Shown here one piece after another: positions 1-64,000 of a stretch of DNA of 64,000 nucleotides (its first letter is position 1; each line of letters starts with the position of its first letter). This stretch comes from a bacterium (lineage in GTDB: Bacteria; UBA10199; 2-02-FULL-44-16; JAAZCA01), in the NCBI GenBank assembly GCA_963674695.2, contig CAXXGI010000002.1:96001-160000 (forward strand), written 5' to 3'. Below the pieces are notes generated by a model. That model searched no databases. It had not been told where the DNA came from and saw only the letters and a list, made by a program, of their open reading frames with translations. The translations under genes and the position numbers were made by a program.

Positions 1-673
1 CCAGACATCGTGTTCTCCTGTGTTAAGGGCTTTTGCATCGTGTGCTCTTTTGGTGAGGAGCTTTGAGATTTCTCCGCCGCACATGGGGTTTGTGTGGCGA
101 ACGATCTCCGTTTCACTGCCGTCCTTGAATTGAACGTAGACGCGAATCGAGAGTTCGTATGTGCCACCAGGGATCTTTGCGAAGAATGCCTTTGCCTTTG
201 TTGCTGCTTTGGCATTCGGAGTCCCCGCAGGCCCGACGTGTTCCAAGCGCTTTCCCTTGGCACTCTTTCCGACGAGGATAGACTTCGCGGTAAAGCCGGA
301 GACCACCTTGTCCTTCCACTTTTTTCCGACCTCCAGGCGTTTCCCCTCGTGCCACATCGCTTTGAGGTCGCCGATCTTCTCGTGGCTGATATTCACGGAA
401 GGCTTGGACTTGCCTTTGCTAGGGGAAACCCTTTCAAAGAGAGCCTCATTTTTCACATCGGTGATAAGGACTTTAAGACCTACGGGAACGTCCTGGCTTT
501 CAAAGATAATCTTTTTTTCCTTGCCCTCTTTAGTCTCTCTGCCGATGTCCGTGCAAGAATGGGGACGTTTCGAGCATCACTAGATCCTCCACGCCGTCCT
601 TATTGACATCGGTGATATAGATCAGATCGAATCGACACTCCGGGATGGGCTTTGCGGTAATCTTTTCGGACAT
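1..673 (-). pseudogene. Frameshifted paralogue of the 685-1269 hypothetical protein (runs off left edge)
   Basis: ATG at 673 gives MSEKITAKPIPECRFDLIYITDVNKDGVEDLV, which resembles MSGNTIAKPVKDCR..DVDGDGTKDVV, then stops near 530. Homology continues in another frame from about 575 (..SGFTAKSILVGKSAKGKRLE..GGTYELSIRVYVQF..HTNPMCG). Could be an assembly indel. Confidence 0.55.
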
Positions 674-684
674 GGTTTCCTCTT

Positions 685-1269
685 TTAAGGGTTGGATTCA
701 TGCGCAGTGCTCGGTCCGGTGCATATGGGATTATCCGTATTCAAGATGATTGCCTCTTCACCGCCGCCTTGGAGCTTGGCGTAGATACGGATCGAAATTT
801 CGTATCCACCTGAAAGCTTGTCGAGGAATTTGACAGGCTTATGAGAGGAAACACCAACTGGATAAGAATACTCCAATCGTTTTCCATTGGCATTCTTCCC
901 GGCAAAGACAACCTTCCCAGCAAAACCTGAAATCGTCCTTCCCTTGCACATATTTCCGACCTTCAACTCCATATTGCCATACGTTATCGATTTAAGATCT
1001 TCAATCTTTTTGAGATTGGCAGTCGCTGTAGCGGAGCTACAGAAACCCGGCTTATCGTCCGGTTTACAGATGACTTTTAGTTTTACATCGTTGACAAAGA
1101 CCTGGACTCCCCCTGGATACTGAAAACTGAGTCCCTTCTTGAGCCTGTCACTGTCCAGTGCTTGTAGAACCTGCACCACATCCTTTGTACCATCACCATC
1201 CACATCGAAGCGCATCATAAGGCCATTCCTACAATCCTTCACAGGTTTCGCTATAGTATTTCCAGACAT
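685..1269 (-). CDS. Hypothetical protein, member of tandem paralogue array
   Basis: ORF with GGAGG RBS before ATG 1269; clear similarity to the adjacent 1-673 region. Confidence 0.7.
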   Translation of the reverse strand: MSGNTIAKPVKDCRNGLMMRFDVDGDGTKDVVQVLQALDSDRLKKGLSFQYPGGVQVFVNDVKLKVICKPDDKPGFCSSATATANLKKIEDLKSITYGNMELKVGNMCKGRTISGFAGKVVFAGKNANGKRLEYSYPVGVSSHKPVKFLDKLSGGYEISIRIYAKLQGGGEEAIILNTDNPICTGPSTAHESNP

Positions 1270-1383
1270 GGTATCCTCCTTTGAAATTTGTTCGTTACCA
1301 TGTGTATCGCGTTTCACGCCGGTTTGTTGTGCAAAAAATGTGATTTCCGGCGAGATATCGTCCAGGAAGAAACGTCACTATTT

Positions 1384-4300
1384 TTAATCGGTCTTCTTCA
1401 GCGTGGAGGGTTCATCGGCAAGCCATTCGTTTGAGGGGATGAACGACATCGTCATGGGGGGAAGCGCGCGCGTCATCGCCTCGGCGAAGGCCTTGCCCTT
1501 CGATCGCAGGTCGTATGGATCGATCCCCACGAGCGCGGGGTGGTTCTCCTGCGTGAACTGGAAGAACGTGTCGTGAACGATCGACTGTAGTTTGTCATCG
1601 CATGTTCCGGCGCTATTGCGTTCATCATCTATCATCGCAACATAGGCACCGACGGGAGTGACTATTGCGCCGAATGTGCGATCGATGGGCGGCAAGTCGC
1701 TGGCATCGTAGGCGGATTTCAGCATCAGCCATGTCACCATGTCATGCGGTGACGGGTACTCCGTGGTGCCTATATCGCGTGAAATATCTGTATGATAACT
1801 AAGGTAGCCCAACGAGTTTATTGATCGAAACTCGGAGAGCATCGAACGTAAGTTCTCGCTCTTCATGAATGTGGTGACGTTGTTTGGCGTTTCGTAGATA
1901 CCAACCTCGATCCACCTGTTCAAGGGACGCTCATCCAGACCCACGCCCTTGGCATAGAAGAAGGCCTCCTCGGTCAATTGGGTTTCGGTGCACATGAAGA
2001 GATCCTTGACCCCCTGTTCGAACGTCCTGTCGCTCCAGTAGTGTGTTTCGTTTTCCATATTGGCCACGAGGGGCTTGTACGACTTGCGCTCCATCATAAA
2101 ACGGACGGTCTTCGGGGGGCTTGCCTGCGGTCCTATGCCGGCGACGATAGGTTGAGCTTTTTCAGCCGTGGATACATCCTGTTCAGATACATTCGACATC
2201 CGCTCTTGTCCGGTGAAGACATCGTGCTCATGCTCGATGGCCTTGATGCATTTCACCATCTCTTCTCTGGTTGGTATGTCAAACACCTTATCCGCACCTG
2301 AGAAACGCACCCGATCGACCCGGTATCCCTTGAAGAGCCTCTGTGGAATGGCAGCGAAGGCCTCGGGGGAGAGCGTCGGGAGGATGGCATCCAGATGGTA
2401 CTGGACGGCCTTTCTATGACTGAGGTCATAGTAGAAGATCCTATTCTCAGCTTTGTGGAACACCACCCTCCCTATCTCCGGCACATACCCTATTTTCGCC
2501 TTTGACCTATAGCGCTTCCTCTTTGGAATTTTGGCACGCAGGAATCTTTCTGTAATGAAGAGACGAATGGATTCATCCTCTATGCGCAACACCTGCTCCG
2601 CAGACGGCCAATTACCCATGCTCTGCAGAACAAAGAGCCCTTGGCGCATTCGTTCGAGCTCTGTTCCCCTAAACGGTTCGAAGATGAGATCGTAGGTGTG
2701 GTTGAAGATGCTATGGCTCCATCTTCCATATGTGATGGCGACCATCGCTGCGGCGCGCTTCTCATCGGGAGAGAGCGTTGACACGATTTCCTTCAGCGCT
2801 GCTTCCTCTCCATCCCGCAGTGTTGTCCGCAGCTCTTTTTCGATGAGGAGGAGCGCCGTGTCGAGGCGATGGTCTCGGTTTAGACGAGGCACGATGAGCG
2901 AGAGGAGGTGATTTTCACGAAGTTCCTCCTGCCCTCCGATTTCGCTGGTCGTAGAATCGACATCTCCGATCGCAAACTGCAGAAGGCTCCAGAGGGATGA
3001 CTCAAACTGTACGGATGCGACGGCGAGTTTTAGTATCTCCAATGATTTTTCCGCAGAGGACCAGTAGTCGCTATGCTTGTTATTGAAGATGAGCGCCTTG
3101 ATCAACTCGACGCGCGCGACGTCTGGTGCTTGCTTCAACAGTTCTTTCAAACGATTCGAATCGATATGGCAATTTTCCTCGGCACCCTCCTTTGCACAGA
3201 GGCCGACCGCGATCGACGAATCGTCGAGAAGATCGAGAAATCGCTCCGTATGCACTAGGGCACGCTTCAATGGGCCGCTCATCACCAGGCGTACACCCTT
3301 TTCCCGTGCGAGATGGGCGACGTTCAGGGGATCACACACTTTCGACGCGTCGGCGTAGTCATCGGTGAGGATGATCATAGCCTTCGCCACATCCTTTGCT
3401 GTCGATAATACATCACGCTTCAAGACATCCTTCATCGCGGACCAGGTTGTCTCCTGCTTCTTGCCGTTGAGGCGGATGATTTGCTTCATCGCCTTGATGA
3501 AGGCACGGGTCTGTTCCTTCTCGGATCCGGTGCCTGAGATCGTGACGTGATGCTCGGTTTTGCCATCGGCATAGCTCCAGATCCGAATGGATACATTGCC
3601 GTCCACCGCTTGTGCACGTGCCTGTCGGATGATATCCGGGGCGTAGGCGATGAACCCATCGAGGAGCTCGGTCATGCTCTCGGTGATATCGACGAGCAGC
3701 GCGATCTCATAGTGCTCGGCCGGTTTCGGCAGCTTCAATCCGTCGAGGAGGTTGTTCACGAGGGCGGCAGTTTTGTCCCTGTGTCTTTGGCGACGGGCCA
3801 TGGGCGGCGTGCGGTCGGCCTCTTCGTTAGGCGGCAGGATGCTCGACCCCACCCCCTCGCGGCACCAGCCGGCCGAGGGCTTGGCGCGCCAGTGGAGTGC
3901 GATCGGATAGGCGCATATCGGAAAATTCAATTCTCCCTGGAAGAGACCGTCCTCCCGGGAGAGCTCTTTTGTTTCGACGCGCGTGATACCGCAGAAGGCA
4001 TCGACGGTGACGCTCTCCCATTGGCTTTTCTGGGGCTCCTCGACGATGATCTTCGCATTATCATCGTATCTGGTGTATCTCTCGACAGAGACATCCAGAT
4101 CATAGGGGAGCTTCTGAATAGTTTCGCATCCCGGGAGGGTTGCAAAACATCCATTCCCCTTCTCGCCGAGCGTGTCGATGAGCTGTTCGTAGACCGTCTG
4201 TGCATCATCAAGGCTGTTGCGACCCATCGGAATCGGCGAACATTCGGATTTGCTCCGCGAACGAATGGCGTCGTAGCGATCCGGATTGAAGACCCATGCC

Positions 4301-4770
4301 GATTTGCCATCCGCATCCGCTAGGGCGGCGTTCTGCACGAGGAGCCGGAAGGTCTCCGAGCCGCGCAGGGCATCTGCCAGGCGGAAGAGGATGTCGAGAT
4401 ATCGTGCATGAATCTCTGGATGGCGATCGATCAGGTCGAGGATATTGGCCGCATCGATGCCGAGGGAGAGGATCTTCTCGCGCGCCTGCTGCAGCAGCCC
4501 CCGAACCTCCTCCTCCGAGAGCATGACGCAATCCTTCTCTGAAATGGAGAAACAGATCGTCGTTTGCCTTCCTTCGAGCGCATAGTCGACGATCTTCTCG
4601 ATCTCGTCGAGTCCTTCGGAGAGGGCCTTCATATCGCCGGTGAAGGGCTGCCGCATCGCACGGACGCGCGGATTGGTCAGGCGTGCCCCGCCATCCTTCG
4701 CATCGACCGTTTTCGTCGATGCGGCGAACGGAATCGGCCCGGCGATGTGGTCGGTATCGGACATAGACAA
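1384..4770 (-). CDS. Large hypothetical protein with central vWA domain
   Basis: 1128-aa ORF; IALLVDITESM (MIDAS-like DxTxS) and MIILTD motifs. Confidence 0.65.
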   Translation of the reverse strand: MSMSDTDHIAGPIPFAASTKTVDAKDGGARLTNPRVRAMRQPFTGDMKALSEGLDEIEKIVDYALEGRQTTICFSISEKDCVMLSEEEVRGLLQQAREKILSLGIDAANILDLIDRHPEIHARYLDILFRLADALRGSETFRLLVQNAALADADGKSAWVFNPDRYDAIRSRSKSECSPIPMGRNSLDDAQTVYEQLIDTLGEKGNGCFATLPGCETIQKLPYDLDVSVERYTRYDDNAKIIVEEPQKSQWESVTVDAFCGITRVETKELSREDGLFQGELNFPICAYPIALHWRAKPSAGWCREGVGSSILPPNEEADRTPPMARRQRHRDKTAALVNNLLDGLKLPKPAEHYEIALLVDITESMTELLDGFIAYAPDIIRQARAQAVDGNVSIRIWSYADGKTEHHVTISGTGSEKEQTRAFIKAMKQIIRLNGKKQETTWSAMKDVLKRDVLSTAKDVAKAMIILTDDYADASKVCDPLNVAHLAREKGVRLVMSGPLKRALVHTERFLDLLDDSSIAVGLCAKEGAEENCHIDSNRLKELLKQAPDVARVELIKALIFNNKHSDYWSSAEKSLEILKLAVASVQFESSLWSLLQFAIGDVDSTTSEIGGQEELRENHLLSLIVPRLNRDHRLDTALLLIEKELRTTLRDGEEAALKEIVSTLSPDEKRAAAMVAITYGRWSHSIFNHTYDLIFEPFRGTELERMRQGLFVLQSMGNWPSAEQVLRIEDESIRLFITERFLRAKIPKRKRYRSKAKIGYVPEIGRVVFHKAENRIFYYDLSHRKAVQYHLDAILPTLSPEAFAAIPQRLFKGYRVDRVRFSGADKVFDIPTREEMVKCIKAIEHEHDVFTGQERMSNVSEQDVSTAEKAQPIVAGIGPQASPPKTVRFMMERKSYKPLVANMENETHYWSDRTFEQGVKDLFMCTETQLTEEAFFYAKGVGLDERPLNRWIEVGIYETPNNVTTFMKSENLRSMLSEFRSINSLGYLSYHTDISRDIGTTEYPSPHDMVTWLMLKSAYDASDLPPIDRTFGAIVTPVGAYVAMIDDERNSAGTCDDKLQSIVHDTFFQFTQENHPALVGIDPYDLRSKGKAFAEAMTRALPPMTMSFIPSNEWLADEPSTLKKTD

Positions 4771-4871
4771 GAGAATTATCGGCAGATTTTGCGAAATGGT
4801 GTGTGTGGATTATCGAGATACGGGCAATTCTGAAGACAAGTGTCTGGAAGTCGGCCGATGAGAAATGTCAT

Positions 4872-6038
4872 TCAATAGAACAAACGCTTTGTGCGTTCTG
4901 CGAGCATCCTCTTCGGCGTCTGGGCCATCTGTTTTAAATCGTCGAGCGTGAGCGTGGCGATCTGTTCGCGAAAGTGTGCGGAGCCGGTCAGCAGGTCGAT
5001 GGCGGGTTTGTCCGTGACGAACTCATATGGATGTTCATTCCACACAAACCCCGCATCGCCGTACATCTTGCGCACCAGCCAGATGAAGGCGAGCCCCGTC
5101 AGATAGGGGCGAAAGGCGTGTGCGTCGCTCACGACCCAACGAAACCCATGACAGACGTGCGCGGCCCACTTGCGGCTCGTCGGGATGAACGATGTGGGCG
5201 CGGCGTGAACGCCGGGGAGCGCGAGCGCCTCGAAGGCGTCGAACAGATCGTCCGTGTCGATGAAGGGGGCGCCGACGATATCGAAGGGCGTGTCGGTTCC
5301 GCGCCCCTCCGAGAGGTTCGTTCCCTCCAAGAGGCACATTCCCGGATAGAGGAGTGCGGCGTTATAGGAGCGCATGTTCGGCGATGGATTGACCCAGGCA
5401 AGCCCCGTGTCCGGCCAGTTCATCGATCGCGTCCACCCCTCCATCGGGACGACGGTGAGGTCACCGCCGATTTTCTCCCGATCGTTCATCCACTGAACGA
5501 TCTCTCCGATCGTCAGGCCGTGGCGGACGGGGATTGAGTGGAGTCCGACGAACGATTCGAACTCCGCCTCGATCGGGCCCCCCTCGACGATCTCCCCGCC
5601 GAGCGGATTGGGTCGGTCGCAGAGGACGATGGGTTTTCCCGCGCGCGCGCAGGCCTTCAAGCAGAGTACGGCGGTCCAAACATAAGTGTAATAGCGGCTG
5701 CCGATGTCCTGCAGGTCGATGACGAGCGCGTCGATCCCCTCGAGCATCTCGGGTGTGGGTGTGAGCGATTCGAATGTCGGTCCATAGAGACTGAAGATGG
5801 GCAGACCGCTTTTGGGATCCCGTCCCCCATCCACCGGCTCCATGTCCTGTGCGTGGCCCTCGATGCCGTGTTCGGGTCCGAAGAGGGCTGCGACAATGAT
5901 CTCCGCGTCGGCCTGCATGCGCGCGATCACCGGCGTGCCGTCGGCCGTCCGGCTGGCGGCATGGACGAGCAGGCCCAGGCGTTTGCCCACGATCCGCGCG
6001 CGCTCCTCCTGCAACAAAATGTCGATCCCCATCCGCAT
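4872..6038 (-). CDS. namZ: Exo-beta-N-acetylmuramidase NamZ (DUF1343) family
   Basis: LFGPEHG, DLQDIGSRYYTY, DRPNPLGG, WVNPSPNM and SEGRGT motifs. Confidence 0.9.
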   Translation of the reverse strand: MRMGIDILLQEERARIVGKRLGLLVHAASRTADGTPVIARMQADAEIIVAALFGPEHGIEGHAQDMEPVDGGRDPKSGLPIFSLYGPTFESLTPTPEMLEGIDALVIDLQDIGSRYYTYVWTAVLCLKACARAGKPIVLCDRPNPLGGEIVEGGPIEAEFESFVGLHSIPVRHGLTIGEIVQWMNDREKIGGDLTVVPMEGWTRSMNWPDTGLAWVNPSPNMRSYNAALLYPGMCLLEGTNLSEGRGTDTPFDIVGAPFIDTDDLFDAFEALALPGVHAAPTSFIPTSRKWAAHVCHGFRWVVSDAHAFRPYLTGLAFIWLVRKMYGDAGFVWNEHPYEFVTDKPAIDLLTGSAHFREQIATLTLDDLKQMAQTPKRMLAERTKRLFY

Positions 6039-6178
6039 GATGGATCCTTCTACCAGATGGGCGCGCAAAAGACCACGATGCCTGATCGATCGCCGGGGAG
6101 GGGAAAGCTGTTTATTTATAAATATCAGCGTGTTAACTTGTGTCCACCGGGACGGGGTTCAGCCGTTTCGTCCAGAGT

Positions 6179-6195
6179 CTGGCACAAAAATTGCT
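6179..6195 (+). promoter_or_regulatory. Sigma-54 (-24/-12) promoter
   Basis: CTGGCACAAAAATTGCT matches TGGCAC-N5-TTGC with GG-N10-GC spacing, about 40 nt upstream of ATG 6237. Confidence 0.8.
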
Positions 6196-6236
6196 ATTAA
6201 TGATGTCTGGTACACCTTCTTCGAGGGGGATGCCGT

Positions 6237-7067
6237 ATGCCGAATATCTATGAATACAGCGACTACCGTGCCTTCATCCGCGACTCCTTTGAAGAGATGA
6301 AGACGGGCGCGAAGGGGATGTCCTATCGCAAGTTTGCCGGGCTCGCGGGCATTTCGAGCGTGGGATATCTCAAGCTCGTCATCGACGGTGCGCGCAACCT
6401 GAAGAGCGAGACCGTGCGCAAGTTCATCAAGGCGCTCAAACTCAAGGGGCGCGATGCCGATTTTTTTCACCTCCTCGTGCAGCAGAATCAGGCGAGCGAT
6501 CCGGAGGAGCGCGCCGAACTCTTCGAGCGGCTCATGACGTTCAAGCGCTTTCACGACATTCACCGTATGGAGAAGGACCTCTACGATCTCTTCTCGCGCT
6601 GGTATGTTCCGGCGACCTATGAGCTCGCCCTCCTGCCGAGCTTTCAGGCCGATCCGAAATGGATCGCCCGGATGCTCACGCCGCGGATCAGCGTTGCCGA
6701 GGCGCGCCACGCCCTCGAGGTGCTCGAACACCTCAAGCTCCTCGAGATCGACGCGCGGACGAAGAAGGGCAAGCGCTGCAAGGTTCGCCTGAGTACGCCT
6801 GACGAGGTGATGAGCATCGCGGTCTATGGATTTCAAAAGGAGATGCTGACGTTGGCGCATCACAATCTGCGTCATCGCACGCACGAGGAGCGCGAGATCT
6901 CGGGGCTGACCATCGGGTTGACGCAGAAACAATTCGAAACGATGCGCGATCGGATGCGCGAGTTTCGACGCAGCATCCATGCCGAGTTTTCATCGGCAGC
7001 GAAGGCCGATGCGGTCTATCAGCTCAACCTGCAACTCTTTCCCTTAAGCGAGGTGGATCATGAATAG
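6237..7067 (+). CDS. TIGR02147/DUF4423 family protein (HTH N-terminus)
   Basis: IYEYSDYRAFIRD..SYRKFA..YLKLVIDGARNL N-terminus and VYQLNLQLFPL C-terminus are typical of this family. Confidence 0.85.
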   Translation: MPNIYEYSDYRAFIRDSFEEMKTGAKGMSYRKFAGLAGISSVGYLKLVIDGARNLKSETVRKFIKALKLKGRDADFFHLLVQQNQASDPEERAELFERLMTFKRFHDIHRMEKDLYDLFSRWYVPATYELALLPSFQADPKWIARMLTPRISVAEARHALEVLEHLKLLEIDARTKKGKRCKVRLSTPDEVMSIAVYGFQKEMLTLAHHNLRHRTHEEREISGLTIGLTQKQFETMRDRMREFRRSIHAEFSSAAKADAVYQLNLQLFPLSEVDHE

Positions 7068-7920
7068 AATCTTCATCATTGGAATGATGGCGGCACTGAC
7101 CCTTGCATGCGCTTGCAGCGGGCCGCAGCGCGGCATCGAGGCGGGCAATCCCGTCGGCTCCGAGGGACAGCAGCAGGTCCAATATATGAGCCAGGTCTTC
7201 GACGAGCTCTCGATCGCGTTCGACGTGGAGTGGTGTCTGGTGGGTGCGGAACAGTCCGAGACGCAGGAACGCATCCTCTTCGAGCCCTGCCCACAGACCG
7301 ATCCCGCGCAACAGGTCCTCATCGTCTTCGGCTGCACGATCGATCCGCCGACGATGCGTTCGGTCGAACAGGAAACGAGCGGTACTTATGCGTATGAGGA
7401 ACATCTCCTGATCGACGGCGTGCGCGTCTGTGCTTCGGGCACCCTCCTGGAGGATCACCTCCCCTTCACGATCATGGCCGACGGCGTTCCGGCACAAGGG
7501 AGCCAGGGCGGCGAGGATGCTGGAGAGAAGGGAAAGGCGATGGACCTTCCCGACATTCCGGATGCCGGGCGTGCGACGATGACCAATCACGTCGTCGATG
7601 TCGAAGTGGAAGGTGAGGGGGATGCTGGCGGCGGCGGCGCTCGCGAGGACGCCGAAGTCGACAGACATGAGCCTGAAGCGGTCGGAAGTCCCTCCGACGG
7701 GCATGTCGACGGACGACCTCACGGGCAGCGGCCGCAGGCGACGAGCCCTGGGGCCAGTGCCATCGGCACGCCGCAGGCCGCGGGCGAGACGACGGAGACA
7801 CCGTCGCCACAGCGTTTACAGCAATCGCCGCAGGTGCAGAGAGAGGCGAGTCCGCAACCGATGCAGCGCCAAGGGGGGGTGCGGTCGTATCGCCCGATCG
7901 GCGAGGACGACGACGATTGA
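7060..7920 (+). CDS. Putative lipoprotein with low-complexity C-terminus
   Basis: Signal peptide with lipobox-like LACAC; start overlaps the upstream stop. Confidence 0.6.
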   Translation: MNRIFIIGMMAALTLACACSGPQRGIEAGNPVGSEGQQQVQYMSQVFDELSIAFDVEWCLVGAEQSETQERILFEPCPQTDPAQQVLIVFGCTIDPPTMRSVEQETSGTYAYEEHLLIDGVRVCASGTLLEDHLPFTIMADGVPAQGSQGGEDAGEKGKAMDLPDIPDAGRATMTNHVVDVEVEGEGDAGGGGAREDAEVDRHEPEAVGSPSDGHVDGRPHGQRPQATSPGASAIGTPQAAGETTETPSPQRLQQSPQVQREASPQPMQRQGGVRSYRPIGEDDDD

Positions 7921-8015
7921 CGATCGATCCGCTGCGTTGACAAGAACGGGCGGATTGCCTACATAGTTTCAATGATTCAGGGGGATTTGTTCACAGATAT
8001 CATTGGTTGAACCAC

Positions 8016-8051
8016 GGACGCCGGTGCGAGAAACGCCCGGCGTCCTTTTTT
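8016..8051 (+). terminator. Intrinsic terminator-like hairpin upstream of OPT gene
   Basis: GGACGCCGG...CCGGCGTCC followed by a T-tract. Confidence 0.65.
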
Positions 8052-8076
8052 ATTCGCACGTCAAAAGGAGGGGAAC

Positions 8077-10107
8077 ATGGAACACACGGGTGCGTCGGGC
8101 CTACCGGCAAATGCCTACACCGAGCTCAAGTCGGGCGAGGTCTATCAGCCGATCGTCCCGGCCGATAAGCTCGTGCCGGAGATCACCGTTCGTTCGGTGG
8201 TCATCGGCATCATCATGGCGATTCTCTTCTCCGGTGCGGCGGCCTTTCTGGGGCTCAAAATCGCACAGGTTTTCGAGGCGGCCATTCCCATCGCGATCTT
8301 GGCCGTGGGGCTGGGCGGCATCTTTCGCCGCAAGTCGACCATCCTGGAGAACGTCATCATCCAGTCGATCGGCGCGGCCTCCGGGCTCGTGGTGGCCGGA
8401 GCCATCTTCACCCTGCCGGCGCTCTTCATCCTGGAGCTCGACCAGCATGTGAACATCTTCCAGCTCTTCGTCGCGTCGGTCTTGGGCGGCGTGATCGGCG
8501 TGCTCTTTCTCGTGCCGCTGCGGCGCTACTTCGTCTCCGACATGCACGGCAAGCTCCCCTTTCCCGAGGCGACGGCGACCACCGAGGTGCTCGTGGCCGG
8601 TGCCAAGGGTGGCGATCAGGCCAAGATCTTAGCGGTGGCCGCAGTGATCGGCGGTGTCTACGACTTCCTCTCGATCGCCCTGCGCGCCTGGGCCGAGGAG
8701 TTCTCCACCAGCATGGTCTCCCTCTTTGCGCCACTGACGAACAAGGTCAAGGCGGTGCTCTCCATCAATACGGGCGCGGCCGTTATGGGCCTGGGCTACA
8801 TCGTGGGTCTGCGGTACGCGATGATCATCGCCTGCGGTTCCTTCCTCTCCTGGTTCGTCTTCATTCCGCTCTTCAATCACCTGGGCGGGTTCATCGAGAT
8901 CGTCATTGCCCCGGCCGAGGGGGGGCTCCTCATCGAATCGATGAGCGCGCACCAGATCTTCGTGCACTATGTGCGCTACATCGGCATCGGCGCCATCTTC
9001 GCCGCAGGGCTCATCGGCATCATCAAGTCGAGCCCGATCATTTTGCAGGCGTTCACCAAGGGGTTTAAGGGTATCTTCGCTTCGCGCAAGGCGCATGAGG
9101 GCGAAGGGAAGGTCGAACGCACGCAGCGTGACATCCCGATGTCGATTGTCGTCATTGGACTCATGGCGCTGGTCGTCGTGACCTGGCTCTTCTTCCGTTA
9201 CTCGATTTTGGCGACGCAGGCGAACCCTGGCGGGATCAGCCTCATCGCTCTTCTCGTGGTCTTCGTGATTTCATTCCTCTTCACCACGGTCGCCGCGCAG
9301 GCGATCGCCATCGTCGGCATCAACCCGGTCTCGGGGATGACGCTGATGACGCTGATCATCAGTTGTCTCATTCTCGTGGCGGCGGGGCTCTCCGGTCCGT
9401 ATGGAATGATGGCGGCGCTGCTCATCGGCGGTGTGGTCTGTACCGCGCTCTCGATGGCGGGTGGGCTCATCACCGACCTCAAGGTCGGTTACTGGATCGG
9501 TTCGACGCCGTCGCGTCAGCAGTGGTGTAAGATCCTCGGCACGGTCTTCGCTGCCATTACGGTTGCAGCGGTCATCATCATGCTCAACAAGGTCTATGGC
9601 TTCGTGCCCTCGCCCGAACATCCCCGCCCGTTGCCGGCGCCGCAGGCCAACGCCATGGCGGCGGTCATCAAGGGGATCATGGCGGCCGGAACCGCGCCGT
9701 GGCTCCTCTACGGCGTGGGCGCCGTGATCGCCATCATGATGGAACTGCTGGGCATTTCGCCGCTGGCCTTTGCGCTGGGCATGTACATCCCGATCTCGCT
9801 CAACACGCCGATCCTCGTCGGTGCCTTTGTGGCGCACCTGGTGCAGAAGTCGGCGAAGGGGAACGAAGGTCTGGCCAACGCCCGTCGCGAACGCGGCACG
9901 CTCATCGCCTCGGGCTTTATCGCCGGTGGCGCGCTCATGGGCGTCTTCGGTGCGGTGCTGCGCTACATCGAGACGGAGACGGGTGCCACGCTCCTGCCCG
10001 ATTTCCACAACGAGGGCGTCTTTGGTAATTGGCTCGGGCTCGTCATGCTGGGGCTGCTCTGCCTCTACGTCTTCTGGGATGCCAAGCGGGCCAAGATAGA
10101 GGCATAG
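8077..10107 (+). CDS. OPT family oligopeptide transporter
   Basis: Multi-TM protein; PEITVRS, ENVIIQSIG, LPFPEATA, DLKVGYWIGSTP, PAPQANAM motifs. Confidence 0.92.
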   Translation: MEHTGASGLPANAYTELKSGEVYQPIVPADKLVPEITVRSVVIGIIMAILFSGAAAFLGLKIAQVFEAAIPIAILAVGLGGIFRRKSTILENVIIQSIGAASGLVVAGAIFTLPALFILELDQHVNIFQLFVASVLGGVIGVLFLVPLRRYFVSDMHGKLPFPEATATTEVLVAGAKGGDQAKILAVAAVIGGVYDFLSIALRAWAEEFSTSMVSLFAPLTNKVKAVLSINTGAAVMGLGYIVGLRYAMIIACGSFLSWFVFIPLFNHLGGFIEIVIAPAEGGLLIESMSAHQIFVHYVRYIGIGAIFAAGLIGIIKSSPIILQAFTKGFKGIFASRKAHEGEGKVERTQRDIPMSIVVIGLMALVVVTWLFFRYSILATQANPGGISLIALLVVFVISFLFTTVAAQAIAIVGINPVSGMTLMTLIISCLILVAAGLSGPYGMMAALLIGGVVCTALSMAGGLITDLKVGYWIGSTPSRQQWCKILGTVFAAITVAAVIIMLNKVYGFVPSPEHPRPLPAPQANAMAAVIKGIMAAGTAPWLLYGVGAVIAIMMELLGISPLAFALGMYIPISLNTPILVGAFVAHLVQKSAKGNEGLANARRERGTLIASGFIAGGALMGVFGAVLRYIETETGATLLPDFHNEGVFGNWLGLVMLGLLCLYVFWDAKRAKIEA

Positions 10108-10131
10108 GTCGTATCATCGTGCAATTGCACT

Positions 10132-10172
10132 GCAATCCCTCGGCGCTCAAGCGCCGGGGGATTGTTTTTTTC
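10132..10172 (+). terminator. Intrinsic terminator
   Basis: CAATCCCTCGGCGC/GCGCCGGGGGATTG stem followed by a T-run. Confidence 0.7.
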
Positions 10173-10245
10173 CGCCGCATCCTTGACGGCGCGTGGGGCG
10201 CTGTACTAGCGTGGGCGCTCCAATCGCAACCCAAGGAGGTTTTTC

Positions 10246-11268
10246 ATGAATGCGAATCCGATCGAATACGGGGCCTATCAAGCGGTCGTCAACTGTCTCA
10301 AGGTTCAGAAGGGTGAAAACGTCGTCATCATCACCGATCGCGGAATCGAACACCTCGGCGATGCGCTCAAAGCGCAGGCCGAGAAGGTCGGCGCCGAGGT
10401 GCAGAAGTTCGTGATGGAGGACTATGGAACCCGCCCGGCCGATGGCAAGAATCCGTTGAAGTTTCCGGAGGAGATCGGCAAGGCGATGGCGCAGGCGCAG
10501 GTGAGCTATTACATCGCCGCAGGCAAGGTCGGCGAGCTACAAAGCTTTCGCATGCCGATGATCGGCTATGTGGAGAAATACAACCTGCGCCACGGCCACA
10601 TGCCGGGGTTTACCGAAGAGATGATGAGCCAGGGGATGAGTTCGGACTATGCCGAGATCCAGCGCATCTCGAAGAAGGTCTACGATATCGTCACCAAGGC
10701 AAACGAGATCACCGTGACGACTCCGGCCGGAACGAATGTGACGGTGAAGATCGATCCGAAGTACAAATGGGTCATCTGCGACGGCAACATCCAGCCGGGT
10801 GAGTGGTCGAACCTCCCCGACGGCGAGGTCTTCACGGTGCCGACCGACGCCAACGGCAAGGTCGTCGTCGACGGATGTCTGGGCGATTATTTTACCGAAA
10901 AGTATGGTGACCTGGAGAAGACGCCGGTTTCGTACGAACTGAAGAATGGGCGCGCGATCAAGGAGAGCGTTGCTTGTTCGAACGACGAGCTCAAAGAGGA
11001 TTTTTTTGGATATACCTTCGATACCGATGAAAACTCCAACCGCGTCGGCGAATTTGCGATCGGGACGAACATCGGGTTGACCAAGCTCATCGGAAACCTC
11101 CTGCAGGACGAGAAGTTTCCGGGCATCCACATCGCCCTGGGCGATTGCTATCCGAACAAGACCGGCGGCGAATGGTCGAGCAAGGCGCACAACGATGGCG
11201 TGATGCGCAACCCGACGATCGTTGTCGATGGCACCACGATCATGGAGAGCGGAAAGTTTCTCGTCTGA
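10246..11268 (+). CDS. Aminopeptidase, M29 (thermophilic metalloprotease) family
   Basis: NLPDGEVF, VGEFAIGTN, QDEK, HIALG motifs. Confidence 0.85.
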   Translation: MNANPIEYGAYQAVVNCLKVQKGENVVIITDRGIEHLGDALKAQAEKVGAEVQKFVMEDYGTRPADGKNPLKFPEEIGKAMAQAQVSYYIAAGKVGELQSFRMPMIGYVEKYNLRHGHMPGFTEEMMSQGMSSDYAEIQRISKKVYDIVTKANEITVTTPAGTNVTVKIDPKYKWVICDGNIQPGEWSNLPDGEVFTVPTDANGKVVVDGCLGDYFTEKYGDLEKTPVSYELKNGRAIKESVACSNDELKEDFFGYTFDTDENSNRVGEFAIGTNIGLTKLIGNLLQDEKFPGIHIALGDCYPNKTGGEWSSKAHNDGVMRNPTIVVDGTTIMESGKFLV

Positions 11269-11284
11269 TTGCAGATGAATACCG

Positions 11285-11313
11285 AGGCCCCGCTCGATGG
11301 CGGGGCCTTTTTT
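11285..11313 (+). terminator. Intrinsic terminator
   Basis: AGGCCCCGC..GCGGGGCCT plus T-run. Confidence 0.7.
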
Positions 11314-11359
11314 CTGGCGCCCCTCCTTTGTATGGAGGGGGAGCATTTAGGAGCCCCTT

Positions 11360-12619
11360 ATGCCAAACCGCGAGACGCTTCTCGATCGTTTCATCCGTTA
11401 TGCCAAGATCGACACCCAGTCGCAGGATGGATCCGATACCTACCCTTCGACGGAGAAGCAGAAGGATCTGTTGCGCATCCTCGTGGAGGAGCTCAAGGCC
11501 GTGGGATGCGCCGATGCCGCAATGGATGACCACGGCTATGTGATGGCGACGTATCCCTCCAACATCCCGGCGGATCACCCCGCGCACGGCAAGGTGCCGA
11601 TGATCGGCCTGCTCGCGCATGTGGATACCTATCACGAGGTCTCGGGCAAGGACGTCAAACCGATCGTGCATGAAAACTACGATGGCGGCGATATCGTCCT
11701 GCCGGGGGATGCGAGCATCGTCATCACGGTTGAGGATGAGCCGGAGTTGAAAGCGCTCACGGGCAAGACGATCATCACCTCCGACGGGACCACCCTCCTG
11801 GGCGCGGATGACAAGGCGGGCATCGCCGAAATCATGGAGGCGCTCTGGCAATTGAAGGAGGATCCAAAGCGTCTGCACGGCGCAATCCGCATCGGGTTTA
11901 CGCCGGACGAGGAGATCGGCTGCGGGACGAAGTTCTTCGACGTCGAGAAGTTTGGGGCGAAGTATGCCTACACGCTCGATGGCTCCGGCCTGGGCGAGAT
12001 CGAGGACGAGAACTTCTGTGCCGATTTCGCGGTGGCCACCGTCACGGGCGCGGATGTGCATCCGGGGTACGCCAAGGACAAGATGATCAACGCGGTGCGC
12101 GCGGCGAGCCGCTTTCTCATGGAGTTGCCGCAGGATCGCACGCCCGAGACGACCGAGGGCCGCGAGGGCTTTCTGCATCCGCTTGGCATGACGGGCAACG
12201 TGTCTGAAACCAAGGTCAACTTCCTCGTGCGTGATTTCACCAACGAGGGACTCGCCGAACTCGGGGAGATATTGCGCGCGACCGCCGCACGCGTCGAGGG
12301 GATGTATCCGGGCGCCAAGATCGATGTGGCGATCAATGAGTCCTATCGCAACATGAAATACAAGCTGGGCGATGCCCCCTTCGTCGTCGAATATGCCGAG
12401 GAGGCGATTCGTCGCGCAGGGCTCGAGATCAAGAAAGCCGCGATTCGCGGCGGCACCGACGGTGCGCGCCTCTCCTTCATGGGGGTGCTCACGCCGAATC
12501 TCTTCGACGGCAGCATGAGCTTTCACTCGAAGAAGGAATGGGTGCCGCTCGAATGGATGGAGAAGGCGGTTGAAACCATACTCAATCTGATGGAGATCTG
12601 GGTGGAAAAGAGTTCTTAG
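11360..12619 (+). CDS. pepT: Peptidase T (M20B tripeptidase)
   Basis: AHVDT, LGADDKAG, PDEEIG, IRGGTDGA motifs. Confidence 0.93.
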   Translation: MPNRETLLDRFIRYAKIDTQSQDGSDTYPSTEKQKDLLRILVEELKAVGCADAAMDDHGYVMATYPSNIPADHPAHGKVPMIGLLAHVDTYHEVSGKDVKPIVHENYDGGDIVLPGDASIVITVEDEPELKALTGKTIITSDGTTLLGADDKAGIAEIMEALWQLKEDPKRLHGAIRIGFTPDEEIGCGTKFFDVEKFGAKYAYTLDGSGLGEIEDENFCADFAVATVTGADVHPGYAKDKMINAVRAASRFLMELPQDRTPETTEGREGFLHPLGMTGNVSETKVNFLVRDFTNEGLAELGEILRATAARVEGMYPGAKIDVAINESYRNMKYKLGDAPFVVEYAEEAIRRAGLEIKKAAIRGGTDGARLSFMGVLTPNLFDGSMSFHSKKEWVPLEWMEKAVETILNLMEIWVEKSS

Positions 12620-12641
12620 CCCGTTCGCCATGTGTATGTAT

Positions 12642-12671
12642 TGTCATCCCCGAGGGTGTAATCGGGGATCC
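12642..12671. repeat. Short palindromic half-element (TGTCATCCCCGA..TCGGGGATCC)
   Basis: Hairpin sharing its TGTCATCCC start with the 13093 element. Confidence 0.45.
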
Positions 12672-12702
12672 CGATTGAATGAAAATCACAAAGGAGAAGA
12701 CC

Positions 12703-13092
12703 ATGACACTCAAGATGATCTTTACCGAGAAAGCCCCCGCAGCGGTCGGTCCCTATGCCCAAGCCGTGCGTGCGGGAAACATGCTCTTCTGCTCCGGCCA
12801 GATTCCGATCGATCCGGCCACGGGCGAGCTCAAGACATTCGAGGGCGATGCGGCCGCACAGGCAAAACTCGTCCTGGAAAACCTGAAGCACGTGCTTGCC
12901 GCCGAGGGGCTCACCTTCAACGACGTCGCCAAGACGACGATCTTTCTCTCCAACATGGAAAACTTTGGAAAGGTGAACGAGGTCTATGCCTCCTACTTCA
13001 CCGAGTACAAGCCCGCGCGCGCCTGCGTTGCGGTCAAGACGTTGCCCAAGAATGTCGATGTCGAGATCGAAGCGATCGCGTTGTGTGGTTGA
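12703..13092 (+). CDS. ridA: RidA/YjgF family enamine deaminase
   Basis: APAAVGPYAQA, SGQIP, PARACV, LPKNVDVEIEAIA. Confidence 0.92.
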   Translation: MTLKMIFTEKAPAAVGPYAQAVRAGNMLFCSGQIPIDPATGELKTFEGDAAAQAKLVLENLKHVLAAEGLTFNDVAKTTIFLSNMENFGKVNEVYASYFTEYKPARACVAVKTLPKNVDVEIEAIALCG

Positions 13093-13182
13093 TGTCATCC
13101 CGAGCGAGCAGGGCGAGTCGAGGGATCTCTTGCGCATGAGATTTCTCCGCTCACTCGATGCTCTCGCTCGGTCGAAATGACA
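13093..13182. repeat. REP/RPE-like palindromic intergenic element
   Basis: TGTCAT...ATGACA ends; internal CGAGCGAG/CTCGCTCG and GATCTC/GAGATT complementarity. Confidence 0.65.
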
Positions 13183-13197
13183 CCATGAGGAGCGCCC

Positions 13198-14640
13198 GTG
13201 AAACTGGTTTTCAATCTATTCGTTCTCATCGTTGTTGCTAGCTTTCTTCCGGCCTCCCTCTTCGCAGCACCGAAACACGCCACGATTCTGCACTTCAATG
13301 ACCTGCATGGACATCTGATGGCCGACGGCGATGACGCGGGCGGAGCGGCGCGCTTGACGACGATCGTGCGCGAGATCGAGGCGGCCAATCGTGCGCGCGG
13401 GTGGGCCACCTTCGTTCTCTTCGGCGGGGATGCCTTTACCGGGACGCTGATCAGTTCGACATCAACCGGCGCGGCGGAGTTCGATTTCTTAAACCTCCTC
13501 GGGATCGATGCCTTCGTCATCGGCAACCATGATTTCGACTATGGCCTACCGCGCACCCAAGAGCTCATCGCGGCGGCGAAGTTTCCGGTCATCTCCGCCA
13601 ACATCTATATCGGTGGCGAGCATGGCGATCGATTGGTCTCTCCGAGCGTGATCCTCGAAGATGCGGGCGTGCGCCTCGGGGTGGTGGGAGTGACGATCGC
13701 CTCGACGGGGGAGAGTGCACACCCCGATCACGTGGTGGGACTGCGCTTTACCGATGAAGTTCGCGCCGCCAAGGCGGCGCTGGGTCGCCTGAAGAAAGAG
13801 ACGCCCTTTCGCATTGCGCTCACCCATGAGGGGGTGAAGGCCGATGTGAAGTTGGCCAAAAGGGCGCGCGGATTTTCCGCCGTCATCGGCGGGCATGATC
13901 ACGTGGAGCCGAATCAGTACTGTCGCACGGTGCGCCACATTCCCGTCTGCCAGACGCCGGCTAATGCGGCCTACGTCGGGCGACTTGATTTTGAGATCGA
14001 TGGGCAGCAAGTGCGTGCGATCGGCGAGACGCTCATCCCCGTGACATCCGAGACGTCCGAAGATTCGAACGTGGCACGGCTCGTGCATCGCTATGATCGT
14101 CTGGTGAGTCACCGTTATAATCGTATCATCGGCCGATCCGCAGTCGACTGGCCCGATTCTCGAACCGAGCGCACTGCCCTCGGAACCTTCATCTGCGAGG
14201 CGATGCGCGTGCGCGCCGACACCGATGCCACGCTCTCCAACAGCGGGATGATTCGCTCGGCGCTCACCAAGGGAGCGATTCGCCTGCGCGATCTTCATCG
14301 CATCCTTCCCTACGGAAACAACCTGGTGCGCCTGACGCTCACCGGCGCGCAGGTCCAGGCCGCGCTCGATCATGGTATCGCCAGAGGGGGAGGCGCCTTT
14401 CCCCAGACGGCCGGGATCGATTTTGATGTCGATACAAAGGGGAGGCGCGCGATCAATGTGCGCGTGGATGGTTCCCCGATCGATCCCGCGCGTACCTACA
14501 CGGTGGCGACGAGCTCCTATCTCGCCGCAGGCGGCGATGGCTATGCGATGTTGACCAAAGCTGAGAGGGTCAAGCCTCTGACCGCAACGGTCTTCGACGC
14601 CACGGCCGATCGCGTGCGTCTCCTGGGAGTGCTGCGCTGA
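13198..14640 (+). CDS. Secreted 5'-nucleotidase/UDP-sugar hydrolase (metallophosphoesterase)
   Basis: Signal peptide; NDLHG, GGD, GNHDFD, GGHDH motifs; C-terminal YLAAGGDGY. Confidence 0.88.
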   Translation: MKLVFNLFVLIVVASFLPASLFAAPKHATILHFNDLHGHLMADGDDAGGAARLTTIVREIEAANRARGWATFVLFGGDAFTGTLISSTSTGAAEFDFLNLLGIDAFVIGNHDFDYGLPRTQELIAAAKFPVISANIYIGGEHGDRLVSPSVILEDAGVRLGVVGVTIASTGESAHPDHVVGLRFTDEVRAAKAALGRLKKETPFRIALTHEGVKADVKLAKRARGFSAVIGGHDHVEPNQYCRTVRHIPVCQTPANAAYVGRLDFEIDGQQVRAIGETLIPVTSETSEDSNVARLVHRYDRLVSHRYNRIIGRSAVDWPDSRTERTALGTFICEAMRVRADTDATLSNSGMIRSALTKGAIRLRDLHRILPYGNNLVRLTLTGAQVQAALDHGIARGGGAFPQTAGIDFDVDTKGRRAINVRVDGSPIDPARTYTVATSSYLAAGGDGYAMLTKAERVKPLTATVFDATADRVRLLGVLR

Positions 14641-14856
14641 ATGGTGCGGTCGCTTCTCCCGCGACACTTTAATAAGTAATGTTTTTGGCCGCATCGAGGG
14701 GCGCTTTTTCAAGTCGTCAGACTGCCTCGATTCCCTCCGAACCCCGCATAAAATAGACGTTTGTGGTGTGAGCGGCGCCGGATTTTTCCTTGCCTCTGGC
14801 CGTCCTCCCTGAGTATAAGAATCCGCTCTTATTAAACCTGTGGATAACCTGGATGA

Positions 14857-16248
<1,392 letters not shown>

Positions 16249-16364
16249 ATACCAGTTGTACCGAGGGGATCCGGCCTTGACAGGCCGGCCTCACATGGTC
16301 TAGGTTCCGCTGCTCTTTCGAGCGGCTATCGAGGGTTGTACCTGAAATCATAGGTTTGGTTAGT

Positions 16365-16441
16365 GCGCCTGTAGCTCAGTGGATTAGAGCACCTGACTAC
16401 GGATCAGGGGGCCGGGGGTTCGAATCCTCCCAGGCGCGCCA
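16365..16441 (+). tRNA. tRNA-Arg(ACG)
   Basis: GCGCCTG/CAGGCGC acceptor stem, CCTGA-CTACGGA-TCAGG anticodon arm, GTTCGAATC T-loop, encoded CCA. Confidence 0.97.
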
Positions 16442-18156
16442 TTGACAGGAGTGGCGAACCTCATCAGTTTGGTGAGGTTCACCCTCCCGGCCGCTTCATA
16501 AAACGTGGAGCGGCCTTCTTGTTTGGGGAACATCTTGACCGGTTCGGGGAATAGGCTCTTGAAATAGGTGTTTGCCTGGACGACGTCCTGAAGCAGAATC
16601 TCGTTTAAATTAAACATGATGGGTTTGAGGGCATAGGGGGTCAAAAAACGACTTGCCGGTTCGTTGGCCTTCAGGTTCCTCAGTTTGAGTTCGAGGCCCT
16701 TCTTCCGTTTCTCCGCCTTGGCAATCGCTGTGGCCACGGTGTTCGACGCATTTCCCTTGGATATGAACTCGACCAAGTTTGACAAACTATGCTCGACCTT
16801 GCCAAGTTCTCTGAGATTTTCCTGTATCTGACGCGGGATAACGGATAGCTTCTCTTTAAGGCGGTCGTTGGTCACTTTGCAGATATGCTCGAGCGTTTTG
16901 GGGTCGTCGACCCATTCCTTGATGAAACCGAGGAAGGTGTCGTTGATCCATTCCGTCCGTGCAAGGCTTTTATTTTTACAGGTGCCCCTGCGATATGCAT
17001 TGCGGCATCCGAAGTAGCCGCCGTTTTTCCCCGACATGGAGATGAAATTTCCGCCGCACTCGCCGCACTTCATCGTTCCGGTGAAGAGGTGATTGGCCGC
17101 CCCGCGATTTTTGCCCCAGATGGATTCAGGTTTATTTCTGGCATTCCTTCGCGTCTCCTCGACGCGTTTCATCTTTACCTGAACTCTATCCCAAAGGCTT
17201 TGAGGAATGATTCGCAGGTGTTCGTGCGTCTTGACGATCCATTCATTTTGGGGCTTTGCCACGTTGATCAGTCTGTCCGTCGACGAATCGCGCCTTACGC
17301 ATGTTCTTCCGAAAATCCATATGCCGATGTACTTCGGATTAATGAGGATTCTGCGGACGACACCACCGGTCCACTTGCCGCCTTTTTTCGATGGGATATC
17401 TTCATTGTTGAATATCTTTGCAATGGCGTCGACGCCCACGTCGGTGGCATCGTAGATGTCGAATACCCTGCGAACGACCTTCGCCTCATCCTCGTTGATC
17501 ACGATGATTTTGTTGTGTGGTTCTCGGATATCTCGTTTTTTGTTTGGATCTTCATACTCGCTTGCAAAACCATACGGATTGTGTCCTGTGGATTTGCCGG
17601 CAATCGCCCGAACCTCTAAGCCTCGCTTTGTCTGGCGCGAGGTCGATTCGGAATACATCTCATTCGCCATTCCCTTGGCGATAAAGTGGATTCTTGCTCC
17701 CTGAGTATGAGAACTTATTCCTTCTGATACGGACAAGAGTTCGGCATTGTAGGCGTGAGCAAGATCGTGTGTGTCGAGGAGATTGCCAAGTTCACGGGTC
17801 AGACGAGAAAGATCGAACACCAAACCGACTTTGAAGAGACCGCATTGGATTGCCGATTTGAATGCCTCGTAGTTATCCCTGCCGACGCCGACGCGTCCCG
17901 TCTTTCCACGATCGGAGAATATCATATCCTTTGCGACGATGATCTTGCAGTCAGGAAAGAGGACGGAACGCACCTGATTTGACTTCAGGCGATGCCGGAT
18001 GAATTCAAGTTGCTCTTCCACGCTCTCATAATTCTGTCTGTTCACCGTACTCTGTCTCAGATAGACGCCGGCCTTTAACTCCGACCCCGGTTGAATGATG
18101 AGTCCGCTCTTTTCCGGGTATAACTCCTTCAGTATTTTTTGTACTTCCTGTTCCAT
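16384..18156 (-). CDS. Large serine recombinase (integrase)
   Basis: VYLRQST catalytic Ser motif, DLSRLTR, recombinase domain, CGECG..C zinc ribbon, coiled coil. Confidence 0.93.
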   Translation of the reverse strand: MEQEVQKILKELYPEKSGLIIQPGSELKAGVYLRQSTVNRQNYESVEEQLEFIRHRLKSNQVRSVLFPDCKIIVAKDMIFSDRGKTGRVGVGRDNYEAFKSAIQCGLFKVGLVFDLSRLTRELGNLLDTHDLAHAYNAELLSVSEGISSHTQGARIHFIAKGMANEMYSESTSRQTKRGLEVRAIAGKSTGHNPYGFASEYEDPNKKRDIREPHNKIIVINEDEAKVVRRVFDIYDATDVGVDAIAKIFNNEDIPSKKGGKWTGGVVRRILINPKYIGIWIFGRTCVRRDSSTDRLINVAKPQNEWIVKTHEHLRIIPQSLWDRVQVKMKRVEETRRNARNKPESIWGKNRGAANHLFTGTMKCGECGGNFISMSGKNGGYFGCRNAYRRGTCKNKSLARTEWINDTFLGFIKEWVDDPKTLEHICKVTNDRLKEKLSVIPRQIQENLRELGKVEHSLSNLVEFISKGNASNTVATAIAKAEKRKKGLELKLRNLKANEPASRFLTPYALKPIMFNLNEILLQDVVQANTYFKSLFPEPVKMFPKQEGRSTFYEAAGRVNLTKLMRFATPVNGAPGRIRTPGPLIRSQVL

Positions 18157-18250
18157 TCGGAACCCCTTTTTCTAAATAATAATTTGCAATCTGCTCGCCT
18201 AAGAAATTTAAGAATCTCTCAAACGGTTCGGAATAGGTTTTTTCATCCAC
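18026..18250 (-). CDS. Small hypothetical protein overlapping integrase start
   Basis: Start overlaps the stop of the 18243 ORF; large overlap with the integrase makes it uncertain. Confidence 0.35.
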   Translation of the reverse strand: MDEKTYSEPFERFLNFLGEQIANYYLEKGVPNGTGSTKNTEGVIPGKERTHHSTGVGVKGRRLSETEYGEQTEL

Positions 18251-18485
18251 CCATAGTCACCACCCCCTTCGTCGTTTCATTAAGCTCGCCGTTCCGACCC
18301 TGGTCTCTCTTTGAGAGACTCCTTTTCCCGTCCGCAAAGAAGTCCATCGTCATCTTCCGAAAGGCATGAAATTGATTTTCTGCCAAAGCGCTCTGTCCTA
18401 AATCAAGCATGCGTTTCATAATCCAGTCCAATGTTTGATGAACGTCCTTTGCTTTGTATTTAGCTCCATCCATAAAAAGATCCAA
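18243..18485 (-). CDS. Hypothetical protein
   Basis: 80-aa ORF co-oriented in the early operon. Confidence 0.55.
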   Translation of the reverse strand: MDLFMDGAKYKAKDVHQTLDWIMKRMLDLGQSALAENQFHAFRKMTMDFFADGKRSLSKRDQGRNGELNETTKGVVTMGG

Positions 18486-18545
18486 GTCCTTTGTCCCTTT
18501 TGTTTAACCCTAACCAAGCGATATATCGCCACAATTAGAAGCCAC

Positions 18546-18935
18546 TTACCCATCAAGGCGCATTTGCCGGTCTTCGACCCTCATCGGCTCGCGCTTCAAC
18601 TCCTCGCCAGTTTCCAGATCGACATAGACGCGTTCCTGCGCCTCGTTATCCAGAAAACACGGAAGATCTTGATTGATAGTTTTATGCCCGTACTTCAGTT
18701 CTCTGGCCGCTTCATAGGCCTCGTTCTGTAACTGTTTGATCTGGCCTTTCATGTCATCGTCGTATTCCTTTTTCTCCGATTCGAATTGTTGCATCTGCAT
18801 CAGGGCGTTAGATTGTTTTTCGCCGAGTTCTAGTTTTTCAGCATTGGTAAGAGGTAGTTTGACGTCGACATTTTGCACGCCAAGGCGATGCCAGCCTTTT
18901 TTCTTGGCCATCTGCTGTTCTGTTTCAACAGTCAT
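18546..18935 (-). CDS. Phage-like hypothetical protein
   Basis: AGGAGG RBS before ATG 18935 (MTVETEQQ); overlaps the dnaC-like stop. Confidence 0.7.
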   Translation of the reverse strand: MTVETEQQMAKKKGWHRLGVQNVDVKLPLTNAEKLELGEKQSNALMQMQQFESEKKEYDDDMKGQIKQLQNEAYEAARELKYGHKTINQDLPCFLDNEAQERVYVDLETGEELKREPMRVEDRQMRLDG

Positions 18936-19719
18936 ATTGAACCTCCTTGAGTTCTTTTCGTTTCTTGAACCTGTAGTCCGGTCCGGTGAATTCGATGCAC
19001 CGGCACATCTCGATAATGCGCGAGACAATCCTGAGCCCGAGTTTTTCATCCAGTTCCGAAAGATTGCAGTTGGTCGTAAAGATAGTCGGTAATTTAAATT
19101 CGTATCGGTGGTTAATGAGAACGAAGAGAGTTTCGAGAACCCACTCGGACGTCTTCTCAGCCCCAATGTCATCCAGCACGAGGAACCGAACCGTCTTTGC
19201 AATGTTTAGGAGATGCGTTTTCTTGCCCTGATTTTTGACGCGATCATTCATGGCCTCCCGCAACTCCAGCAGAAATTCAGGGCAGGAGATAAAGAGCGTC
19301 CCAACTGACCCAATAATCCGATTGGCAATAGCCGCTGCCATGTGTGTCTTACCTGTGCCCACCGGTCCGAAAAAGAGAAGGCCTCCGTCGTCGGACTCGT
19401 AATTCATCGCCGCATCGTAAGCATGTTTTGTCCCCGATGTTACCTCGAAGTTTTCAAATGTACGCTCCATGAATCGTGGCGAGATGCGGGAATTGCGAAA
19501 TGCCTCCTGAATCTTGGCCTGTTCCTCTCGGGCCTTTTCACGGATATTCCGTCCCTCTTCGCATCTTGGACACCGATCCTGCGGACTGAACCATTTTGGA
19601 GGCATATCCAAGAGTGCCGGGCGCAAGTACGGCTCTACCAATCGCCCACATTCGATGCATGTGCCATCTGGTGGACGATCACTCACAGACATCGGCATAT
19701 TTGTCTCGCTTACCTGCAT
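18925..19719 (-). CDS. DnaC/IstB-like helicase loader ATPase
   Basis: CxxC..CxxC N-terminus, GPVGTGKTH Walker A, LVLDDIGAE Walker B, PTIFTTN, RIVSRI. Confidence 0.9.
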   Translation of the reverse strand: MQVSETNMPMSVSDRPPDGTCIECGRLVEPYLRPALLDMPPKWFSPQDRCPRCEEGRNIREKAREEQAKIQEAFRNSRISPRFMERTFENFEVTSGTKHAYDAAMNYESDDGGLLFFGPVGTGKTHMAAAIANRIIGSVGTLFISCPEFLLELREAMNDRVKNQGKKTHLLNIAKTVRFLVLDDIGAEKTSEWVLETLFVLINHRYEFKLPTIFTTNCNLSELDEKLGLRIVSRIIEMCRCIEFTGPDYRFKKRKELKEVQYDC

Positions 19720-20686
19720 TGATTGACAATTCTCCCTTCTTTGCCCACCTGTTCAGCTCGCGAATAAAGAGCAGAAACGGATAGCCTTTTTCCCGGATTC
19801 CATTTTCTTTACATCGGAGATAGGCCTTTACCGCTCCCCGGAACACGTCATCGCTTTGAATTTTCGCCACCGTATTTTTTGCGGCACCACCTTCTTCGCG
19901 GTAGTTTCCCACGATGTATTCCCTGCCTATAGCCAGTTGATATTCCTCTGTGAAGATTTCAAGGCGTGGATGTGTCCGGCTCTTTTTTCGTGAGTCTTGT
20001 TCGTTGCCGGCAGATTTGACATCGTGCCGAACCGATGACCCGACAGGTTTGACTTCGCTCGGGGTCGAGGACCCGGTAGGTTTAACATCCCCCGGGGTGG
20101 ATGTGGTGCCGTGCACCCCCTTTTCCGAAGGAAAAGGTATATTATCTACACACTGAACACTAGGATGCATAATCGGTACATCGCTGTACGATTTCTGTAC
20201 TCCATGTGGATATGCATATGCATTGCTCGTGGATTTGCCCCATCTCTTGTTTGCGGCTCTTTTTCTGGTCAGCCGATATTCCGACTGGCGAATAAACTCT
20301 TTCAATACCGCCTCTTGAACCCACAGATCATCAACGAGCTTCCAAGAACTCTGCCTTGAATCTTCGTTGAAGATCTGTGATTTCAAACGATTCCACTCAG
20401 GATGATTGTGTGCCCATCTTTTCAGTTTTTGGTCGTCGTTGGGAAGTGTACCCGGGGGATCCTGTTGCCAGCATATACATATGAAATGCATATGCATGCC
20501 TCGCGCATCCCAGTCCATCAGCATCACGTTATTGTCTCCGAGCCACTGCTTAACGCGAAACATAAAGCCCGGAGGATGGTTGCCGGGAGACTGTTTCATG
20601 ATTTGTCTGGCCGTGTTTATCAATTGACGTATCTCCTCAATTTTCTCCTCTGGTAAATTTGCCATATGCATTTCTGTTTCCCACAT
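19679..20686 (-). CDS. Phage replication initiator-like protein (YdaU/DUF1376-like N-terminus)
   Basis: FRVKQWLGD..ARGMHMHFICICW..LPNDD motif; located directly upstream of the dnaC-like gene. Confidence 0.7.
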   Translation of the reverse strand: MWETEMHMANLPEEKIEEIRQLINTARQIMKQSPGNHPPGFMFRVKQWLGDNNVMLMDWDARGMHMHFICICWQQDPPGTLPNDDQKLKRWAHNHPEWNRLKSQIFNEDSRQSSWKLVDDLWVQEAVLKEFIRQSEYRLTRKRAANKRWGKSTSNAYAYPHGVQKSYSDVPIMHPSVQCVDNIPFPSEKGVHGTTSTPGDVKPTGSSTPSEVKPVGSSVRHDVKSAGNEQDSRKKSRTHPRLEIFTEEYQLAIGREYIVGNYREEGGAAKNTVAKIQSDDVFRGAVKAYLRCKENGIREKGYPFLLFIRELNRWAKKGELSINAGKRDKYADVCE

Positions 20687-20808
20687 CCATACTCCCTACT
20701 ATGAGGCAGAGCAGCGTGTTAGCTGCTCTCCACTAGCAGCCACAGGCGACCTTAAGGAGGGAACATGGATCGCCTATGTGACTGGCGGGCTGGGGGATGC
20801 CCGCTATA

Positions 20809-21165
20809 CTAATTTTTCGGTTTATCTTTAAAACATTTTTTCTTCTCCTGATCGCCCAGCGCTTTATAGCCCGCAATGGGCTTCGTTCCCGGCTTCCAGA
20901 CAAACGTTGGGGCGTAACCGAGCTCAATAAACTTCTTCGCGGCCTCATGTGTGATCTTCCAGTTTGCAACGATCCAGTCTTCCATCGCGCTGGTCGTTTC
21001 AAAAACAGGGCTCACCGGAGTTCCTTCACTCACGTTTTCATAAATTTGATAACAGGTCGCCTCTTCTGAATTCCACTGCGGCATGTCTGAAAGCGGTTCG
21101 TATTTTCCTTTTGCATCCCTTGGGTGTTCCCAATTTTTAGGAATCCGCCTGATCTCCCGTCCCAT
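20809..21165 (-). CDS. Conserved phage hypothetical protein
   Basis: MGREIRRIPKNWEHP..YQIYENVSEGTPVSPVF; RBS before ATG 21165. Confidence 0.65.
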   Translation of the reverse strand: MGREIRRIPKNWEHPRDAKGKYEPLSDMPQWNSEEATCYQIYENVSEGTPVSPVFETTSAMEDWIVANWKITHEAAKKFIELGYAPTFVWKPGTKPIAGYKALGDQEKKKCFKDKPKN

Positions 21166-22054
21166 AACCTTCTCCTTTCCCATTGCCATTACCGTTTTTT
21201 CTCTTTTCCTGTAATCTCCGAACTTTTTCAGCCAGCGCCTCTGTCTTGTTTGCATGATTTCCGTTTTGCGGCTCCGACTCCAGCCCCGGGAATATCTCAT
21301 CTATCTTGGCATCGCCGTCTTTGATCGCGGTTCTCACACCCGTCAATGTCTCCAATTCATTCAGGCCAATTTCGGAGACACTCTTTTTGCCAATTGCCTG
21401 CAGTATCCGCTGTTCCGATATCCCCATCTTGGCAAAATACTCTATTGCCCTGTAGCGACGCTCAGCGAGCGTTGACGAATCGCCGACCGCTTTCTGCTTT
21501 GCCGCAAGATAGATGGAATCGATCAGCGATTTTGGAACGACCTTAAAGATGACATTTCTAAGGGCAATTGCGCAGGCAGCGTTCGACGCTAACGTGATGA
21601 GGTCTTCATTATATTTCTTGCCGTTACTGTAGGTGATACGCCTCTTGACCTCGAGTGTCATGGCGACGTTTCGTTCGAGATCGTGAGCCATCCCTTGTGC
21701 CACGACACAGCCTTCTTCTTCGCGTACGATGCGGGCGGCATATCTCAAATTTCGCCAGCATGAGCCGGCGATCTCTGCAAGACGTACACCCGGACCTTCG
21801 ATATAGGTCTGAATCCACTCGCCGGTGACCTCATCCTTCTTCTTGCGCGGGAGTTTGTAAAAGCACGATGCCGCTGTATCTTCGTCTGCGATTGCAATGG
21901 CCAAGGCTTCTTTTCTAAATTGCTCGATGTCTCTTGGATACCTGTGAGCGGTTGCGATCTGTATATCGATCTCTTCGTGAAGTCCCATGGTGTTATTCAC
22001 CGGAACGATTCTTGCTTCCTGTACCTGCATCTCCTGTGCGTTTGATCCGTTCAT
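21137..22054 (-). CDS. Putative single-strand annealing/recombination partner of YqaJ exonuclease
   Basis: IATAHRYPRD..GPGVRLAE motif; translationally coupled to the YqaJ gene. Function inferred from position. Confidence 0.55.
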   Translation of the reverse strand: MNGSNAQEMQVQEARIVPVNNTMGLHEEIDIQIATAHRYPRDIEQFRKEALAIAIADEDTAASCFYKLPRKKKDEVTGEWIQTYIEGPGVRLAEIAGSCWRNLRYAARIVREEEGCVVAQGMAHDLERNVAMTLEVKRRITYSNGKKYNEDLITLASNAACAIALRNVIFKVVPKSLIDSIYLAAKQKAVGDSSTLAERRYRAIEYFAKMGISEQRILQAIGKKSVSEIGLNELETLTGVRTAIKDGDAKIDEIFPGLESEPQNGNHANKTEALAEKVRRLQEKRKNGNGNGKGEGYGTGDQADS

Positions 22055-22923
22055 ATTCTCACCTCCTGTGCCTTCTTGAATCTGGCCACTCGGTATGTTG
22101 ATGCGGCGACCAGATATTCCTTTCGGGCCTGCTCAAAATAGGTGACCCTCCCAAGGTCACAGTCTGCGGCCTCGGCATCACTTAACAGCGTGAGTAAAAT
22201 CTGCTCGGCCTCTTTTTTGTCCTTGTCGGCAAGTCTCAAGACCTCTTTTGCATCGAGCCATTTTTTGACGACATCCGATTCGACCGAAACGACCTTGTTT
22301 GGTACGCGGCGGATCCTCTTTAGGAGAGAGATGGCGGGGAGATTATCTTCGGGTGGAATTTCCTTTTTCACATTATCGTGCCAGAACGTTAGCTCGATAT
22401 CCTCAAGGTCTTTGATGAATGTGTCATTTCGTTCTATCTTATAAAGTCTGAAACCGACACCACCGAGCAAAACCGGAACCCAGATCAGTTTCATCCCAGG
22501 AACCACAGCCATCTGATGCTGGCATTGAACGATGACCCGCTCGGGCACTTCATCGCTGTGAGGCTCTCCCCATTCTGTCGGTTCATAGGGGCCGGTGATT
22601 CCGGTTGTCTTCGCCTCGACACCTTCCGGAGAACCGACAACCTCGGCATCAAGGTTTGCCGCCATGATTCCGTTTGTGTGAACGCGGTTGCGATTCCTTC
22701 TAATCTTCTGACCCGTCTCCTTCATGAACCAGTTGAGGACTGCATCCTCGCAAAGATTTCCAACCTCCATTGCGTCTGACGTCTTCTCCTCATCCAGCTC
22801 TTTTACCTTGGAAAAGTAGACGTCCGCGATATTGCGGAAGTGATCGACCCCGACAATCGCGGGGGCATCACTCGATCCAAGGTAGTTCCTTCTCCTCTGT
22901 CTTTGTGTTTCTGTTATTGGCAT
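22051..22923 (-). CDS. YqaJ/lambda-exonuclease family protein
   Basis: RRNYLGSSDAPAIVG, ANLDA..EAKT, QCQHQMAV motifs. Confidence 0.9.
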   Translation of the reverse strand: MPITETQRQRRRNYLGSSDAPAIVGVDHFRNIADVYFSKVKELDEEKTSDAMEVGNLCEDAVLNWFMKETGQKIRRNRNRVHTNGIMAANLDAEVVGSPEGVEAKTTGITGPYEPTEWGEPHSDEVPERVIVQCQHQMAVVPGMKLIWVPVLLGGVGFRLYKIERNDTFIKDLEDIELTFWHDNVKKEIPPEDNLPAISLLKRIRRVPNKVVSVESDVVKKWLDAKEVLRLADKDKKEAEQILLTLLSDAEAADCDLGRVTYFEQARKEYLVAASTYRVARFKKAQEVRI

Positions 22924-23082
22924 TGCCTGCCTCCTTTCTCCGTCTTTAAGAGTTCTGTTGACGGATGTGCCAACATGTTGTAACTAAATTTTACACAACC
23001 AAAGTCCTTGTAATTGCTTCTGATTCTTCTGTTTTGGTTTTGTGCACCATTGTTACAACATGTAGCAATACTGGAGGCCGAT

Positions 23083-23307
23083 ATGTCAAGTCCTAAGAGA
23101 AATAAGATCCACCACGGATTCCGCCTAGATGCCCAACATCTTAAAATTATTAAGGAATTACCGATAAAAGACCCCTTGACCTTCCGCACCCAGGCCGAAA
23201 TAGTCGATGCCGCACTCGACCATTTTCTCGAACTTACCAAGGAAGAACAGAGAGAAATCATGACCAAATACCTCCTTAAACAGCGTCAGGGAGAACCCAA
23301 TCCGTAA
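23083..23307 (+). CDS. Small putative ribbon-helix-helix DNA-binding protein
   Basis: GGAGG RBS; HGFRLD strand followed by helices (TQAEIVDAALDHFL). Confidence 0.5.
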   Translation: MSSPKRNKIHHGFRLDAQHLKIIKELPIKDPLTFRTQAEIVDAALDHFLELTKEEQREIMTKYLLKQRQGEPNP

Positions 23308-23400
23308 ACCCTAAATCCTCGCAGTGCCCACAAGATCAGGTGCCCCAAAAAATAAAGCGCCGACAAAACAATAAATACGGCCATAGCGGCCTCTATATAT

Positions 23401-23637
23401 TTATGCCTCATCTTTATCCTTCAGAAACGCCATAAGTTCCTCGGGAGGCGTGTTTGTTGCCTTAGCAATTTTGATGAGATGTTTGATGGGCATTTCCCCG
23501 GTAGATTGATCCCGTTCCCATCGCGAAACTGTCGACATGTGAACACCGACCATTGTGGCCAATCTTGTCTGCGAGAGACCCGATCTACGTCTAACAGTCC
23601 TAATTGCCTCCCCAATTGTTAGATGTTTAGTAATCAC
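23401..23637 (-). CDS. Cro-like XRE HTH regulator
   Basis: IRTVRRRSGLSQTRLATMVGVHMSTVSRWE; divergent from the 23758 repressor. Confidence 0.85.
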   Translation of the reverse strand: MITKHLTIGEAIRTVRRRSGLSQTRLATMVGVHMSTVSRWERDQSTGEMPIKHLIKIAKATNTPPEELMAFLKDKDEA

Positions 23638-23669
23638 AATCCTATATTAAATATTAAATCACGACTGTC

Positions 23670-23707
23670 AATCCTAAATTTTTAAATTGCATAAGAAATT
23701 TAGGGTT
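23670..23707. promoter_or_regulatory. Candidate operator (inverted repeat) in cro/cI intergenic region
   Basis: AATCCTAAATTT-N14-AAATTTAGGGTT (11/12 complementary); similar half-sites near 23307 and 23638. Confidence 0.5.
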
Positions 23708-23757
23708 GTAGATACTATTTCTTTGCATTCATGACGTATTTTTGCTATGGATGACGA

Positions 23758-24174
23758 ATGTTGAAGATAACGAAAGAGGACCTGCTTAAGCGAATTCGAA
23801 TGCTCAGAAAAAAGGCCGGTATCAGCCAAAAGATCATAGCCGACCGGTTAGGGCTCGACCAGACGACATATTCGGCCATGGAACGGGGCCGCCAGAAGAT
23901 ATTTGTTGAATATTTAATTACCATAGCAGATGTCATTGGGGTGGAGGTATGGGAACTCTTTGCGGATCCGCAGAAGGCTGGCCTCCTAGATGATGAAGCT
24001 AAACGTTTTTTTGAAATGTGGTCCCGTTTCAACAATAATGAAAAGCATGTTTTGATGGAGATGGCGGACCAGATCATTCAAAAGAAAGATCTGGAACTCC
24101 ATGATCCTGATGTGGACTGCAATGAAGATTGCGATGATAAAAGGGGCGACGAGAAAAAGGTGCAGACAGGCTGA
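23758..24174 (+). CDS. CI-like XRE HTH repressor
   Basis: RIRMLRKKAGISQKIIADRLGLDQTTYSAMERG; no S24 peptidase domain evident. Confidence 0.85.
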   Translation: MLKITKEDLLKRIRMLRKKAGISQKIIADRLGLDQTTYSAMERGRQKIFVEYLITIADVIGVEVWELFADPQKAGLLDDEAKRFFEMWSRFNNNEKHVLMEMADQIIQKKDLELHDPDVDCNEDCDDKRGDEKKVQTG

Positions 24175-24318
24175 TGAGCGGAGAATATTTCGTGGAGGTA
24201 AAAATTATCATGAGAAAAGGAAGGAAGATAAAGATTATACGAAAGGATAATATTTTCAGGCTGGTGTGGCTTACGTAAACAGATCGGCTGCACAATAAAC
24301 GATGAGGTTGCGTTTTTT

Positions 24319-27300
24319 ATGAAGAACATGGATATGACAAATGAAGTGCGAGTACTTGGAATCCCCGTTATTAGGGAGGCTCATTGGGGGACCCATTTCT
24401 GCCAATTCTATAAAACGAAAAAAGATTTGATCGATATTCTTGTGCCGTATTTCAAGGCGGGTTTGGAAAACAATGAGTATTGTATGTGGATTACATCCGA
24501 CCCCCTATCCTCAAAAGATGCCCACGATGCCTTATTAAAAGAGGTGAAGGATTTACCTCAACTCATAAAAAGGGAACAGATAGAGATCCTTGACTATAGC
24601 GAATGGTATACCAAGTCCGGGAAATTTGAGGGCGATAGAGTTTTGCGCGCATGGATCAAAAAGGAAAAAGAAGCGATCAAAAAAGGATATGATGGTCTCC
24701 GCCTTACGGGGAACACATTATGGCTGGAAAAGTGCGACTGGAAGAAGTTTGCGGTTTACGAGAAAAAAGTGGACAAGTCTTTAGAAACCCATCGGATAAT
24801 AGCGTTGTGTGCATATTCTTTGACCAAGTGCAACCCCTCTGAAATATTGGATGTGGTAGGGAGCCATCAATTCGCCCTCGTTAAAAAAGGGAGAAAGTGG
24901 AGAATTGTCGAAAGTTCTGGAGGAAAGCAGATACGAAGTGCATTAGATGAATTGGAAGAGAAATATAGAATCATCGTAGAAAATGCGCAGGAGGGTATCG
25001 GATTTGTCGATCCCCATGAAAAGATAGTGTTCTTAAACCAAAGTTTTGCCGATATTCTTGGTTACAAACGGGAAGATTTAATAGGAAAGAATTTAAAAGA
25101 TCTCACTAGCAAGGAGGAATTTGATAAATACCTTGGAGAAACAAGGCAGAGAAAAAGCGGGGCAAAGAATCGCTACGAAACTTTTTTATACAACAGTAAG
25201 GGCCAGCCTAGATATTTGAGTGTCTCAGCCGCGCCTCAAAAGAAAAAGACCGGATCGTTTCAGGGAACCATTGGCGTTGTGATGGACATTACCGAACAGA
25301 AGATGGCGGAAGAGGCGTTGCGGGAACGTGTCAAGGAACTGAGTTGTTTGTATGGTATTACGGATATTGTTGAGAAAGAGGGTATAACTCTGGAGGAGAT
25401 ACTTCAAGGCACTGTCGAATTGATTCCACCGGCCTTTCGGTATCCGAAAAACACTTGCGCCAGGATTGATTTTGAAGGTCAAGTGTTTAAGACAAAAAAC
25501 TGTCGTAGAACCAAAAGGGGTATATCTGCTGGCATAAAGTTGTTCGGTGCACAGTCGGGTCTCATAGAGGTTTTTCAATTAAAGAAGATGACTTTTGCAG
25601 ACGAAGGGCTTTTTTTGAAGGAAGAGAATGACCTTATTAAGGCGGTTGCCGAACGATTGGGAAAAACTATTGAACGCATACGAGTGGAGATGGCGCTTAG
25701 GGAATCCGAACAGAAATTTAGGAGGGTTTTTGATAATGCTACAGACGGAATGATTTTGGTAGAGATTGAAACCAGGAGATTCATTATCGCCAATAAGAAG
25801 TTTTGTCGAATGATGGGTTATACCATAGAGGAGATTAAGGAGAGAAGTGTCGATGATATCCATCCCGATAAATCCCTACCATATATTATAAAACAATTTA
25901 ATAAACAAGCGATGGGGGAATTTTCACTTGCTGAAAATCTTCCCGTGAAGAGGAAAGACAATAGCGTGTTTTTTGCGGATATCAACGCTGGTCCGGTAAT
26001 GTTATCTGCAAAAAAGTACATGTTGGGGATTTTTAGAGACATTACCGAACGCAAGAAGGCAGAGGAAGAAAGAAGCGAATTAAATGAGAGACTCCTAAAA
26101 ACTGTAAATTTACTTCAGGAAAAAGAACAGAAATTACAAAATACCGTTGTTGAACTGCAAGAAAGCAATGAATACACAGAAAACATCATTTCATCCATGG
26201 TTGACGCCTTGATTGTTTTAGACACTGGGGGAAAAATACAGTCCGTTAATAAGTCGATATGTGACTTGTTGAATTGCAAAGAAAATGAATTAATAGGCCA
26301 ATCGTTTGGTATGCTTATTGCGGAAGAAGAAGAAGAAGAAGAAGAAGAAGAAGAAGAGTCCATAGTTGATAAGCGCTTTAGAAAACTCCTCCGCAAAGGT
26401 CCTGTGATCGATTACAATACGTCTTTTTCTACTAAGACATCTAAAAAAATACCGGTAAGTATTTACGGCTCTGTAATACGCGATGAAAAAGGAAAGCTCA
26501 CAGGAGTGGTCCTAACCGCCCGGGATATGCGGGAAAGAATTGCAGCAGAAAATAAAATCAAGGAATCGGAAGAGAGATACCGCGGTGTGGTGGAGAATTT
26601 GACCGATGCAATCTTTCTTTTGGATGAGCAGGGAAAATTTGTACATATGAACCGACCCGGCGTAAAATTATACGGGTGGAAGAAGTTAAGCAATATCATA
26701 GAAAGAAATTTTGTTGAGGATGCTCACAGAAAATATTTCGGGGTGCTCGCCAAGGCTGTCGAGACTGCGTGGAGTGGAAAAATGGCGGAATGTCATTATG
26801 AATCGACCACGAGTGGAGGCCTTCATAAGTGGTGGGAAGTAACACTCGTTCCGTTGAGGAATACCTCTGGAAAAATATTGAACATTGTCGGAATATCAAG
26901 AGACGTAACGCTTAAGAAACAGTCGGAACAACTCATCAAATTTTACAAAGAATATGCGGAGCACATTGTCGCCAATCTTCCAATCTCCATTCTCATTCTA
27001 AATCGTAAAATTGAGATAAATTTTGCGAATCAACATTTCATCAAAAGATTGGGGAAAAGTAGAGAAGAAGTTATGGACAAGCCTTTGGAAGAAGTATTGG
27101 GCAGAGCTTACAAAGGCATTGGATTTGATGAAAAGATAAGGGCCGTGATTAGAGGTGACGATACATTGCCGCGAGGTCGATTCGAACTCCGTGGAAAGCA
27201 TTACGATTATCAGATTCTTAGGTTCAAAGAACGAATAGGCCGCCGGTACAATGCCATGCTCATCATGGAGGATATAACGGAGAGGATTCATCTCGAGGAA

Positions 27301-28032
27301 CAGATAAGGGACGCTGAAAAGATGTCTGCTATCGGCCAATTTACTGCGGGTATAGCGCATGAAATAAATAATCCCCTTGGCATAGTCTTGGCGAATATTC
27401 AGTATCTGACATCCAATATGGATAAAATTGATTTTACCGATAAAAAACAGGTAAACGATCTTAGTGAAGTATTGGGGACAATTGGAGAGCAATCCCGCCG
27501 TTGCGGCGAGATCGTTTCGAACCTGCTTCACTTTACCCATAGAGGGAGGGGCGAAGAAGAAAATGTAAGCATCGACAAAGTGGTGCGTAGAACGATGCAG
27601 ATGATGGAGCATCAGCTGCGTCTCTCAAAAATCGAATATACAGTTGATCTGGACGGAAATTTGCCTGTGATAAGAGGTGATATCAATCGTCTTCAACAGG
27701 TATTTGTAAATCTCATCCTGAATGCGCAACATGCCATGATGAGCGGAGGCAAACTACATATCAAAACATTGGTTGAGGATAATAACTGGATATGCGTTTC
27801 ATTTAAAGATACAGGTCCCGGCATTCCCAGAAAACATCAGAAAAGAATATTCGAGCCATTCTATACTACTCGCAAGGCAGGTGAAGGAACGGGACTAGGT
27901 TTATCTGTTGTTCACTCAATTATACAGGAACACGGGGGAACAATAAGTGTAGATAGCAAAAGAGGGGCAGGTGCTACTTTTAAAGTTAGATTGCCGGTTG
28001 CCAAAAAGGGCTTGTTTGGGTTGTGGAAATAG
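24319..28032 (+). CDS. MEDS + multi-PAS sensor histidine kinase
   Basis: WGTHFCQFY (MEDS), several PAS/PAC (..DITERK), AHEINNPL H-box, N/G1/F/G2 boxes. Confidence 0.92.
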   Translation: MKNMDMTNEVRVLGIPVIREAHWGTHFCQFYKTKKDLIDILVPYFKAGLENNEYCMWITSDPLSSKDAHDALLKEVKDLPQLIKREQIEILDYSEWYTKSGKFEGDRVLRAWIKKEKEAIKKGYDGLRLTGNTLWLEKCDWKKFAVYEKKVDKSLETHRIIALCAYSLTKCNPSEILDVVGSHQFALVKKGRKWRIVESSGGKQIRSALDELEEKYRIIVENAQEGIGFVDPHEKIVFLNQSFADILGYKREDLIGKNLKDLTSKEEFDKYLGETRQRKSGAKNRYETFLYNSKGQPRYLSVSAAPQKKKTGSFQGTIGVVMDITEQKMAEEALRERVKELSCLYGITDIVEKEGITLEEILQGTVELIPPAFRYPKNTCARIDFEGQVFKTKNCRRTKRGISAGIKLFGAQSGLIEVFQLKKMTFADEGLFLKEENDLIKAVAERLGKTIERIRVEMALRESEQKFRRVFDNATDGMILVEIETRRFIIANKKFCRMMGYTIEEIKERSVDDIHPDKSLPYIIKQFNKQAMGEFSLAENLPVKRKDNSVFFADINAGPVMLSAKKYMLGIFRDITERKKAEEERSELNERLLKTVNLLQEKEQKLQNTVVELQESNEYTENIISSMVDALIVLDTGGKIQSVNKSICDLLNCKENELIGQSFGMLIAEEEEEEEEEEEESIVDKRFRKLLRKGPVIDYNTSFSTKTSKKIPVSIYGSVIRDEKGKLTGVVLTARDMRERIAAENKIKESEERYRGVVENLTDAIFLLDEQGKFVHMNRPGVKLYGWKKLSNIIERNFVEDAHRKYFGVLAKAVETAWSGKMAECHYESTTSGGLHKWWEVTLVPLRNTSGKILNIVGISRDVTLKKQSEQLIKFYKEYAEHIVANLPISILILNRKIEINFANQHFIKRLGKSREEVMDKPLEEVLGRAYKGIGFDEKIRAVIRGDDTLPRGRFELRGKHYDYQILRFKERIGRRYNAMLIMEDITERIHLEEQIRDAEKMSAIGQFTAGIAHEINNPLGIVLANIQYLTSNMDKIDFTDKKQVNDLSEVLGTIGEQSRRCGEIVSNLLHFTHRGRGEEENVSIDKVVRRTMQMMEHQLRLSKIEYTVDLDGNLPVIRGDINRLQQVFVNLILNAQHAMMSGGKLHIKTLVEDNNWICVSFKDTGPGIPRKHQKRIFEPFYTTRKAGEGTGLGLSVVHSIIQEHGGTISVDSKRGAGATFKVRLPVAKKGLFGLWK
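26323..26358 (+). repeat. (GAA)11-GAG trinucleotide tract encoding 12 Glu
   Basis: Perfect GAA run within the kinase. Confidence 0.95.
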
Positions 28033-28067
28033 CGTATCTCGTGAAGCGTGAAACGTATTTCGTGAGG
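28033..28067 (+). repeat. Heptamer array, left arm (CGTATCT CGTGAAG CGTGAAA CGTATTT CGTGAGG)
   Basis: 7-bp periodic CGT-N4 units immediately after the kinase stop codon. Confidence 0.9.
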
Positions 28068-28075
28068 GATATTCA

Positions 28076-28435
28076 ATGGGTAATAAAATTAAAAATTTTA
28101 GAGATTTGGACGTTTGGAAATTAGGAAAAGAAATAGCTTTAGAAATTTACAAAATTACTGAAGCTTTTCCAAAGAATGAGTTGTATGGCTTGATTTCGCA
28201 AATGCGTCGGTCAGCAATATCGATTCCATCCAACGTGTCAGAGGGATTTAATAGATTTCACAACAAGGAGTACAGGCAATTTCTTTATATTGCATTGGGT
28301 TCATGTGCTGAATTAGAAACACAAATTGAAGTTTCATTTGAGTTGAAATTTTTGAATGAGACTTCGAAAGGTGAATTGTTGGAGAACTTAGATCACGAAT
28401 CGAGGATGTTAAGAAATTTGATAAAAAAACTATAA
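28076..28435 (+). CDS. Four helix bundle protein (23S rRNA IVS protein / TIGR02436 family, Avd-like fold)
   Basis: FRDLDVWK..FPKNELYGLISQMRRSAISIPSNVSEG..FLYIALGSCAELETQ. Confidence 0.93.
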   Translation: MGNKIKNFRDLDVWKLGKEIALEIYKITEAFPKNELYGLISQMRRSAISIPSNVSEGFNRFHNKEYRQFLYIALGSCAELETQIEVSFELKFLNETSKGELLENLDHESRMLRNLIKKL

Positions 28436-28436
28436 A

Positions 28437-28471
28437 ACATACGAAATACAAGATACGCTTCACGAGATACG
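28437..28471 (-). repeat. Heptamer array, right arm (ACATACG AAATACA AGATACG CTTCACG AGATACG)
   Basis: Reverse complement of the left arm; outer 17 bp (CGTATCTCGTGAAGCGT) form a perfect inverted repeat. Confidence 0.9.
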
Positions 28472-28487
28472 AAAAAAGGGGGGTAAA

Positions 28488-28883
28488 ATGGTTGAAGACT
28501 TTAGAAAATTAAACAAGGTGCTGGTTGTCGATGACGAAGAAGAGATGTGCAACGTGCTCCGCAAGATTTTGGAGCAGGACGGTTATGAGGTTTCCACTGC
28601 CACCAGCGGTTCGCGTGCACTTGCTACCATGAAACAAAAACCCGCAGACCTTATTTTGCTGGATATAAAAATGCCGGGCATGGATGGGATTGAGATGTTG
28701 CGCAAGCTGCGTGATTTCAATCAGGATGCTGTGGTTATTATTCTTACAGCCTATGGCACATTGGGAACGGCGAGAGAGGCCATGCAACTGGGTGCATATG
28801 ATTACATAACCAAACCATTCGACGCCAACTTCGTAAAGAACATGGTGAAGGAAGGTCTTGAAGAGAGGTCGTCAGGTTTATGA
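28488..28883 (+). CDS. Single-domain response regulator
   Basis: VLVVDD, LLDIKMPGMDG, TAYG, KPFD. Confidence 0.92.
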   Translation: MVEDFRKLNKVLVVDDEEEMCNVLRKILEQDGYEVSTATSGSRALATMKQKPADLILLDIKMPGMDGIEMLRKLRDFNQDAVVIILTAYGTLGTAREAMQLGAYDYITKPFDANFVKNMVKEGLEERSSGL

Positions 28884-29506
28884 AGAATAGTCGAAGTTTA
28901 ATATATGTGCCGGTCATTCATACCCAGGCTGACATGGGGAGTATGAGCGGTGCCTTAAAGCAAGAGTACATCAAGAAGTTTGGTGAACAGAAATGGAATC
29001 AACACGTCCGTGAAATAGATCAGATGTGGGATGGTTTAAGGACAAAAATCGACAAACTGAGACTGGACTGGTCAAAGGTGAGGATCTATCAGGATGGCCT
29101 TCCGGTGTGCGGCAAGGAAAAAGAGATCGTGGCCGATCTTGCTTCCAAGGGGAGTAAGAATCACGAGGTTGTTCAATGGCTGGTAGATAACGGTGCAAAT
29201 CTGGAAGGAACCGAAGACGCATCGCTTCTGCTCGAAGAGTATAACCATATAAAAAAGATCGCTAATGCAAAAAACAATAAAGAGAAGGATGAATCTATAA
29301 AGGAATATGAAAAGATCGCGCAGGATTTACTCTCCAAGAGAGATAATTTTATAAAAGAAAGGATCGATCACACGCTTAAGGCAGGAGAAACCGGGATATT
29401 GTTTATGGGACTCCTGCACAGGGTGGATGAAGGATTAAATGCGGGTATAAAGGTCAGCTTCCTGATCCATCGTCTGCCGTTCAAACGTCAGGCAGCGGTG
29501 GCGTAA
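28880..29506 (+). CDS. Conserved hypothetical protein
   Basis: LIYVPVIHTQADMGS, YQDGLPVCG, LFMGLLH; coupled to the response regulator. Confidence 0.75.
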   Translation: MKNSRSLIYVPVIHTQADMGSMSGALKQEYIKKFGEQKWNQHVREIDQMWDGLRTKIDKLRLDWSKVRIYQDGLPVCGKEKEIVADLASKGSKNHEVVQWLVDNGANLEGTEDASLLLEEYNHIKKIANAKNNKEKDESIKEYEKIAQDLLSKRDNFIKERIDHTLKAGETGILFMGLLHRVDEGLNAGIKVSFLIHRLPFKRQAAVA

Positions 29507-29519
29507 GCTGTTACAGTTT

Positions 29520-30689
29520 ATGAATGAAAATGAAACAGAAAATTTGGATAGTAGAGATAATCCAGATCTCGAATACCTGATCCGTCGGGCCAAGAAGAAT
29601 CTTCAGGATATCTTTGATGGCATTACCGATGCCATAGTTATTATAGATAAAAAATGTGAGATCATGAGGGTCAACAGGTCTTTGCTTGAACTGATGGGTA
29701 AAGAATCCTTTAATGATGTCTTGGGCAAAACATGTTTCGATTTATTTTACGGCGTCAATGGACCATGTGAAAAATGCATAGGTCATGATGTATTTGAAAC
29801 CGGAAAGAAACAAACTCTTTTAAGGTCTTTCAATGCAGAGCCTTTAAAGGGGCGGATTTTTCAGGTCACTGTATTTCCCCTCCATTCTGATGAAGGGGAC
29901 GCTTACGCCATCGTGAAGTATATGCGCGATATTACCAGAGAGATAAATAACGAAAAACAGTTGCTGGAACTTGAGAAGGCACGAAATATGAGGTTTCTGG
30001 CTGCCGGTGTAGCACATGAGTTGCGCAATCCTCTGGCAGTCATAAAATCCAGTGCACAATTGTGTCTAAAGGAACTAAACAAGCTTGAGGCTACGCCACT
30101 GCATAGTGATTTGAAAGAAAACATGGATGCCATAATAAATAATGCCGATAACGTCTCTCATACAATTAAGCATCTGATGGATTTTTCAAAACCACTGGAA
30201 GCCACTTATGAGATGGCCGATATAGGATCTATTATAGATGAAGTATGTAATATGGTGAAGGTTCGTTGTCAGCGTAAAGAGATCAGCCTCACGAAGGAGA
30301 TACAGACATCTATACCGGAGATAAGATTGGATAAGAGCTCTCTCATTCAGGCGATACTCAATTTTATAACCAATGCCATAGATGCGATTTCGGTCGGCGG
30401 AGATATTAAGATAGAAGCCCTATTCAGGCCGGATGCAGAATTCATTTATATCTTTATCAAAGATTCGGGCAAGGGAGTGTCCGAACTCGTTTCAGATCAT
30501 GTATTCGAACCGTTTTTTACAACAAAAGAAGATGGCGAGGGTCTGGGAATGACGATAGCCCATCGAATTATCAATGCCCATGGTGGTACCGTGGATTTTG
30601 AAAGCATAGAGGAAAGAGGTTCGGTCGTTACGATAAAACTTCCCGTGAAAGAGACCTTTACGGGTATGGGAGCTTTGAACAATGGATAA
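29520..30689 (+). CDS. PAS sensor histidine kinase
   Basis: PAS with CF..C..C, AHELRNPL, FEPFFTTK, GEGLG. Confidence 0.92.
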   Translation: MNENETENLDSRDNPDLEYLIRRAKKNLQDIFDGITDAIVIIDKKCEIMRVNRSLLELMGKESFNDVLGKTCFDLFYGVNGPCEKCIGHDVFETGKKQTLLRSFNAEPLKGRIFQVTVFPLHSDEGDAYAIVKYMRDITREINNEKQLLELEKARNMRFLAAGVAHELRNPLAVIKSSAQLCLKELNKLEATPLHSDLKENMDAIINNADNVSHTIKHLMDFSKPLEATYEMADIGSIIDEVCNMVKVRCQRKEISLTKEIQTSIPEIRLDKSSLIQAILNFITNAIDAISVGGDIKIEALFRPDAEFIYIFIKDSGKGVSELVSDHVFEPFFTTKEDGEGLGMTIAHRIINAHGGTVDFESIEERGSVVTIKLPVKETFTGMGALNNG

Positions 30690-32073
30690 GGGGAAAATCC
30701 TTATTATAGATGACGAGAAGGATGTACGCAGATTATTGGAGAAGATACTGCAAGGGGCAGGTTATTCAGTCAGTTCCGTATCCACAGGTAATGATGCCAT
30801 AACGAGCATCAGATCTGATCTTCCTCATGTGGTCATACTCGATCTGATGCTTCCCGATATCGATGGGCTAAATGTCCTGAAGAAGATAAAGGAGATGGAG
30901 CATTCGATTCAGGTTATTATCCTTACGGGGCATGAGAGTGTAAAGAGCGCTGTAGAGGCCATGAAGTTGGGCGCCTTTCACTATATGCCCAAACCCTTCG
31001 ATAATGATGAACTCATTATCATAACAGATAAGGCGATTGAGGCTGTCCACCTCGAACAGGAAGTCGATGATCTAAGACGCGAGATAGGAACAAAGTTCTC
31101 GTATAAAAATATAATAGGTGGATCGAAGGAGATACAAAAGGTAATAAAGTTGGTTAAGGCGGTTTCCAACAGCGATGTTACAGTTTTGATTACGGGAGAC
31201 AGCGGAACGGGTAAGGAACTACTCGCCCGAACGATTCATAATAACAGCAACAGAAATCATCATCGGTTTACGCCCATCGATTGTGCCTCTTTGCCCGACA
31301 CACTTATCGAATCCGAACTCTTCGGTCACGAGAAAGGTGCCTTTACCGGCGCTGTGAAGGCAAAGGCCGGAAAGTTTGAATTGACCGAAGGCGGTACAAT
31401 TTTTCTTGATGAGATCGGCAACATCAGCATGGGCACACAGGCAAAATTACTTCGTGTTTTGGAAGAAAGACAGGTCGAGAGAATTGGGAGCGAGAAGCCC
31501 GTTGATGTCGATGTCCGCGTAATCGTAGCAACCAATGCCGATCTCGAAGCAATGATGAAGAAGAAGACATTCCGAAGGGACATCTATCATCGTGTCAATG
31601 AATTCCCCATACACATACCTTCGCTCAAGGAACGACAGGAGGATATTCCGCTTTTTATAGATCACTTCATCAAGGAATTTAATAAAGAACTGAATATCAA
31701 GGTCAAGGGTATTTCCATGGGGACAAGGGCTCTGTTGGAATCATATGATTGGCCCGGAAATATCAGGGAAATCAAAAATGTGATTAAACGCGCAATGTTG
31801 CTTGCTGAAGACGGCGTTATTACGGCCAGACGCCTGCCCGAAGAAATTCGAAAATTGAATAACAAAATTCACTTGGAAGAAGAGGAGATTTGTTTGGATC
31901 AACTTGTGGATATGCCTCTCAGGGCCGCTACACAAATCGCCTTGCGCCAGATAGAGACAGCACTGATTAAAAAAGTGCTGAAGGATGTCGGTGGAAAAAA
32001 GTCAGAGGCCGCAAAGCGGTTGGGTGTTGACGAAAAGACCTTATACAATAAGAGGAGAGAGTATAAGATCTGA
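30682..32073 (+). CDS. Sigma-54-dependent response regulator (NtrC/AtoC family)
   Basis: REC domain, GDSGTGKE, GAFTGA, WPGNIRE, Fis-type HTH. Confidence 0.95.
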   Translation: MDKGKILIIDDEKDVRRLLEKILQGAGYSVSSVSTGNDAITSIRSDLPHVVILDLMLPDIDGLNVLKKIKEMEHSIQVIILTGHESVKSAVEAMKLGAFHYMPKPFDNDELIIITDKAIEAVHLEQEVDDLRREIGTKFSYKNIIGGSKEIQKVIKLVKAVSNSDVTVLITGDSGTGKELLARTIHNNSNRNHHRFTPIDCASLPDTLIESELFGHEKGAFTGAVKAKAGKFELTEGGTIFLDEIGNISMGTQAKLLRVLEERQVERIGSEKPVDVDVRVIVATNADLEAMMKKKTFRRDIYHRVNEFPIHIPSLKERQEDIPLFIDHFIKEFNKELNIKVKGISMGTRALLESYDWPGNIREIKNVIKRAMLLAEDGVITARRLPEEIRKLNNKIHLEEEEICLDQLVDMPLRAATQIALRQIETALIKKVLKDVGGKKSEAAKRLGVDEKTLYNKRREYKI

Positions 32074-32087
32074 ATAGTGAGGCAAAA

Positions 32088-33050
32088 ATGGTTTTGGATG
32101 GCAATAGACTTCTTAAGAGGACGCTTCATGACGTAACTTCGGTAAAGCTCGATGATCTTCGTGATGTTCCAAAGAGATCATCTGACCAGAGTTTGTCAAA
32201 AATCTCCGCACTTACTTCCCCTGCCAAGGCGCAAGTTTACTGCATTGCAAGTGGAAAAGGCGGAACGGGTAAATCGGTAGTTACTACAAATCTCGCAGTA
32301 TTGATGGCAATAAAGGGTCGCAGGGTTCTGTTGTTCGATGCCGATCTAGGGCTTGCCAATGCGCATCTTCTCTTGGGTCTCTCCCCTATCCACGATATAT
32401 CCCAGATGCTTTCCGGTGAAAAAAAGGTTGAGGAGATAATCATTCCCGGCCCTCATGGAATGCAACTTATCCCCGGTGGTTCCGGATTTAGTGAGCTTGC
32501 TGAACTTAAAGACTGGCGCTTTCGGTATCTTGCCAGACAGTTTGGAAACCATGAGGAAAAATTCGACATCATTTTTGTTGATCTCTCTGCCGGCATAAGT
32601 CCGCAGGTGATACGATTTCTGACGGCATCTCATGAAATCATCTTGGTCACTAACCCAGATATAACCGCCTTGATCGACGCCTACGCCACTATCAAATCCA
32701 TTGCCATGATGCGTCAAGCAGTCAAAATAAAAATTGTAATGAACAGGGTCAGAAAAGATGCAGAGTTGCAGGCCGCATATAGCAAATTAACGGGAATCGT
32801 GAATAAAAACTTTAAAGGAGTGGAACTGTCGCTCTTTGGCTGGCTGCCTCATAATTTCTATATTCAAAACTCTGTATCAAAGCGCGTCCCGGCGGCTTTG
32901 CTTCACCCTAAGAGCTTTGTCACCAAACAACTTAATGAAATGGCCGGTGTGATTGTAGGTGAAAACGAAGATTGGAAGCGGCGTCAGGCCGGATCATCAA
33001 AACCCGACGCCTCTTTCTTCGCCTTGTTGGAACAGATGGTGTTTGAATGA
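32088..33050 (+). CDS. MinD/FlhG(FleN)-like ATPase
   Basis: SGKGGTGKS, DADLGLAN, DAYATIK. Confidence 0.88.
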   Translation: MVLDGNRLLKRTLHDVTSVKLDDLRDVPKRSSDQSLSKISALTSPAKAQVYCIASGKGGTGKSVVTTNLAVLMAIKGRRVLLFDADLGLANAHLLLGLSPIHDISQMLSGEKKVEEIIIPGPHGMQLIPGGSGFSELAELKDWRFRYLARQFGNHEEKFDIIFVDLSAGISPQVIRFLTASHEIILVTNPDITALIDAYATIKSIAMMRQAVKIKIVMNRVRKDAELQAAYSKLTGIVNKNFKGVELSLFGWLPHNFYIQNSVSKRVPAALLHPKSFVTKQLNEMAGVIVGENEDWKRRQAGSSKPDASFFALLEQMVFE

Positions 33051-33802
33051 AACTCGTATATGCACAAGAGATGACTCACGAGCAGGACTTAAATCTCAAG
33101 GTCTGTGTATCCAAGTACAAAATAGAGCTCACTAAAGAGGATGTCGTTTCAATTTTAAATAACCAGATTGCCTTAGTGGAATCGGGAATCCATGTGTTGG
33201 ACAGGAGATTCCCTGTCCCCGGCTCCGGCCGGGTGGATACGGTTGCCGTTGACAAGAGAAACAGGTTGTTGCTGATCGATCTCGGTTCAGTATTGGACGT
33301 TAAAGGACTTTCAAACCTCTTTCTTCAGGCCGACTGGATGGCAGAGAATTTGGATGTGTTGCGACATATCTATCCCGATAGAATACTGGATAATAGCATC
33401 CGGCTTTGGTACTTGGTCGGAAAGATTCTGCCGGAGGCAGAGTCCCTATTAAAACGATTCGATAGCAGTATCCCGCTGGAATTATTTACATATGATTGCG
33501 TAGGATTCGCAAGTGAACGGTGGCTGGTGATACAGCCACATTCGGTTGAACATCTATCTGTAAAACCGGAAAAGGAATTGGCGGATGGCCAGCCGCTTAC
33601 CTTGATGAGCGAACTGCAAAAAGTCAAGGATCCTAAACGGGAAGATATAAATCATGGCCTAAAGAATCCCATTCTTACTCAAGATGAGATCGACTATTTT
33701 CTATCTGAAGACGGACATTTGCAGACAGGCGCAAAGACAGATATAGAGGCAGTTGCTGATAATGAGGATGAAATTACCTATGTCGGCCCAGATTTAAAGT
33801 GA
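33047..33802 (+). CDS. Hypothetical protein (possible degenerate PD-(D/E)XK/NucS-like fold)
   Basis: GRVDTVAVDKRNRLLLIDL resembles the NucS C-terminal core but lacks ExK. Confidence 0.5.
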   Translation: MKLVYAQEMTHEQDLNLKVCVSKYKIELTKEDVVSILNNQIALVESGIHVLDRRFPVPGSGRVDTVAVDKRNRLLLIDLGSVLDVKGLSNLFLQADWMAENLDVLRHIYPDRILDNSIRLWYLVGKILPEAESLLKRFDSSIPLELFTYDCVGFASERWLVIQPHSVEHLSVKPEKELADGQPLTLMSELQKVKDPKREDINHGLKNPILTQDEIDYFLSEDGHLQTGAKTDIEAVADNEDEITYVGPDLK

Positions 33803-33968
33803 TCGACTTGGATATTTTAGATGTTGACAGTTCTACCTCTGTTGAAATAGAAGATTTGTCAAGAGTAAAAATCGAAAATGGAACCCAGGTGCTTCGGTGC
33901 CTCACGCACCAACCCCTCCTGAATGATTACCCAAGCACCCCGGTCCCTTGATCATTAGGAGGGGGAGT

Positions 33969-34727
33969 ATGTATACCATATCTATAGCCAATCAAAAGGG
34001 CGGATCGGGAAAGACAACCACAGCGGTAAATCTGGCAGCTGGGCTGGAGGGCAAGGGACGTAAGGTCTTAATGGTCGACCTCGATCCTCAAGGTCAATCT
34101 TCAACTTGGTGGAGGGCTGAAGAACAGGAAGTCAAGGGTTCGGTTTTTGATACGATACTTGAGACCCGGACAGCAACTGCACCTATTGCAACATTGGGAC
34201 TCAAGATAACAGACAATCTCACCTTACTCCAGTCGGAATCTATATCGGTAGACGATGAGGCACGGCTGGCACAGCAACCCAAGAGATTTTCGAGATTAAA
34301 TGAATCGTTAAGCAAGGTGAAGAACGACTACGATTTTGCCATAATCGATTGCCCTCCTACCCTTGGAGTGCTTACCCAAAATGCCCTGCTTGCATCTGAC
34401 GCGGTCATTCTGACAATAAAAACAAGTTTTTTGGCCCTTCATGGTGTGGGAAGGATGCTTGGGCTTATCAAGGAAATCCAGAAGAAGCATCCTCTCAAGA
34501 TCCTTGCCTTAGCCACGATGTTTGATTGCCGAACGAATTTCGCGCATGAGGTCCTTGAAAATATCGGCGAATATTTCGAAGATATGATGTTAAAAACCGT
34601 TATTCGCAATAATGTTCGTCTCGAAGAGGCGGCGAGCTCGGGTGAACCGATTATCAAATATGACCCTCGTTCCTATGGTGCCGAGGATTACACTGCGTTG
34701 ACGACTGAATTATTAAAAAGAATTTAG
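33969..34727 (+). CDS. ParA/Soj family ATPase (orphan)
   Basis: ANQKGGSGKTTT, DLDPQ, IDCPP, NVRLEEA; no adjacent parB. Confidence 0.92.
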   Translation: MYTISIANQKGGSGKTTTAVNLAAGLEGKGRKVLMVDLDPQGQSSTWWRAEEQEVKGSVFDTILETRTATAPIATLGLKITDNLTLLQSESISVDDEARLAQQPKRFSRLNESLSKVKNDYDFAIIDCPPTLGVLTQNALLASDAVILTIKTSFLALHGVGRMLGLIKEIQKKHPLKILALATMFDCRTNFAHEVLENIGEYFEDMMLKTVIRNNVRLEEAASSGEPIIKYDPRSYGAEDYTALTTELLKRI

Positions 34728-34742
34728 TTTTTTCTCCTCACA

Positions 34743-34758
34743 TGGCATGGACTTTGCT
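34743..34758 (+). promoter_or_regulatory. Sigma-54 promoter
   Basis: TGGCATGGACTTTGCT fits TGGCAYG-N4-TTGC. Confidence 0.75.
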
Positions 34759-34800
34759 GTTGATGTGTGTAGGGTTCAAGCCAGTGAGGAGGTTAGAGAA

Positions 34801-34974
34801 ATGATCTGCGGCATAATAAATTCGAAGCACATCATACTTCATCCGATAATATTGATCTCAACATTTGGAATCGTTGGATATTTTCATCTTCTTTCAAAAT
34901 GTGTGGACCCTGCCAAGCACTATTTTTTAAATCTCTGCTTTGATTTAGAACGAGAAAAACCGAACCAAAAATAA
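34801..34974 (+). CDS. Small (57 aa) hypothetical protein
   Basis: GAGGAGG RBS before ATG 34801, just downstream of the sigma-54 site. Confidence 0.6.
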   Translation: MICGIINSKHIILHPIILISTFGIVGYFHLLSKCVDPAKHYFLNLCFDLEREKPNQK

Positions 34975-35354
34975 GCCTTTCAAATTCTTATGTTAATGCC
35001 ATAATATTTTATGATGTTGTCCGGAAACGTCGATGGTGTTTAGATCACCGGCGTCGGCAATATATTCCCGATTCAATGTTGGTTTGAAAATTATTTTGCG
35101 AATATTGAAACTCCTCAAACGCCCACTGTGCGCAAATTTAATCGCGTATGATAAATTATTTTTATGGGCAATAACGAGAATAGTGAAATCGGGAAAGACT
35201 TCCCTGCTATATGGCAACCAGTTTCCGATTTTTCTCCACCCACAACCATTGTGTCGTATATTATATAGCGCCTTTTAAATGCGCCCGTCGTTAATGTCTT
35301 GATTTATCGGCATCTTCGGTCAGTCATCAAGATATCCTATTTAAATTTAATAAC

Positions 35355-35371
35355 TTGGCATGATTTATGCT
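35355..35371 (+). promoter_or_regulatory. Sigma-54 promoter of gvpA operon
   Basis: TTGGCATGATTTATGCT with GG-N10-GC spacing. Confidence 0.65.
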
Positions 35372-35415
35372 GTAGCATGTTCCATGATGATAATTAATAG
35401 ACCAATAGTGAATCG

Positions 35416-35460
35416 AAGGGATTCCATTTTACTCGTAAAGACGGAATCCCTTTTTATTTT
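35416..35460 (+). terminator. Terminator-like hairpin in gvpA leader
   Basis: AAGGGATTCC..GGAATCCCTT followed by TTTATTTT. Confidence 0.55.
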
Positions 35461-35563
35461 GTGCGAGGGCCTTAAGCGATTCTACAAAATGCCATTGTCC
35501 CCGGAATTGCTTAAGGTCCGAAATTTTAATGCAGCAACAACAAATTGAAAGGAGGTGATTGAG

Positions 35564-35773
35564 ATGCCAGTCGAAAAAACCATAGCCAGTTCAAGTTTGG
35601 CAGAGGTTATCGATCGTATCCTTGACAAGGGTATAGTGATCGATGCCTGGGCACGCCTATCCTTGGTAGGAATTGAATTCCTAGCCCTGGAAGCTCGTGC
35701 GGTGGTCTCCGGTGTGGAGACATACCTGAAGTACGCTGAAGCCATTGGCTTAACGGCGACAGCAGCGCATTAA
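35564..35773 (+). CDS. gvpA: Gas vesicle structural protein GvpA (copy 1)
   Basis: [32 protein letters not shown]. Confidence 0.97.
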
Positions 35774-35884
35774 GAATGCGTGAGGAGTGGTTAAATGGAT
35801 CTTTGAATTTGGGAAAAAGAATGTTGGCCGCATGGGTGCCATGGGGGCACTTGTGGTGGAACCAACAAGAAGGAGGGTAAAGAT

Positions 35885-36091
35885 ATGCCAGTTGAAAAAA
35901 CCATAGCTAGTTCGAGTTTGGCGGAAGTTATCGATCGCATCCTTGATAAGGGTATTGTGATCGATGCGTGGGCAAGGCTCTCGTTGGTCGGAATTGAATT
36001 TCTGGCCCTTGAAGCGCGTGCGGTTGTTTCCGGTGTTGAGACCTATCTGAAATATGCAGAAGCGATAGGCCTAACCGCCACTGCTGCATAG
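35885..36091 (+). CDS. gvpA: Gas vesicle structural protein GvpA (copy 2)
   Basis: Same signature as copy 1. Confidence 0.97.
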
Positions 36092-36167
36092 GTACCACTA
36101 ATTGGTCTTTTTGTTGGGTATCATGGTGATACCTAAAATGGAAGGCCAGTAAACATGGAGGGTTAAG

Positions 36168-36383
36168 ATGCCAGTCGAGAAAACCATAGCCAGTTCAAGT
36201 TTGGCAGAGGTTATCGATCGTATCCTTGACAAGGGTATAGTGATCGATGCCTGGGCACGGCTCTCTCTGGTCGGAATTGAATTTCTGGCCCTTGAGGCGC
36301 GTGTGGTGGTCTCCGGTGTGGAGACATATTTAAAGTATGCAGAGGCAATAGGGCTTACTGCTACTTCGGCAACGCCTGCGTAG
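36168..36383 (+). CDS. gvpA: Gas vesicle structural protein GvpA (copy 3)
   Basis: Same signature as copy 1. Confidence 0.97.
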
Positions 36384-36518
36384 TTTGACAACTTAATGGT
36401 GTGTTTTGCGATCTGTATGGGCATTTGTCGGGATATCCTTTTTGCAGATTAAGGATGTTGGCAGAGAGCGTATTCCGCCAAATAAACCGGCCCCATGTTA
36501 TGTTGAGGAGAAATAGTT

Positions 36519-37076
36519 ATGGCTGCTACGAATACAATGGTTGATCAGATGAGACAGGTGACAGAGGATCTTGTAGATACCTATTGTACGCGTATAGCAG
36601 CTGTATCTGAATTGATCACCGAGGCGTACGAAATAATGGCCGAGCATAGAAGTGTACAGGAGAGGCTTAAAATAGAACTCAAAGAGATGCTGGCCGTTAA
36701 AAATTCGCTGCGCCGGAAGGACTTTGATCTCCTGATCAAAGGGGCCTTGGAGCCCCAATATGTGAGAGAGCAGGAGGTTAAAGGGAGACTTCATAAGTTT
36801 CTTTCTTCTCAGAGGGAAGTGGCCGCTCAGTTAAAGACCGCCTTACATGAGGGTAATCTGGAAGAGGTCCGTAGATTAAAACGGGAAATAGAGACTGAAA
36901 TCAGAGAGATCAAGGAACTGGTCAAGGTCTTTCATTATCTCGAGACCTCGATTATCCAGAGGTTTAATGCCCTGCTTAAGAAAGGACCGCAAATCACCAT
37001 TGGTGAATTCAAAGAGGCGATGATTGAAATTCGTGAAAACTTTCGAAGGGAGGTGATTACAAATGGGATTTGCTGA
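36519..37076 (+). CDS. Alpha-helical gas vesicle-associated protein
   Basis: Coiled-coil-like ORF between gvpA and gvpN. Confidence 0.6.
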   Translation: MAATNTMVDQMRQVTEDLVDTYCTRIAAVSELITEAYEIMAEHRSVQERLKIELKEMLAVKNSLRRKDFDLLIKGALEPQYVREQEVKGRLHKFLSSQREVAAQLKTALHEGNLEEVRRLKREIETEIREIKELVKVFHYLETSIIQRFNALLKKGPQITIGEFKEAMIEIRENFRREVITNGIC

Positions 37077-37650
37077 AGACATGACCAATTTGGGAGAACA
37101 TCTGGTATCGTCTTTTGATAACAGAGTAAAAGACGTTAAGAAATTCTTTGCTGCCTCTCATAACATGAGGAGGGAGGCTCAGAGTTTTCTGAATCAGACC
37201 CGTTCGGAGCAAAAAAACATGTTTCATAACCTCCACCATGATCTAAATAAATTTACCAAAAACCTTGCCAATGAGACACATGAAATGTTGAATTCATGTA
37301 GTCGCCAGAGGCGGGAACAGGCCAAAAAAGATCATAAAAGGAGGCGAGAATTTTGTTCTGATATAACGGATCAGGTCGGAAATCTGAGTAACAAAACCCA
37401 CCAGTTCATGAAGAAATGTGAGCAGCAGAGAGAGAAGTTACACGATGAATTCGAACGCGGCCACAAGAACTTTCAGCGTGCCATGAAGGAGAAAAACCGA
37501 CACATGAATGCTGTGCATTTTCAGGAATACAAGGAACCAGCGGAGCCGCATAAGGTAAAAAAGGCCAAAGCAGAAAGGGCCTCTCCTGTTGAGAAAATGC
37601 CAAAGCAACGTGGGCGACCGTCGAAAAAAAGAAGACGTGTAACCAAGTAA
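37063..37650 (+). CDS. GvpC-like helical protein with basic tail
   Basis: Repeated helical pattern (AQSFLN/THEMLN/THQFMK); occupies the gvpC position. Confidence 0.5.
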   Translation: MGFAEDMTNLGEHLVSSFDNRVKDVKKFFAASHNMRREAQSFLNQTRSEQKNMFHNLHHDLNKFTKNLANETHEMLNSCSRQRREQAKKDHKRRREFCSDITDQVGNLSNKTHQFMKKCEQQREKLHDEFERGHKNFQRAMKEKNRHMNAVHFQEYKEPAEPHKVKKAKAERASPVEKMPKQRGRPSKKRRRVTK

Positions 37651-37728
37651 TATTCAAACACTGTGGGGTGCCCGGTCAATTGGATCGGGTACCTTACGGT
37701 TGTTTTTGACAGTAATGAAGAAGGGTTT

Positions 37729-38082
37729 ATGCCCAGTATTAAAGGCGAAATTCGGTTTCCTTCCCATAGGAAGTATGTAGCACAGATAAATTGCGCGTTC
37801 TGTAAGGGAATAGGAAGAGATCCTTTTGAAACAGTATCCATCTGTCCGGTGTGTCATGGGATGAAGGAGCATTATATTCTCAAACCCTTTTCAACATGCG
37901 CCTATTGTAAGGGAACTGGTATTGAGTTTGGTACACAGAATACATGTCTTTCTTGCCACGGGAGGGGAAAGGTTTCCAATCATAAAGGGAAGCAGAGGAT
38001 TTGTGATGTATGTCGTGGCTCGGGAATGGAGCAGGAGACAAAGTTAACGTGCCATAATTGTCATGGCAGTGGAGTTTTATAA
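37729..38082 (+). CDS. Stand-alone DnaJ-type zinc-finger protein
   Basis: Six CxxCxG(xG) repeats. Confidence 0.8.
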   Translation: MPSIKGEIRFPSHRKYVAQINCAFCKGIGRDPFETVSICPVCHGMKEHYILKPFSTCAYCKGTGIEFGTQNTCLSCHGRGKVSNHKGKQRICDVCRGSGMEQETKLTCHNCHGSGVL

Positions 38083-38139
38083 GTTTATGTTGCCGAGAGT
38101 GTCTGAGTTTTTCTCTGCATTCTCCGCAAGGAGGGTTAT

Positions 38140-39114
38140 ATGGAAAGGGATACAGAATCAATCACCATTATAGAACCTAGGGCAAGCCGCGATTTTGTGG
38201 AAACCCCCTTTGTAAAGGACATTATTAAGAGGTCTATGAATTATATAAAAGCCGGGTTTCCAATTCACTTGAGGGGCATCTCGGGGACGGGCAAGACCAC
38301 GATGGCGCTTCGAATTGCCGAGTTATTGGGTAAACCGCTGGTAATAATTCATGGCGATGAAGAGATGACCACTTCGAATCTGGTCGGGGGAGAAACGGGT
38401 TATCACCTAAGGAGGGTGAGAGATAATTTTATTCATTCCGTCCTCAAGGTGGAGGAGGATGCATCAAAGGAGTGGGTGGATAATCGTCTAACGCTGGCCG
38501 TTGAGAATGGTTATACACTGATTTACGATGAATTTACACGTTCGCGGCCCGAGGCCAACAACGTTTTACTTTCGATCCTTCAGGAAGGAATACTGGATAT
38601 TCCGGGCAAGAGGAACGGGGATTCTTATGTCAAGGTTCATCCGGATTTTTCTGCTATCTTCACATCTAATCCCGAAGAATATGCAGGTGTACATCGCTCA
38701 CAAGATGCACTGCGGGATCGGATGATCACACTTGACCTACAATCTTTCGATGAGAATACCGAAATCGCCATAGCGGCAAAAAAGTCAAGAATGCATCCAA
38801 AGGAAATAGCCAAAATAGTAAAGATAGTGAGGGACCTGAGGGCTTCAGGTCAATATGAGTTTTCTCCCACAGTAAGGGCATGCATTATGATTGCCAAGTC
38901 TATTGCAGTGAATCCGGGCAATGTTCAGGTCGCCTCTCATGACAGCGTCTTTAAGAATATATGCCTTGATATTTTAACTTCTGAAACCTCTCGAATTGGG
39001 AGTTCCTCCACGAGTGCCCGTGTTAAAAATATTGTGTGCGAAGCCATTGATAAACATTGCAGGAATGGCACCGGAAAACCTAGGAGAAAGGTATTGAAGG
39101 GGGTGAGCGAATGA
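38140..39114 (+). CDS. gvpN: Gas vesicle AAA+ ATPase GvpN
   Basis: GISGTGKT, WVDNRLTLA, YDEFTRSRPEANN, TSNPEEYAGVH..QDALRDR. Confidence 0.96.
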   Translation: MERDTESITIIEPRASRDFVETPFVKDIIKRSMNYIKAGFPIHLRGISGTGKTTMALRIAELLGKPLVIIHGDEEMTTSNLVGGETGYHLRRVRDNFIHSVLKVEEDASKEWVDNRLTLAVENGYTLIYDEFTRSRPEANNVLLSILQEGILDIPGKRNGDSYVKVHPDFSAIFTSNPEEYAGVHRSQDALRDRMITLDLQSFDENTEIAIAAKKSRMHPKEIAKIVKIVRDLRASGQYEFSPTVRACIMIAKSIAVNPGNVQVASHDSVFKNICLDILTSETSRIGSSSTSARVKNIVCEAIDKHCRNGTGKPRRKVLKGVSE

Positions 39115-39443
39115 AGACTATGATTGATGTCAAACATGTAGGAAGCGTGAAATCCATACGTCACGTTATGACCAAGTCCAAGGGGGGATCGGTAAACCTG
39201 CCTTATCTGAATCTGTATGTCCATCAGATGAATAGATATAAGCTGGATAAGGAAAAACGTGCATTAATTAACCGCCTTGCAGAGATTGAAAAACAACTGA
39301 ATGATATCGATAGCAAATGCATGTCTTTGGGGCCGGAGATCATGACTACTCTAGGTGAAAAACCGAAGAGGCGCAAACGGGGGAAAGACCCCGACGGAAA
39401 TGGCAGGAGACGTGTGGTAAAGAAGTTAAAGGTTAGTTATTGA
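39111..39443 (+). CDS. Gas vesicle cluster hypothetical protein (gvpV position)
   Basis: Coupled to gvpN; YLNLY..EK..L coiled coil. Confidence 0.6.
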   Translation: MKTMIDVKHVGSVKSIRHVMTKSKGGSVNLPYLNLYVHQMNRYKLDKEKRALINRLAEIEKQLNDIDSKCMSLGPEIMTTLGEKPKRRKRGKDPDGNGRRRVVKKLKVSY

Positions 39444-39445
39444 TT

Positions 39446-39525
39446 CGTATCTCGTGAAGCGTGAAGCGTATCTCGAAATCAGAAATCTATTATTGTGAGA
39501 TACGAGATACGTTTCACGAGATACG
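39446..39525. repeat. Gene-less inverted heptamer hairpin element
   Basis: CGTATCT CGTGAAG CGTGAAG CGTATCT .. AGATACG AGATACG TTTCACG AGATACG. Confidence 0.9.
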
Positions 39526-39539
39526 AAAAGGAGGCTCGA

Positions 39540-40085
39540 ATGTTCAAAAAGAAAAAGAAGGATGAAGAACCCTTTGAACTCGATTTTGGAGTCGGCAAAA
39601 TTAACCTAGGAGGGTTACTCAAAGGATTTGGTAAATTAGTTGATTTCGCCGACGAGTTGGAAAAGGCCGGCGGTGAGATGAAGAAAGAGGGCGAATTCAA
39701 GGTCAAGGGGGCAAAGGACCTTAAAGGGGTTTACGGATTTTCCATCCGGACCGGCATAGGAAAAGATGGTACGGAAAGACCCATCGTAGAGCCCTTTGGA
39801 AATATTAAAAAGACGTCCAAGGGTGCGGTGGTGGAAGATACTAGGGAACCCATCGTAGATGTTTTCGATGAGAATGGGAAGTTGCAGATCGTCGCGGAAA
39901 TGCCCGGGGTTTCCGAACAGGAAGTAGAATATACCATTAACGGCGATGTGCTCATTTTAAACAGTATCGGGGAGAAGAAATACAGCAAAGAGATATTGCT
40001 CCCCTATCCGGTTTCGGAAAAAGATGCAGAGAAGAATTATAAAAACGGGATCTTTGAATTAAAACTTAAGAAGAGAGAGCAGTAG
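39540..40085 (+). CDS. Hsp20/alpha-crystallin (GvpH-like) protein
   Basis: GVYGFSIRTG, REPIVDVF, VAEMPGV, YKNGIFE. Confidence 0.85.
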   Translation: MFKKKKKDEEPFELDFGVGKINLGGLLKGFGKLVDFADELEKAGGEMKKEGEFKVKGAKDLKGVYGFSIRTGIGKDGTERPIVEPFGNIKKTSKGAVVEDTREPIVDVFDENGKLQIVAEMPGVSEQEVEYTINGDVLILNSIGEKKYSKEILLPYPVSEKDAEKNYKNGIFELKLKKREQ

Positions 40086-40139
40086 CCCTGCCAGCTTTTC
40101 TAAACCCTTTCCTGTAGGGAAGGCTTTGAGGAACGCTTT

Positions 40140-42308
40140 ATGACTAAAGATAAGAATAAAACCGCAAAGAAAAAATCCGCAATTACACTTCGGGTATCAG
40201 AGGCTCAATCAAAAGATGTTGGTCGAGGTATTGCACGTATGGATCCTGTTGATATGGGGACCATTGGTGCGTCTATCGGTGACGTTATCGAGGTGAAAAG
40301 TAAAGAGCGAGATGCCGTTGCCAAGCTGATGCCTATCTATATGGAGGATCGTGGCAAGAAGATTATTCAAATAGATGGAATCCTCCGTGACAATGCCAAG
40401 GTGGGGATCGATGAAAAGGTGGAAGTGTTAAAAGTTGTTCACCATGAGGCCTTACGAGTGGTCTTAAAGCCGCTACAGGCTGCGTCACTTCGCGGTGACG
40501 AACAATACCTGGGCAAACTCTTTGCCGGCATACCGGTGGTAAAGGGTTCCAAGGTGCGTGCTATTCTCTTTGGTTCAAAGACCCGCGATTTTGAAGTGAT
40601 GGATACATCTCCGTCAGGAGTTGTCTTGGTAAGCCCGCAGACTACCATAGCAATCAAGGGAACAGAGCGTGAAGAGGCAGTAGAGAAAAAACCAGGGGTT
40701 TCTTACGAGGATATTGGGGGCCTGGGTAAGGAGATTCAGCGTGTTCGTGAAATGATAGAGCTTCCCTTGAAATATCCGCAGGTCTTTGACCGGTTGGGAA
40801 TCGATCCGCCCAAAGGTGTTTTGTTATACGGCCCTCCGGGGACAGGAAAGACCCTCATAGCGCGGGCAGTGGCTCATGAGGCTGATGCCAATTTCTTTAC
40901 CGTAAATGGCCCCGAGGTAATACATAAATTTTATGGAGAATCAGAAAAGCATCTTCGTGAATATTTTGAAAAGGCGGCAAATGCAGCCCCTGCTATATTA
41001 TTCATAGATGAGATTGATGCCATTGCGCCCAAAAGGATGGAGGTCCAGGGCGAGGTTGAAAAGAGGGTGGTAGCTACGCTCCTTTCCCAAATGGACGGTT
41101 TAAGAGGTCGTGGAGATATAATTGTAATAGGTGCCACCAACATTCCGGATATACTTGATCCGGCGCTTAGACGCCCCGGACGTTTTGATCGTGAGATTCG
41201 AATAGGAATACCTGATAAAGGTGGCAGAGAACAGATATTGGGCATTCATACGCGCGGCATGCCGCTTGCCAAGGATGTGGATATAAAAAAACTTGCGGAG
41301 ATTACGCATGGTTATGTCGGTGCGGACCTTGAGGCATTGGCCAGAGAGTCAGCCATGAGTTGTCTGCGCAGGTTGTTTGTCGGTTCAGGTGTTTCGCTTG
41401 ATGAAATTCCTCTCGAGAAATTGATGGAGCTTGAAGTTACTATGGATCACTTTATGGAGGCCATGTCAGAGGTAGAGCCTTCTGCGATTCGTGAGGTCTT
41501 TGTAGAGGTTCCTAACGTCACATGGGAAGACGTCGGCGGACTTGACGAGATTAAAAAACGCCTCAAAGAGTCGATTCAGTGGCCACTCGAGTATACCGGA
41601 CTTTTCGAACATGCACATGTCTCCCCGCCAAGAGGTGTCCTTTTGGAAGGCGCACCCGGCACGGGAAAGACACTGATAGCAAAGGCTCTGGCTAATGAGA
41701 GCGGAGTGAATTTTATCTCAATAAAGGGGCCGGAGTTGATGAACAAGTATGTGGGTGAGGCAGAGAAAGGTGTGAGGGAGTTATTCAAAAGGGCCAAGGC
41801 AGCCTCGCCCTGCATTATCTTTTTTGATGAGATTGACTCGATTGTTCCGGAGCGAGGCCATGGTGGTGGCGATTCGGGCGTTACTCAGAGGGTGATCAGC
41901 CAGTTTTTGACGGAGATGGATGGCATTGAGGAACTCAAAGGCGTGATGGTGCTAGGTGCCACAAACCGTAAGGATCTGATCGACCCTGCCCTTCTTCGGA
42001 CGGGCAGATTTGATTTTATCCTTACTGTCGGAATGCCGGATGCCGGAACACGAAGGGAGATATTCGATATTCATACGCGTGGGAAACCTCTGGATTCGAA
42101 TGTAAATATAGATTCGCTTGTTCAAAAGACAGACGGGATGAGCGGTTCAGATATTGAGGCCGTATGCCGCAGGGCTACCATGAATGTCTTGAGATCGTTT
42201 ATCCACGAGCATAAAGAGGCAGCTGATAAGAAAAAGAAATCACTTAAGATCGCAACTGGCGATCTTGAACAAGCATTGGAAGAGGTAAAAAAAGAGAGAG
42301 AAAAGTAA
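40140..42308 (+). CDS. CDC48/p97 family AAA ATPase
   Basis: N-domain (DVGRGIAR) plus two AAA modules (GPPGTGKT, GAPGTGKT, RPGRFD). Confidence 0.95.
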   Translation: MTKDKNKTAKKKSAITLRVSEAQSKDVGRGIARMDPVDMGTIGASIGDVIEVKSKERDAVAKLMPIYMEDRGKKIIQIDGILRDNAKVGIDEKVEVLKVVHHEALRVVLKPLQAASLRGDEQYLGKLFAGIPVVKGSKVRAILFGSKTRDFEVMDTSPSGVVLVSPQTTIAIKGTEREEAVEKKPGVSYEDIGGLGKEIQRVREMIELPLKYPQVFDRLGIDPPKGVLLYGPPGTGKTLIARAVAHEADANFFTVNGPEVIHKFYGESEKHLREYFEKAANAAPAILFIDEIDAIAPKRMEVQGEVEKRVVATLLSQMDGLRGRGDIIVIGATNIPDILDPALRRPGRFDREIRIGIPDKGGREQILGIHTRGMPLAKDVDIKKLAEITHGYVGADLEALARESAMSCLRRLFVGSGVSLDEIPLEKLMELEVTMDHFMEAMSEVEPSAIREVFVEVPNVTWEDVGGLDEIKKRLKESIQWPLEYTGLFEHAHVSPPRGVLLEGAPGTGKTLIAKALANESGVNFISIKGPELMNKYVGEAEKGVRELFKRAKAASPCIIFFDEIDSIVPERGHGGGDSGVTQRVISQFLTEMDGIEELKGVMVLGATNRKDLIDPALLRTGRFDFILTVGMPDAGTRREIFDIHTRGKPLDSNVNIDSLVQKTDGMSGSDIEAVCRRATMNVLRSFIHEHKEAADKKKKSLKIATGDLEQALEEVKKEREK

Positions 42309-42319
42309 GGAGAAAAAAC

Positions 42320-43336
42320 ATGTGGTATTTATATGGAATTATTAAAAGCAAGGATGAATTAGATTTCGGCAATATCGGTTTTGCCGATCCTTATGGTGAG
42401 AACTCTTTAGTAAAAACGATTCCGTTTGAGGATATTTCGATGGTGATCTCCGAACTCGATGAGTGGAAACTGGATGAACGGAATAAAAAGTCGTTGATGA
42501 ATAAATTATTGACCCACCAAAAGACGCTCGAAGAGGTCATGAAAAAGGAATTAGTCATTCCTGTCAAGTTTGGCACGGTCATCAACGATAAGGAAGACAT
42601 AAACGTTATCCTTCGCAAGACATACCGTTCTTTTGTCAAGACGCTGGATGGAATGGCTGACAAGTTTGAGGTCAATCTCACAGTCAGTTGGGATGTGCCG
42701 GGAGAGCTCAAAAGGATTGCCGCCGAAGACGAGGAGATCAAGGAGATGAGACGCAAGGCCGAGGAGATCAGGAGCAAGGAACTGATTATGCAGGTGGGGA
42801 TGGTGCTTGAGGATAAACTCGAAGAACGTCGTTTAAAGATAGCCACTGAAATACTCAGATACTTTGTTGATTCATACGGAGAAACCGTGGAGCACGAAAG
42901 GTTGGAAAATACGATGATACTTAACAACTCCTTTCTAATTTCTAATGCACAAGAAAAGTCCTTTTTGGATTTAACATATAAGTTGGATAAAAAATTTGAG
43001 AGCCGATTTAATTTCAAGTGTCTCATGCCCCTCCCCCCTCACAGTTTTCAGACGGTTGTTATTCAAAAGATTACACCAGAACGATTGAGGAATGCGATGG
43101 AGCTGTTTGATGTAAACGAAAACACGACCCTTGAAATTCTCAAGCAAAAGAACCGTGAACTGACACAGAATTTTCATCCGGATGTAGCGAAGGATTGCAA
43201 TCATGAAGAAAAGTTTTCTGAAATTCACCAGACTTATGATTTGCTCAAGGCATTTTTTGAATGGCAGGAGAATCCTTTTCTCAATATTGACAGTGATCGC
43301 TGTTATTTGAGCCGCGTATTGGAGGGCGGTGTCTGA
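42320..43336 (+). CDS. GvpF/L family protein with C-terminal J-domain
   Basis: YLYGII, HQK..EEV, PVKFGT, PLPPHSF, then LTQNFHPD..FSEIHQTYDLL. Confidence 0.85.
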   Translation: MWYLYGIIKSKDELDFGNIGFADPYGENSLVKTIPFEDISMVISELDEWKLDERNKKSLMNKLLTHQKTLEEVMKKELVIPVKFGTVINDKEDINVILRKTYRSFVKTLDGMADKFEVNLTVSWDVPGELKRIAAEDEEIKEMRRKAEEIRSKELIMQVGMVLEDKLEERRLKIATEILRYFVDSYGETVEHERLENTMILNNSFLISNAQEKSFLDLTYKLDKKFESRFNFKCLMPLPPHSFQTVVIQKITPERLRNAMELFDVNENTTLEILKQKNRELTQNFHPDVAKDCNHEEKFSEIHQTYDLLKAFFEWQENPFLNIDSDRCYLSRVLEGGV

Positions 43337-44079
43337 TGCGTGAGGGAAAGTACATATATTGCATTATAGCTACGGATGAAGCCAAGGAGTTTGGTCCCAT
43401 TGGCCTCGGTGGTCGTGGAGACGAGGTCCATAATGTCTGTTGTGGTGGACTATCCGCAGTTATAAGCAATACGCAGATGACAAAGTACGAACTAAGCCCC
43501 GAGACCCTTCTGGCCCACGAACGCGTGGTTGAAAAAGTAATGAAGGATTACGCTGTTTTGCCGGTCAGATTTTGTACTGTAGCAGAGAGCGTTACTGATA
43601 TCATGCGGTTACTTGAGCTGCGTCATAATGAATTTATTGGCCTCATTAAGGATCTCGAAAATAAAGCCGAGATAGGGGTTAAGGTGTTTTGGAAGGATAT
43701 GGAGATTGTCTTTAACGAAATAGTCAATGAGAACGCCGAGCTAAAAGATAAAGGATTAAAATTTCATCGTTTGGCGGAGGGCGACAGGGTTGAAATAGGT
43801 AAAGAGGTTGCAAAGATATTGGATGATAAAAGGGAGGAGGAGAGTGATATCTGGACATCATCCCTTATTAAGTTATCCAACCAGTATAAAATCCTCAAAG
43901 TTCAGAAAGAGAACATGGTTTTTAATGCCGTATTTTTGGTTGAAAATTTAAGGATGACCAAACTTGACGAAAAGGTGAATGAACTCGCAGGTAGAAAAGG
44001 AAATCGCTATGATGTTAAGTATATAGGGCCAACTCCCCCCTATAATTTTGTCAACCTAGAACTTAAATTAGGGAAGTGA
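43336..44079 (+). CDS. GvpF/L family gas vesicle protein
   Basis: YIYCII, HERVVE, LPVRF, GPTPPYNF. Confidence 0.92.
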   Translation: MREGKYIYCIIATDEAKEFGPIGLGGRGDEVHNVCCGGLSAVISNTQMTKYELSPETLLAHERVVEKVMKDYAVLPVRFCTVAESVTDIMRLLELRHNEFIGLIKDLENKAEIGVKVFWKDMEIVFNEIVNENAELKDKGLKFHRLAEGDRVEIGKEVAKILDDKREEESDIWTSSLIKLSNQYKILKVQKENMVFNAVFLVENLRMTKLDEKVNELAGRKGNRYDVKYIGPTPPYNFVNLELKLGK

Positions 44080-44088
44080 GGTTTGTTA

Positions 44089-44817
44089 ATGTCTCATCCA
44101 AAATACATATACTGCATAATTCAAACGGCGGATGATTTTGATTTTGGTCCCATCGGTTTGAATGACGAGAGAGTTTACACCATTAAATGTGGAAAATTGG
44201 CCGCAGTAGTTAGCGATTCACAGGAAGAAGAATACAGTATGGCCGATGAGGCCCACGTCAAGGCACATGAAATGGTTTTGGAAAAGACAATGGAGAAATT
44301 TGAGATGTTGCCGATCAGGTTCGGCACCGTGGCTCCCAGCACGCACGAGGTCATGAGCTTCATCAAACAGCATCATCGCGATTTCAAGCACCTCATTAAA
44401 AAACTCAAAGGGAGAGTTGAAATAGAAATAGAAATCTTCTGGAAGGAGATGGATCGGGTCTTTGCCGAAATCGTGGAGGAAAGTAAGAGGTTAAAAAAAC
44501 TGAAATCATCCGGTAAACCGAGGAGCAGAGAAGATCTCATAATGGCGGGCCAACTCGTTGGCGCGAAACTTCGTGCTAAAAAGGAGAAAGAGATACTGAG
44601 ATATCTAAAATATATGAAGGGAACTTATGCGGATTTTCGAATAAATCCAACGGCAAAGGACGATCTTATTATGTATGCCTCATTTCTGGTGGATAAAAGT
44701 GGGCAGAACAAATTTGATGAGGCCGTTGATAAAATGGAGGAAGAGAATCGAAATCGCGTAAGGGTGCGTTATATCGGCCCCGTGCCGCCATACAGTTTTG
44801 CAAGTGTGAGGGTTTAA
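44089..44817 (+). CDS. GvpF/L family gas vesicle protein
   Basis: YIYCII, LPIRFGT, GPVPPYSF. Confidence 0.92.
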   Translation: MSHPKYIYCIIQTADDFDFGPIGLNDERVYTIKCGKLAAVVSDSQEEEYSMADEAHVKAHEMVLEKTMEKFEMLPIRFGTVAPSTHEVMSFIKQHHRDFKHLIKKLKGRVEIEIEIFWKEMDRVFAEIVEESKRLKKLKSSGKPRSREDLIMAGQLVGAKLRAKKEKEILRYLKYMKGTYADFRINPTAKDDLIMYASFLVDKSGQNKFDEAVDKMEEENRNRVRVRYIGPVPPYSFASVRV

Positions 44818-44818
44818 A

Positions 44819-45583
44819 ATGAAATCAGGACTATACATGTACTCTGTAATTCGTGTCGATGAAGATTGTTCATTCGGTCCTATTGGCCTTAGCGAGGATT
44901 CGGCAAAGGGGGAAGATGTTTATGTCGTAAGATTCAATGACATAGCCTGCGTGGTCAGCACCTCGGAGGTAAAGGAATGGGAGATAAACCGGGATAATGT
45001 GGTCAGGCATCAGAAGGTCAACGAAGAGGTTATGAAAACCTATACCACGTTGCCTATCAAGTTTTGTACCATCGCTGAAAGCAGCGATCAAATCGTCGAA
45101 AAGTTTCTAAAAAGTCGTTATGATGAGTTGATCGAGAAAATCGATTACTTCTCGGATAAGCGTGAATATGGTGTCAGGGCACACTGGATTGACATGGAAA
45201 AAACATATGAAGAACTTTTGGCTGAAAAGCCTCGTCTCAAGGAGTGGCGTGATCGCCTTGCCAAACTCCCATTTGAGAAGGCGCGAAATGACATGATCAT
45301 CATTGGTGAAGAGGTTCAAAAGGCCTTGAAGAATAAAAAGGAACTTTTCGGAGAAGAACTTTTTGAAGAGTTAAAACCCCTGTCCATAGAGGCAAAGACG
45401 GGAAAGATTATGGGTGATCGCATGGTCTTGAATGGTGCCTTTCTGATTCTTAAGGCGGCACAAAGGGACTTTGATGCCCGTGTAAATGTGCTGTCGGAAA
45501 AACATAAGCACGACCTGAAATTTCGATATGTGGGACCGACCCCGCCGGCAAACTTTATCGAGATCGTGGTCAGTTGGGATTGA
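44819..45583 (+). CDS. GvpF/L family gas vesicle protein
   Basis: HQKVNE, LPIKF, GPTPPANF. Confidence 0.92.
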   Translation: MKSGLYMYSVIRVDEDCSFGPIGLSEDSAKGEDVYVVRFNDIACVVSTSEVKEWEINRDNVVRHQKVNEEVMKTYTTLPIKFCTIAESSDQIVEKFLKSRYDELIEKIDYFSDKREYGVRAHWIDMEKTYEELLAEKPRLKEWRDRLAKLPFEKARNDMIIIGEEVQKALKNKKELFGEELFEELKPLSIEAKTGKIMGDRMVLNGAFLILKAAQRDFDARVNVLSEKHKHDLKFRYVGPTPPANFIEIVVSWD

Positions 45584-45586
45584 CGT

Positions 45587-45835
45587 ATGGGACTACTCTT
45601 TAACTTATTGGGTGCGCCTCTTGTAGGCCCGATCAAACTCACGCAGTGGGTGGCTGAAAAGATCAAAGAGGTAGCTGATCAACGGTTGGGAGATGAGGAA
45701 AAACTCAAATCGGAGCTTATTGAATTGCAGATGATGAGGGAGATGGATGAGATTGGTCAGGAGGCGTTTGAAAAGAAGGAAAAGGAGATTTTAAATGCAA
45801 TCAATGCAGCAAAAGAAAGAAAAAATAGGGGGTAG
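45587..45835 (+). CDS. gvpG: Gas vesicle protein GvpG
   Basis: LLGAPL..WVAEKI..L.ELQM..EI..EAFE.KE.EIL. Confidence 0.85.
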   Translation: MGLLFNLLGAPLVGPIKLTQWVAEKIKEVADQRLGDEEKLKSELIELQMMREMDEIGQEAFEKKEKEILNAINAAKERKNRG

Positions 45836-45837
45836 CT

Positions 45838-46101
45838 ATGAATATAAATGAGGCAAAGGGTAAGGTCGCGCAATTTATCTCCAAGGAATTAGGCAAGGAC
45901 ACCCAAGCTATAAAGTTCCTAAAACTTGCCAAAGAAGGTGAGAACTGGAGCTCGAGCGTGGAGATAACGGAGCAGAATGAATACATGAAAAAATTGGGTT
46001 ACCCGCCGATCTTCGATAAAAATGTGTACAAGATCGAACTCGATGATGCCGGCGAGGTAACCAGTTTTTGCAAAAAAGGCGAAGAGGAAGAGGAGTTTTA
46101 A
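45838..46101 (+). CDS. GvpO/GvpR-like gas vesicle protein
   Basis: W..SVEITE..YKIELDDAGEV. Confidence 0.65.
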   Translation: MNINEAKGKVAQFISKELGKDTQAIKFLKLAKEGENWSSSVEITEQNEYMKKLGYPPIFDKNVYKIELDDAGEVTSFCKKGEEEEEF

Positions 46102-46103
46102 CT

Positions 46104-46195
46104 CGTATCTCGTCGTTCGTATCTCGTATCTCGCAATTCATCAGTGAGACGTTTCTTACGAGATACGCTTCACGAGATACGTTTCACGTAATACG
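46104..46195. repeat. Gene-less inverted heptamer hairpin element
   Basis: CGTATCT CGTCGTT CGTATCT CGTATCT .. TCTTACG AGATACG CTTCACG AGATACG TTTCACG TAATACG. Confidence 0.9.
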
Positions 46196-46202
46196 AGGCA
46201 AA

Positions 46203-48206
46203 ATGGGCGCAGGAGAAACACAAAATACTATTATTGGGGATGCTTCACAGCTTATCTTCGTCGGAGGTAAAGGAGGCGTAGGTAAGACCACTACTGCCGC
46301 TGCCCTCGCCCTTTCGTTAGCTAGAAAATTGCCAGATCACAAAATCGTGATTATTTCCACCGATCCCGCCCATTCCCTTTCTGACAGTTTTGGGATAGCG
46401 ATTGGTGGTGAGAAACCAGTTAGAATAATTACAAAGGGCAACTCAAACCTTTATGCCCAGGAACTCGATGCTGGTTCTCTGCTCAACAAATTCAAGAATG
46501 AAAATGAGGCAGAGATAAAATTACTGGCAGAGCGTGGAACATATTTTGACTCGGATGATATCCAGAGTTTTTTTCGCCTCTCCCTTCCCGGCATTGACGA
46601 AGTGATGTCTGTTTTGGAGATAGGCAGACTGCTTAAGGACGATAATATAAAACATCTGATAGTCGATACTGCCCCAACCGGTCATACCCTGTCGCTGCTT
46701 CGTTTGCCAAAGTTGCTTACAACATGGGTCGATGTTTTTGACCTTTTACAGGAAAAACACCGCATATTGCAGAGGCATTTTTCCGGCAAGGTGGTCAAAG
46801 ATAATGTAGATAATTTTATAGAAGTCATGCGTGGGGATATCAGGGATGTAAGAAATATAATTCAGGACAGGAACAAGTCCCAATTCATCGTTGTAATGCT
46901 GCCGGAGATGCTCAGCCTATTTGAATCAAAGAGGCTTATCGATACGTTAAAGAAACAAGGGATGCCGCTCCATAGTTTGGTATTAAATGGTATTCAAAAT
47001 GCCGGTAGCTGCATTGTTTGTAAGGCGGTTCGTGAAAAGCAGGAAAAAGTGATATCCCTATTAAAAGATAATTTCGCCGGTCTAAGTATTCATCAGGTAC
47101 CGCTCTCCACGCATTCTATTCAGGGCACGCAGGGTCTTGAATGGTTTGCTGCCCATTTAGAGGGCAGAAGCAGCGAAAAGGAAATGTATCTCGCAAATAA
47201 GAGATCACAAGACACCAAGGTACCAAATGCCAGGTATGAGCCACGATTTCATCAGGCATCTTTATCTAAACTACTAAAAGGTTCTCCAAAACTATTCATA
47301 GTCGGTGGCAAGGGCGGTGTAGGTAAGACCACTGTCTCGTGTTGTACATCTATAATGATAGCGGCCAGAGAACCGTCAAAGAAATTTCTGATCTTTTCCA
47401 TCGATCCGGCCCACTCGCTTTCCGATTGTCTAGGGATAAAGATAGAGAGCCGTGAGGCCAAGGTATGTGAGAATCTCTATGCCTCAGAGCTCAATGCCAA
47501 ACTACTTTTAGATGATTTCAAAAAGGAATACACCGACACTATCGATAATCTCTTTGATAAATTCTTTCAAGGTAGCACTTTAAACGCCGGCATGGATTTC
47601 ACTCATGATCGCAAGGTAGTTAAAGCCCTGATAGAGATGACTCCGCCGGGACTGGATGAATTGATGGCCCTGTATCAGGTAATAAATCTGATAAAAGGAG
47701 ACGGAAAGTATGATGCCATCGTCTTCGATACCGCACCCAGCGGCCATCTTTTTCGTTTTCTGGAACTGCCCCATCTGGTGAGAGAATGGCTAAAGGCGAT
47801 ATTCCAACTACTCATAAAATATAAACAGGCCATATCTCTTGGACCGGCTGCAGAAAAGTTGGTTGGGTTGTCTAAGAATATCAGGGAGATCATAGAGATC
47901 ATGCAGGATGAGAGCTTGTGCCGGACCATTGTCGTGTCGACGCCGGAGGCAATGGTGGTCTCGGAGACAAAGAGGTTTGTGAAAAATCTCGAACGCCTTG
48001 GAGTGCCGAGGAACCTCACCATCATCAATATGCTACGTGAAAATACAGAGTGCGATTTTTGCCGCGAAATAAGAAGAGGTCAGGAAGATATGTTGGAGGA
48101 GTTAAAAAAAATGGTATCCAAAGAGTGGATATCTATCCCCTTTCTACCGGAGGATATCAGGGGAATAGATAATTTAAATAAACTGGGCAAGGAGATATAT
48201 CATTAG
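46203..48206 (+). CDS. Tandem-domain ArsA/GET3 family ATPase
   Basis: Two GGKGGVGKTT / DPAHSL / DTAP(T/S)GH modules with CxxC. Confidence 0.92.
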   Translation: MGAGETQNTIIGDASQLIFVGGKGGVGKTTTAAALALSLARKLPDHKIVIISTDPAHSLSDSFGIAIGGEKPVRIITKGNSNLYAQELDAGSLLNKFKNENEAEIKLLAERGTYFDSDDIQSFFRLSLPGIDEVMSVLEIGRLLKDDNIKHLIVDTAPTGHTLSLLRLPKLLTTWVDVFDLLQEKHRILQRHFSGKVVKDNVDNFIEVMRGDIRDVRNIIQDRNKSQFIVVMLPEMLSLFESKRLIDTLKKQGMPLHSLVLNGIQNAGSCIVCKAVREKQEKVISLLKDNFAGLSIHQVPLSTHSIQGTQGLEWFAAHLEGRSSEKEMYLANKRSQDTKVPNARYEPRFHQASLSKLLKGSPKLFIVGGKGGVGKTTVSCCTSIMIAAREPSKKFLIFSIDPAHSLSDCLGIKIESREAKVCENLYASELNAKLLLDDFKKEYTDTIDNLFDKFFQGSTLNAGMDFTHDRKVVKALIEMTPPGLDELMALYQVINLIKGDGKYDAIVFDTAPSGHLFRFLELPHLVREWLKAIFQLLIKYKQAISLGPAAEKLVGLSKNIREIIEIMQDESLCRTIVVSTPEAMVVSETKRFVKNLERLGVPRNLTIINMLRENTECDFCREIRRGQEDMLEELKKMVSKEWISIPFLPEDIRGIDNLNKLGKEIYH

Positions 48207-48220
48207 AAAGGGGGATTTTT

Positions 48221-48580
48221 ATGGCTATAAAACCCGAAATGAAGGAGAGGGAGACGCTCGCTGATGTCCTTGATCGCGTATTGGATAAGGGACTCGTGAT
48301 CAATGCGGACATAGCGGTGTCGCTGGCAGGAACGGAACTCCTGGGTATCAAGATCAGGGCCGCCCTAGCCTCGTTCGAGACAGCGGCTCGCTACGGACTG
48401 CAGTTTCCTTCGGACACCAAACTGGATCTTCCTATATGGAAAGAGGCCAAGGTGGTCAAGGAGGAGTGTCCGCAGTGTGAAAAAAGGGTTGCCCGTCAGG
48501 AACTGCTGGAGAGTGGCTGTCCATGGTGCGGCTTTATGCCTAAACGTGGCATTGAGGCAGCACCTGCTGCGAAAAAATAG
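48221..48580 (+). CDS. gvpJ: GvpJ/GvpA-family protein with C-terminal zinc ribbon
   Basis: LADVLDRVLDKGLVI..ASFETA..YG, then CPQC..CPWCG. Confidence 0.8.
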   Translation: MAIKPEMKERETLADVLDRVLDKGLVINADIAVSLAGTELLGIKIRAALASFETAARYGLQFPSDTKLDLPIWKEAKVVKEECPQCEKRVARQELLESGCPWCGFMPKRGIEAAPAAKK

Positions 48581-48636
48581 CGGACAGCGTTGAGCGGATA
48601 GTAATTCATGCAATTCTATACGCTAACAGCTATACA
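48578..48636. repeat. Variant inverted heptamer element (TAGCGGA/CTATACG units)
   Basis: TAGCGGA CAGCGTT GAGCGGA TAG .. CTATACG CTAACAG CTATACA before a GGGAGG RBS. Confidence 0.5.
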
Positions 48637-48650
48637 CTGGGAGGTTCATT

Positions 48651-48884
48651 ATGCCGGATGCATTTAAAACAGTTAGGGCCATACAAAAAGGTCTGGATGC
48701 TATGTCCAAGAAACTCGAAAACTCCAGAAACGAGAGACTTCGCGAAATAGATAAACGCCTAAAAGAAGTAAATAAGAAGATCTCGGATCAATTTGGTGAA
48801 AGGATGGAAGGCAGTCGAAAGAGGCCTGCGATGCAGCACAAAGAGCCTCTTAGTATGAAAAAGCCTCCACGAAAAAAGAGGTGA
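48651..48884 (+). CDS. Small basic hypothetical protein
   Basis: RBS present; in operon context. Confidence 0.6.
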   Translation: MPDAFKTVRAIQKGLDAMSKKLENSRNERLREIDKRLKEVNKKISDQFGERMEGSRKRPAMQHKEPLSMKKPPRKKR

Positions 48885-48887
48885 TGT

Positions 48888-49178
48888 ATGAAAATCGATC
48901 TCGAAGGGGATAATCTTAAGGGGAGTCTCTTGGGGCTGGTCATAGCCATAGTAGAGATACTACACGAAACCCTTGAACATCAAGCCTTGCGGAGGATGGA
49001 TGGTGAGAGTCTTTCAGAGGCGCAGATCGAGCGTTTGGGTAATTCACTTATGAAACTCAAAGAGACGATAGAAGAGTTAAAGGAAGAACAGGGTATTTGT
49101 GAGGCAGTTCATAGCCTTCGCAAACAGTTAGATGGTCTTGTTGATGGATCTATATGGTCAGGGAGGGAAAAGGTATGA
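48888..49178 (+). CDS. gvpK: Gas vesicle protein GvpK
   Basis: LLGLVIAIVEIL..LEHQALRRM..LSEAQIERLG. Confidence 0.9.
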   Translation: MKIDLEGDNLKGSLLGLVIAIVEILHETLEHQALRRMDGESLSEAQIERLGNSLMKLKETIEELKEEQGICEAVHSLRKQLDGLVDGSIWSGREKV

Positions 49179-49927
49179 GCGAAGGATATTATCTTTATTG
49201 TATTGTTGACGGTTCCGACAACGCTTCGCTAGGGCCGATAGGCGTCGATGATTCTTTTGTCATCACTATTTCAAATAAGGATATCTCTGCGGTCGTCCAT
49301 CATGTCACAGGAGATGTAAAGATCGAAGACACTGAAAAATCATTACAATGGGTGGGGAAGCATCAATCCGTGGTAGAAGAGGCATGGAAAAAATATAAGA
49401 CCGTCCTCCCCTTTGCCTTTGGTACGATTATTAGGGGCGATGAAGGTGAACTCAAAAAATGGATGGAGAAGGAGCATGACCGGTTGGTAAAAAGTATGAT
49501 GAAGGTAAAGGGCAAAGCGGAATATGGTGTGCAGATATTCTGGTTTCCTTCAAGATGCCTCGATCAACTTGTAAATTCCAGCGCAGAACTAAAAGACCTC
49601 AAGAAAAAATCAGAAGGGGAAAATTCCGGTACAGCCTATATGTATAAGAAGAGGTACGAAAAGGCCTTGAAGGACGAAATAGAACATAAGGCCTCGGAAC
49701 TTTTTAGGAGTTTCTTTGAGCGTATTAAAGCGTGTGTGACCGAAATAACGGTGGAAAAGATCAAGACCCTTGAGGAGGACAAACAGATGTTACTCAATGT
49801 GTCCTGTCTGGCCGACGAAGGTCAGGTGGAGGTGTTGGGTAATGTCCTTGAAGATATAGGGGCCGGCGAGGATCATCCGGTGCGATTTACCGGACCATGG
49901 CCCCCCTATTCATTTGTAGGTATGTAA
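49175..49927 (+). CDS. GvpF/L family gas vesicle protein
   Basis: YLYCIV, HQSVVE, VLPFAFGT, FTGPWPPYSF. Confidence 0.92.
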   Translation: MSEGYYLYCIVDGSDNASLGPIGVDDSFVITISNKDISAVVHHVTGDVKIEDTEKSLQWVGKHQSVVEEAWKKYKTVLPFAFGTIIRGDEGELKKWMEKEHDRLVKSMMKVKGKAEYGVQIFWFPSRCLDQLVNSSAELKDLKKKSEGENSGTAYMYKKRYEKALKDEIEHKASELFRSFFERIKACVTEITVEKIKTLEEDKQMLLNVSCLADEGQVEVLGNVLEDIGAGEDHPVRFTGPWPPYSFVGM

Positions 49928-49930
49928 ACT

Positions 49931-50170
49931 ATGAAACCCATTCGAGAAAAAGAGGCGACGCTAGTAGACCTGCTGGATCGCTTGTTGGACAAAGGCCTAG
50001 TGTTAAACGCCGATCTGGTGATCACTATGGGTGATGTCCCCCTGATCGGTATCAACCTGAAAGCGGCCATTGCCGGGATGGAGACCATGCTGCAATATGG
50101 ATTGATGAGAGAGTTTGATAAAGAGGTCAGCGAAGAGCGTGAAGCGTATCTCGTGAAGAGTGAAGCGTAA
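49931..50170 (+). CDS. GvpJ/M/S-type GvpA-family minor protein
   Basis: TLVDLLDRLLDKGLVL..AAIAGMETMLQYG. Confidence 0.85.
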   Translation: MKPIREKEATLVDLLDRLLDKGLVLNADLVITMGDVPLIGINLKAAIAGMETMLQYGLMREFDKEVSEEREAYLVKSEA

Positions 50171-50231
50171 AATCCGTGAAGCATCGTTCGTGAAGTGCTT
50201 GCGAGATACGAAATGCTCTTCACGAGATACG
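50138..50231. repeat. Inverted heptamer element overlapping 3' end of upstream CDS
   Basis: CGTGAAG CGTATCT CGTGAAG AGTGAAG .. AGATACG AAATGCT CTTCACG AGATACG. Confidence 0.85.
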
Positions 50232-50245
50232 AGGATGGAGGCAAT

Positions 50246-50734
50246 ATGATTAAAAGTGGATTGGATTTACATCGTGAACTCCCCTCTCCACAATTGGAGT
50301 CTGGAGAAAAGGTGATAAGAAAATGCACGGGGACACTCGATACAGGACGTGCCGCCTTCTCTACATTTCGCCCATGCAACATCTATTTAACCGACCGGAG
50401 GCTTCTTTTGGCACAGGTGAGAAAGGTCATCAAAGACTTCCGCTATTCTACGATTAGAGAACTTACTGTTGTGAAAAGAAAATGGTTGGCCGGCAAGATG
50501 GTTCCCCAACTGCAAATTACACTAAAGGACGGGAAGGTACACTTTGTGGTTATGAATGAACCGTGGGTGTGGCTTGCGGATATGGCTGGATTTGGAGAGA
50601 TGAACATAAAACAACAAATTGACGAGTCAGCCCCCATTTCTCTACCTGAGAAAATTTCGGATGAGAAAAAATCCCTAAGGGGACAGAAAAAAGGGAAAGT
50701 TCGGCAACATCGAGGCGTGAAACGTCGTTCGTGA
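50246..50734 (+). CDS. Hypothetical protein (PH/GRAM-like)
   Basis: LESGEKV..IYLTDRRLLL pattern. Confidence 0.55.
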   Translation: MIKSGLDLHRELPSPQLESGEKVIRKCTGTLDTGRAAFSTFRPCNIYLTDRRLLLAQVRKVIKDFRYSTIRELTVVKRKWLAGKMVPQLQITLKDGKVHFVVMNEPWVWLADMAGFGEMNIKQQIDESAPISLPEKISDEKKSLRGQKKGKVRQHRGVKRRS

Positions 50735-50775
50735 AGCGTGAAAAACGAGATACGCTTCACGAAATACGAGATGCG
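50716..50775. repeat. Inverted heptamer element
   Basis: CGTGAAA CGTCGTT CGTGAAG .. AGATACG CTTCACG AAATACG AGATGCG, then RBS and ATG 50783. Confidence 0.88.
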
Positions 50776-50782
50776 AGGAAAA

Positions 50783-52534
50783 ATGGCAGTAATAGGTATA
50801 GATCTCGGCACAACTTATAGCGTTGTGTCCTACATTAAAGATGGTGTGCCAACTATTATACCCAATGCAGAGGGTGAAGATCTCACACCTTCAATAGTCG
50901 GGTTTGATAATTCCGGCCATGTCTTTGTGGGTAAGCTTGCCGAAGAGAGATCTATTCTGGATTCAGAGGGGACCGTTCGCTCAATAAAGAGAAAAATGGG
51001 GAGCGATTTTACGGCGTTGGTCCGCGGACGATACTATACCCCAACCATGATATCATCCTTTATTCTCGGAAAACTTAAAAGGGATGCCGAGAGTTGTCTT
51101 GGTGAGAAAGTTTCAGAGGCGGTTATTACTGTTCCAGCATATTTTAGTGATAAGGCGCGGGAGGCGACGAAAAATTCTGCCGAAATTGCCGGACTTAAAG
51201 TTTTGAGGATCATCAACGAACCTACGGCAGCAACGCTTGCCTATGGCATTTCTCAAAAAGAAGGTGAACAGGTCATGGTCTGGGACCTCGGCGGTGGCAC
51301 CTTCGATGTGTCTATCCTCGAGTTCTCCGGCGGTGTTTACGAGGTTAAATCTACAAGTGGTGATATGAAACTGGGCGGAGACGATTGGCGCGACGCCTTA
51401 TCACGGCACTTCTTAGACCTTCTTTGCAATCAATACAAATCTGATTTTGTAGAGACTCCGGATATGTTGAACCGCATATTGCTCATTAGCGAAAAAGCCA
51501 AGAAGGATCTCACCAATAATGAAGAGACGAATATCAGCTTATCATTTCCCGGCTCTGAGGGTAAGTGGCATGTGGGGCGGATTGTTGTAACTCGTCAGGA
51601 ATTTGAATCACTGTCATCGCATTTATGCGATAGATTGATCCTCCCGGCCAAGCAGGCATTAAAGGACGCAAGGGTGACGACCGGAGACCTCGATAAAGTT
51701 ATTCTTGTAGGCGGGGCAACCCGGATGCCAATGGTCAGGCAGAGAGTAGCCGAATTTGCAGGCAGAGAACCATATATTGATATCGATCCTGATAAAGTAG
51801 TGGCCGTTGGTGCTGCGATACAGGCGGGGATACTTACCGGCGCACTAAAGAAGGCGGTGCTGGTTGATGTAATTCCACTGTCGCTTGGGATAGAGACGCA
51901 GGGGGGAATATTCACCAAATTAATCGAACGCAATACAAAGGTGCCGATATCTAAAGATAGGATATTTACTACGGCAATGGACAATCAGCCCGAGGTGGAA
52001 ATACACGTCTTGCAAGGGGAAAGAGCGCTCGCCGAACACAATGTCTCTCTTGGTAATTTCACGCTTACTGAAATACCGGAGGCATCGAAGGGAATTCCAA
52101 AGATCAGCGTAATCTTCTCGGTCGATATAAACGGCATACTAAATGTCCGTGCCGAAGATGTCTATACCGGAAATGAGAGGGAGATGATTGTGCGGTCGGA
52201 TCGCCTGCAGCAGGATGATATCAATAAGTTGATTAAAGAAGCAGAAAACTACAAGGAGAACGATGATCTCCTTAAGGACACGATAGTCGCCAGGGTTGAA
52301 CTGGAGAGGATTGTGGAAGCGGCCAAACAGTCTATTGATGAGATGAAAATACAATCGTCCGACAAATCTTATAAAGAGGTGGTTTTATTGATTGAGAAGG
52401 CAGAGGACATGTTATCAAACGGCGATTTAATGGGGTTGAAAGAGATATCTCAAAACATAGAGGATACGATGGATTTAATATATGATAGGTGGAAAAACGA
52501 AACAAAAGAGGCCGAGCCAGCAACGGCAGGATGA
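50783..52534 (+). CDS. Hsp70/DnaK-family chaperone (accessory)
   Basis: IGIDLGTT, VITVPAYF, INEPTAA, DLGGGTFD, LVGGATRMP. Confidence 0.93.
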   Translation: MAVIGIDLGTTYSVVSYIKDGVPTIIPNAEGEDLTPSIVGFDNSGHVFVGKLAEERSILDSEGTVRSIKRKMGSDFTALVRGRYYTPTMISSFILGKLKRDAESCLGEKVSEAVITVPAYFSDKAREATKNSAEIAGLKVLRIINEPTAATLAYGISQKEGEQVMVWDLGGGTFDVSILEFSGGVYEVKSTSGDMKLGGDDWRDALSRHFLDLLCNQYKSDFVETPDMLNRILLISEKAKKDLTNNEETNISLSFPGSEGKWHVGRIVVTRQEFESLSSHLCDRLILPAKQALKDARVTTGDLDKVILVGGATRMPMVRQRVAEFAGREPYIDIDPDKVVAVGAAIQAGILTGALKKAVLVDVIPLSLGIETQGGIFTKLIERNTKVPISKDRIFTTAMDNQPEVEIHVLQGERALAEHNVSLGNFTLTEIPEASKGIPKISVIFSVDINGILNVRAEDVYTGNEREMIVRSDRLQQDDINKLIKEAENYKENDDLLKDTIVARVELERIVEAAKQSIDEMKIQSSDKSYKEVVLLIEKAEDMLSNGDLMGLKEISQNIEDTMDLIYDRWKNETKEAEPATAG

Positions 52535-52544
52535 AAAAAGCCTG

Positions 52545-53126
52545 ATGGAATCGTCTGCCGGCATCCTGATGTCAGAGGAGAGCAGATGGTGCATGGGAAA
52601 GTGTAATGCAGCCCAGCGTGCCATTGACTTTTTTTCAGATCATCAGGTTATGTGGTCATGTCCATATAAAGATATTGCAAGCCTGAATATGGAGGAACGA
52701 CCATTCGCATTTGGCACCAAGAAGGCGTTGAGGGTAGAGTATCGGTGTAATGGTCAATTAAAGCTGGTCTGGCTTGTCCTAGTTGAATATCAAAAACTGG
52801 AGAAGATTATCAGGGTTCGTGCCTTCCCATGCGCATTATCAGAGGAAGACATATGCTGCGTGGCGGGGGGCGTTGATAACGTCAGCGAACAGTTTTTATG
52901 GTATCTCTGGAAAAAGCAGCATGCCACAATCGATGAACTGACCGCACTCGGCATCATTGACGATCCTGAGGAGGTATTGAAGAAGATCAAAGGGGTCATA
53001 AATCCAGTCGCCGAAGAGATACTGGGATATCCTTTGTTTGTTTTCAGGAATACAAGATTTGATCCGGCGACCAACAGGACATTTGAAAACTGCTGGTGCA
53101 TATTTGATCCGATGAGTGACTTATGA
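52545..53126 (+). CDS. Hypothetical protein
   Basis: ORF in operon; start uncertain. Confidence 0.55.
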
Positions 53127-54322
53127 GTATGAAATTCAAAAGAGTAAATCAACTTCCCCCATATCAACTGGGAATAGTTGCCGGACTTATGAAAGAGGCT
53201 CGCCTGCGGGGAGAGGATATTATTAATTTAGGGATGGGGAATCCTGACCTTCCCACTCCCCAGAGGATCGTGGATAAACTGAAAGAGGCCGCCGACAAGC
53301 CGGCTAATCATCGCTATTCACTGTCACGAGGTATTCCTAAACTTCGGGAGGCTGTCTGTGATTGGTATCGGCGTCGATTCAATGTGGATATCGATCCGGA
53401 AACTGAGGCAGTGGTTACCATTGGTGCCAAGGAAGGTCTGTCGCACCTGATGCTAGCCACCACCGAGCCCAACAACATCGTCCTTGTCCCCGATCCCGGA
53501 TATCCGATCCATAGGTACGCCGCCGTCATTGCCGGGGCGTTTACCCAGAGTATCAAGATCGATGGTGAATCAGATATCTTGACCAACCTGGAAGGTGTTT
53601 TGAGGGCACAGGGCCTGTTGGTTAAGGTGCTGATCCTGAATTTCCCGTCAAATCCCACGACTCAGGTGGTGGATATTACCTTTTTTAAGCGGGTTGTAGA
53701 GCTGGCACGGGAGTACGATCTGCTTATTGTCCACGATTTTGTCTATGCCGATTTCTGTTTCGACGGTTATCAGGCCCCTTCCATTCTGGAGGTCGAGGGC
53801 GCCAAGGATGTGGCAGTTGAGCTTACCTCCTTATCAAAGAGTTACTCTATGCCCGGTTGGCGTGTCGGTTTTGTATGTGGAAATAAGGAGGTCATCTCTG
53901 CACTTGCTAAACTGAAAAGCTATGTCGATTATGGCATGTTCCAGCCGATCCAGATCGCCTCTACTGTGGCCCTGAATCACTCTGAAGATAATGTAAAAGA
54001 GATTATCGCAACATACAAAAATCGTCGTGATGTCTTATGCGATGGATTAAATAAGATTGGATGGAATGTACCCCGGCCGCAGGCCACGATGTTTGTCTGG
54101 GCGAGGATTCCGGATCAATTTATAGAAATGGGATCCATTGCCTTTAGCAAACTCATTTTGGAGAAGGCAAAGGTTGCCGTGAGTCCCGGGATAGGATTTG
54201 GCGAACACGGCGAGGGATATATCCGTTTCGCATTGGTCGAAAATGAACAGCGTATAAAACAGGCCGTTCGAGGTATTAAATTGCTTATGTCGGAAGATTC
54301 CACAATACCGAAGAAAAAATGA
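53123..54322 (+). CDS. PLP aminotransferase class I/II (AlaC-like)
   Basis: [37 protein letters not shown]. Confidence 0.9.
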
Positions 54323-54382
54323 TCCTCTGTTGTAGCTGCAACAAGAGGATGATACGAAACAACCAAAGGAAAGGGGGAAGTC

Positions 54383-54805
54383 ATGGAGGTAACACCTGAA
54401 GTCCAGACGGCACTATGGACGGGGATGAGTACGGTGCAGATTGTAGGTGCTCTAGCAATCGGCGTGGTGTTCTATCTATTCTTTGCCTTCTGTCTGGCGA
54501 TGATCGCCAAGCGATTAGGGAGGCCATTTGGAAAGAGCCTTATCATGGCCATCATCCCGATTGCTAATGTGATCCTAATCCTTCAGATGGCCAGAAAACC
54601 GTGGTGGTGGATATTCCTGCTATTGATTCCGATTTTGAACATCGTTCTCTGCGTCCTGATATGGATGTCCATCTCAAAGGCAAGGGGCAAACCCGGATGG
54701 TGGGGCATAATAATTGCTTTGGTCCCGATAGTTGGAGCCATCTTTTTCCTGATCCTGACCTTTGGGAAGGCAAAAGCCGCTTCACCGACTCCGACAGCCG
54801 CGTAA
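54383..54805 (+). CDS. Membrane protein (DUF5684-like)
   Basis: Four hydrophobic helices; AIIPIAN, KPWWW. Confidence 0.7.
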   Translation: MEVTPEVQTALWTGMSTVQIVGALAIGVVFYLFFAFCLAMIAKRLGRPFGKSLIMAIIPIANVILILQMARKPWWWIFLLLIPILNIVLCVLIWMSISKARGKPGWWGIIIALVPIVGAIFFLILTFGKAKAASPTPTAA

Positions 54806-55029
54806 TAAATCTGGCCTAGATGGACATAACCTTGCGATATTGCGCAAGATTTTATAGATCATCCCCTTGGGTGGTTGGTGTGGTGGATTGTGGTTACTTC
54901 TCCATAATTTCAGTTGTTAAAATAAAGTTATCACTAATATTTTGTAATCTAATCGGATGAGTTTTACTATTGACACCTATAATTCTGACGGTTATGTCCT
55001 GTATTCACAACGAATTTCTAATATCGGTG

Positions 55030-55416
55030 ATGCTTATGGATAAAAAAGAGTTCTATGCCTTGCTTGTAAGCAACATCCGCAAGTTGAGGAAAGAAGCCGG
55101 GCTGACACAGACCGAAATCGCCCGTCGCCTTGGCGTAAGACAGGCGACATATTCGGCAATGGAATGTGGGCGGCAAAAAATATTCACCGATTATTTGCCG
55201 ATCATCGCTGAAGCACTGGGAGTAAAGATATCTGACCTGTTTAATGAGACAGTCTCGCAATCATCGGGAACAGAGCAATGGGCGCAGGATTTGTTAAGGA
55301 TGGTGGATGATCTCAGCACTGAGGAAAAAGAAGCGATTCTTAACATTGCGCATATGATCAGCAAAAAGCGCGGTTTAGAGAATTCCTCAAATAATAAAAT
55401 GGAAAATAAGGAGTAG
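55030..55416 (+). CDS. XRE HTH regulator, paralogue of 23758 repressor
   Basis: NIRKLRKEAGLTQTEIARRLGVRQATYSAMECGRQKIF. Confidence 0.85.
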   Translation: MLMDKKEFYALLVSNIRKLRKEAGLTQTEIARRLGVRQATYSAMECGRQKIFTDYLPIIAEALGVKISDLFNETVSQSSGTEQWAQDLLRMVDDLSTEEKEAILNIAHMISKKRGLENSSNNKMENKE

Positions 55417-55417
55417 C

Positions 55418-58400
55418 ATGCAACCTTCTGCACTTAAACCAAGTCATATTATCAAGGGCTCAATACTTCCGGAGCCCGTAAGAATCATTTCGTTAGTTTC
55501 ACTTGGGGATTCCGTTAAAATTATCGGGGAGGGAATGGAGACCGGAAAAGTCCACCAGCCGATACTGACCGCTGAGCAAATCAATTTACTCGAGATATCG
55601 CCGGAAACGGAACCCTTCGATGGTGATTCCTTGAATTTTCGTCTGGGGATCGAAGCGATGCGGCTTGGCCTTGCCTATGAATATGATCCCTATTTCAGCC
55701 TTTCAATTGCCCGTGTCGATCCACTGCCACATCAGCTCGAGGCGGTTTACGACTACTTTATGAAACTGCCACGGATCAGGTTTCTGTTGGCCGACGATCC
55801 GGGCGCAGGTAAGACCATTATGGCCGGTCTGCTCATTAAAGAACTCAAAGTTCGCGGGCTTATTAGCAGGGTTCTTATTGTTACACCGGCAAACCTGTCG
55901 TTCCAGTGGCAAAGAGAACTTCAGGATAAATTTCGTGAGACCTTCAAAGTCATCCGCAGCGATATTTTGCGGGCCAGCTATGGAGCAAATCCGTGGCAGG
56001 ATTTCGATCAATGCATCACGTCTGTTTCATGGGTGTCGCGCATTGAAGACGCAAAGGATAGTCTGCTTCGCAGTCACTGGGATCTCATCATCGTAGATGA
56101 AGCCCACAAAATGAGCGCATACGGAGAAGAAAAGAAGACTCTCGCTTATCAGCTCGGCGAAACGCTGTCTGACATGACCGATCACTATCTTCTTATGACC
56201 GCAACGCCGCACAAGGGCGATCCAGACAACTTCAGTCTATTCCTCCGGCTACTCGACAAAGACGTATATGGCGACATCAAAAGTTTAGAAAGAGCAATGG
56301 AAGAAAGATCTGCGCCATTCTATTTAAGGCGCGTTAAAGAGGCTCTCGTAACGTTCCCCGATCCTGACACTGGCAAATCAAAGAGCCTTTTTACGAAAAG
56401 AAATGTTCACACGGTAGGGTTCCAAATCGACGATGATGAACTCGATTTCTACGACAACCTCACCCGTTATGTTGAGGATCAATCAATCAAAGCATCACAG
56501 GATGATTCGGCCAGAGGACGAGCCCTCGGCTTTACGATGGCAATGCTCCAGCGCCGGTTTGCATCCAGCGTTTATGCGGTGCGCCGCACGCTGGAGAGGA
56601 TGAAAGAGAAGCGCGAAAAGATTCTTGATGACCCAGAGGCTTATCGGCAGGAACAGATACTCAAGAAGGTTCCCGAGGACTTTGACGAACTGCCTGAAGA
56701 AGAACAGCAGGAGATTCTTTCCAATCTCGAAGATGTCGTCGCCTCAATCGACCCCGCTGACCTTCGTGAAGATATTTTGGAACTGGGCAAACTTGTAGAT
56801 CAGGCACGCTCTCTGGAGGAACGTGAGATAGAGACCAAACTAAATAAGCTCAAAGATGTTATTACGCAGGGAGGGATTTTTCAGGACGACAAAATGAAAC
56901 TCCTGCTCTTTACTGAACACAAAGATACGCTGGATTATCTGGCGGGAGATGGAAAGGAAGGAAGACCACTCGGCAAACTTCGTGAATGGGGTCTTAATGT
57001 TACCCAGATCCATGGTGGAATGAAAATCGGTGACAGAGATACACCGGGTTCAAGAATCTGCGCCGAGAGAGAGTTCCGCGATGATAGTCAGGTTTTAGTT
57101 GCAACTGAGGCCGCTGGCGAAGGAATAAACCTCCAATTCTGCTGGTACATGATCAATTACGACATCCCATGGAATCCAAACCGCTTAGAACAGAGGATGG
57201 GCCGTATCCATCGCTACGGACAGGAGAAAGATTGCTTGATAACAAATTTTGTCAGCACAAACACACGTGAAGGCCGCGTCTTTGAAAAATTATTTGAGCG
57301 AATCAGACAGATAGAAAACGATCTCGATCCAAACCGCACCGGCAAGGTATTCAATGTTCTGGGCGATATATTCCCTGCAAATCAACTGGAACGCATGTTG
57401 AGAGACATGTACGCACGAAACCTGACCGAAGCGGTAATCAAAGACCGAATCATTCAGGCCGTAGATACCGACCGCCTTAGAAAAATAACAGAATCAACCC
57501 TTGAGGGTTTGGCAAAACGTGAACTCAATCTTTCCGCCATTGTTGGAAAATCAGAAGAGGCAAAAGAGCGAAGGCTTGTGCCGGAGGTAATTGAAGATTT
57601 CTTTGTTCAGGCGGCACCGTTGGCCGGTATTACACCAAGGCAAAGCAAGAAACAGGAGCATATTTATCAGCCGGGACGGTTGCCGAGAATCATAATGCCA
57701 TACGGGGAACGGCTGGAACCGAAGTTCGGCAAATTGGGGCGTGAATATAAGCAGATCGCATTTGATAAGAATTTACTAACCAAAGACCCGACATTGGAAT
57801 GGGTAACTCCGGGACATCCCTTATTCGAAAGCGTACGCTTGATGATTGAGGAACACGTGCAGCAGGATCTTCGGAGGGGTGCCGTCTTTTATGATATATA
57901 CCGCACAGAACCGGCCTTGTTGAATGTCTTTTCTGCCGAAATCCGTGATGGACGCGGACACACATTGCATAAAAGATTGTTTGTTTCCCAGTCTGCGAAA
58001 GACGGATCAATTTCAATTAAACAGCCGACCATATTCCTTGACCTTGCCATTGCGCCTCAAGGAACCAAGACTCCGGATATGCAGGGATTGCCCAGCAAGG
58101 AAGATGTAGAAACACTTCTCTATAATCAGTCGCTCATCCCCATTCTCAAAGCGGAAAGTATCCAGCGTGAAAAAGAGGTAAACACGATTTCCAAGCATAT
58201 GGAGATAAGTCTTAACGCCATAATAGATCGTGTGCAGATTCAATTGGGTGATCTACTGAATCAAAAGGAATCGGGTTCAACTGAATCGGGGTTGGATGGT
58301 CGCATTAAAATGCTGGAGGATAAGCTTGATGAACTGAATTCCCGTTATGAACAGCGTCAAAAGGATTTGGAAAAGGAGCAGAAATGCACAATTACCAATA

Positions 58401-58870
58401 TCCAGCATTTAGGTAGTGCATGGGTTCTTCCACATCCAGATAGAGCCACCCCCCAAGTCAGGAACATGGTAAGCAATCCCGAGATCGAAAAGATAGCCGT
58501 TGATGCTGTTACGGCTTTCGAAGAAGCTCGTGGTTGGAAAGTTCAAAGCGTAGAACAGGAGAATCGCGGTTTTGATCTGATTTCAAGAAAGCCTCATCCA
58601 GAGGATCCGAGCACGGCCATCGAGGTTCGGTTTATTGAAGTGAAAGGACGTTCTCAGGTGGGCGAGGTAGCACTTACAACAAATGAATATAAAACTGCTG
58701 AACGGCTGAGAAAGGACTTCTGGCTCTACGTGGTATTCAATTGCGCAGATAAACCCGAGGTTCATTTAATTCAGGATCCATCTCGTATGGGTTGGAAACC
58801 TGTTGTTACCGTTGAGCATTATCATGTTGGTGCAAACGAAATATTAAGATCGGAAACCGTAGATGAATGA
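55418..58870 (+). CDS. SNF2-family helicase with C-terminal DUF3883 nuclease domain
   Basis: LLADDPGAGKT, DEAH, TATPH, QRMGRIHRYGQ, then GFDLIS..FIEVKG. Confidence 0.92.
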   Translation: MQPSALKPSHIIKGSILPEPVRIISLVSLGDSVKIIGEGMETGKVHQPILTAEQINLLEISPETEPFDGDSLNFRLGIEAMRLGLAYEYDPYFSLSIARVDPLPHQLEAVYDYFMKLPRIRFLLADDPGAGKTIMAGLLIKELKVRGLISRVLIVTPANLSFQWQRELQDKFRETFKVIRSDILRASYGANPWQDFDQCITSVSWVSRIEDAKDSLLRSHWDLIIVDEAHKMSAYGEEKKTLAYQLGETLSDMTDHYLLMTATPHKGDPDNFSLFLRLLDKDVYGDIKSLERAMEERSAPFYLRRVKEALVTFPDPDTGKSKSLFTKRNVHTVGFQIDDDELDFYDNLTRYVEDQSIKASQDDSARGRALGFTMAMLQRRFASSVYAVRRTLERMKEKREKILDDPEAYRQEQILKKVPEDFDELPEEEQQEILSNLEDVVASIDPADLREDILELGKLVDQARSLEEREIETKLNKLKDVITQGGIFQDDKMKLLLFTEHKDTLDYLAGDGKEGRPLGKLREWGLNVTQIHGGMKIGDRDTPGSRICAEREFRDDSQVLVATEAAGEGINLQFCWYMINYDIPWNPNRLEQRMGRIHRYGQEKDCLITNFVSTNTREGRVFEKLFERIRQIENDLDPNRTGKVFNVLGDIFPANQLERMLRDMYARNLTEAVIKDRIIQAVDTDRLRKITESTLEGLAKRELNLSAIVGKSEEAKERRLVPEVIEDFFVQAAPLAGITPRQSKKQEHIYQPGRLPRIIMPYGERLEPKFGKLGREYKQIAFDKNLLTKDPTLEWVTPGHPLFESVRLMIEEHVQQDLRRGAVFYDIYRTEPALLNVFSAEIRDGRGHTLHKRLFVSQSAKDGSISIKQPTIFLDLAIAPQGTKTPDMQGLPSKEDVETLLYNQSLIPILKAESIQREKEVNTISKHMEISLNAIIDRVQIQLGDLLNQKESGSTESGLDGRIKMLEDKLDELNSRYEQRQKDLEKEQKCTITNIQHLGSAWVLPHPDRATPQVRNMVSNPEIEKIAVDAVTAFEEARGWKVQSVEQENRGFDLISRKPHPEDPSTAIEVRFIEVKGRSQVGEVALTTNEYKTAERLRKDFWLYVVFNCADKPEVHLIQDPSRMGWKPVVTVEHYHVGANEILRSETVDE

Positions 58871-61799
58871 ATATTGTAAAAGATTGATAGAAGTAGATCT
58901 GCCTATAAAGCGGATATCTGTACATGCTCGAAGGGAAAAAAGCATTCGGCATGGACATATTTCAACGCTCCATATCTGGTGGGCAAGAAGGCCATTAGCC
59001 GCATGCCGCGCTGTAATATGCGCATCGCTCTGGCCTGATCCTGCAGATGAAAAGTGCCCTGAAAGATTTCGCAAGACGGCCAGAGAACAGATGACGAAAT
59101 GGGCAAAGGATCATCTGCGATTGCTCAGCGAAGAGAGTTGGACAAGGTTCGTCGCCATTTCAAAAGATGAGAGAAAACTGGATGATCCTGTCGAATTACG
59201 TGGAGCATTGCTCGATTTTATTACAGATTTTTCCAATTGGGATAATTCCACTAAATCAGAATATCTTGAGACCAGCCGACTTCTGACCCAGTCTGCACAC
59301 GAAGCCCTTGGGGGTGAGGCAGGTTCTCGTCCTTTAGTAGTCGATCCATTTGCTGGTGGTGGCTCCATCCCTCTTGAAGCCCTTCGTGTTGGAGCTGATG
59401 CTTTTGCTAGTGATCTAAACCCTGTGCCGGTATTGCTCAATAAGGTCATGCTTGAATATATTCCTAAATATGGGCAACGTCTTGCAGATGAAGTTCGTAT
59501 GTGGGGTAAGAGGATCAAGGAAAAGGCAGAAAAAGAACTTGCTGGCCTCTATCCCAATGACCCTGATGGTGCAATACCCACTGCATATATTTGGGCAAGG
59601 ACAATCCAATGTGAAGGCCCTAGTTGTGGTGCATGGATACCATTATTACGTTCAACTTTATTGTCAAAGCGTAGCGGACGCGAAGCATTTATTCAACTAT
59701 CTGTTGATAAAAAGAAATGTATTGTTAATTCGAAAGTCGTTTTTGGTGTACCAAGTAAAAATGATCTGAATAGCACAGTATCTCGAGGTAAGCCGACATG
59801 CCCTGTATGCGGCTATACAACTTCCTTGGATAATGTTAAAAAACAGTTTCGTTCTAGAAACGGTGGCACATTAGATGCTCGGCTTATGGCAGTTGTATTA
59901 AACAATGGGTTATTCCATGATCCAGGACAAACCGATAAAAAAGCAATCGCGAATGCGGCTACCAAACTTGATGCAATTAAAAAGGAATGGAACGGAGATT
60001 TATCCTTCGTACCTAATGAAGACACTACTCATTACCATACGTTTGTTAATAGAGCCTCTGTTTACGGTTTATCAACGTGGGAGGATTTTTACACAATCCG
60101 ACAGCGACTTGTATTGGGTACGCTTTGTCAACTAGTTTCCAATTTAGATTTATCTTCTCTTCAAGATTCTGATTTTGAAAAGGCGGTGCGAACATTGCTC
60201 GCTTTTTCAATTGATAGAGGCGCTGACTATTGGAGCTCATTAGCAACATGGGCAGGTGATTTTGTTGCCCATACATTTGGCAGGCAAGCCCTTCCTTTTG
60301 TTTGGGATTTTGCAGAGGTGAATCCATTTGCGGAAGCCTCAGGAAATTTTGCCGGAGCACTTGACTGGATAGCGCGTGTAGTTGAACGTGAATCTATCAG
60401 CCATTCACATCCCGGCCAAGTACTGCAGGGTAGTGCAACAGAATTAGCATTGCCTGACGATTCAGCAAGTGCTGTTATAACCGATCCACCATACTACTAC
60501 GCAATCCAGTACGCAGATTTATCGGACTATTTTTATGTTTGGTTACGTAGAAGCCTTGGATCACATTATCCATCTCTATTAAGTAACGATGAAACTCCGA
60601 AACAAGAGGAAGCAATAGTTCAATCTCCCGGAGATCAAGATGCGTTAGAAGGTAAAAACAGAGAACATTATGAGAGAATTATGCGCAAGGCATTACTTTC
60701 CTCTCGTCGAGTGGCTCAGCCGAATGGTGTAGCAGTAATAGTGTTTGCAAATGCCACAACTGCCGGTTGGGAATCACTATTAGATTCGGCAATTTCGCAA
60801 GGTTGGGTAATCACTGCCAGTTGGCCTATTGATACCGAACGGCCAGGGCGGGTTATTTCTTCGGGACGAGCTGTGCTTGCCTCCTCCGTTCATCTTGTTT
60901 GCCGTCCTCGTGAAAATCCTGACGGGTCTGTTCGCACGGATGATGTCGGCAATTGGCGTGATGTTCTTGAAGAACTCCCCAAACGTATCCACGAATGGAT
61001 GCCACGTCTTGCCGAGGAAGGTGTGGTCGGTGCAGATGCGATATTTGCTTGTCTGGGACCGGCACTGGAAATTTACTCCAAATATTCGTCGGTTGAAAAA
61101 GCCAGTGGTGAACAAGTTCTATTAAAGGAATATCTTATAGAGGTATGGGCGGCAGTATCACGTGAAGCGCTGGATATGATTTTTAGGGGAGCTGACGCGT
61201 CCGGCTTTGAAGAAGATGCACGTATAACCGCTATGTGGCTCTGGACGTTGCACACTGAATCCAACGGAAATTCGAGTGAAGAGAATAAGGTGCAATCCTC
61301 TCATGGTTATTCGTTGGAATACGATGCTGCCAGAAAAATTGCTCAGGGGCTTGGTGTGCACCTTGAGAACATGACAAATTTGATCGACATAAAAGGCGAT
61401 ACAGCCACACTGCTTCCAGTCGCTGGGCGAACGCGATACCTTTTTGGCAAAGATGCAGACGAAGTGCCCAAAGAAAAAAAGAAAAAGAAAATCGTTCAAC
61501 AATCCCTTTTCGATTTTGAAGAAGATCTCAAAGAAATCGAAAAGGAGGCGGGAAAGATATCCGGCGAGCTATCAGGCAAGCCGGGCACAACAGTTCTGGA
61601 TCAACTCCATCAATGTATGCTTCTCTTTGCTGCGGGGCGTGGCGAGGCGATGAAGCGCCTTCTTGTTGAAGAAGGCATAGGTCGCAATCCGCTTTTCTGG
61701 AGATTGGCGCAGGCTCTGTCTGCCCTGTATCCTTCAAGCACTGATGAAAAAAGGTGGGTGGATGGTGTCTTGGCACGCAAAAAGGGTCTGGGGTTGTAG
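58863..61799 (+). CDS. DUF1156 family DNA methyltransferase
   Basis: LHIWWARRPL, DPFAGGGSIP (SAM-binding), TDPPYY (amino-MTase motif IV). Confidence 0.92.
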   Translation: MNEYCKRLIEVDLPIKRISVHARREKSIRHGHISTLHIWWARRPLAACRAVICASLWPDPADEKCPERFRKTAREQMTKWAKDHLRLLSEESWTRFVAISKDERKLDDPVELRGALLDFITDFSNWDNSTKSEYLETSRLLTQSAHEALGGEAGSRPLVVDPFAGGGSIPLEALRVGADAFASDLNPVPVLLNKVMLEYIPKYGQRLADEVRMWGKRIKEKAEKELAGLYPNDPDGAIPTAYIWARTIQCEGPSCGAWIPLLRSTLLSKRSGREAFIQLSVDKKKCIVNSKVVFGVPSKNDLNSTVSRGKPTCPVCGYTTSLDNVKKQFRSRNGGTLDARLMAVVLNNGLFHDPGQTDKKAIANAATKLDAIKKEWNGDLSFVPNEDTTHYHTFVNRASVYGLSTWEDFYTIRQRLVLGTLCQLVSNLDLSSLQDSDFEKAVRTLLAFSIDRGADYWSSLATWAGDFVAHTFGRQALPFVWDFAEVNPFAEASGNFAGALDWIARVVERESISHSHPGQVLQGSATELALPDDSASAVITDPPYYYAIQYADLSDYFYVWLRRSLGSHYPSLLSNDETPKQEEAIVQSPGDQDALEGKNREHYERIMRKALLSSRRVAQPNGVAVIVFANATTAGWESLLDSAISQGWVITASWPIDTERPGRVISSGRAVLASSVHLVCRPRENPDGSVRTDDVGNWRDVLEELPKRIHEWMPRLAEEGVVGADAIFACLGPALEIYSKYSSVEKASGEQVLLKEYLIEVWAAVSREALDMIFRGADASGFEEDARITAMWLWTLHTESNGNSSEENKVQSSHGYSLEYDAARKIAQGLGVHLENMTNLIDIKGDTATLLPVAGRTRYLFGKDADEVPKEKKKKKIVQQSLFDFEEDLKEIEKEAGKISGELSGKPGTTVLDQLHQCMLLFAAGRGEAMKRLLVEEGIGRNPLFWRLAQALSALYPSSTDEKRWVDGVLARKKGLGL

Positions 61800-61801
61800 A
61801 T

Positions 61802-62380
61802 ATGATCAACATGGAACACTGGAAAGAGGATTTCTTTAAGACCGTAGTTGCGGACAAGTATGTAAATAATTTGAAGAAGGCTTCTTTAAATGGTGATCTT
61901 AAACAGTGGACAAAATTACTGACGAATGTCGTCGTCAATGTATGTAATCGCACTGGTTGGGCAGTAGCCGCAAAGGGACACCGGTTGGATGTCGTACCTG
62001 AGCCTCGAGAGGAATATTTCGGCATCGATGTTATGGCTTTTGAAAAATTGGAATTGCCTTGGTTATTTCCCATCGCTGCGATAGAGCTGGAAAATAGCCA
62101 GAAGGACGACAGGATATGCTATTCACTTTGGAAAACGCTGAACGTGGATGCACAGATTCGTATTGTATTTTGCTATCGAGCTGAAATGGATGAAGGGACA
62201 CACCTTGTAAAGTATCTTGCCGATCAAGTTCTTTCGTCTATGAGCATTGAGCGCCGTTCAAAATTAAGCGGTGAAACATTTATTGTTGTTGGCTATCGTA
62301 ACAGGGCAGAGACATTTCCATATAGCTTTTTTAAATGGTGGATAATGAACGGTAACACGGCCCAATTTGAACAGTATTAA
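61802..62380 (+). CDS. Hypothetical protein, possible PD-(D/E)XK-like nuclease
   Basis: EYFGIDVMAF..AAIELENS. Confidence 0.55.
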   Translation: MINMEHWKEDFFKTVVADKYVNNLKKASLNGDLKQWTKLLTNVVVNVCNRTGWAVAAKGHRLDVVPEPREEYFGIDVMAFEKLELPWLFPIAAIELENSQKDDRICYSLWKTLNVDAQIRIVFCYRAEMDEGTHLVKYLADQVLSSMSIERRSKLSGETFIVVGYRNRAETFPYSFFKWWIMNGNTAQFEQY

Positions 62381-62393
62381 AGAAAGGATTTTT

Positions 62394-64000
62394 ATGTCCA
62401 AGCTAAAACCCTGGTATAAAGTCGTTACTCCGCGTGAAGATCTGCGCGAGGGCAAACCACTCGATGCGTCCGAATTTGCTGTTCATCTCGATCAGGTTCG
62501 AGATGGCAGAGCAAATAATGACTATCAAAATCCAGCCCGGTTTTTTGAAAGGACATTTTTGACCAAAAGCCTGCTACAGATGTCTTCTGAAGTGGTGCGA
62601 AGACTATCAGGTGAAAAAACAGAAACCTCGGCCGTGTTTAATATGGCTACGCAATTCGGTGGCGGTAAAACACACGCCTTAACACTGCTATACCATTTGG
62701 CCTCTAACGGACAAAAATCGCGCAAATGGACAGGTGTATCCACTATCCTTGAAAGTGCAGGCATCAAAGAAGTTCCAGAATCGGCTACAGCCGTATTTGT
62801 TGGAACTGAATTCGATTCATTGCATGGCCGTGGAGGCGATAATGGCGAGCCTATACGAAAAACCCCTTGGGGTGAAATAGCGTTCCAGCTCTCTGGTGAA
62901 GAGGGCCTTAAAGCCATAGCCGCACATGAAGAGAAACTCATTGCTCCTGCCGGCGATGCAATACGGAAATTTCTGCCGAAGGACAAACCTAGTCTTATCC
63001 TTATCGACGAGCTACTAAACTATATCAGCCGTAATCGCAAAAGTGGCCTGAGTGCCCAGCTATATAATTTTATCCAGAACCTTTCTGAGGAAGTTCGCGG
63101 CAATGACAATGTTGTACTTGTTGTTTCTATTCCCGCTTCGGAATTTGAAATGACGGCAGAGGACAGGTCGGATTATGAGCGTTTCAAAAAGGTGCTGGAT
63201 CGCTTGGGAAAAGCAGTCATCATGTCTGCTGAATCAGAAACCTCCGAAATTATAAGAAGACGGCTGTTTGAATGGGATACAAGAGCAGTCGGCGGAGATG
63301 GACGGATACTGCTTACTGGTGATGCAATCGCCACTTGCAACGAATATGCGGATTGGCTGGGTGATAATCGGCCACAAATACCGAGCTGGTTTTCCATTGA
63401 TCATGCAAAAGAGCAATTTCAAGCCACCTATCCGTTTCATCCCATGGTTTTATCAGTCTTCGAGAGAAAGTGGCAAGCGCTGCCACGATTTCAGCAGACG
63501 AGAGGAGTCTTGCGTCTTCTCGCACTATGGGTTTCCAAAGCCTATCAAGAAGGATTCAAAGGTGCACAAAAGGACGCATTGATAGATTTGGGTACCGCGC
63601 CGCTAGACGATCCGCAATTTCGATCCGCAGTATTTGAACAGATGGGAGAGTCTCGCTTGGAAGGTGCTCTTACGACAGATATATGTGGGAAAAGAGACTC
63701 CCATGCAATTCGCTTGGATCAAGAAGCCGTCGATACAATAAAGAAGGCTCAGATTCACAAGAAGGTGGCAACCACCATATTCTTTGAATCAAATGGCGGC
63801 CAGACAAAAGATGATGCGAGTCTTCCCGAGGTACGATTGGCTGTGGCCGGTCCAGATACGGACATTGGCAATGTTGAAACTGCTTTGGAAGGGCTGACGG
63901 ACAATTGCTATTATCTCACATCCGAAAAGAACCGCTACCGCTTCAGTCTAAAAGAGAATCTCAATAAACGTTTTTCCGATCGCAGGGCCAGCGTTAAAGT
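62394..64000 (+). CDS. DUF499 family ATPase (partial, runs off right edge)
   Basis: Own translation: MSKLKPWYKVVTPREDL..SEFAVHL..TQFGGGKTH..LILIDEL..YPFHP..FQQTRGVLR. Confidence 0.9.
   Translation, partial: MSKLKPWYKVVTPREDLREGKPLDASEFAVHLDQVRDGRANNDYQNPARFFERTFLTKSLLQMSSEVVRRLSGEKTETSAVFNMATQFGGGKTHALTLLYHLASNGQKSRKWTGVSTILESAGIKEVPESATAVFVGTEFDSLHGRGGDNGEPIRKTPWGEIAFQLSGEEGLKAIAAHEEKLIAPAGDAIRKFLPKDKPSLILIDELLNYISRNRKSGLSAQLYNFIQNLSEEVRGNDNVVLVVSIPASEFEMTAEDRSDYERFKKVLDRLGKAVIMSAESETSEIIRRRLFEWDTRAVGGDGRILLTGDAIATCNEYADWLGDNRPQIPSWFSIDHAKEQFQATYPFHPMVLSVFERKWQALPRFQQTRGVLRLLALWVSKAYQEGFKGAQKDALIDLGTAPLDDPQFRSAVFEQMGESRLEGALTTDICGKRDSHAIRLDQEAVDTIKKAQIHKKVATTIFFESNGGQTKDDASLPEVRLAVAGPDTDIGNVETALEGLTDNCYYLTSEKNRYRFSLKENLNKRFSDRRASVK

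Follow-up and report, generated by a model that had tools for sequence, protein, structure and literature searches.

An island of 89,647 bp, measured core to core, begins within the analysed stretch of 64,000 nucleotides (hereafter the window) and is best explained, at a probability of about 0.7, as the genome of a single integrated temperate phage of the contractile-tailed (myovirus-like) kind, with a gas vesicle gene module travelling as its cargo. A sequence-only reading of the window had proposed that a phage-like element integrated at a tRNA carries the gas vesicle genes as cargo, and all the components that it had listed (tRNA-Arg, serine integrase, replication and YqaJ genes, a cro/cI pair, regulators, gvp genes and a defence operon) were recovered with ARAGORN, Pfam, phrog, NCBIfam and PADLOC (Table 1). 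The position of the right border, empty loci in relatives and the continuity of the assembly likewise support the proposal.

Table 1. Features of the island in window coordinates (G067 and G014 denote the related prophage and gas vesicle cluster described in the text).
Feature	Position	Strand	Evidence or remark
Host tRNA-Arg(ACG), integration target	16365-16441	+	ARAGORN
attL core GGCGCGC, in 3' end of the tRNA	16433-16439	.	identical to attR core
Large serine integrase, 590 aa	16384-18156	-	Pfam Resolvase, Recombinase, Zn_ribbon_recom; phrog_95 integrase
DnaC-like helicase loader, early operon	18925-19719	-	Pfam IstB_IS21; phrog_50; 57% identity to G067 counterpart
Early-operon protein	19679-20686	-	no family match; 48% over 132 aa to gene beside G067 DnaC-like gene
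phrog_3657 protein, recombination pair member	21137-22054	-	phrog
YqaJ/RecE-like exonuclease, recombination pair member	22051-22923	-	family match
cro-like HTH, first gene of leftward early operon	23401-23637	-	Pfam HTH_3; 66% to G067 counterpart
cI-like HTH repressor	23758-24174	+	Pfam HTH_3; phrog_3 repressor; 57% to G067 counterpart
MEDS, multi-PAS, HisKA, HATPase sensor kinase, first module gene	24319-28032	+	domain matches
Four-helix-bundle protein, 23S rRNA IVP family	28076-28435	+	between inverted REP-like repeats
Receiver protein, 208-aa protein without assigned family, PAS histidine kinase, sigma-54 enhancer-binding protein	28488-32073	+	domain matches
Two ParA/MinD-like ATPases, 251-aa protein without assigned family between	32088-34727	+	family matches
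Two -24/-12-like elements upstream of gvpA1	34743-34758, 35356-35371	+	pattern search; suggestive only
Three tandem gvpA	35555-35773, 35885-36091, 36168-36383	+	NCBIfam GvpA 123.7 bits (cut-off 100)
Two coiled-coil-like proteins without assigned family, DnaJ-type zinc-finger protein (37663-38082)	36519-38082	+	all three kept in G014
GvpN AAA+ ATPase	38140-39114	+	TIGR02640 345.6 bits (cut-off 266.8)
Hsp20-like protein	39495-40085	+	family match
CDC48-family double AAA+ ATPase	40140-42308	+	family match
Four GvpF/L paralogues (first a J-domain fusion), then GvpG (45587-45835)	42320-45835	+	Pfam GvpL_GvpF, GvpG
Tandem ArsA/Get3-type ATPase	46068-48206	+	family match
GvpJ-like	48221-48580	+	family match
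GvpK	48888-49178	+	family match
GvpL	49154-49927	+	NF045778 208.6 bits (cut-off 200)
GvpM-like	49931-50170	+	family match
DnaK-like Hsp70, 214-aa protein without assigned family, class I/II aminotransferase, DUF5684 membrane protein	50738-54805	+	
capH-like HTH, HmaA SNF2 helicase, HmaB DUF1156 methylase, 208-aa protein without assigned family, HmaC	54970-64000	+	PADLOC, Pfam
attR core GGCGCGC	106080-106086 (extrapolated; C2:202080-202086)		7 bp identical to attL core

Borders of the island and continuity of the contig

The integration target is the sole Arg-ACG tRNA among the 43 tRNAs that ARAGORN reports for the genome. At this tRNA the GC content drops from ~0.60 to 0.41–0.50 (island 41–50%, genome 58–59%) and, as had been read from the window itself, the GC profile does not return to host-like values before the window ends; a second break at C2:~202–203 kb (C2 being the contig that carries the window) completes the match to both island borders. 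The right end lies at C2:202086, 42 kb beyond the window end, and position 54805, at which the element had been closed before, marks the end of the gas vesicle module only. An attR had been expected downstream as a duplicated tRNA 3' end: it exists, and well past the 24-kb mark, as a 7-bp identical core and a degenerate tRNA-like arm only, which is expected because the integrase is of the serine type. The displaced 3' trailer of the tRNA sits just right of the attR core, and directly outside attR the tRNA 5' leader and first bases recur as an inverted stretch of 18 nt with 1 mismatch; in an empty site rebuilt by script, this copy lengthens the tRNA acceptor stem to ~20 bp before a T-run (−58.6 vs −45.4 kcal/mol). 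Such empty sites, with neither gvp cluster nor integrase, occur at all six loci examined in family-level relatives, where the left-flank gene, tRNA-Arg(ACG) and a small right-flank gene are contiguous, a 683-aa gene comes next in five and GroEL is found in four.

The source was apparently a mixed sample, in that tRNA and conserved-domain contigs of other organisms pile up in the same runs, and foreign low-GC DNA might on that account have been mis-joined into the contig. The junctions, however, coincide precisely with the tRNA 3' end and with its own displaced trailer, host synteny picks up again beyond attR on the same contig, and an independently assembled public contig of 25.7 kb matches window positions 14001–26313 with 0 differences, spanning attL and the cI–kinase junction at a depth equal to that of the host flank. 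At these two places, where it could be tested, the contig is not chimeric, and we assign a mis-assembly of this kind a negligible probability.

A tailed-phage backbone around the cargo

The serine integrase has a Y-x-R-x-S motif near residue 36, and its reading frame crosses attL such that the final ~16 codons read into the complement of the tRNA; in the excised configuration the frame reads through to give a product of 604 aa whose tail differs. Large serine integrases are known from the temperate phages phiC31, Bxb1 and A118, which the island enzyme resembles in domain architecture, short identical core and lack of long direct repeats, but from which it differs in its tRNA 3' end target, its tRNA-like attP arm and an ORF lying across the attachment site (our impression is that such a target and such an ORF are uncommon among enzymes of this class). 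Integration would have proceeded by recombination of the phage attP, the left arm of which appears to mimic the T-arm and acceptor end of the tRNA, with the tRNA 3' end.

The prophage runs from the minus-strand integrase, replication/recombination and cro-like genes (the product of 19679–20686 being, from its position, probably a replication initiator) to the plus-strand cI-like gene, ~48 kb of plus-strand cargo and the late genes. The cargo slot starts directly downstream of the cI-like gene, on the same strand, and contains the 30-kb gas vesicle module, the Hma restriction-like defence system (the HmaC DUF499 ATPase extends past the window to 65339) and, outside the window, SIR2-like and Cas4-like genes; a capP-like gene follows, and then phage late genes up to attR. 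These lie on the minus strand, in an order that begins with a T4-type large terminase (TerL, of the T4 gp17 type), Mor-like and sigma-like regulators, endolysin, tail fibres and baseplate and continues through tape measure, tube, sheath, neck, capsid, protease and portal; AbiE and DNA methylases occupy the right end. The sequence-only reading had seen no capsid or tail genes, which holds within the window but not beyond it. Because a complete set of head, tail, lysis and terminase genes follows shortly after the window, gene content makes a tailed temperate phage the likely vehicle of the gas vesicle cargo, and the mode of transfer, which had been left unsettled, is now largely resolved. The structural ORFs align essentially over their full length to three relatives, and the genes look intact; the nearest GenBank phage by capsid (37%) and by TerL (39%) is the same 75.5-kb record.

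The only complete relative is the ~60-kb G067 prophage (C6:~95.8–156 kb), in which 41 island ORFs are matched, both halves in the same order (TerL 73%, capsid 78–79%, AbiEii 74% identical; late proteins 37–79%). It shares a serine integrase overlapping a tRNA together with DnaC-like, cro/cI, terminase, tail, head, portal, AbiE and ParB-methylase genes, but resides at tRNA-Glu (integrase ORF overlap 39 nt) and has an integrase only 34% identical to that of the island. Its slot between repressor and terminase genes holds ~17 kb of SIR2+HerA, KdpABC/DE, PTS EIIA and a kinase/regulator pair, and not gvp or Hma.

This architecture bears on whether the tRNA is followed by two independent elements in tandem, first an integrative island that combines the integrase with the gvp and defence genes and then, on its right, a prophage of its own, as the opposite strands of cargo and structural genes and slight GC differences between blocks (early 48.5, gvp 44.3, Hma 45.2, late 47.3, flanks 60%) might suggest. 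We consider this very improbable: the 89.6 kb contain one serine recombinase and neither a tyrosine integrase nor an rve transposase, neither the tRNA end nor the core context recurs inside the island by blastn, and the early genes, confined to the left half, and the structural genes, confined to the right, form complementary blocks (the right without integrase, repressor or replication genes, the left without structural genes) that the G067 prophage joins around different cargo. Counting against a single phage genome is the circular map, in which TerL and portal are kept apart by early genes and cargo, an unusual arrangement.

Content and control of the gas vesicle module

The module comprises ~30 kb and ~34 genes for regulators, gvp products and chaperones. 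GvpA, GvpN and GvpL exceed their NCBIfam cut-offs, with Pfam matches for F/L, G, K and J/M; the tandem gvpA genes form a 218-nt direct repeat family, and the five GvpF/L genes of the island are all that the genome contains. Judged by these matches, the gas vesicle gene set of the island is complete; it would also be self-regulated. The element had been credited with its own sensing, sigma-54 activation and chaperones, and we indeed find two kinases, a receiver, an enhancer-binding protein with a GAFTGA loop (30682–32073, plus strand) and Hsp20, CDC48, ArsA, DnaJ and DnaK-type genes; the host genome encodes rpoN. For the promoter elements upstream of gvpA1 the search pattern was loosened after the site had been seen, and the textbook −24/−12 consensus with 1 mismatch gives 4 matches in the window vs 1.87 expected, a number reached in 11 of 100 shuffles and not above chance. 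Similar sites precede gvpA in three of the five clusters examined, those of G014 and L063 being comparable. In the mechanism that we propose, a lysogen would express the cargo in the repressor's orientation, and the activator with host RpoN may drive gvpA from the −24/−12 promoters when signalled by the sensor kinases that the module itself encodes; the lysogen would thereby make gas vesicles and gain buoyancy.

The nearest gvp cluster, G014 (JBDRGF010000014.1, from a MAG of the same order), is chromosomal. It is collinear with the window from 27172, where the G014 contig ends, to 53126 (45–93% aa identity; GvpN 82–83%, GvpA 88–96%) and shares kinase, regulators, ParA-like, gvpA, gvpN, CDC48, four gvpF/L, G, ArsA, J, K, L, M-like, Hsp70 and 214-aa genes, but has two gvpA where the island has three, and no IVP-family gene (public contigs also show a form without this gene). 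It adjoins [FeFe]-hydrogenase, NuoE/F-like and RlmH genes, and its contig (~40% GC, 57.8 kb) holds no phage genes matching the island and, as far as it shows, no mobile element.

Some haloarchaeal gvp clusters are plasmid-borne, and that of Serratia sp. ATCC 39006 includes an NtrC-type regulator; the island is like the former in that a mobile replicon carries the gvp genes and like the latter in encoding a sigma-54-type activator within the cluster, but differs from both in its tailed-prophage vehicle and in a chaperone set (CDC48, ArsA, DnaK/DnaJ-like) of the G014 type. Among 50,697 GenBank phage records, no GvpA or GvpF/L homologues were found. In a meromictic lake metatranscriptome, a structural gene for gas vesicles, located on a contig predicted to be viral, was highly expressed, with a NorQ-like gene second in expression (PMC12032784); the part of that account considered here is a single-gene observation and, unlike the island, describes no cluster, att sites or phage backbone. 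GvpN itself appears to resemble the NorQ-like AAA+ family.

Arrival of the cargo

In phage lambda, rexAB is a lysogenic-conversion (moron) module downstream of the repressor gene. Such modules are like the island cargo in lying on the repressor's strand beside the immunity region and in including defence genes; the island differs in scale and in kind, its cargo being an organelle-building system of 30 kb and ~34 genes that brings two-component and sigma-54 circuitry of its own.

Since the G067 prophage, with its closely similar capsid, is only ~60 kb, 89.6 kb may exceed the capacity of the head, and a phage of ~45–60 kb could have integrated at the tRNA and received the gvp module, perhaps with Hma, by later recombination into the slot within the lysogen; the element would now be too large to package and the cluster effectively chromosomal, never phage-delivered. 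Capture after integration is conceivable because the GC content of the gvp module lies 3–4 points under the phage core and the G014 cluster is chromosomal, and the capH-like HTH gene, a paralogue of the cI-like repressor (43% identity by BLASTP), brackets the module together with it, an arrangement that may be the trace of a past recombination event. The module, however, has no recombinase, transposase or pair of repeats at its borders, its tetranucleotide signature correlates better with the late genes (0.88) than with the host (0.75), and the structural genes all look intact. T4-type headful terminases tolerate short genomes, and given such a terminase a 60-kb relative sets no upper limit. 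We therefore regard later capture as possible but unlikely. On the preferred reading of one phage genome with its cargo, the module would have moved together with the phage and not been added afterwards, and headful packaging could let the phage family tolerate widely varying cargo sizes; it is the delivery of the cluster itself, rather than its capture after integration, that we infer. A prophage with a gvp cluster suggests that a bacterial host can receive an entire organelle system from a virus.

Extent and phage identity of the island

Scans with Pfam, PHROGs, NCBIfam and PADLOC recovered within the window every element that the sequence-only reading had listed. The genome (3.03 Mb in three contigs) has a GC content of 58–59%, which falls to 41–50% at the tRNA-Arg(ACG) gene and is still low at the window end; on the host contig C2, where the window occupies 96001–160000, the low-GC tract runs from ~112.4 kb to ~202–203 kb, so that reading covered no more than the initial 48 kb of an island of ~90 kb. 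The assembly is not chimeric where it is covered by independent contigs: a 25,745-nt public contig of one run matches window 14001–26313 with 0 differences, and its depth is 13.3 throughout, over attL as well as the junction of repressor and kinase, placing host flank and phage at equal depth. The runs that hold the stretch are three, from one study, and no RNA run is listed among them. Public contigs of three runs also contain a form in which 28063–28445 is replaced by 24 other letters.

We retrieved the next 55 kb past the window end. The statement that no capsid or tail genes are visible holds inside the window but not beyond its end, where Pfam and PHROGs matches define a head module (Terminase_6N/phrog_2, portal phrog_3753, major head protein phrog_3922 of the Phage_capsid_4 family and protease phrog_8158), a contractile tail (sheath, gp19-type tube, tape measure, gp25, baseplate J and gp5/V spike) and a lysis gene (Amidase_2 endolysin). 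These genes form an unbroken minus-strand run directly after the remainder of the cargo, and their presence identifies the island as a myovirus-like prophage. Over essentially their whole length they align to counterparts in three relatives, and thus give no sign of decay. The Mor-like gene and an inverted terminal match prompted us to consider a Mu-like transposable phage; this was ruled out, as no DDE transposase is present and the inverted match is accounted for by the tRNA trailer (see below). Whole-genome family searches place one serine recombinase inside the island and find there neither a tyrosine integrase nor an rve transposase.

Two early-gene segments (window 19959–20686 and 22391–23604) share ~92–93% nucleotide identity with groundwater metagenome contigs from a different study, indicating that close phage relatives circulate elsewhere; the contigs of the groundwater run hold no convincing gvp part. 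Placed on the opposite strand, between the genes for tail tube and sheath, is a gene for a trypsin-like protease, which resembles a small moron within the tail module. At the other end of the window, the first ~4 kb (GC 50–55%) encodes a 1128-aa VWA-domain protein, with an rve-type transposase match just upstream, and could represent another small foreign segment.

Features of the island and its flanks, with the corresponding genes of the related G067 prophage (window positions, or C2 contig positions where prefixed)
Feature	Position	Strand	Content	G067 prophage (identity)
rve-type transposase match	C2:95572–95793			
Possible foreign segment	1–4800		VWA-domain protein	
tRNA-Arg(ACG)	16365–16441			
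attL core	16433–16439		GGCGCGC	
Integrase ORF overlap with attachment site	16384–16441			L052:15812–15885
Leftward early operon		−	590-aa large serine recombinase (last gene, 16384–18156), DnaC-like loader, YqaJ/RecE-like exonuclease, cro-like HTH (23401–23637)	Serine integrase 34% (39-nt tRNA-Glu overlap), DnaC-like 57%, cro-like 66%
cI-like HTH repressor	23758–24174	opposite to cro-like gene	120 nt from cro-like gene	57%
Cargo slot			~48 kb	~17 kb (L053:3308–19182, contig C6)
Regulators		+	MEDS-PAS sensor kinase, receiver, second kinase, sigma-54 activator with GAFTGA loop, two ParA-like ATPases	
REP-like repeats	28033–28062, 28443–28475, 39446–39529, 46104–46199, 50145–50235, 50718–50772			
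23S-rRNA-IVP-family gene	28076–28435			
−24/−12-like elements	34743, 35356			
gvp genes			three tandem gvpA, gvpN, four gvpF/L (first a J-domain fusion), gvpG, gvpJ-like, gvpK, gvpL, gvpM-like	
Chaperones and trailing genes			Hsp20-like, CDC48-type ATPase, tandem ArsA/Get3 ATPase, DnaK-like Hsp70, aminotransferase, DUF5684 protein	
capH-like HTH	54970–55416			
Cargo remainder after HmaC			797-aa unknown, SIR2-like, Cas4-like nuclease, capP-like M78 peptidase (C2:167115–168071)	
Late block, start		−	T4-type large terminase (TerL), probable small terminase, Mor-like activator, sigma-70-like, Amidase_2 endolysin	TerL 73%
Late block, middle		−	two large unknowns in tail-fiber position, baseplate J, gp25, gp5/V spike, tape measure	
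Late block, end		−	T4-type baseplate hub, gp19-type tube, sheath, neck, major capsid, maturation protease, portal	Sheath 76%, capsid 78%, portal 63%
Trypsin-like protease	C2:185729–186475 (extrapolated window 89729–90475)	opposite to late block		
Right end			AbiEii/AbiEi, two DNA methylases, one fused to ParB	AbiE 74/66%, ParB-methylase 66%
attR core	C2:202080–202086		GGCGCGC	
Inverted match, copy 2	C2:202080–202097			

Attachment sites and vacant loci in relatives

The integrase carries the serine recombinase domains PF00239, PF07508 and PF13408 above Pfam cut-offs, and its residues 32–36 read Y-L-R-Q-S, the nucleophilic-serine motif of large serine recombinases; several small ORFs of the early region have no family match. 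A duplicated tRNA-Arg 3′ end, which the sequence-only reading had proposed as attR, is absent, in that a blastn search of window 16001–16700 against the whole contig returned no direct repeat of more than 13 nt close to the right end. Its placing of attR past the window end was correct: a 7-bp core is common to both junctions and delimits an element of 89,647 bp, and such a core without a longer direct repeat is the short-core pattern of large serine recombinases.

The same comparison detected an inverted match of 18 nt in which one position differs; its first copy spans the tRNA's initial 6 nt and the 12 nt that precede them, and its second copy sits exactly at the recovery of GC. Because an acceptor stem consists of complementary strands, the second copy has the look expected of the 3′ trailer of this tRNA, given pairing between leader and trailer. 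In an empty site built by script, leader, acceptor stem and trailer form a ~20-bp stem followed by a T-run (−58.6 kcal/mol, against −45.4 kcal/mol for the present-day junction), and complementarity of leader and trailer can be seen by eye in two of six relatives (loci L015 and L017). The phage arm to the left of the attR core resembles the tRNA T-arm and acceptor end with 5 extra spacing bases. This spacing would fit a model in which the half-sites of attP are read by serine integrases ~5 bp further out than those of attB.

The tRNA is the genome's sole Arg-ACG tRNA and hence belongs to the host rather than the phage. Its left-flank gene encodes a beta-eliminating lyase and has counterparts in 17 of the 31 genomes of relatives, and we retrieved six relatives' tRNA-Arg loci for comparison as empty sites. 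Insertion at a formerly continuous locus is borne out by all six, each of which has the left-flank gene, tRNA-Arg(ACG) and then a homologue of the small right-flank gene, with no integrase and no gvp genes at any of them; the next gene (683 aa) follows in five and GroEL in four, and one locus ends at the contig start. At the G001 locus, gene and tRNA are separated by 1.6 kb that comprises toxin-antitoxin-like genes and partial copies of the tRNA end, several of the partial 3′-end copies bracketing the toxin-antitoxin-like genes. Across the six loci (L015–L020), the tRNA and the left-flank gene share one orientation in three relatives and have opposite orientations in the other three, and the tRNA looks like a recurrent hotspot of integration or inversion in the host's family.

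The integrase ORF itself crosses the attachment site, its last ~16 codons being the complement of the tRNA; reading through the excised form by script yields an integrase of 604 aa with a different tail, compared with 590 aa in the prophage. The integrase ORF of the related prophage in genome G067 likewise overlaps its tRNA-Glu. The overlap could couple the form of the integrase to the state of integration. Neither attB nor attP forms occur among the public contigs, which drop rare variants and so do not bear on excision; loose contig ends at 16441 and 16444 are unlike the trailer and probably stem from other organisms' tRNA genes.

A variable cargo slot and the gas vesicle module within it

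Homologues of the portal and capsid occur in five and four other genomes, respectively, of 93 in the class; a phylum-wide phage search covered these same 93 genomes, leaving G067, whose prophage is complete on a 289-kb contig, as the single complete comparator. This prophage shares both halves of the island in the same order around a different cargo, which argues that the island's two halves belong together. Whereas the island's slot holds gas vesicle genes, that of G067 is filled by SIR2+HerA, KdpABC with KdpDE, PTS EIIA and a kinase/regulator pair, the complete Kdp potassium-uptake operon being a second large physiological operon carried as cargo. On this gene order, the interval between repressor and terminase is a variable cargo slot of the phage family. 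The one candidate att core in G067, a single 17-nt match, was rejected as it lies inside ORFs, and the ~60-kb size of that prophage is accordingly taken from gene content and the GC break. A portal search of IMG/VR returned one 26-kb fragment (62% identity), too short to reveal a cargo slot.

The only complete relative is thus smaller than the island (89.6 kb). The island's terminase belongs to the T4 gp17 type. Among GenBank phages, one 75.5-kb record comes closest in capsid (37%) as well as in terminase (39%), while terminase relatives at greater distance are phages of 160–190 kb. Headful packaging tolerates genomes below the capacity of the head, so the 60-kb relative sets no upper limit on that capacity.

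Within the slot, GvpA is present in three copies, with NF006874 at 123.7 bits (cut-off 100), GvpN (TIGR02640) and GvpL (NF045778) exceed their NCBIfam cut-offs, and minor or assembly proteins match PF06386 (five times), PF05120, PF05121 and PF00741. No module protein matches a GvpO- or GvpC-type family in Pfam or NCBIfam. Such proteins are needed in some model gas vesicle systems, and conserved unknowns of the module (185, 195, 110, 87, 77, 179 and 214 aa) could substitute for them.

The host has rpoN, and the module's activator combines an AAA+ domain with its GAFTGA loop. The 830-nt gap that precedes gvpA1 contains two −24/−12-like elements. Counts of the textbook sigma-54 consensus in the window, with one mismatch allowed, are not above chance level; a relaxed pattern, chosen after the site was seen, gives 4 matches against 0.22 expected. 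Similar elements precede gvpA in three of five clusters (at 256 nt in G014, a genome of the host's order, and 75 nt in locus L063), with genome-wide statistics that are weak or post hoc, and were not found in the two other clusters examined. REP-like inverted repeats (CGTATCTCGTGAAGCG and its complement) occupy intergenic spots of the module, and one pair brackets the 23S-rRNA-IVP-family gene, which the collinear G014 cluster lacks.

Behind the gvp genes, PADLOC identifies an Hma system in consecutive genes (HmaA SNF2 helicase, PDLC00659, E 2.5e-198; HmaB adenine methylase, PDLC00661, E 6.7e-129; HmaC ATPase, PDLC00662, E 6.1e-120) preceded by a capH-like HTH. The latter (43% identical to the phage repressor) and the capP-like peptidase, ~15 kb apart, bracket the Hma, SIR2-like and Cas4-like genes; the pair may be a damage-sensing switch for the defense genes or for the prophage itself.

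The GvpF/L family occurs in 3 of 22 genomes of the order, and the host has no GvpF/L outside the island. A 5.5-kb fragment in G003, of the host's family (L031, contig C41), carries gvpA, a DnaK-like gene and a GvpF/L–J-domain fusion in a different order and at a native GC of 60.5%, so gas vesicle genes with Hsp70 partners are also native to this family. G014 carries a fully collinear counterpart of 27172–53126 (45–93% amino acid identity) on a contig of ~40% GC; the other half of this contig is ordinary chromosome (hydrogenase, RlmH), with no island-like phage genes. Identity between host and G014 is similar for GvpN (82–83%) and GroEL (83%), which makes G014 a relative of the donor lineage and not a recent donor. 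The next-nearest GvpN proteins (58–66%) come from MAGs labeled Chlamydiae, Gammaproteobacteria, Deltaproteobacteria, Chloroflexota and Coprothermobacterota; overall, the nearest relatives bear labels from at least six phyla in a patchy, cross-phylum pattern, and none of 25 GvpN loci has island phage genes within 10 kb. In GC, the module (44.3%) is slightly lower than the phage core (47–48.5%) and much lower than the host (60%), and for its tetranucleotide usage the correlation is 0.88 to the late genes, compared with 0.85 to G014 and 0.75 to the host. Composition closer to the late genes than to the host modestly favors arrival of the module together with the phage.

Gas vesicle genes on phages and possible lysogenic conversion

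Searches of 50,697 GenBank phage records by tblastn with GvpA and GvpL returned no GvpA or GvpF/L homologue. For IMG/VR, a single-protein scan with GvpN gave 10 pattern matches, none confirmed, and alignment of GvpA gave 12 weak or partial loci, on which tblastn with all 34 module proteins found only short GvpA-like stretches, in six of the 12; the scan used two peptide patterns and so does not establish absence. Predicted viral contigs of IMG/VR (L035, L036 and L037; 22–125 kb) have two or three short GvpA-like stretches, 30–70% identical over 22–65 residues and ~1 kb apart at most, and no other gvp gene.

To our knowledge, no vehicle that moves 10–30 kb of gvp genes between bacteria has been shown so far. 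The literature searched describes no gvp cluster on a phage. One study reports high expression of a structural gene of gas vesicles that was located on a predicted viral contig (PMC12032784), and another merely mentions gas vesicle genes of a host being induced along with a prophage (PMC11302927); the supplements of both might hold more viral gvp annotations.

The original observation of a gas vesicle system on this element is confirmed, and its interpretation as cargo of a phage-like element is supported and extended. Gas vesicle clusters have a scattered distribution over unrelated phyla, and a prophage with defined ends is a candidate vehicle for them; those ends, the intact structural genes and the fact that the island holds the host's only gvp genes make phage-mediated transfer of an organelle directly testable. 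The module is compact and brings its own sensors, sigma-54 activator and chaperones, which makes it of interest to users of gvp acoustic reporters.

The island would be a case of lysogenic conversion by prophage cargo, with a payload of unusual size and complexity. We give odds of roughly two in five to the full reading, in which the phage is temperate and transmissible and equips any host it lysogenizes with a complete gas vesicle organelle under its own regulation; buoyancy would then be conferred by the phage, as a lysogenic conversion of the cell's position in a stratified habitat, and the size-tolerant slot of this phage family would move multi-gene systems between hosts, gas vesicles here and Kdp in a relative.

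Follow-up and report, generated by a model that had tools for sequence, protein, structure and literature searches.

Why does the same heptamer hairpin, without a gene of its own, recur at gene junctions of a gas vesicle operon? We addressed this question for a bacterial DNA window, i.e., the whole analysed stretch of 64,000 nucleotides (GCA_963674695.2 CAXXGI010000002.1:96001-160000), in which a first-pass annotation had noted four such elements and had read them either as derivatives of a cassette with a four-helix-bundle gene or as cis sites that tune a very long operon. The elements (E1–E4, Table 1) are hairpins of 60–95 nt built from tandem CGTNNNN heptamers and their complements, and the coordinates, units, and 7-nt phase given for them are borne out by the sequence: CGTATCT, CGTGAAG, CGTGAAA, CGTCGTT, and the respective complements are present in all five elements of the window, that is, in E1–E4 and in a gene-bearing copy, E0. 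In E1, the left arm reads CGTATCT CGTGAAG CGTGAAG CGTATCT and the right arm AGATACG AGATACG TTTCACG AGATACG. All four also start at or across the upstream stop codon and end against the next ribosome-binding site, as had been annotated: E1 and E2 begin 2 nt past the stop codon (39441–39443; 46099–46101), while E3 and E4 contain it in their left arm (50168–50170; 50732–50734), E3 covering the last 11 codons of the GvpA/J-like ORF, stop included, and E4 the stop of the ORF that follows E3. Each ends 7–14 nt 5' of the next start codon (14 nt for E3, 7 nt for E4) and abuts a GGAGG/AGG-type ribosome-binding site, as read from the sequence. When inverted repeats were ranked across positions 23500–56000, ten of the top eleven were E1–E4 or the arms of E0.

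Table 1. Heptamer elements of the window and the gene enclosed by E0.
Feature	Position	Strand	Composition or context
E0 left arm	28033–28067	+	five in-phase units: CGTATCT CGTGAAG CGTGAAA CGTATTT CGTGAGG
Four-helix-bundle gene	28076–28435	+	119 aa, PF05635 23S_rRNA_IVP; in E0 loop
E0 right arm	28437–28471	+	ends in AGATACG CTTCACG AGATACG; 16 nt 5' of response-regulator gene 28488–28883
E1, gene-less hairpin	39446–39525	+	between ORF 39111–39443 and GvpH/Hsp20-like ORF 39540–40085
E2, gene-less hairpin	46104–46195	+	between GvpO-like ORF 45838–46101 and fused ArsA gene 46203–48206
E3, gene-less hairpin	50138–50231	+	from GvpA/J-like ORF 49931–50170 to ORF 50246–50734
E4, gene-less hairpin (shortest of the four)	50716–50775	+	from ORF 50246–50734 to Hsp70-family gene 50783–52534

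All four elements have the capacity for long stems, with arms of 16–36 nt that are 72–100% complementary, and all four fold stably as RNA (z −3.5 to −8.0, based on 200 shuffles per element). E1 reaches −44.0 kcal/mol (z −8.0; arms 36 nt, 81% complementary) with an outer stem of 20 uninterrupted pairs, E2 −37.3 kcal/mol (z −4.7; arms 25–32 nt, 72–84%), E3 −43.1 kcal/mol (z −5.4; arms 16 nt, 100%), and E4 −25.8 kcal/mol (z −3.5; arms 17 nt, 88%); the right arm of E4 also complements the E3 left arm at 17 of 17 positions. No PF05635/S23p-family ORF lies between the arms of E1–E4, whose loops measure only 10–45 nt, and no Rfam family matched within positions 27500–52000 even at E ≤ 1; the elements sit between protein-coding genes and not in a 23S rRNA helix.

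The affiliation of these hairpins becomes apparent from E0: E1–E4 are empty relatives of the arms around the PF05635 gene, with units identical in kind. E0 begins immediately 3' of the stop of a histidine-kinase gene (24319–28032), and its arms (31 nt, 84% complementary, 377 nt apart) form a duplex of −43.3 kcal/mol on the sense versus −41.9 kcal/mol on the antisense strand. The enclosed gene matches Pfam PF05635 with an E-value of 1.7e-37 and 128 bits (cut-off 33.8), and its protein has a relative in the PDB, 2gsc (XCC0516; E 1.2e-20). With a PF05635 gene in the loop of inverted arms, E0 has the layout of an ORF-bearing intervening sequence (IVS) of 23S rRNA. In Coxiella burnetii, the IVS is described as a long terminal inverted repeat whose loop contains an S23p ORF, with tandem heptameric repeats in the stem region that vary in number between strains, and its excision by RNase III, which cuts in the stem, was shown experimentally (PMC4990558). 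E0 resembles this IVS in its layout, in the PF05635/S23p gene within the inverted-repeat loop, in the heptamer stem, and in its location inside a presumably transcribed unit. In contrast to the Coxiella case, however, the host transcript here is an mRNA operon instead of 23S rRNA, E1–E4 lack an ORF, the arms contain nothing but heptamers in which CGT is constant, and cleavage is putative. The explanation that we favor, with belief and doubt about evenly balanced, is that E1–E4 belong, without a gene of their own, to an IVS-type repeat family and are transcribed in the operon, folding as long RNA stems.

E1–E4 are inserted relative to the orthologous operon. Genome G014, whose operon is the closest (0.41 GC) and which is also the array-richest of the 93 genomes searched, carries a syntenic gas-vesicle operon from the kinase gene through the ORF after the Hsp70 gene (38–96% amino-acid identity), and none of its 38.3 kb contains an array of at least three in-phase units. 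Its junction orthologous to E1 comprises stop, ribosome-binding site, and start, nothing more, its orthologs flanking the E3 junction overlap without a spacer, and the four-helix-bundle gene is absent from its kinase/regulator junction. The orthologous operon of a further genome, G026, is likewise free of heptamer arrays over 28 kb. It is this lack of arrays in the orthologous operons that identifies E1–E4 as insertions, and the shared units uphold their reading as gene-less relatives of the cassette arms.

In the host genome, the exact dimer CGTATCTCGTGAAG occurs six times in 3.03 Mb, always within an island of 0.41–0.48 GC (whole genome 0.58), while the reversed control is absent. Because the exact units are confined to a 41–48% GC island of a 58% GC genome, we read them as a donor signature. 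That the closest operon belongs to G014, the genome richest in arrays, accords with this reading. The first-pass annotation had seen no such element in the host backbone, which holds for the exact dimer but not beyond it: contig C1 has three CGTGAAG-CGT arrays, and most of the genome's 185 arrays of at least three in-phase CGTNNNN/NNNNACG units are in the backbone, which is filled by other unit families. The E1–E4 family itself is nearly restricted to the island, with five of eight pattern matches. Elsewhere, the family pattern matches 49 times in G014, dispersed over many contigs, 15 times in G086, and 27 times in Nitrospira moscoviensis, with no control matches in any of them. The 27 matches on the N. 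moscoviensis chromosome form about 19 separate regions, with a PF05635 gene next to only one of them. Contig C110 of G086 carries a chemotaxis operon filled with the family, having E1–E4 units at five junctions and a 74%-identical four-helix-bundle gene between arms; judged by eye, the arms of several G086 hairpins pair poorly beyond the CGT/ACG triplets. The exact 28-mer left arm is found in at least 119 metagenome contigs, and a four-helix-bundle gene lies within 2 kb in only three of 80 such loci. The position flush against a start codon applies to five of five elements in the window and also in G086 and sampled G014 loci, yet the metagenome sample shows it only weakly (17 of 60 versus 61 of 300 random positions). 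Given the dispersal in G014, N. moscoviensis, G086, and the metagenome loci, the arrays of donor-like genomes occur genome-wide regardless of the protein, the very outcome that the first-pass annotation had named as refuting its interpretation.

Consequently, E1–E4 are not a regulator designed for the gas-vesicle operon, as the family is widespread, and the proposal of cis sites special to this long operon or to chaperone genes is not supported. Even within the window, the claim that three of the four precede chaperone genes stands only for ArsA and Hsp70, clear chaperone-type genes 3' of E2 and E4: the "Hsp20" ORF after E1 has sub-threshold GvpH/HSP20 matches only (E 0.002), and no Pfam family was found in the 162-aa ORF after E3. 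We propose that the hairpins were inserted between stop codon and next ribosome-binding site of the gas-vesicle operon, probably in a donor lineage of low GC that harbors the family genome-wide, and came to the host genome with the horizontally acquired island; their seeming restriction to the island would follow from this joint arrival.

The hairpins are presumably transcribed within the long + strand operon and would then fold with 13–20 uninterrupted pairs in longer, interrupted stems. The sense strand folds better in four of five window elements and in all four G086 hairpins, and the four window hairpins have 12 G-U pairs on the sense versus 4 on the antisense strand. The "same polarity" of E1–E4 is uninformative at the level of units, because a CGTNNNN...NNNNACG hairpin reads alike on both strands; the G-U pairs, however, favor the + strand in three of the four, E2 being the sole exception with the better − strand. 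Of 64 cassette arm pairs, 46 are more stable on the sense strand (17 on the antisense, 1 equal), the G086 cassette arms folding better on the antisense strand, and at 37 of 53 loci the cassette is co-directional with both neighbors. The sense strand is also favored genome-wide among hairpins flanked by co-directional ORFs (28 of 42 sense, 13 antisense, one tie; Wilcoxon p 0.0065), on the basis of crude ORF calls and of loci that are not independent of each other. This bias could reflect strand composition or transcription-linked mutation instead of selection. At the resulting intercistronic stems, RNase III, the gene for which is present in the host genome, may cut in the stem, or the stem may act as a barrier to exonucleases; by either route, the long transcript would be split into segments differing in stability. 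E2 and E4, whose stems are interrupted after 9–13 pairs, are for this reason poor RNase III substrates. Our working model of processing or stabilization at the hairpins is that of phage T7 early mRNA, in which RNase III cuts intercistronic stems and so gives rise to separate messages with protective hairpins at their ends; PMC4990558 lists Dunn and Studier 1973 among its references. E1–E4 would correspond to these stems as proposed intercistronic stems in a long polycistronic transcript; each T7 site, unlike E1–E4, has a sequence of its own with an internal loop, and the T7 sites neither form repeat arrays nor are dispersed or mobile.

Stable hairpins at gene boundaries might also partition operon transcription as intrinsic terminators or attenuators, but this is hardly conceivable here: no T-run follows any of E1–E4, the A/G-rich ribosome-binding regions come next instead, and a consensus scan of the + strand from 38500 to 52000 yielded no terminator-like site. 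REP/BIME elements offer another precedent, comprising many gene-less palindromes at gene ends and rare copies whose inverted repeats flank a RAYT gene, with the repeat class following the gene clade. The elements described here share all three features, and four Y1_Tnp-family ORFs exist in the host genome, so that mobilization of REP-like palindromes in trans by RAYT/IS200-type (Y1 HUH) transposases comes to mind. These four ORFs are, however, flanked by palindromes of their own that are unrelated to the heptamer arrays and lack a 7-nt periodicity; moreover, the gene between heptamer arms is always a four-helix bundle without known catalytic activity, never a transposase, and the arms are periodic arrays instead of a single palindrome, which makes this origin very improbable. 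Somewhat unlikely, in our judgment, is that E1–E4 are selfish or neutral DNA repeats, either MITE-like insertions or slippage-grown arrays, that are tolerated between stop codon and ribosome-binding site without any RNA role. Their presence varies between orthologous operons, the family is scattered widely over phyla and metagenomes, unit number and order are variable, and the elements fill exactly the dispensable space, even replacing C-terminal codons of two genes. Of the terminal inverted repeats and the target-site duplication that mark a MITE, inverted arms are present, while the window and G014 junctions have diverged too far for a duplication to be delimited; no transposase is associated. 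Purely DNA-level elements would also be expected neither to fold better on the sense strand nor to lie in co-directional cassettes, nor, unless a mobility machinery reads them, to retain identical units across lineages with saturated synonymous sites.

Relatives of the four-helix-bundle protein with at least 62% identity are encoded at 43 loci in Pirellulales, Nitrospira, Sedimentisphaerales, Omnitrophota, Atribacterota, and others. At 30 of them, at least two core CGT-units lie upstream and at least two complementary units downstream (reverse order at three), and 39 of the 43 have at least two core units in their flanks, compared with none of 21 loci below 62%. An inverted-repeat score of at least 12 is reached by 43 of 64 loci with both flanks present, but by none of 53 controls located 500 nt more distally; a period of 7 is common to every arm that matches itself to at least 80% (18 upstream, 29 downstream; controls 0 of 59 and 0 of 58). 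In 24 close relatives, 63 of 92 units of the upstream arms exactly match one of the six window units, despite a median identity of 0.24 at four-fold degenerate sites, which are thus saturated. Since a stem needs complementarity alone, RNase III does not explain this strong conservation, which points to a sequence-specific reader or a mobility mechanism. Such a reader might be the four-helix-bundle protein, recognizing its own heptamer word in RNA or DNA, with the hairpins as putative operators for processing, stability, translation, or repeat spread. Apart from the conserved units and their tracking of protein similarity, this idea draws on the host genome's other solitary PF05635 genes, each with private arm units that are also found as dispersed hairpins, on the seven class genomes with at least four pattern matches, three of which hold a relative at ≥74% identity while the other 86 genomes have none, and on the ORF, intact in all close relatives examined. 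The commonest arm length, five in-phase units (11 and 12 of 43 loci), fits 2gsc, for which PMC4990558, citing Lin et al. 2006, gives a homopentameric state, but the distribution is broad (1–8 units), and in Coxiella the ORF is reportedly in decay and probably not translated (PMC4990558). Furthermore, co-inheritance of gene and arms would give the same correlation without any binding, L055, L057, and L071 have other units at 65–66% identity, the array-rich genomes G008, G031, G053, and G056 lack a relative above 51% identity (MAG incompleteness applies), and arrays far outnumber the genes and lie mostly far from them. Altogether, we consider recognition by the protein rather unlikely, and equally doubtful that each PF05635 clade reads its own 7-nt word through a pentameric ring binding arrays of about five units, RNA or DNA.

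The preferred reading, IVS-type stems dispersed as gene-less copies, touches on other heptamer families. Cyanobacterial STRR are further intergenic heptamer repeats, and the arrays of G014, G086, and N. moscoviensis show STRR-like features: tandem period 7, intergenic location, and many dispersed copies. Direct TAACTGA heptamer repeats are known from Beggiatoaceae, cyanobacteria, and Bacteroidetes (PMC4679880) and heptamer repeats from Nostoc (bioRxiv 10.1101/2022.06.06.494920). Like our elements, these consist of 7-nt units in tandem, lie mostly between genes, and often stop a few nt 5' of a start codon; they are lineage-specific yet common to distant phyla, and subject to indels in steps of 7. 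They are, however, described mainly as direct arrays (one inverted repeat in 170 sets of the Beggiatoa genome), whereas here inverted pairs form hairpins. Their binding partner is given as unknown, and "four helix" and "intervening sequence" each have no mention in the text of PMC4679880. Gmet_H4 of Geobacter metallireducens, with four to five heptanucleotides in tandem at each of tens of sites between and within genes, proposed as global regulatory elements (PMC2700814), is likewise a multicopy array at many sites; its units differ, and the passages of that source considered here report neither hairpin pairing nor a protein gene. The first-pass annotation had suspected an undescribed repeat-plus-protein system. 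We found no literature linking PF05635/TIGR02436 genes in general to heptamer-repeat arms; the Coxiella IVS is the one link that came to light. If the protein did read its units, the hundreds of heptamer hairpins at gene junctions and rRNA intervening sequences would be operators of a widespread, undescribed post-transcriptional (or repeat-spreading) system, and the PF05635 protein would be the "unknown partner" of intergenic heptamer repeats in cyanobacteria, Beggiatoaceae, Geobacter, and others.

Four gene-less hairpins (E1–E4) and one gene-bearing element (E0) punctuate the gas-vesicle cluster. In each of E1–E4, in-phase CGTNNNN heptamers (CGTATCT, CGTGAAG, CGTGAAA, CGTCGTT) lead via a short loop into complementary NNNNACG units (AGATACG, CTTCACG, TTTCACG). 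The first-pass annotation had reported these elements, which prove real and non-random, with fold z-scores of -3.5 to -8.0 (200 shuffles per element) and in a ranking of the inverted repeats in 23500–56000: 10 of the top 11 are parts of E1–E4 or E0. The common polarity that it had also noted is uninformative at the unit level, since a hairpin of this kind shows its CGT-units first and its ACG-units second whichever strand is read. Cross-pairing is possible among all five elements according to an inverted-repeat search. The left arm of E3 (50138–50169) and the right arm of E4 (50745–50775), complementary at 17/17 positions, flank a 162-aa ORF (50246–50734), and their pairing in the transcript could loop out this entire ORF. 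Rfam yielded no match at E up to 1 for 27500–52000. Three runs of DNA reads, kept as contigs and compared with 39000–51000, contained no other letters and no indels; in this region they revealed neither repeat-number polymorphism at E1–E4 nor credible joints at the hairpins, cross-matches occurring only between arms of different elements.

Coordinates and folding of the heptamer elements in the window (E0–E4) and positions of the divergent PF05635 pair element on contigs C2 and C3 of the same genome
Feature	Coordinates	Strand	Description
E0 arms	28033-28471		units as in E1-E4; 31 nt, 84% complementary, 377-nt loop
E1	39446-39525	+	heptamer hairpin; RNA fold -44.0 kcal/mol, z -8.0
E2	46104-46195	+	heptamer hairpin; RNA fold -37.3 kcal/mol, z -4.7
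E3	50138-50231	+	heptamer hairpin; RNA fold -43.1 kcal/mol, z -5.4
E4	50716-50775	+	heptamer hairpin; RNA fold -25.8 kcal/mol, z -3.5
Divergent PF05635 pair element, full copies	C3:6729-7430, C3:18517-19273, C3:635331-636028, C2:896635-897341, C3:919080-919787		
Divergent PF05635 pair element, partial copies	C3:56441-57126, C3:796516-797204		

E0 lies at the head of the cluster between a histidine-kinase and a response-regulator gene, and its loop encodes a 119-aa four-helix-bundle protein (28076–28435) of PF05635, ‘23S rRNA-intervening sequence protein’ (E 1.7e-37), with 2gsc as the nearest solved structure. Pfam assignments delineate a single long plus-strand cluster that begins with the kinase, regulators, and a sigma-54 activator and comprises three gvpA copies, a GvpN-like AAA protein, a CDC48-type ATPase, five GvpF/L genes, GvpG, a fused ArsA, GvpJ/K-type genes, and an Hsp70-family gene. 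The gvpA-type genes stand in tandem (35555–36383; 72, 68, and 71 aa), and the related genome G014 shows two matching positions. E1 and E2 start 2 nt past a stop codon, and the stop of the upstream gene falls within E3 and within E4, so that the C-terminal residues of those two proteins are encoded by repeat units. The right arms of all five elements stop 7–16 nt before the next start codon, abutting a GGAGG/AGG-type ribosome-binding site. From about 18 kb on, the GC content of the window is 0.41–0.48 versus 0.58 genome-wide, and we refer to this DNA as the island. Downstream of the gas-vesicle genes (55418–61799) it carries an HTH gene, a 1150-aa SNF2/helicase with a NOV_C domain, and a 978-aa DUF1156 protein, a gene set that looks defence-related.

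Orthologous operons without E1–E4, which came from a genome search separate from the ArsA contig scans, provide clean ‘before’ states. In G014, a member of the same order, the cluster is syntenic from the kinase gene to the ORF past the Hsp70 gene (38–96% amino-acid identity, 0.41 GC). Its junction corresponding to E1 consists of a stop, a ribosome-binding site, and a start; that of E2 is an unrelated 58-nt spacer, at that of E3 the genes overlap, and that of E4 is an A-rich spacer. The kinase/regulator junction of G014 holds no gene, and arrays of at least three in-phase units are absent from the 38.3 kb of its cluster as well as from 28 kb in G026, a genome of the same class. By this comparison E1–E4 are insertions. 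The check that it had proposed, for a four-helix-bundle gene between such arms at orthologous junctions, was half positive: G026 does carry a PF05635 gene in inverted arms at a junction (contig C5, L011/L012, 20200–20760 in joined coordinates), with the right arm reaching the next start codon, but this is a GvpF/L–GvpJ-like junction one removed from E3, and the unit differs from the window's. An ArsA protein scan for closer relatives of the island returned none in genome contigs or metagenome contigs.

The first-pass annotation had seen no such element in the host backbone. This stands for the exact dimer CGTATCTCGTGAAG, whose six genome matches all lie inside the island (reversed control 0), but not for the architecture at large: contig C1 holds three CGTGAAG-CGT arrays, and a regex for at least three in-phase CGTNNNN/NNNNACG units matched 185 arrays in the genome, for which our own arithmetic gives a chance expectation of about 12 per type; the majority lie in the backbone, with units such as CGTGACT, CGTAACT, and CGTTCAC. 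Tandem Repeats Finder reported 566 arrays of period 7 and 262 of period 8, compared with 208, 91, and 94 for periods 5, 10, and 11. Short-loop hairpins of tandem 7/8-mers number 64, E1–E4 included; the underlying greedy ORF calls cover 91% of the genome, and intergenic fractions are lower bounds. The other solitary PF05635 genes (C2:239995, C1:748913, C3:541268) each sit inside inverted 7–8-mer arrays with private units (GAGATGGC octamers at C2:239995), and these private units recur as dispersed hairpins in the genome. The gene at C1:748913–749227 lies between inverted GTGGGAA/TTCCCAC arrays and, by eye, has one tRNA gene on either side; it would be a cassette in a tRNA operon resembling an intervening sequence (IVS) of 23S rRNA. 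At a distance of about 500 nt there is a Y1-transposase-like ORF. An element in which two divergent PF05635 genes face away from a palindrome at its centre, and in which the outer flanks carry period-7-like arrays, occurs in five copies. One RVT_1 (reverse transcriptase) locus (C2:707298–707929) is distant from the island.

The occurrence of the same units elsewhere contradicts the first-pass idea that the elements serve this operon, or chaperone genes, in particular. A 4.4-kb contig of G086, another genome of the class, encodes MCP, CheW, a PF05635 protein, PilZ, CheY, CheD, CheY, and CheB and displays window units at five junctions; its four-helix-bundle gene lies between arms and is 74% identical to the window's, and one G086 left arm is identical to that of E1. 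The pattern CGTGAAG-CGT-NNNN-CGT was matched in 19 of 93 class genomes (control matches total 4), with 49 matches on many contigs of G014, 15 in G086, eight each in this genome and G031, and six, five, and four in G056, G008, and G053. In a sample of G014 loci the arrays form hairpins at gene boundaries, in several cases with an arm right beside the ribosome-binding site or start codon. The same outer module, CGTGAAG CGTCCAC c CGTGAAG ..., recurs unchanged, together with its complement, in many G014 hairpins (L225–L232); three such modules adjoin a four-helix-bundle gene that is cut by the end of G014 contig C76 (76% identical to the window's over residues 62–119). On the Nitrospira moscoviensis chromosome the pattern was matched 27 times (control 0), spread over about 19 separate regions, and PF05635 seven times; only one pattern region adjoins such a gene. 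The exact 28-mer of the E1 left arm recurs in at least 119 metagenome contigs, and a four-helix-bundle match within 2 kb was found at three of 80 fetched loci. Classing of 83 occurrences gave 15 gene-less hairpins, 65 ‘other’, and three at contig ends, by a strict rule that overlooks hairpins containing GAGATGC-type units (L145, L177, L185 by eye) and tests a loop gene in one orientation only, so that 3/80 is the robust figure. An ORF of at least 60 aa starts within 30 nt at 17/60 metagenome occurrences in the NNNNACG reading and 7/60 in the other, compared with 61/300 random positions. We therefore read the confinement to the island in this genome as history: the island probably derives from a low-GC, G014-like lineage that carries the family genome-wide.

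The tie between units and protein emerged from a scan with the window protein against one genome per species, which yielded 75 loci. An inverted-repeat score of at least 12 was reached at 43/64 loci with both flanks and at 0/53 controls 500 nt further out, and period 7 was found in every arm whose self-match reaches 80% (18 upstream, 29 downstream; controls 0/59 and 0/58). The 43 loci of at least 62% identity span Pirellulales, Nitrospira, Sedimentisphaerales, Omnitrophota, Atribacterota, and others; two loci were left out because of a short or masked flank. Window (core) units are present at least twice in 39 of these 43, in canonical order in 30 and reverse order in three; the four exceptions have other CGT-type heptamers (L055, L057, L071) or an AGT/TGT variant of the window units (L068). 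Below 62% identity, 0/21 loci possess core units, and other heptamers take their place. In 24 close relatives, four-fold degenerate sites have a median identity of 0.24, the level of random sequence, while 63/92 upstream-arm units equal one of six window units. As the units are conserved across phyla where synonymous sites are randomized, the unit sequence itself is constrained beyond pairing; the stem alone does not explain this, which leaves room for a sequence-specific reader, for which an E0-type protein is the obvious candidate. The commonest longest in-phase run per arm is five units (11/43 upstream, 12/43 downstream; range 0–8, L031–L085), and a solved relative of the E0 protein is reported as a pentamer (PMC4990558); this possible match is suggestive only. 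At the genome level the link between gene and arrays is imperfect: a relative of at least 74% identity is encoded in 3/7 array-rich genomes and in none of the other 86. Nitrospira loci L032, L037, L042, L051, and L059 exhibit a conserved leader with a small hairpin before the ribosome-binding site, about 70 nt upstream of the gene start; in L037, L042, and L059 the arm types around the gene are in reversed order, with more arrays outside. Planctomycetota cassettes (L033, L034, L038, L041, L046, L047, L052, and others) often directly precede genes starting MEGKVAVLGD... or MLANVNATRME..., which look like V-type ATPase subunits, a pattern suggestive of either ancient vertical inheritance at two junctions in a single operon or recurrent insertion at those sites.

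Whether selection acts on RNA or DNA can be approached through strand asymmetry: perfect Watson–Crick stems fold equally on both strands, and any difference reflects G-U versus A-C. E1–E4 contain 12 G-U pairs in sense and four in antisense orientation, and the sense strand folds better in 4/5 window elements and 4/4 G086 hairpins, though not in the G086 cassette arms. For cassette arm pairs, sense is better in 46/64, antisense in 17, and one is equal; mean duplex values for cognate versus non-cognate arms are -55.2 and -42.0, used for comparison only, as duplex folding of 100-nt flanks over-pairs and absolute energies are not meaningful. Genome-wide hairpins between co-directional ORFs follow the same trend (sense 28/42, antisense 13, one tie; Wilcoxon p 0.0065), and cassettes are co-directional with both neighbours at 37/53 loci. 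With the caveats that loci are mutually related, gene calls are crude, and strand composition may contribute, these comparisons argue for function, or at the least for mutation pressure, acting on the transcript.

We propose that the operon transcript includes E1–E4 as stems that RNase III, whose gene is present in this genome, would cut or that would block exonucleases, thereby splitting the roughly 25-kb message into segments. The better candidates are E1 and E3 because of their 18–20 uninterrupted pairs; E2 and E4 are marginal. A role as terminators was rejected, as 38500–52000 has no terminator-like site on the plus strand. RAYT-type mobilization is disfavoured: the genome's four Y1-transposase ORFs have unrelated, non-periodic flanks. 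E1–E4 belong, as ordinary members, to a widespread family of heptamer hairpins that is tied to PF05635 cassettes, and they were brought in with the island; for the gas-vesicle operon they are probably ordinary passengers, which may set segmental mRNA stability.

Within the sources found, the nearest experimentally studied relative is the Coxiella burnetii IVS, in which an S23p ORF lies within a 28-bp stem, tandem heptamers of strain-variable number stand just upstream of the ORF, and RNase III was mapped to cut the stem at the first repeat (PMC4990558). Since the first description of the IVS, no function has been assigned to PF05635/S23p proteins (PMC4990558); literature on the PF05635/TIGR02436/S23 family came down to this paper, genome notes, and a DGR review that mentions its likeness to Avd (PMC10053308). 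Reports of intergenic heptamer repeats go back decades, with no agreement on origin or partner; such repeats are described in Beggiatoaceae, cyanobacteria, and Bacteroidetes (PMC4679880), Nostoc (bioRxiv 10.1101/2022.06.06.494920), and Geobacter (PMC2700814), all three sources leaving the partner unknown, and the passages found in them do not mention PF05635. The present locus joins the two, with a gene-bearing copy and four empty copies on one predicted transcript. The repeat–protein link remains undescribed in the searchable literature and is experimentally tractable, and a repeat family of this kind can flag DNA acquired by horizontal transfer and indicate its donor lineage.
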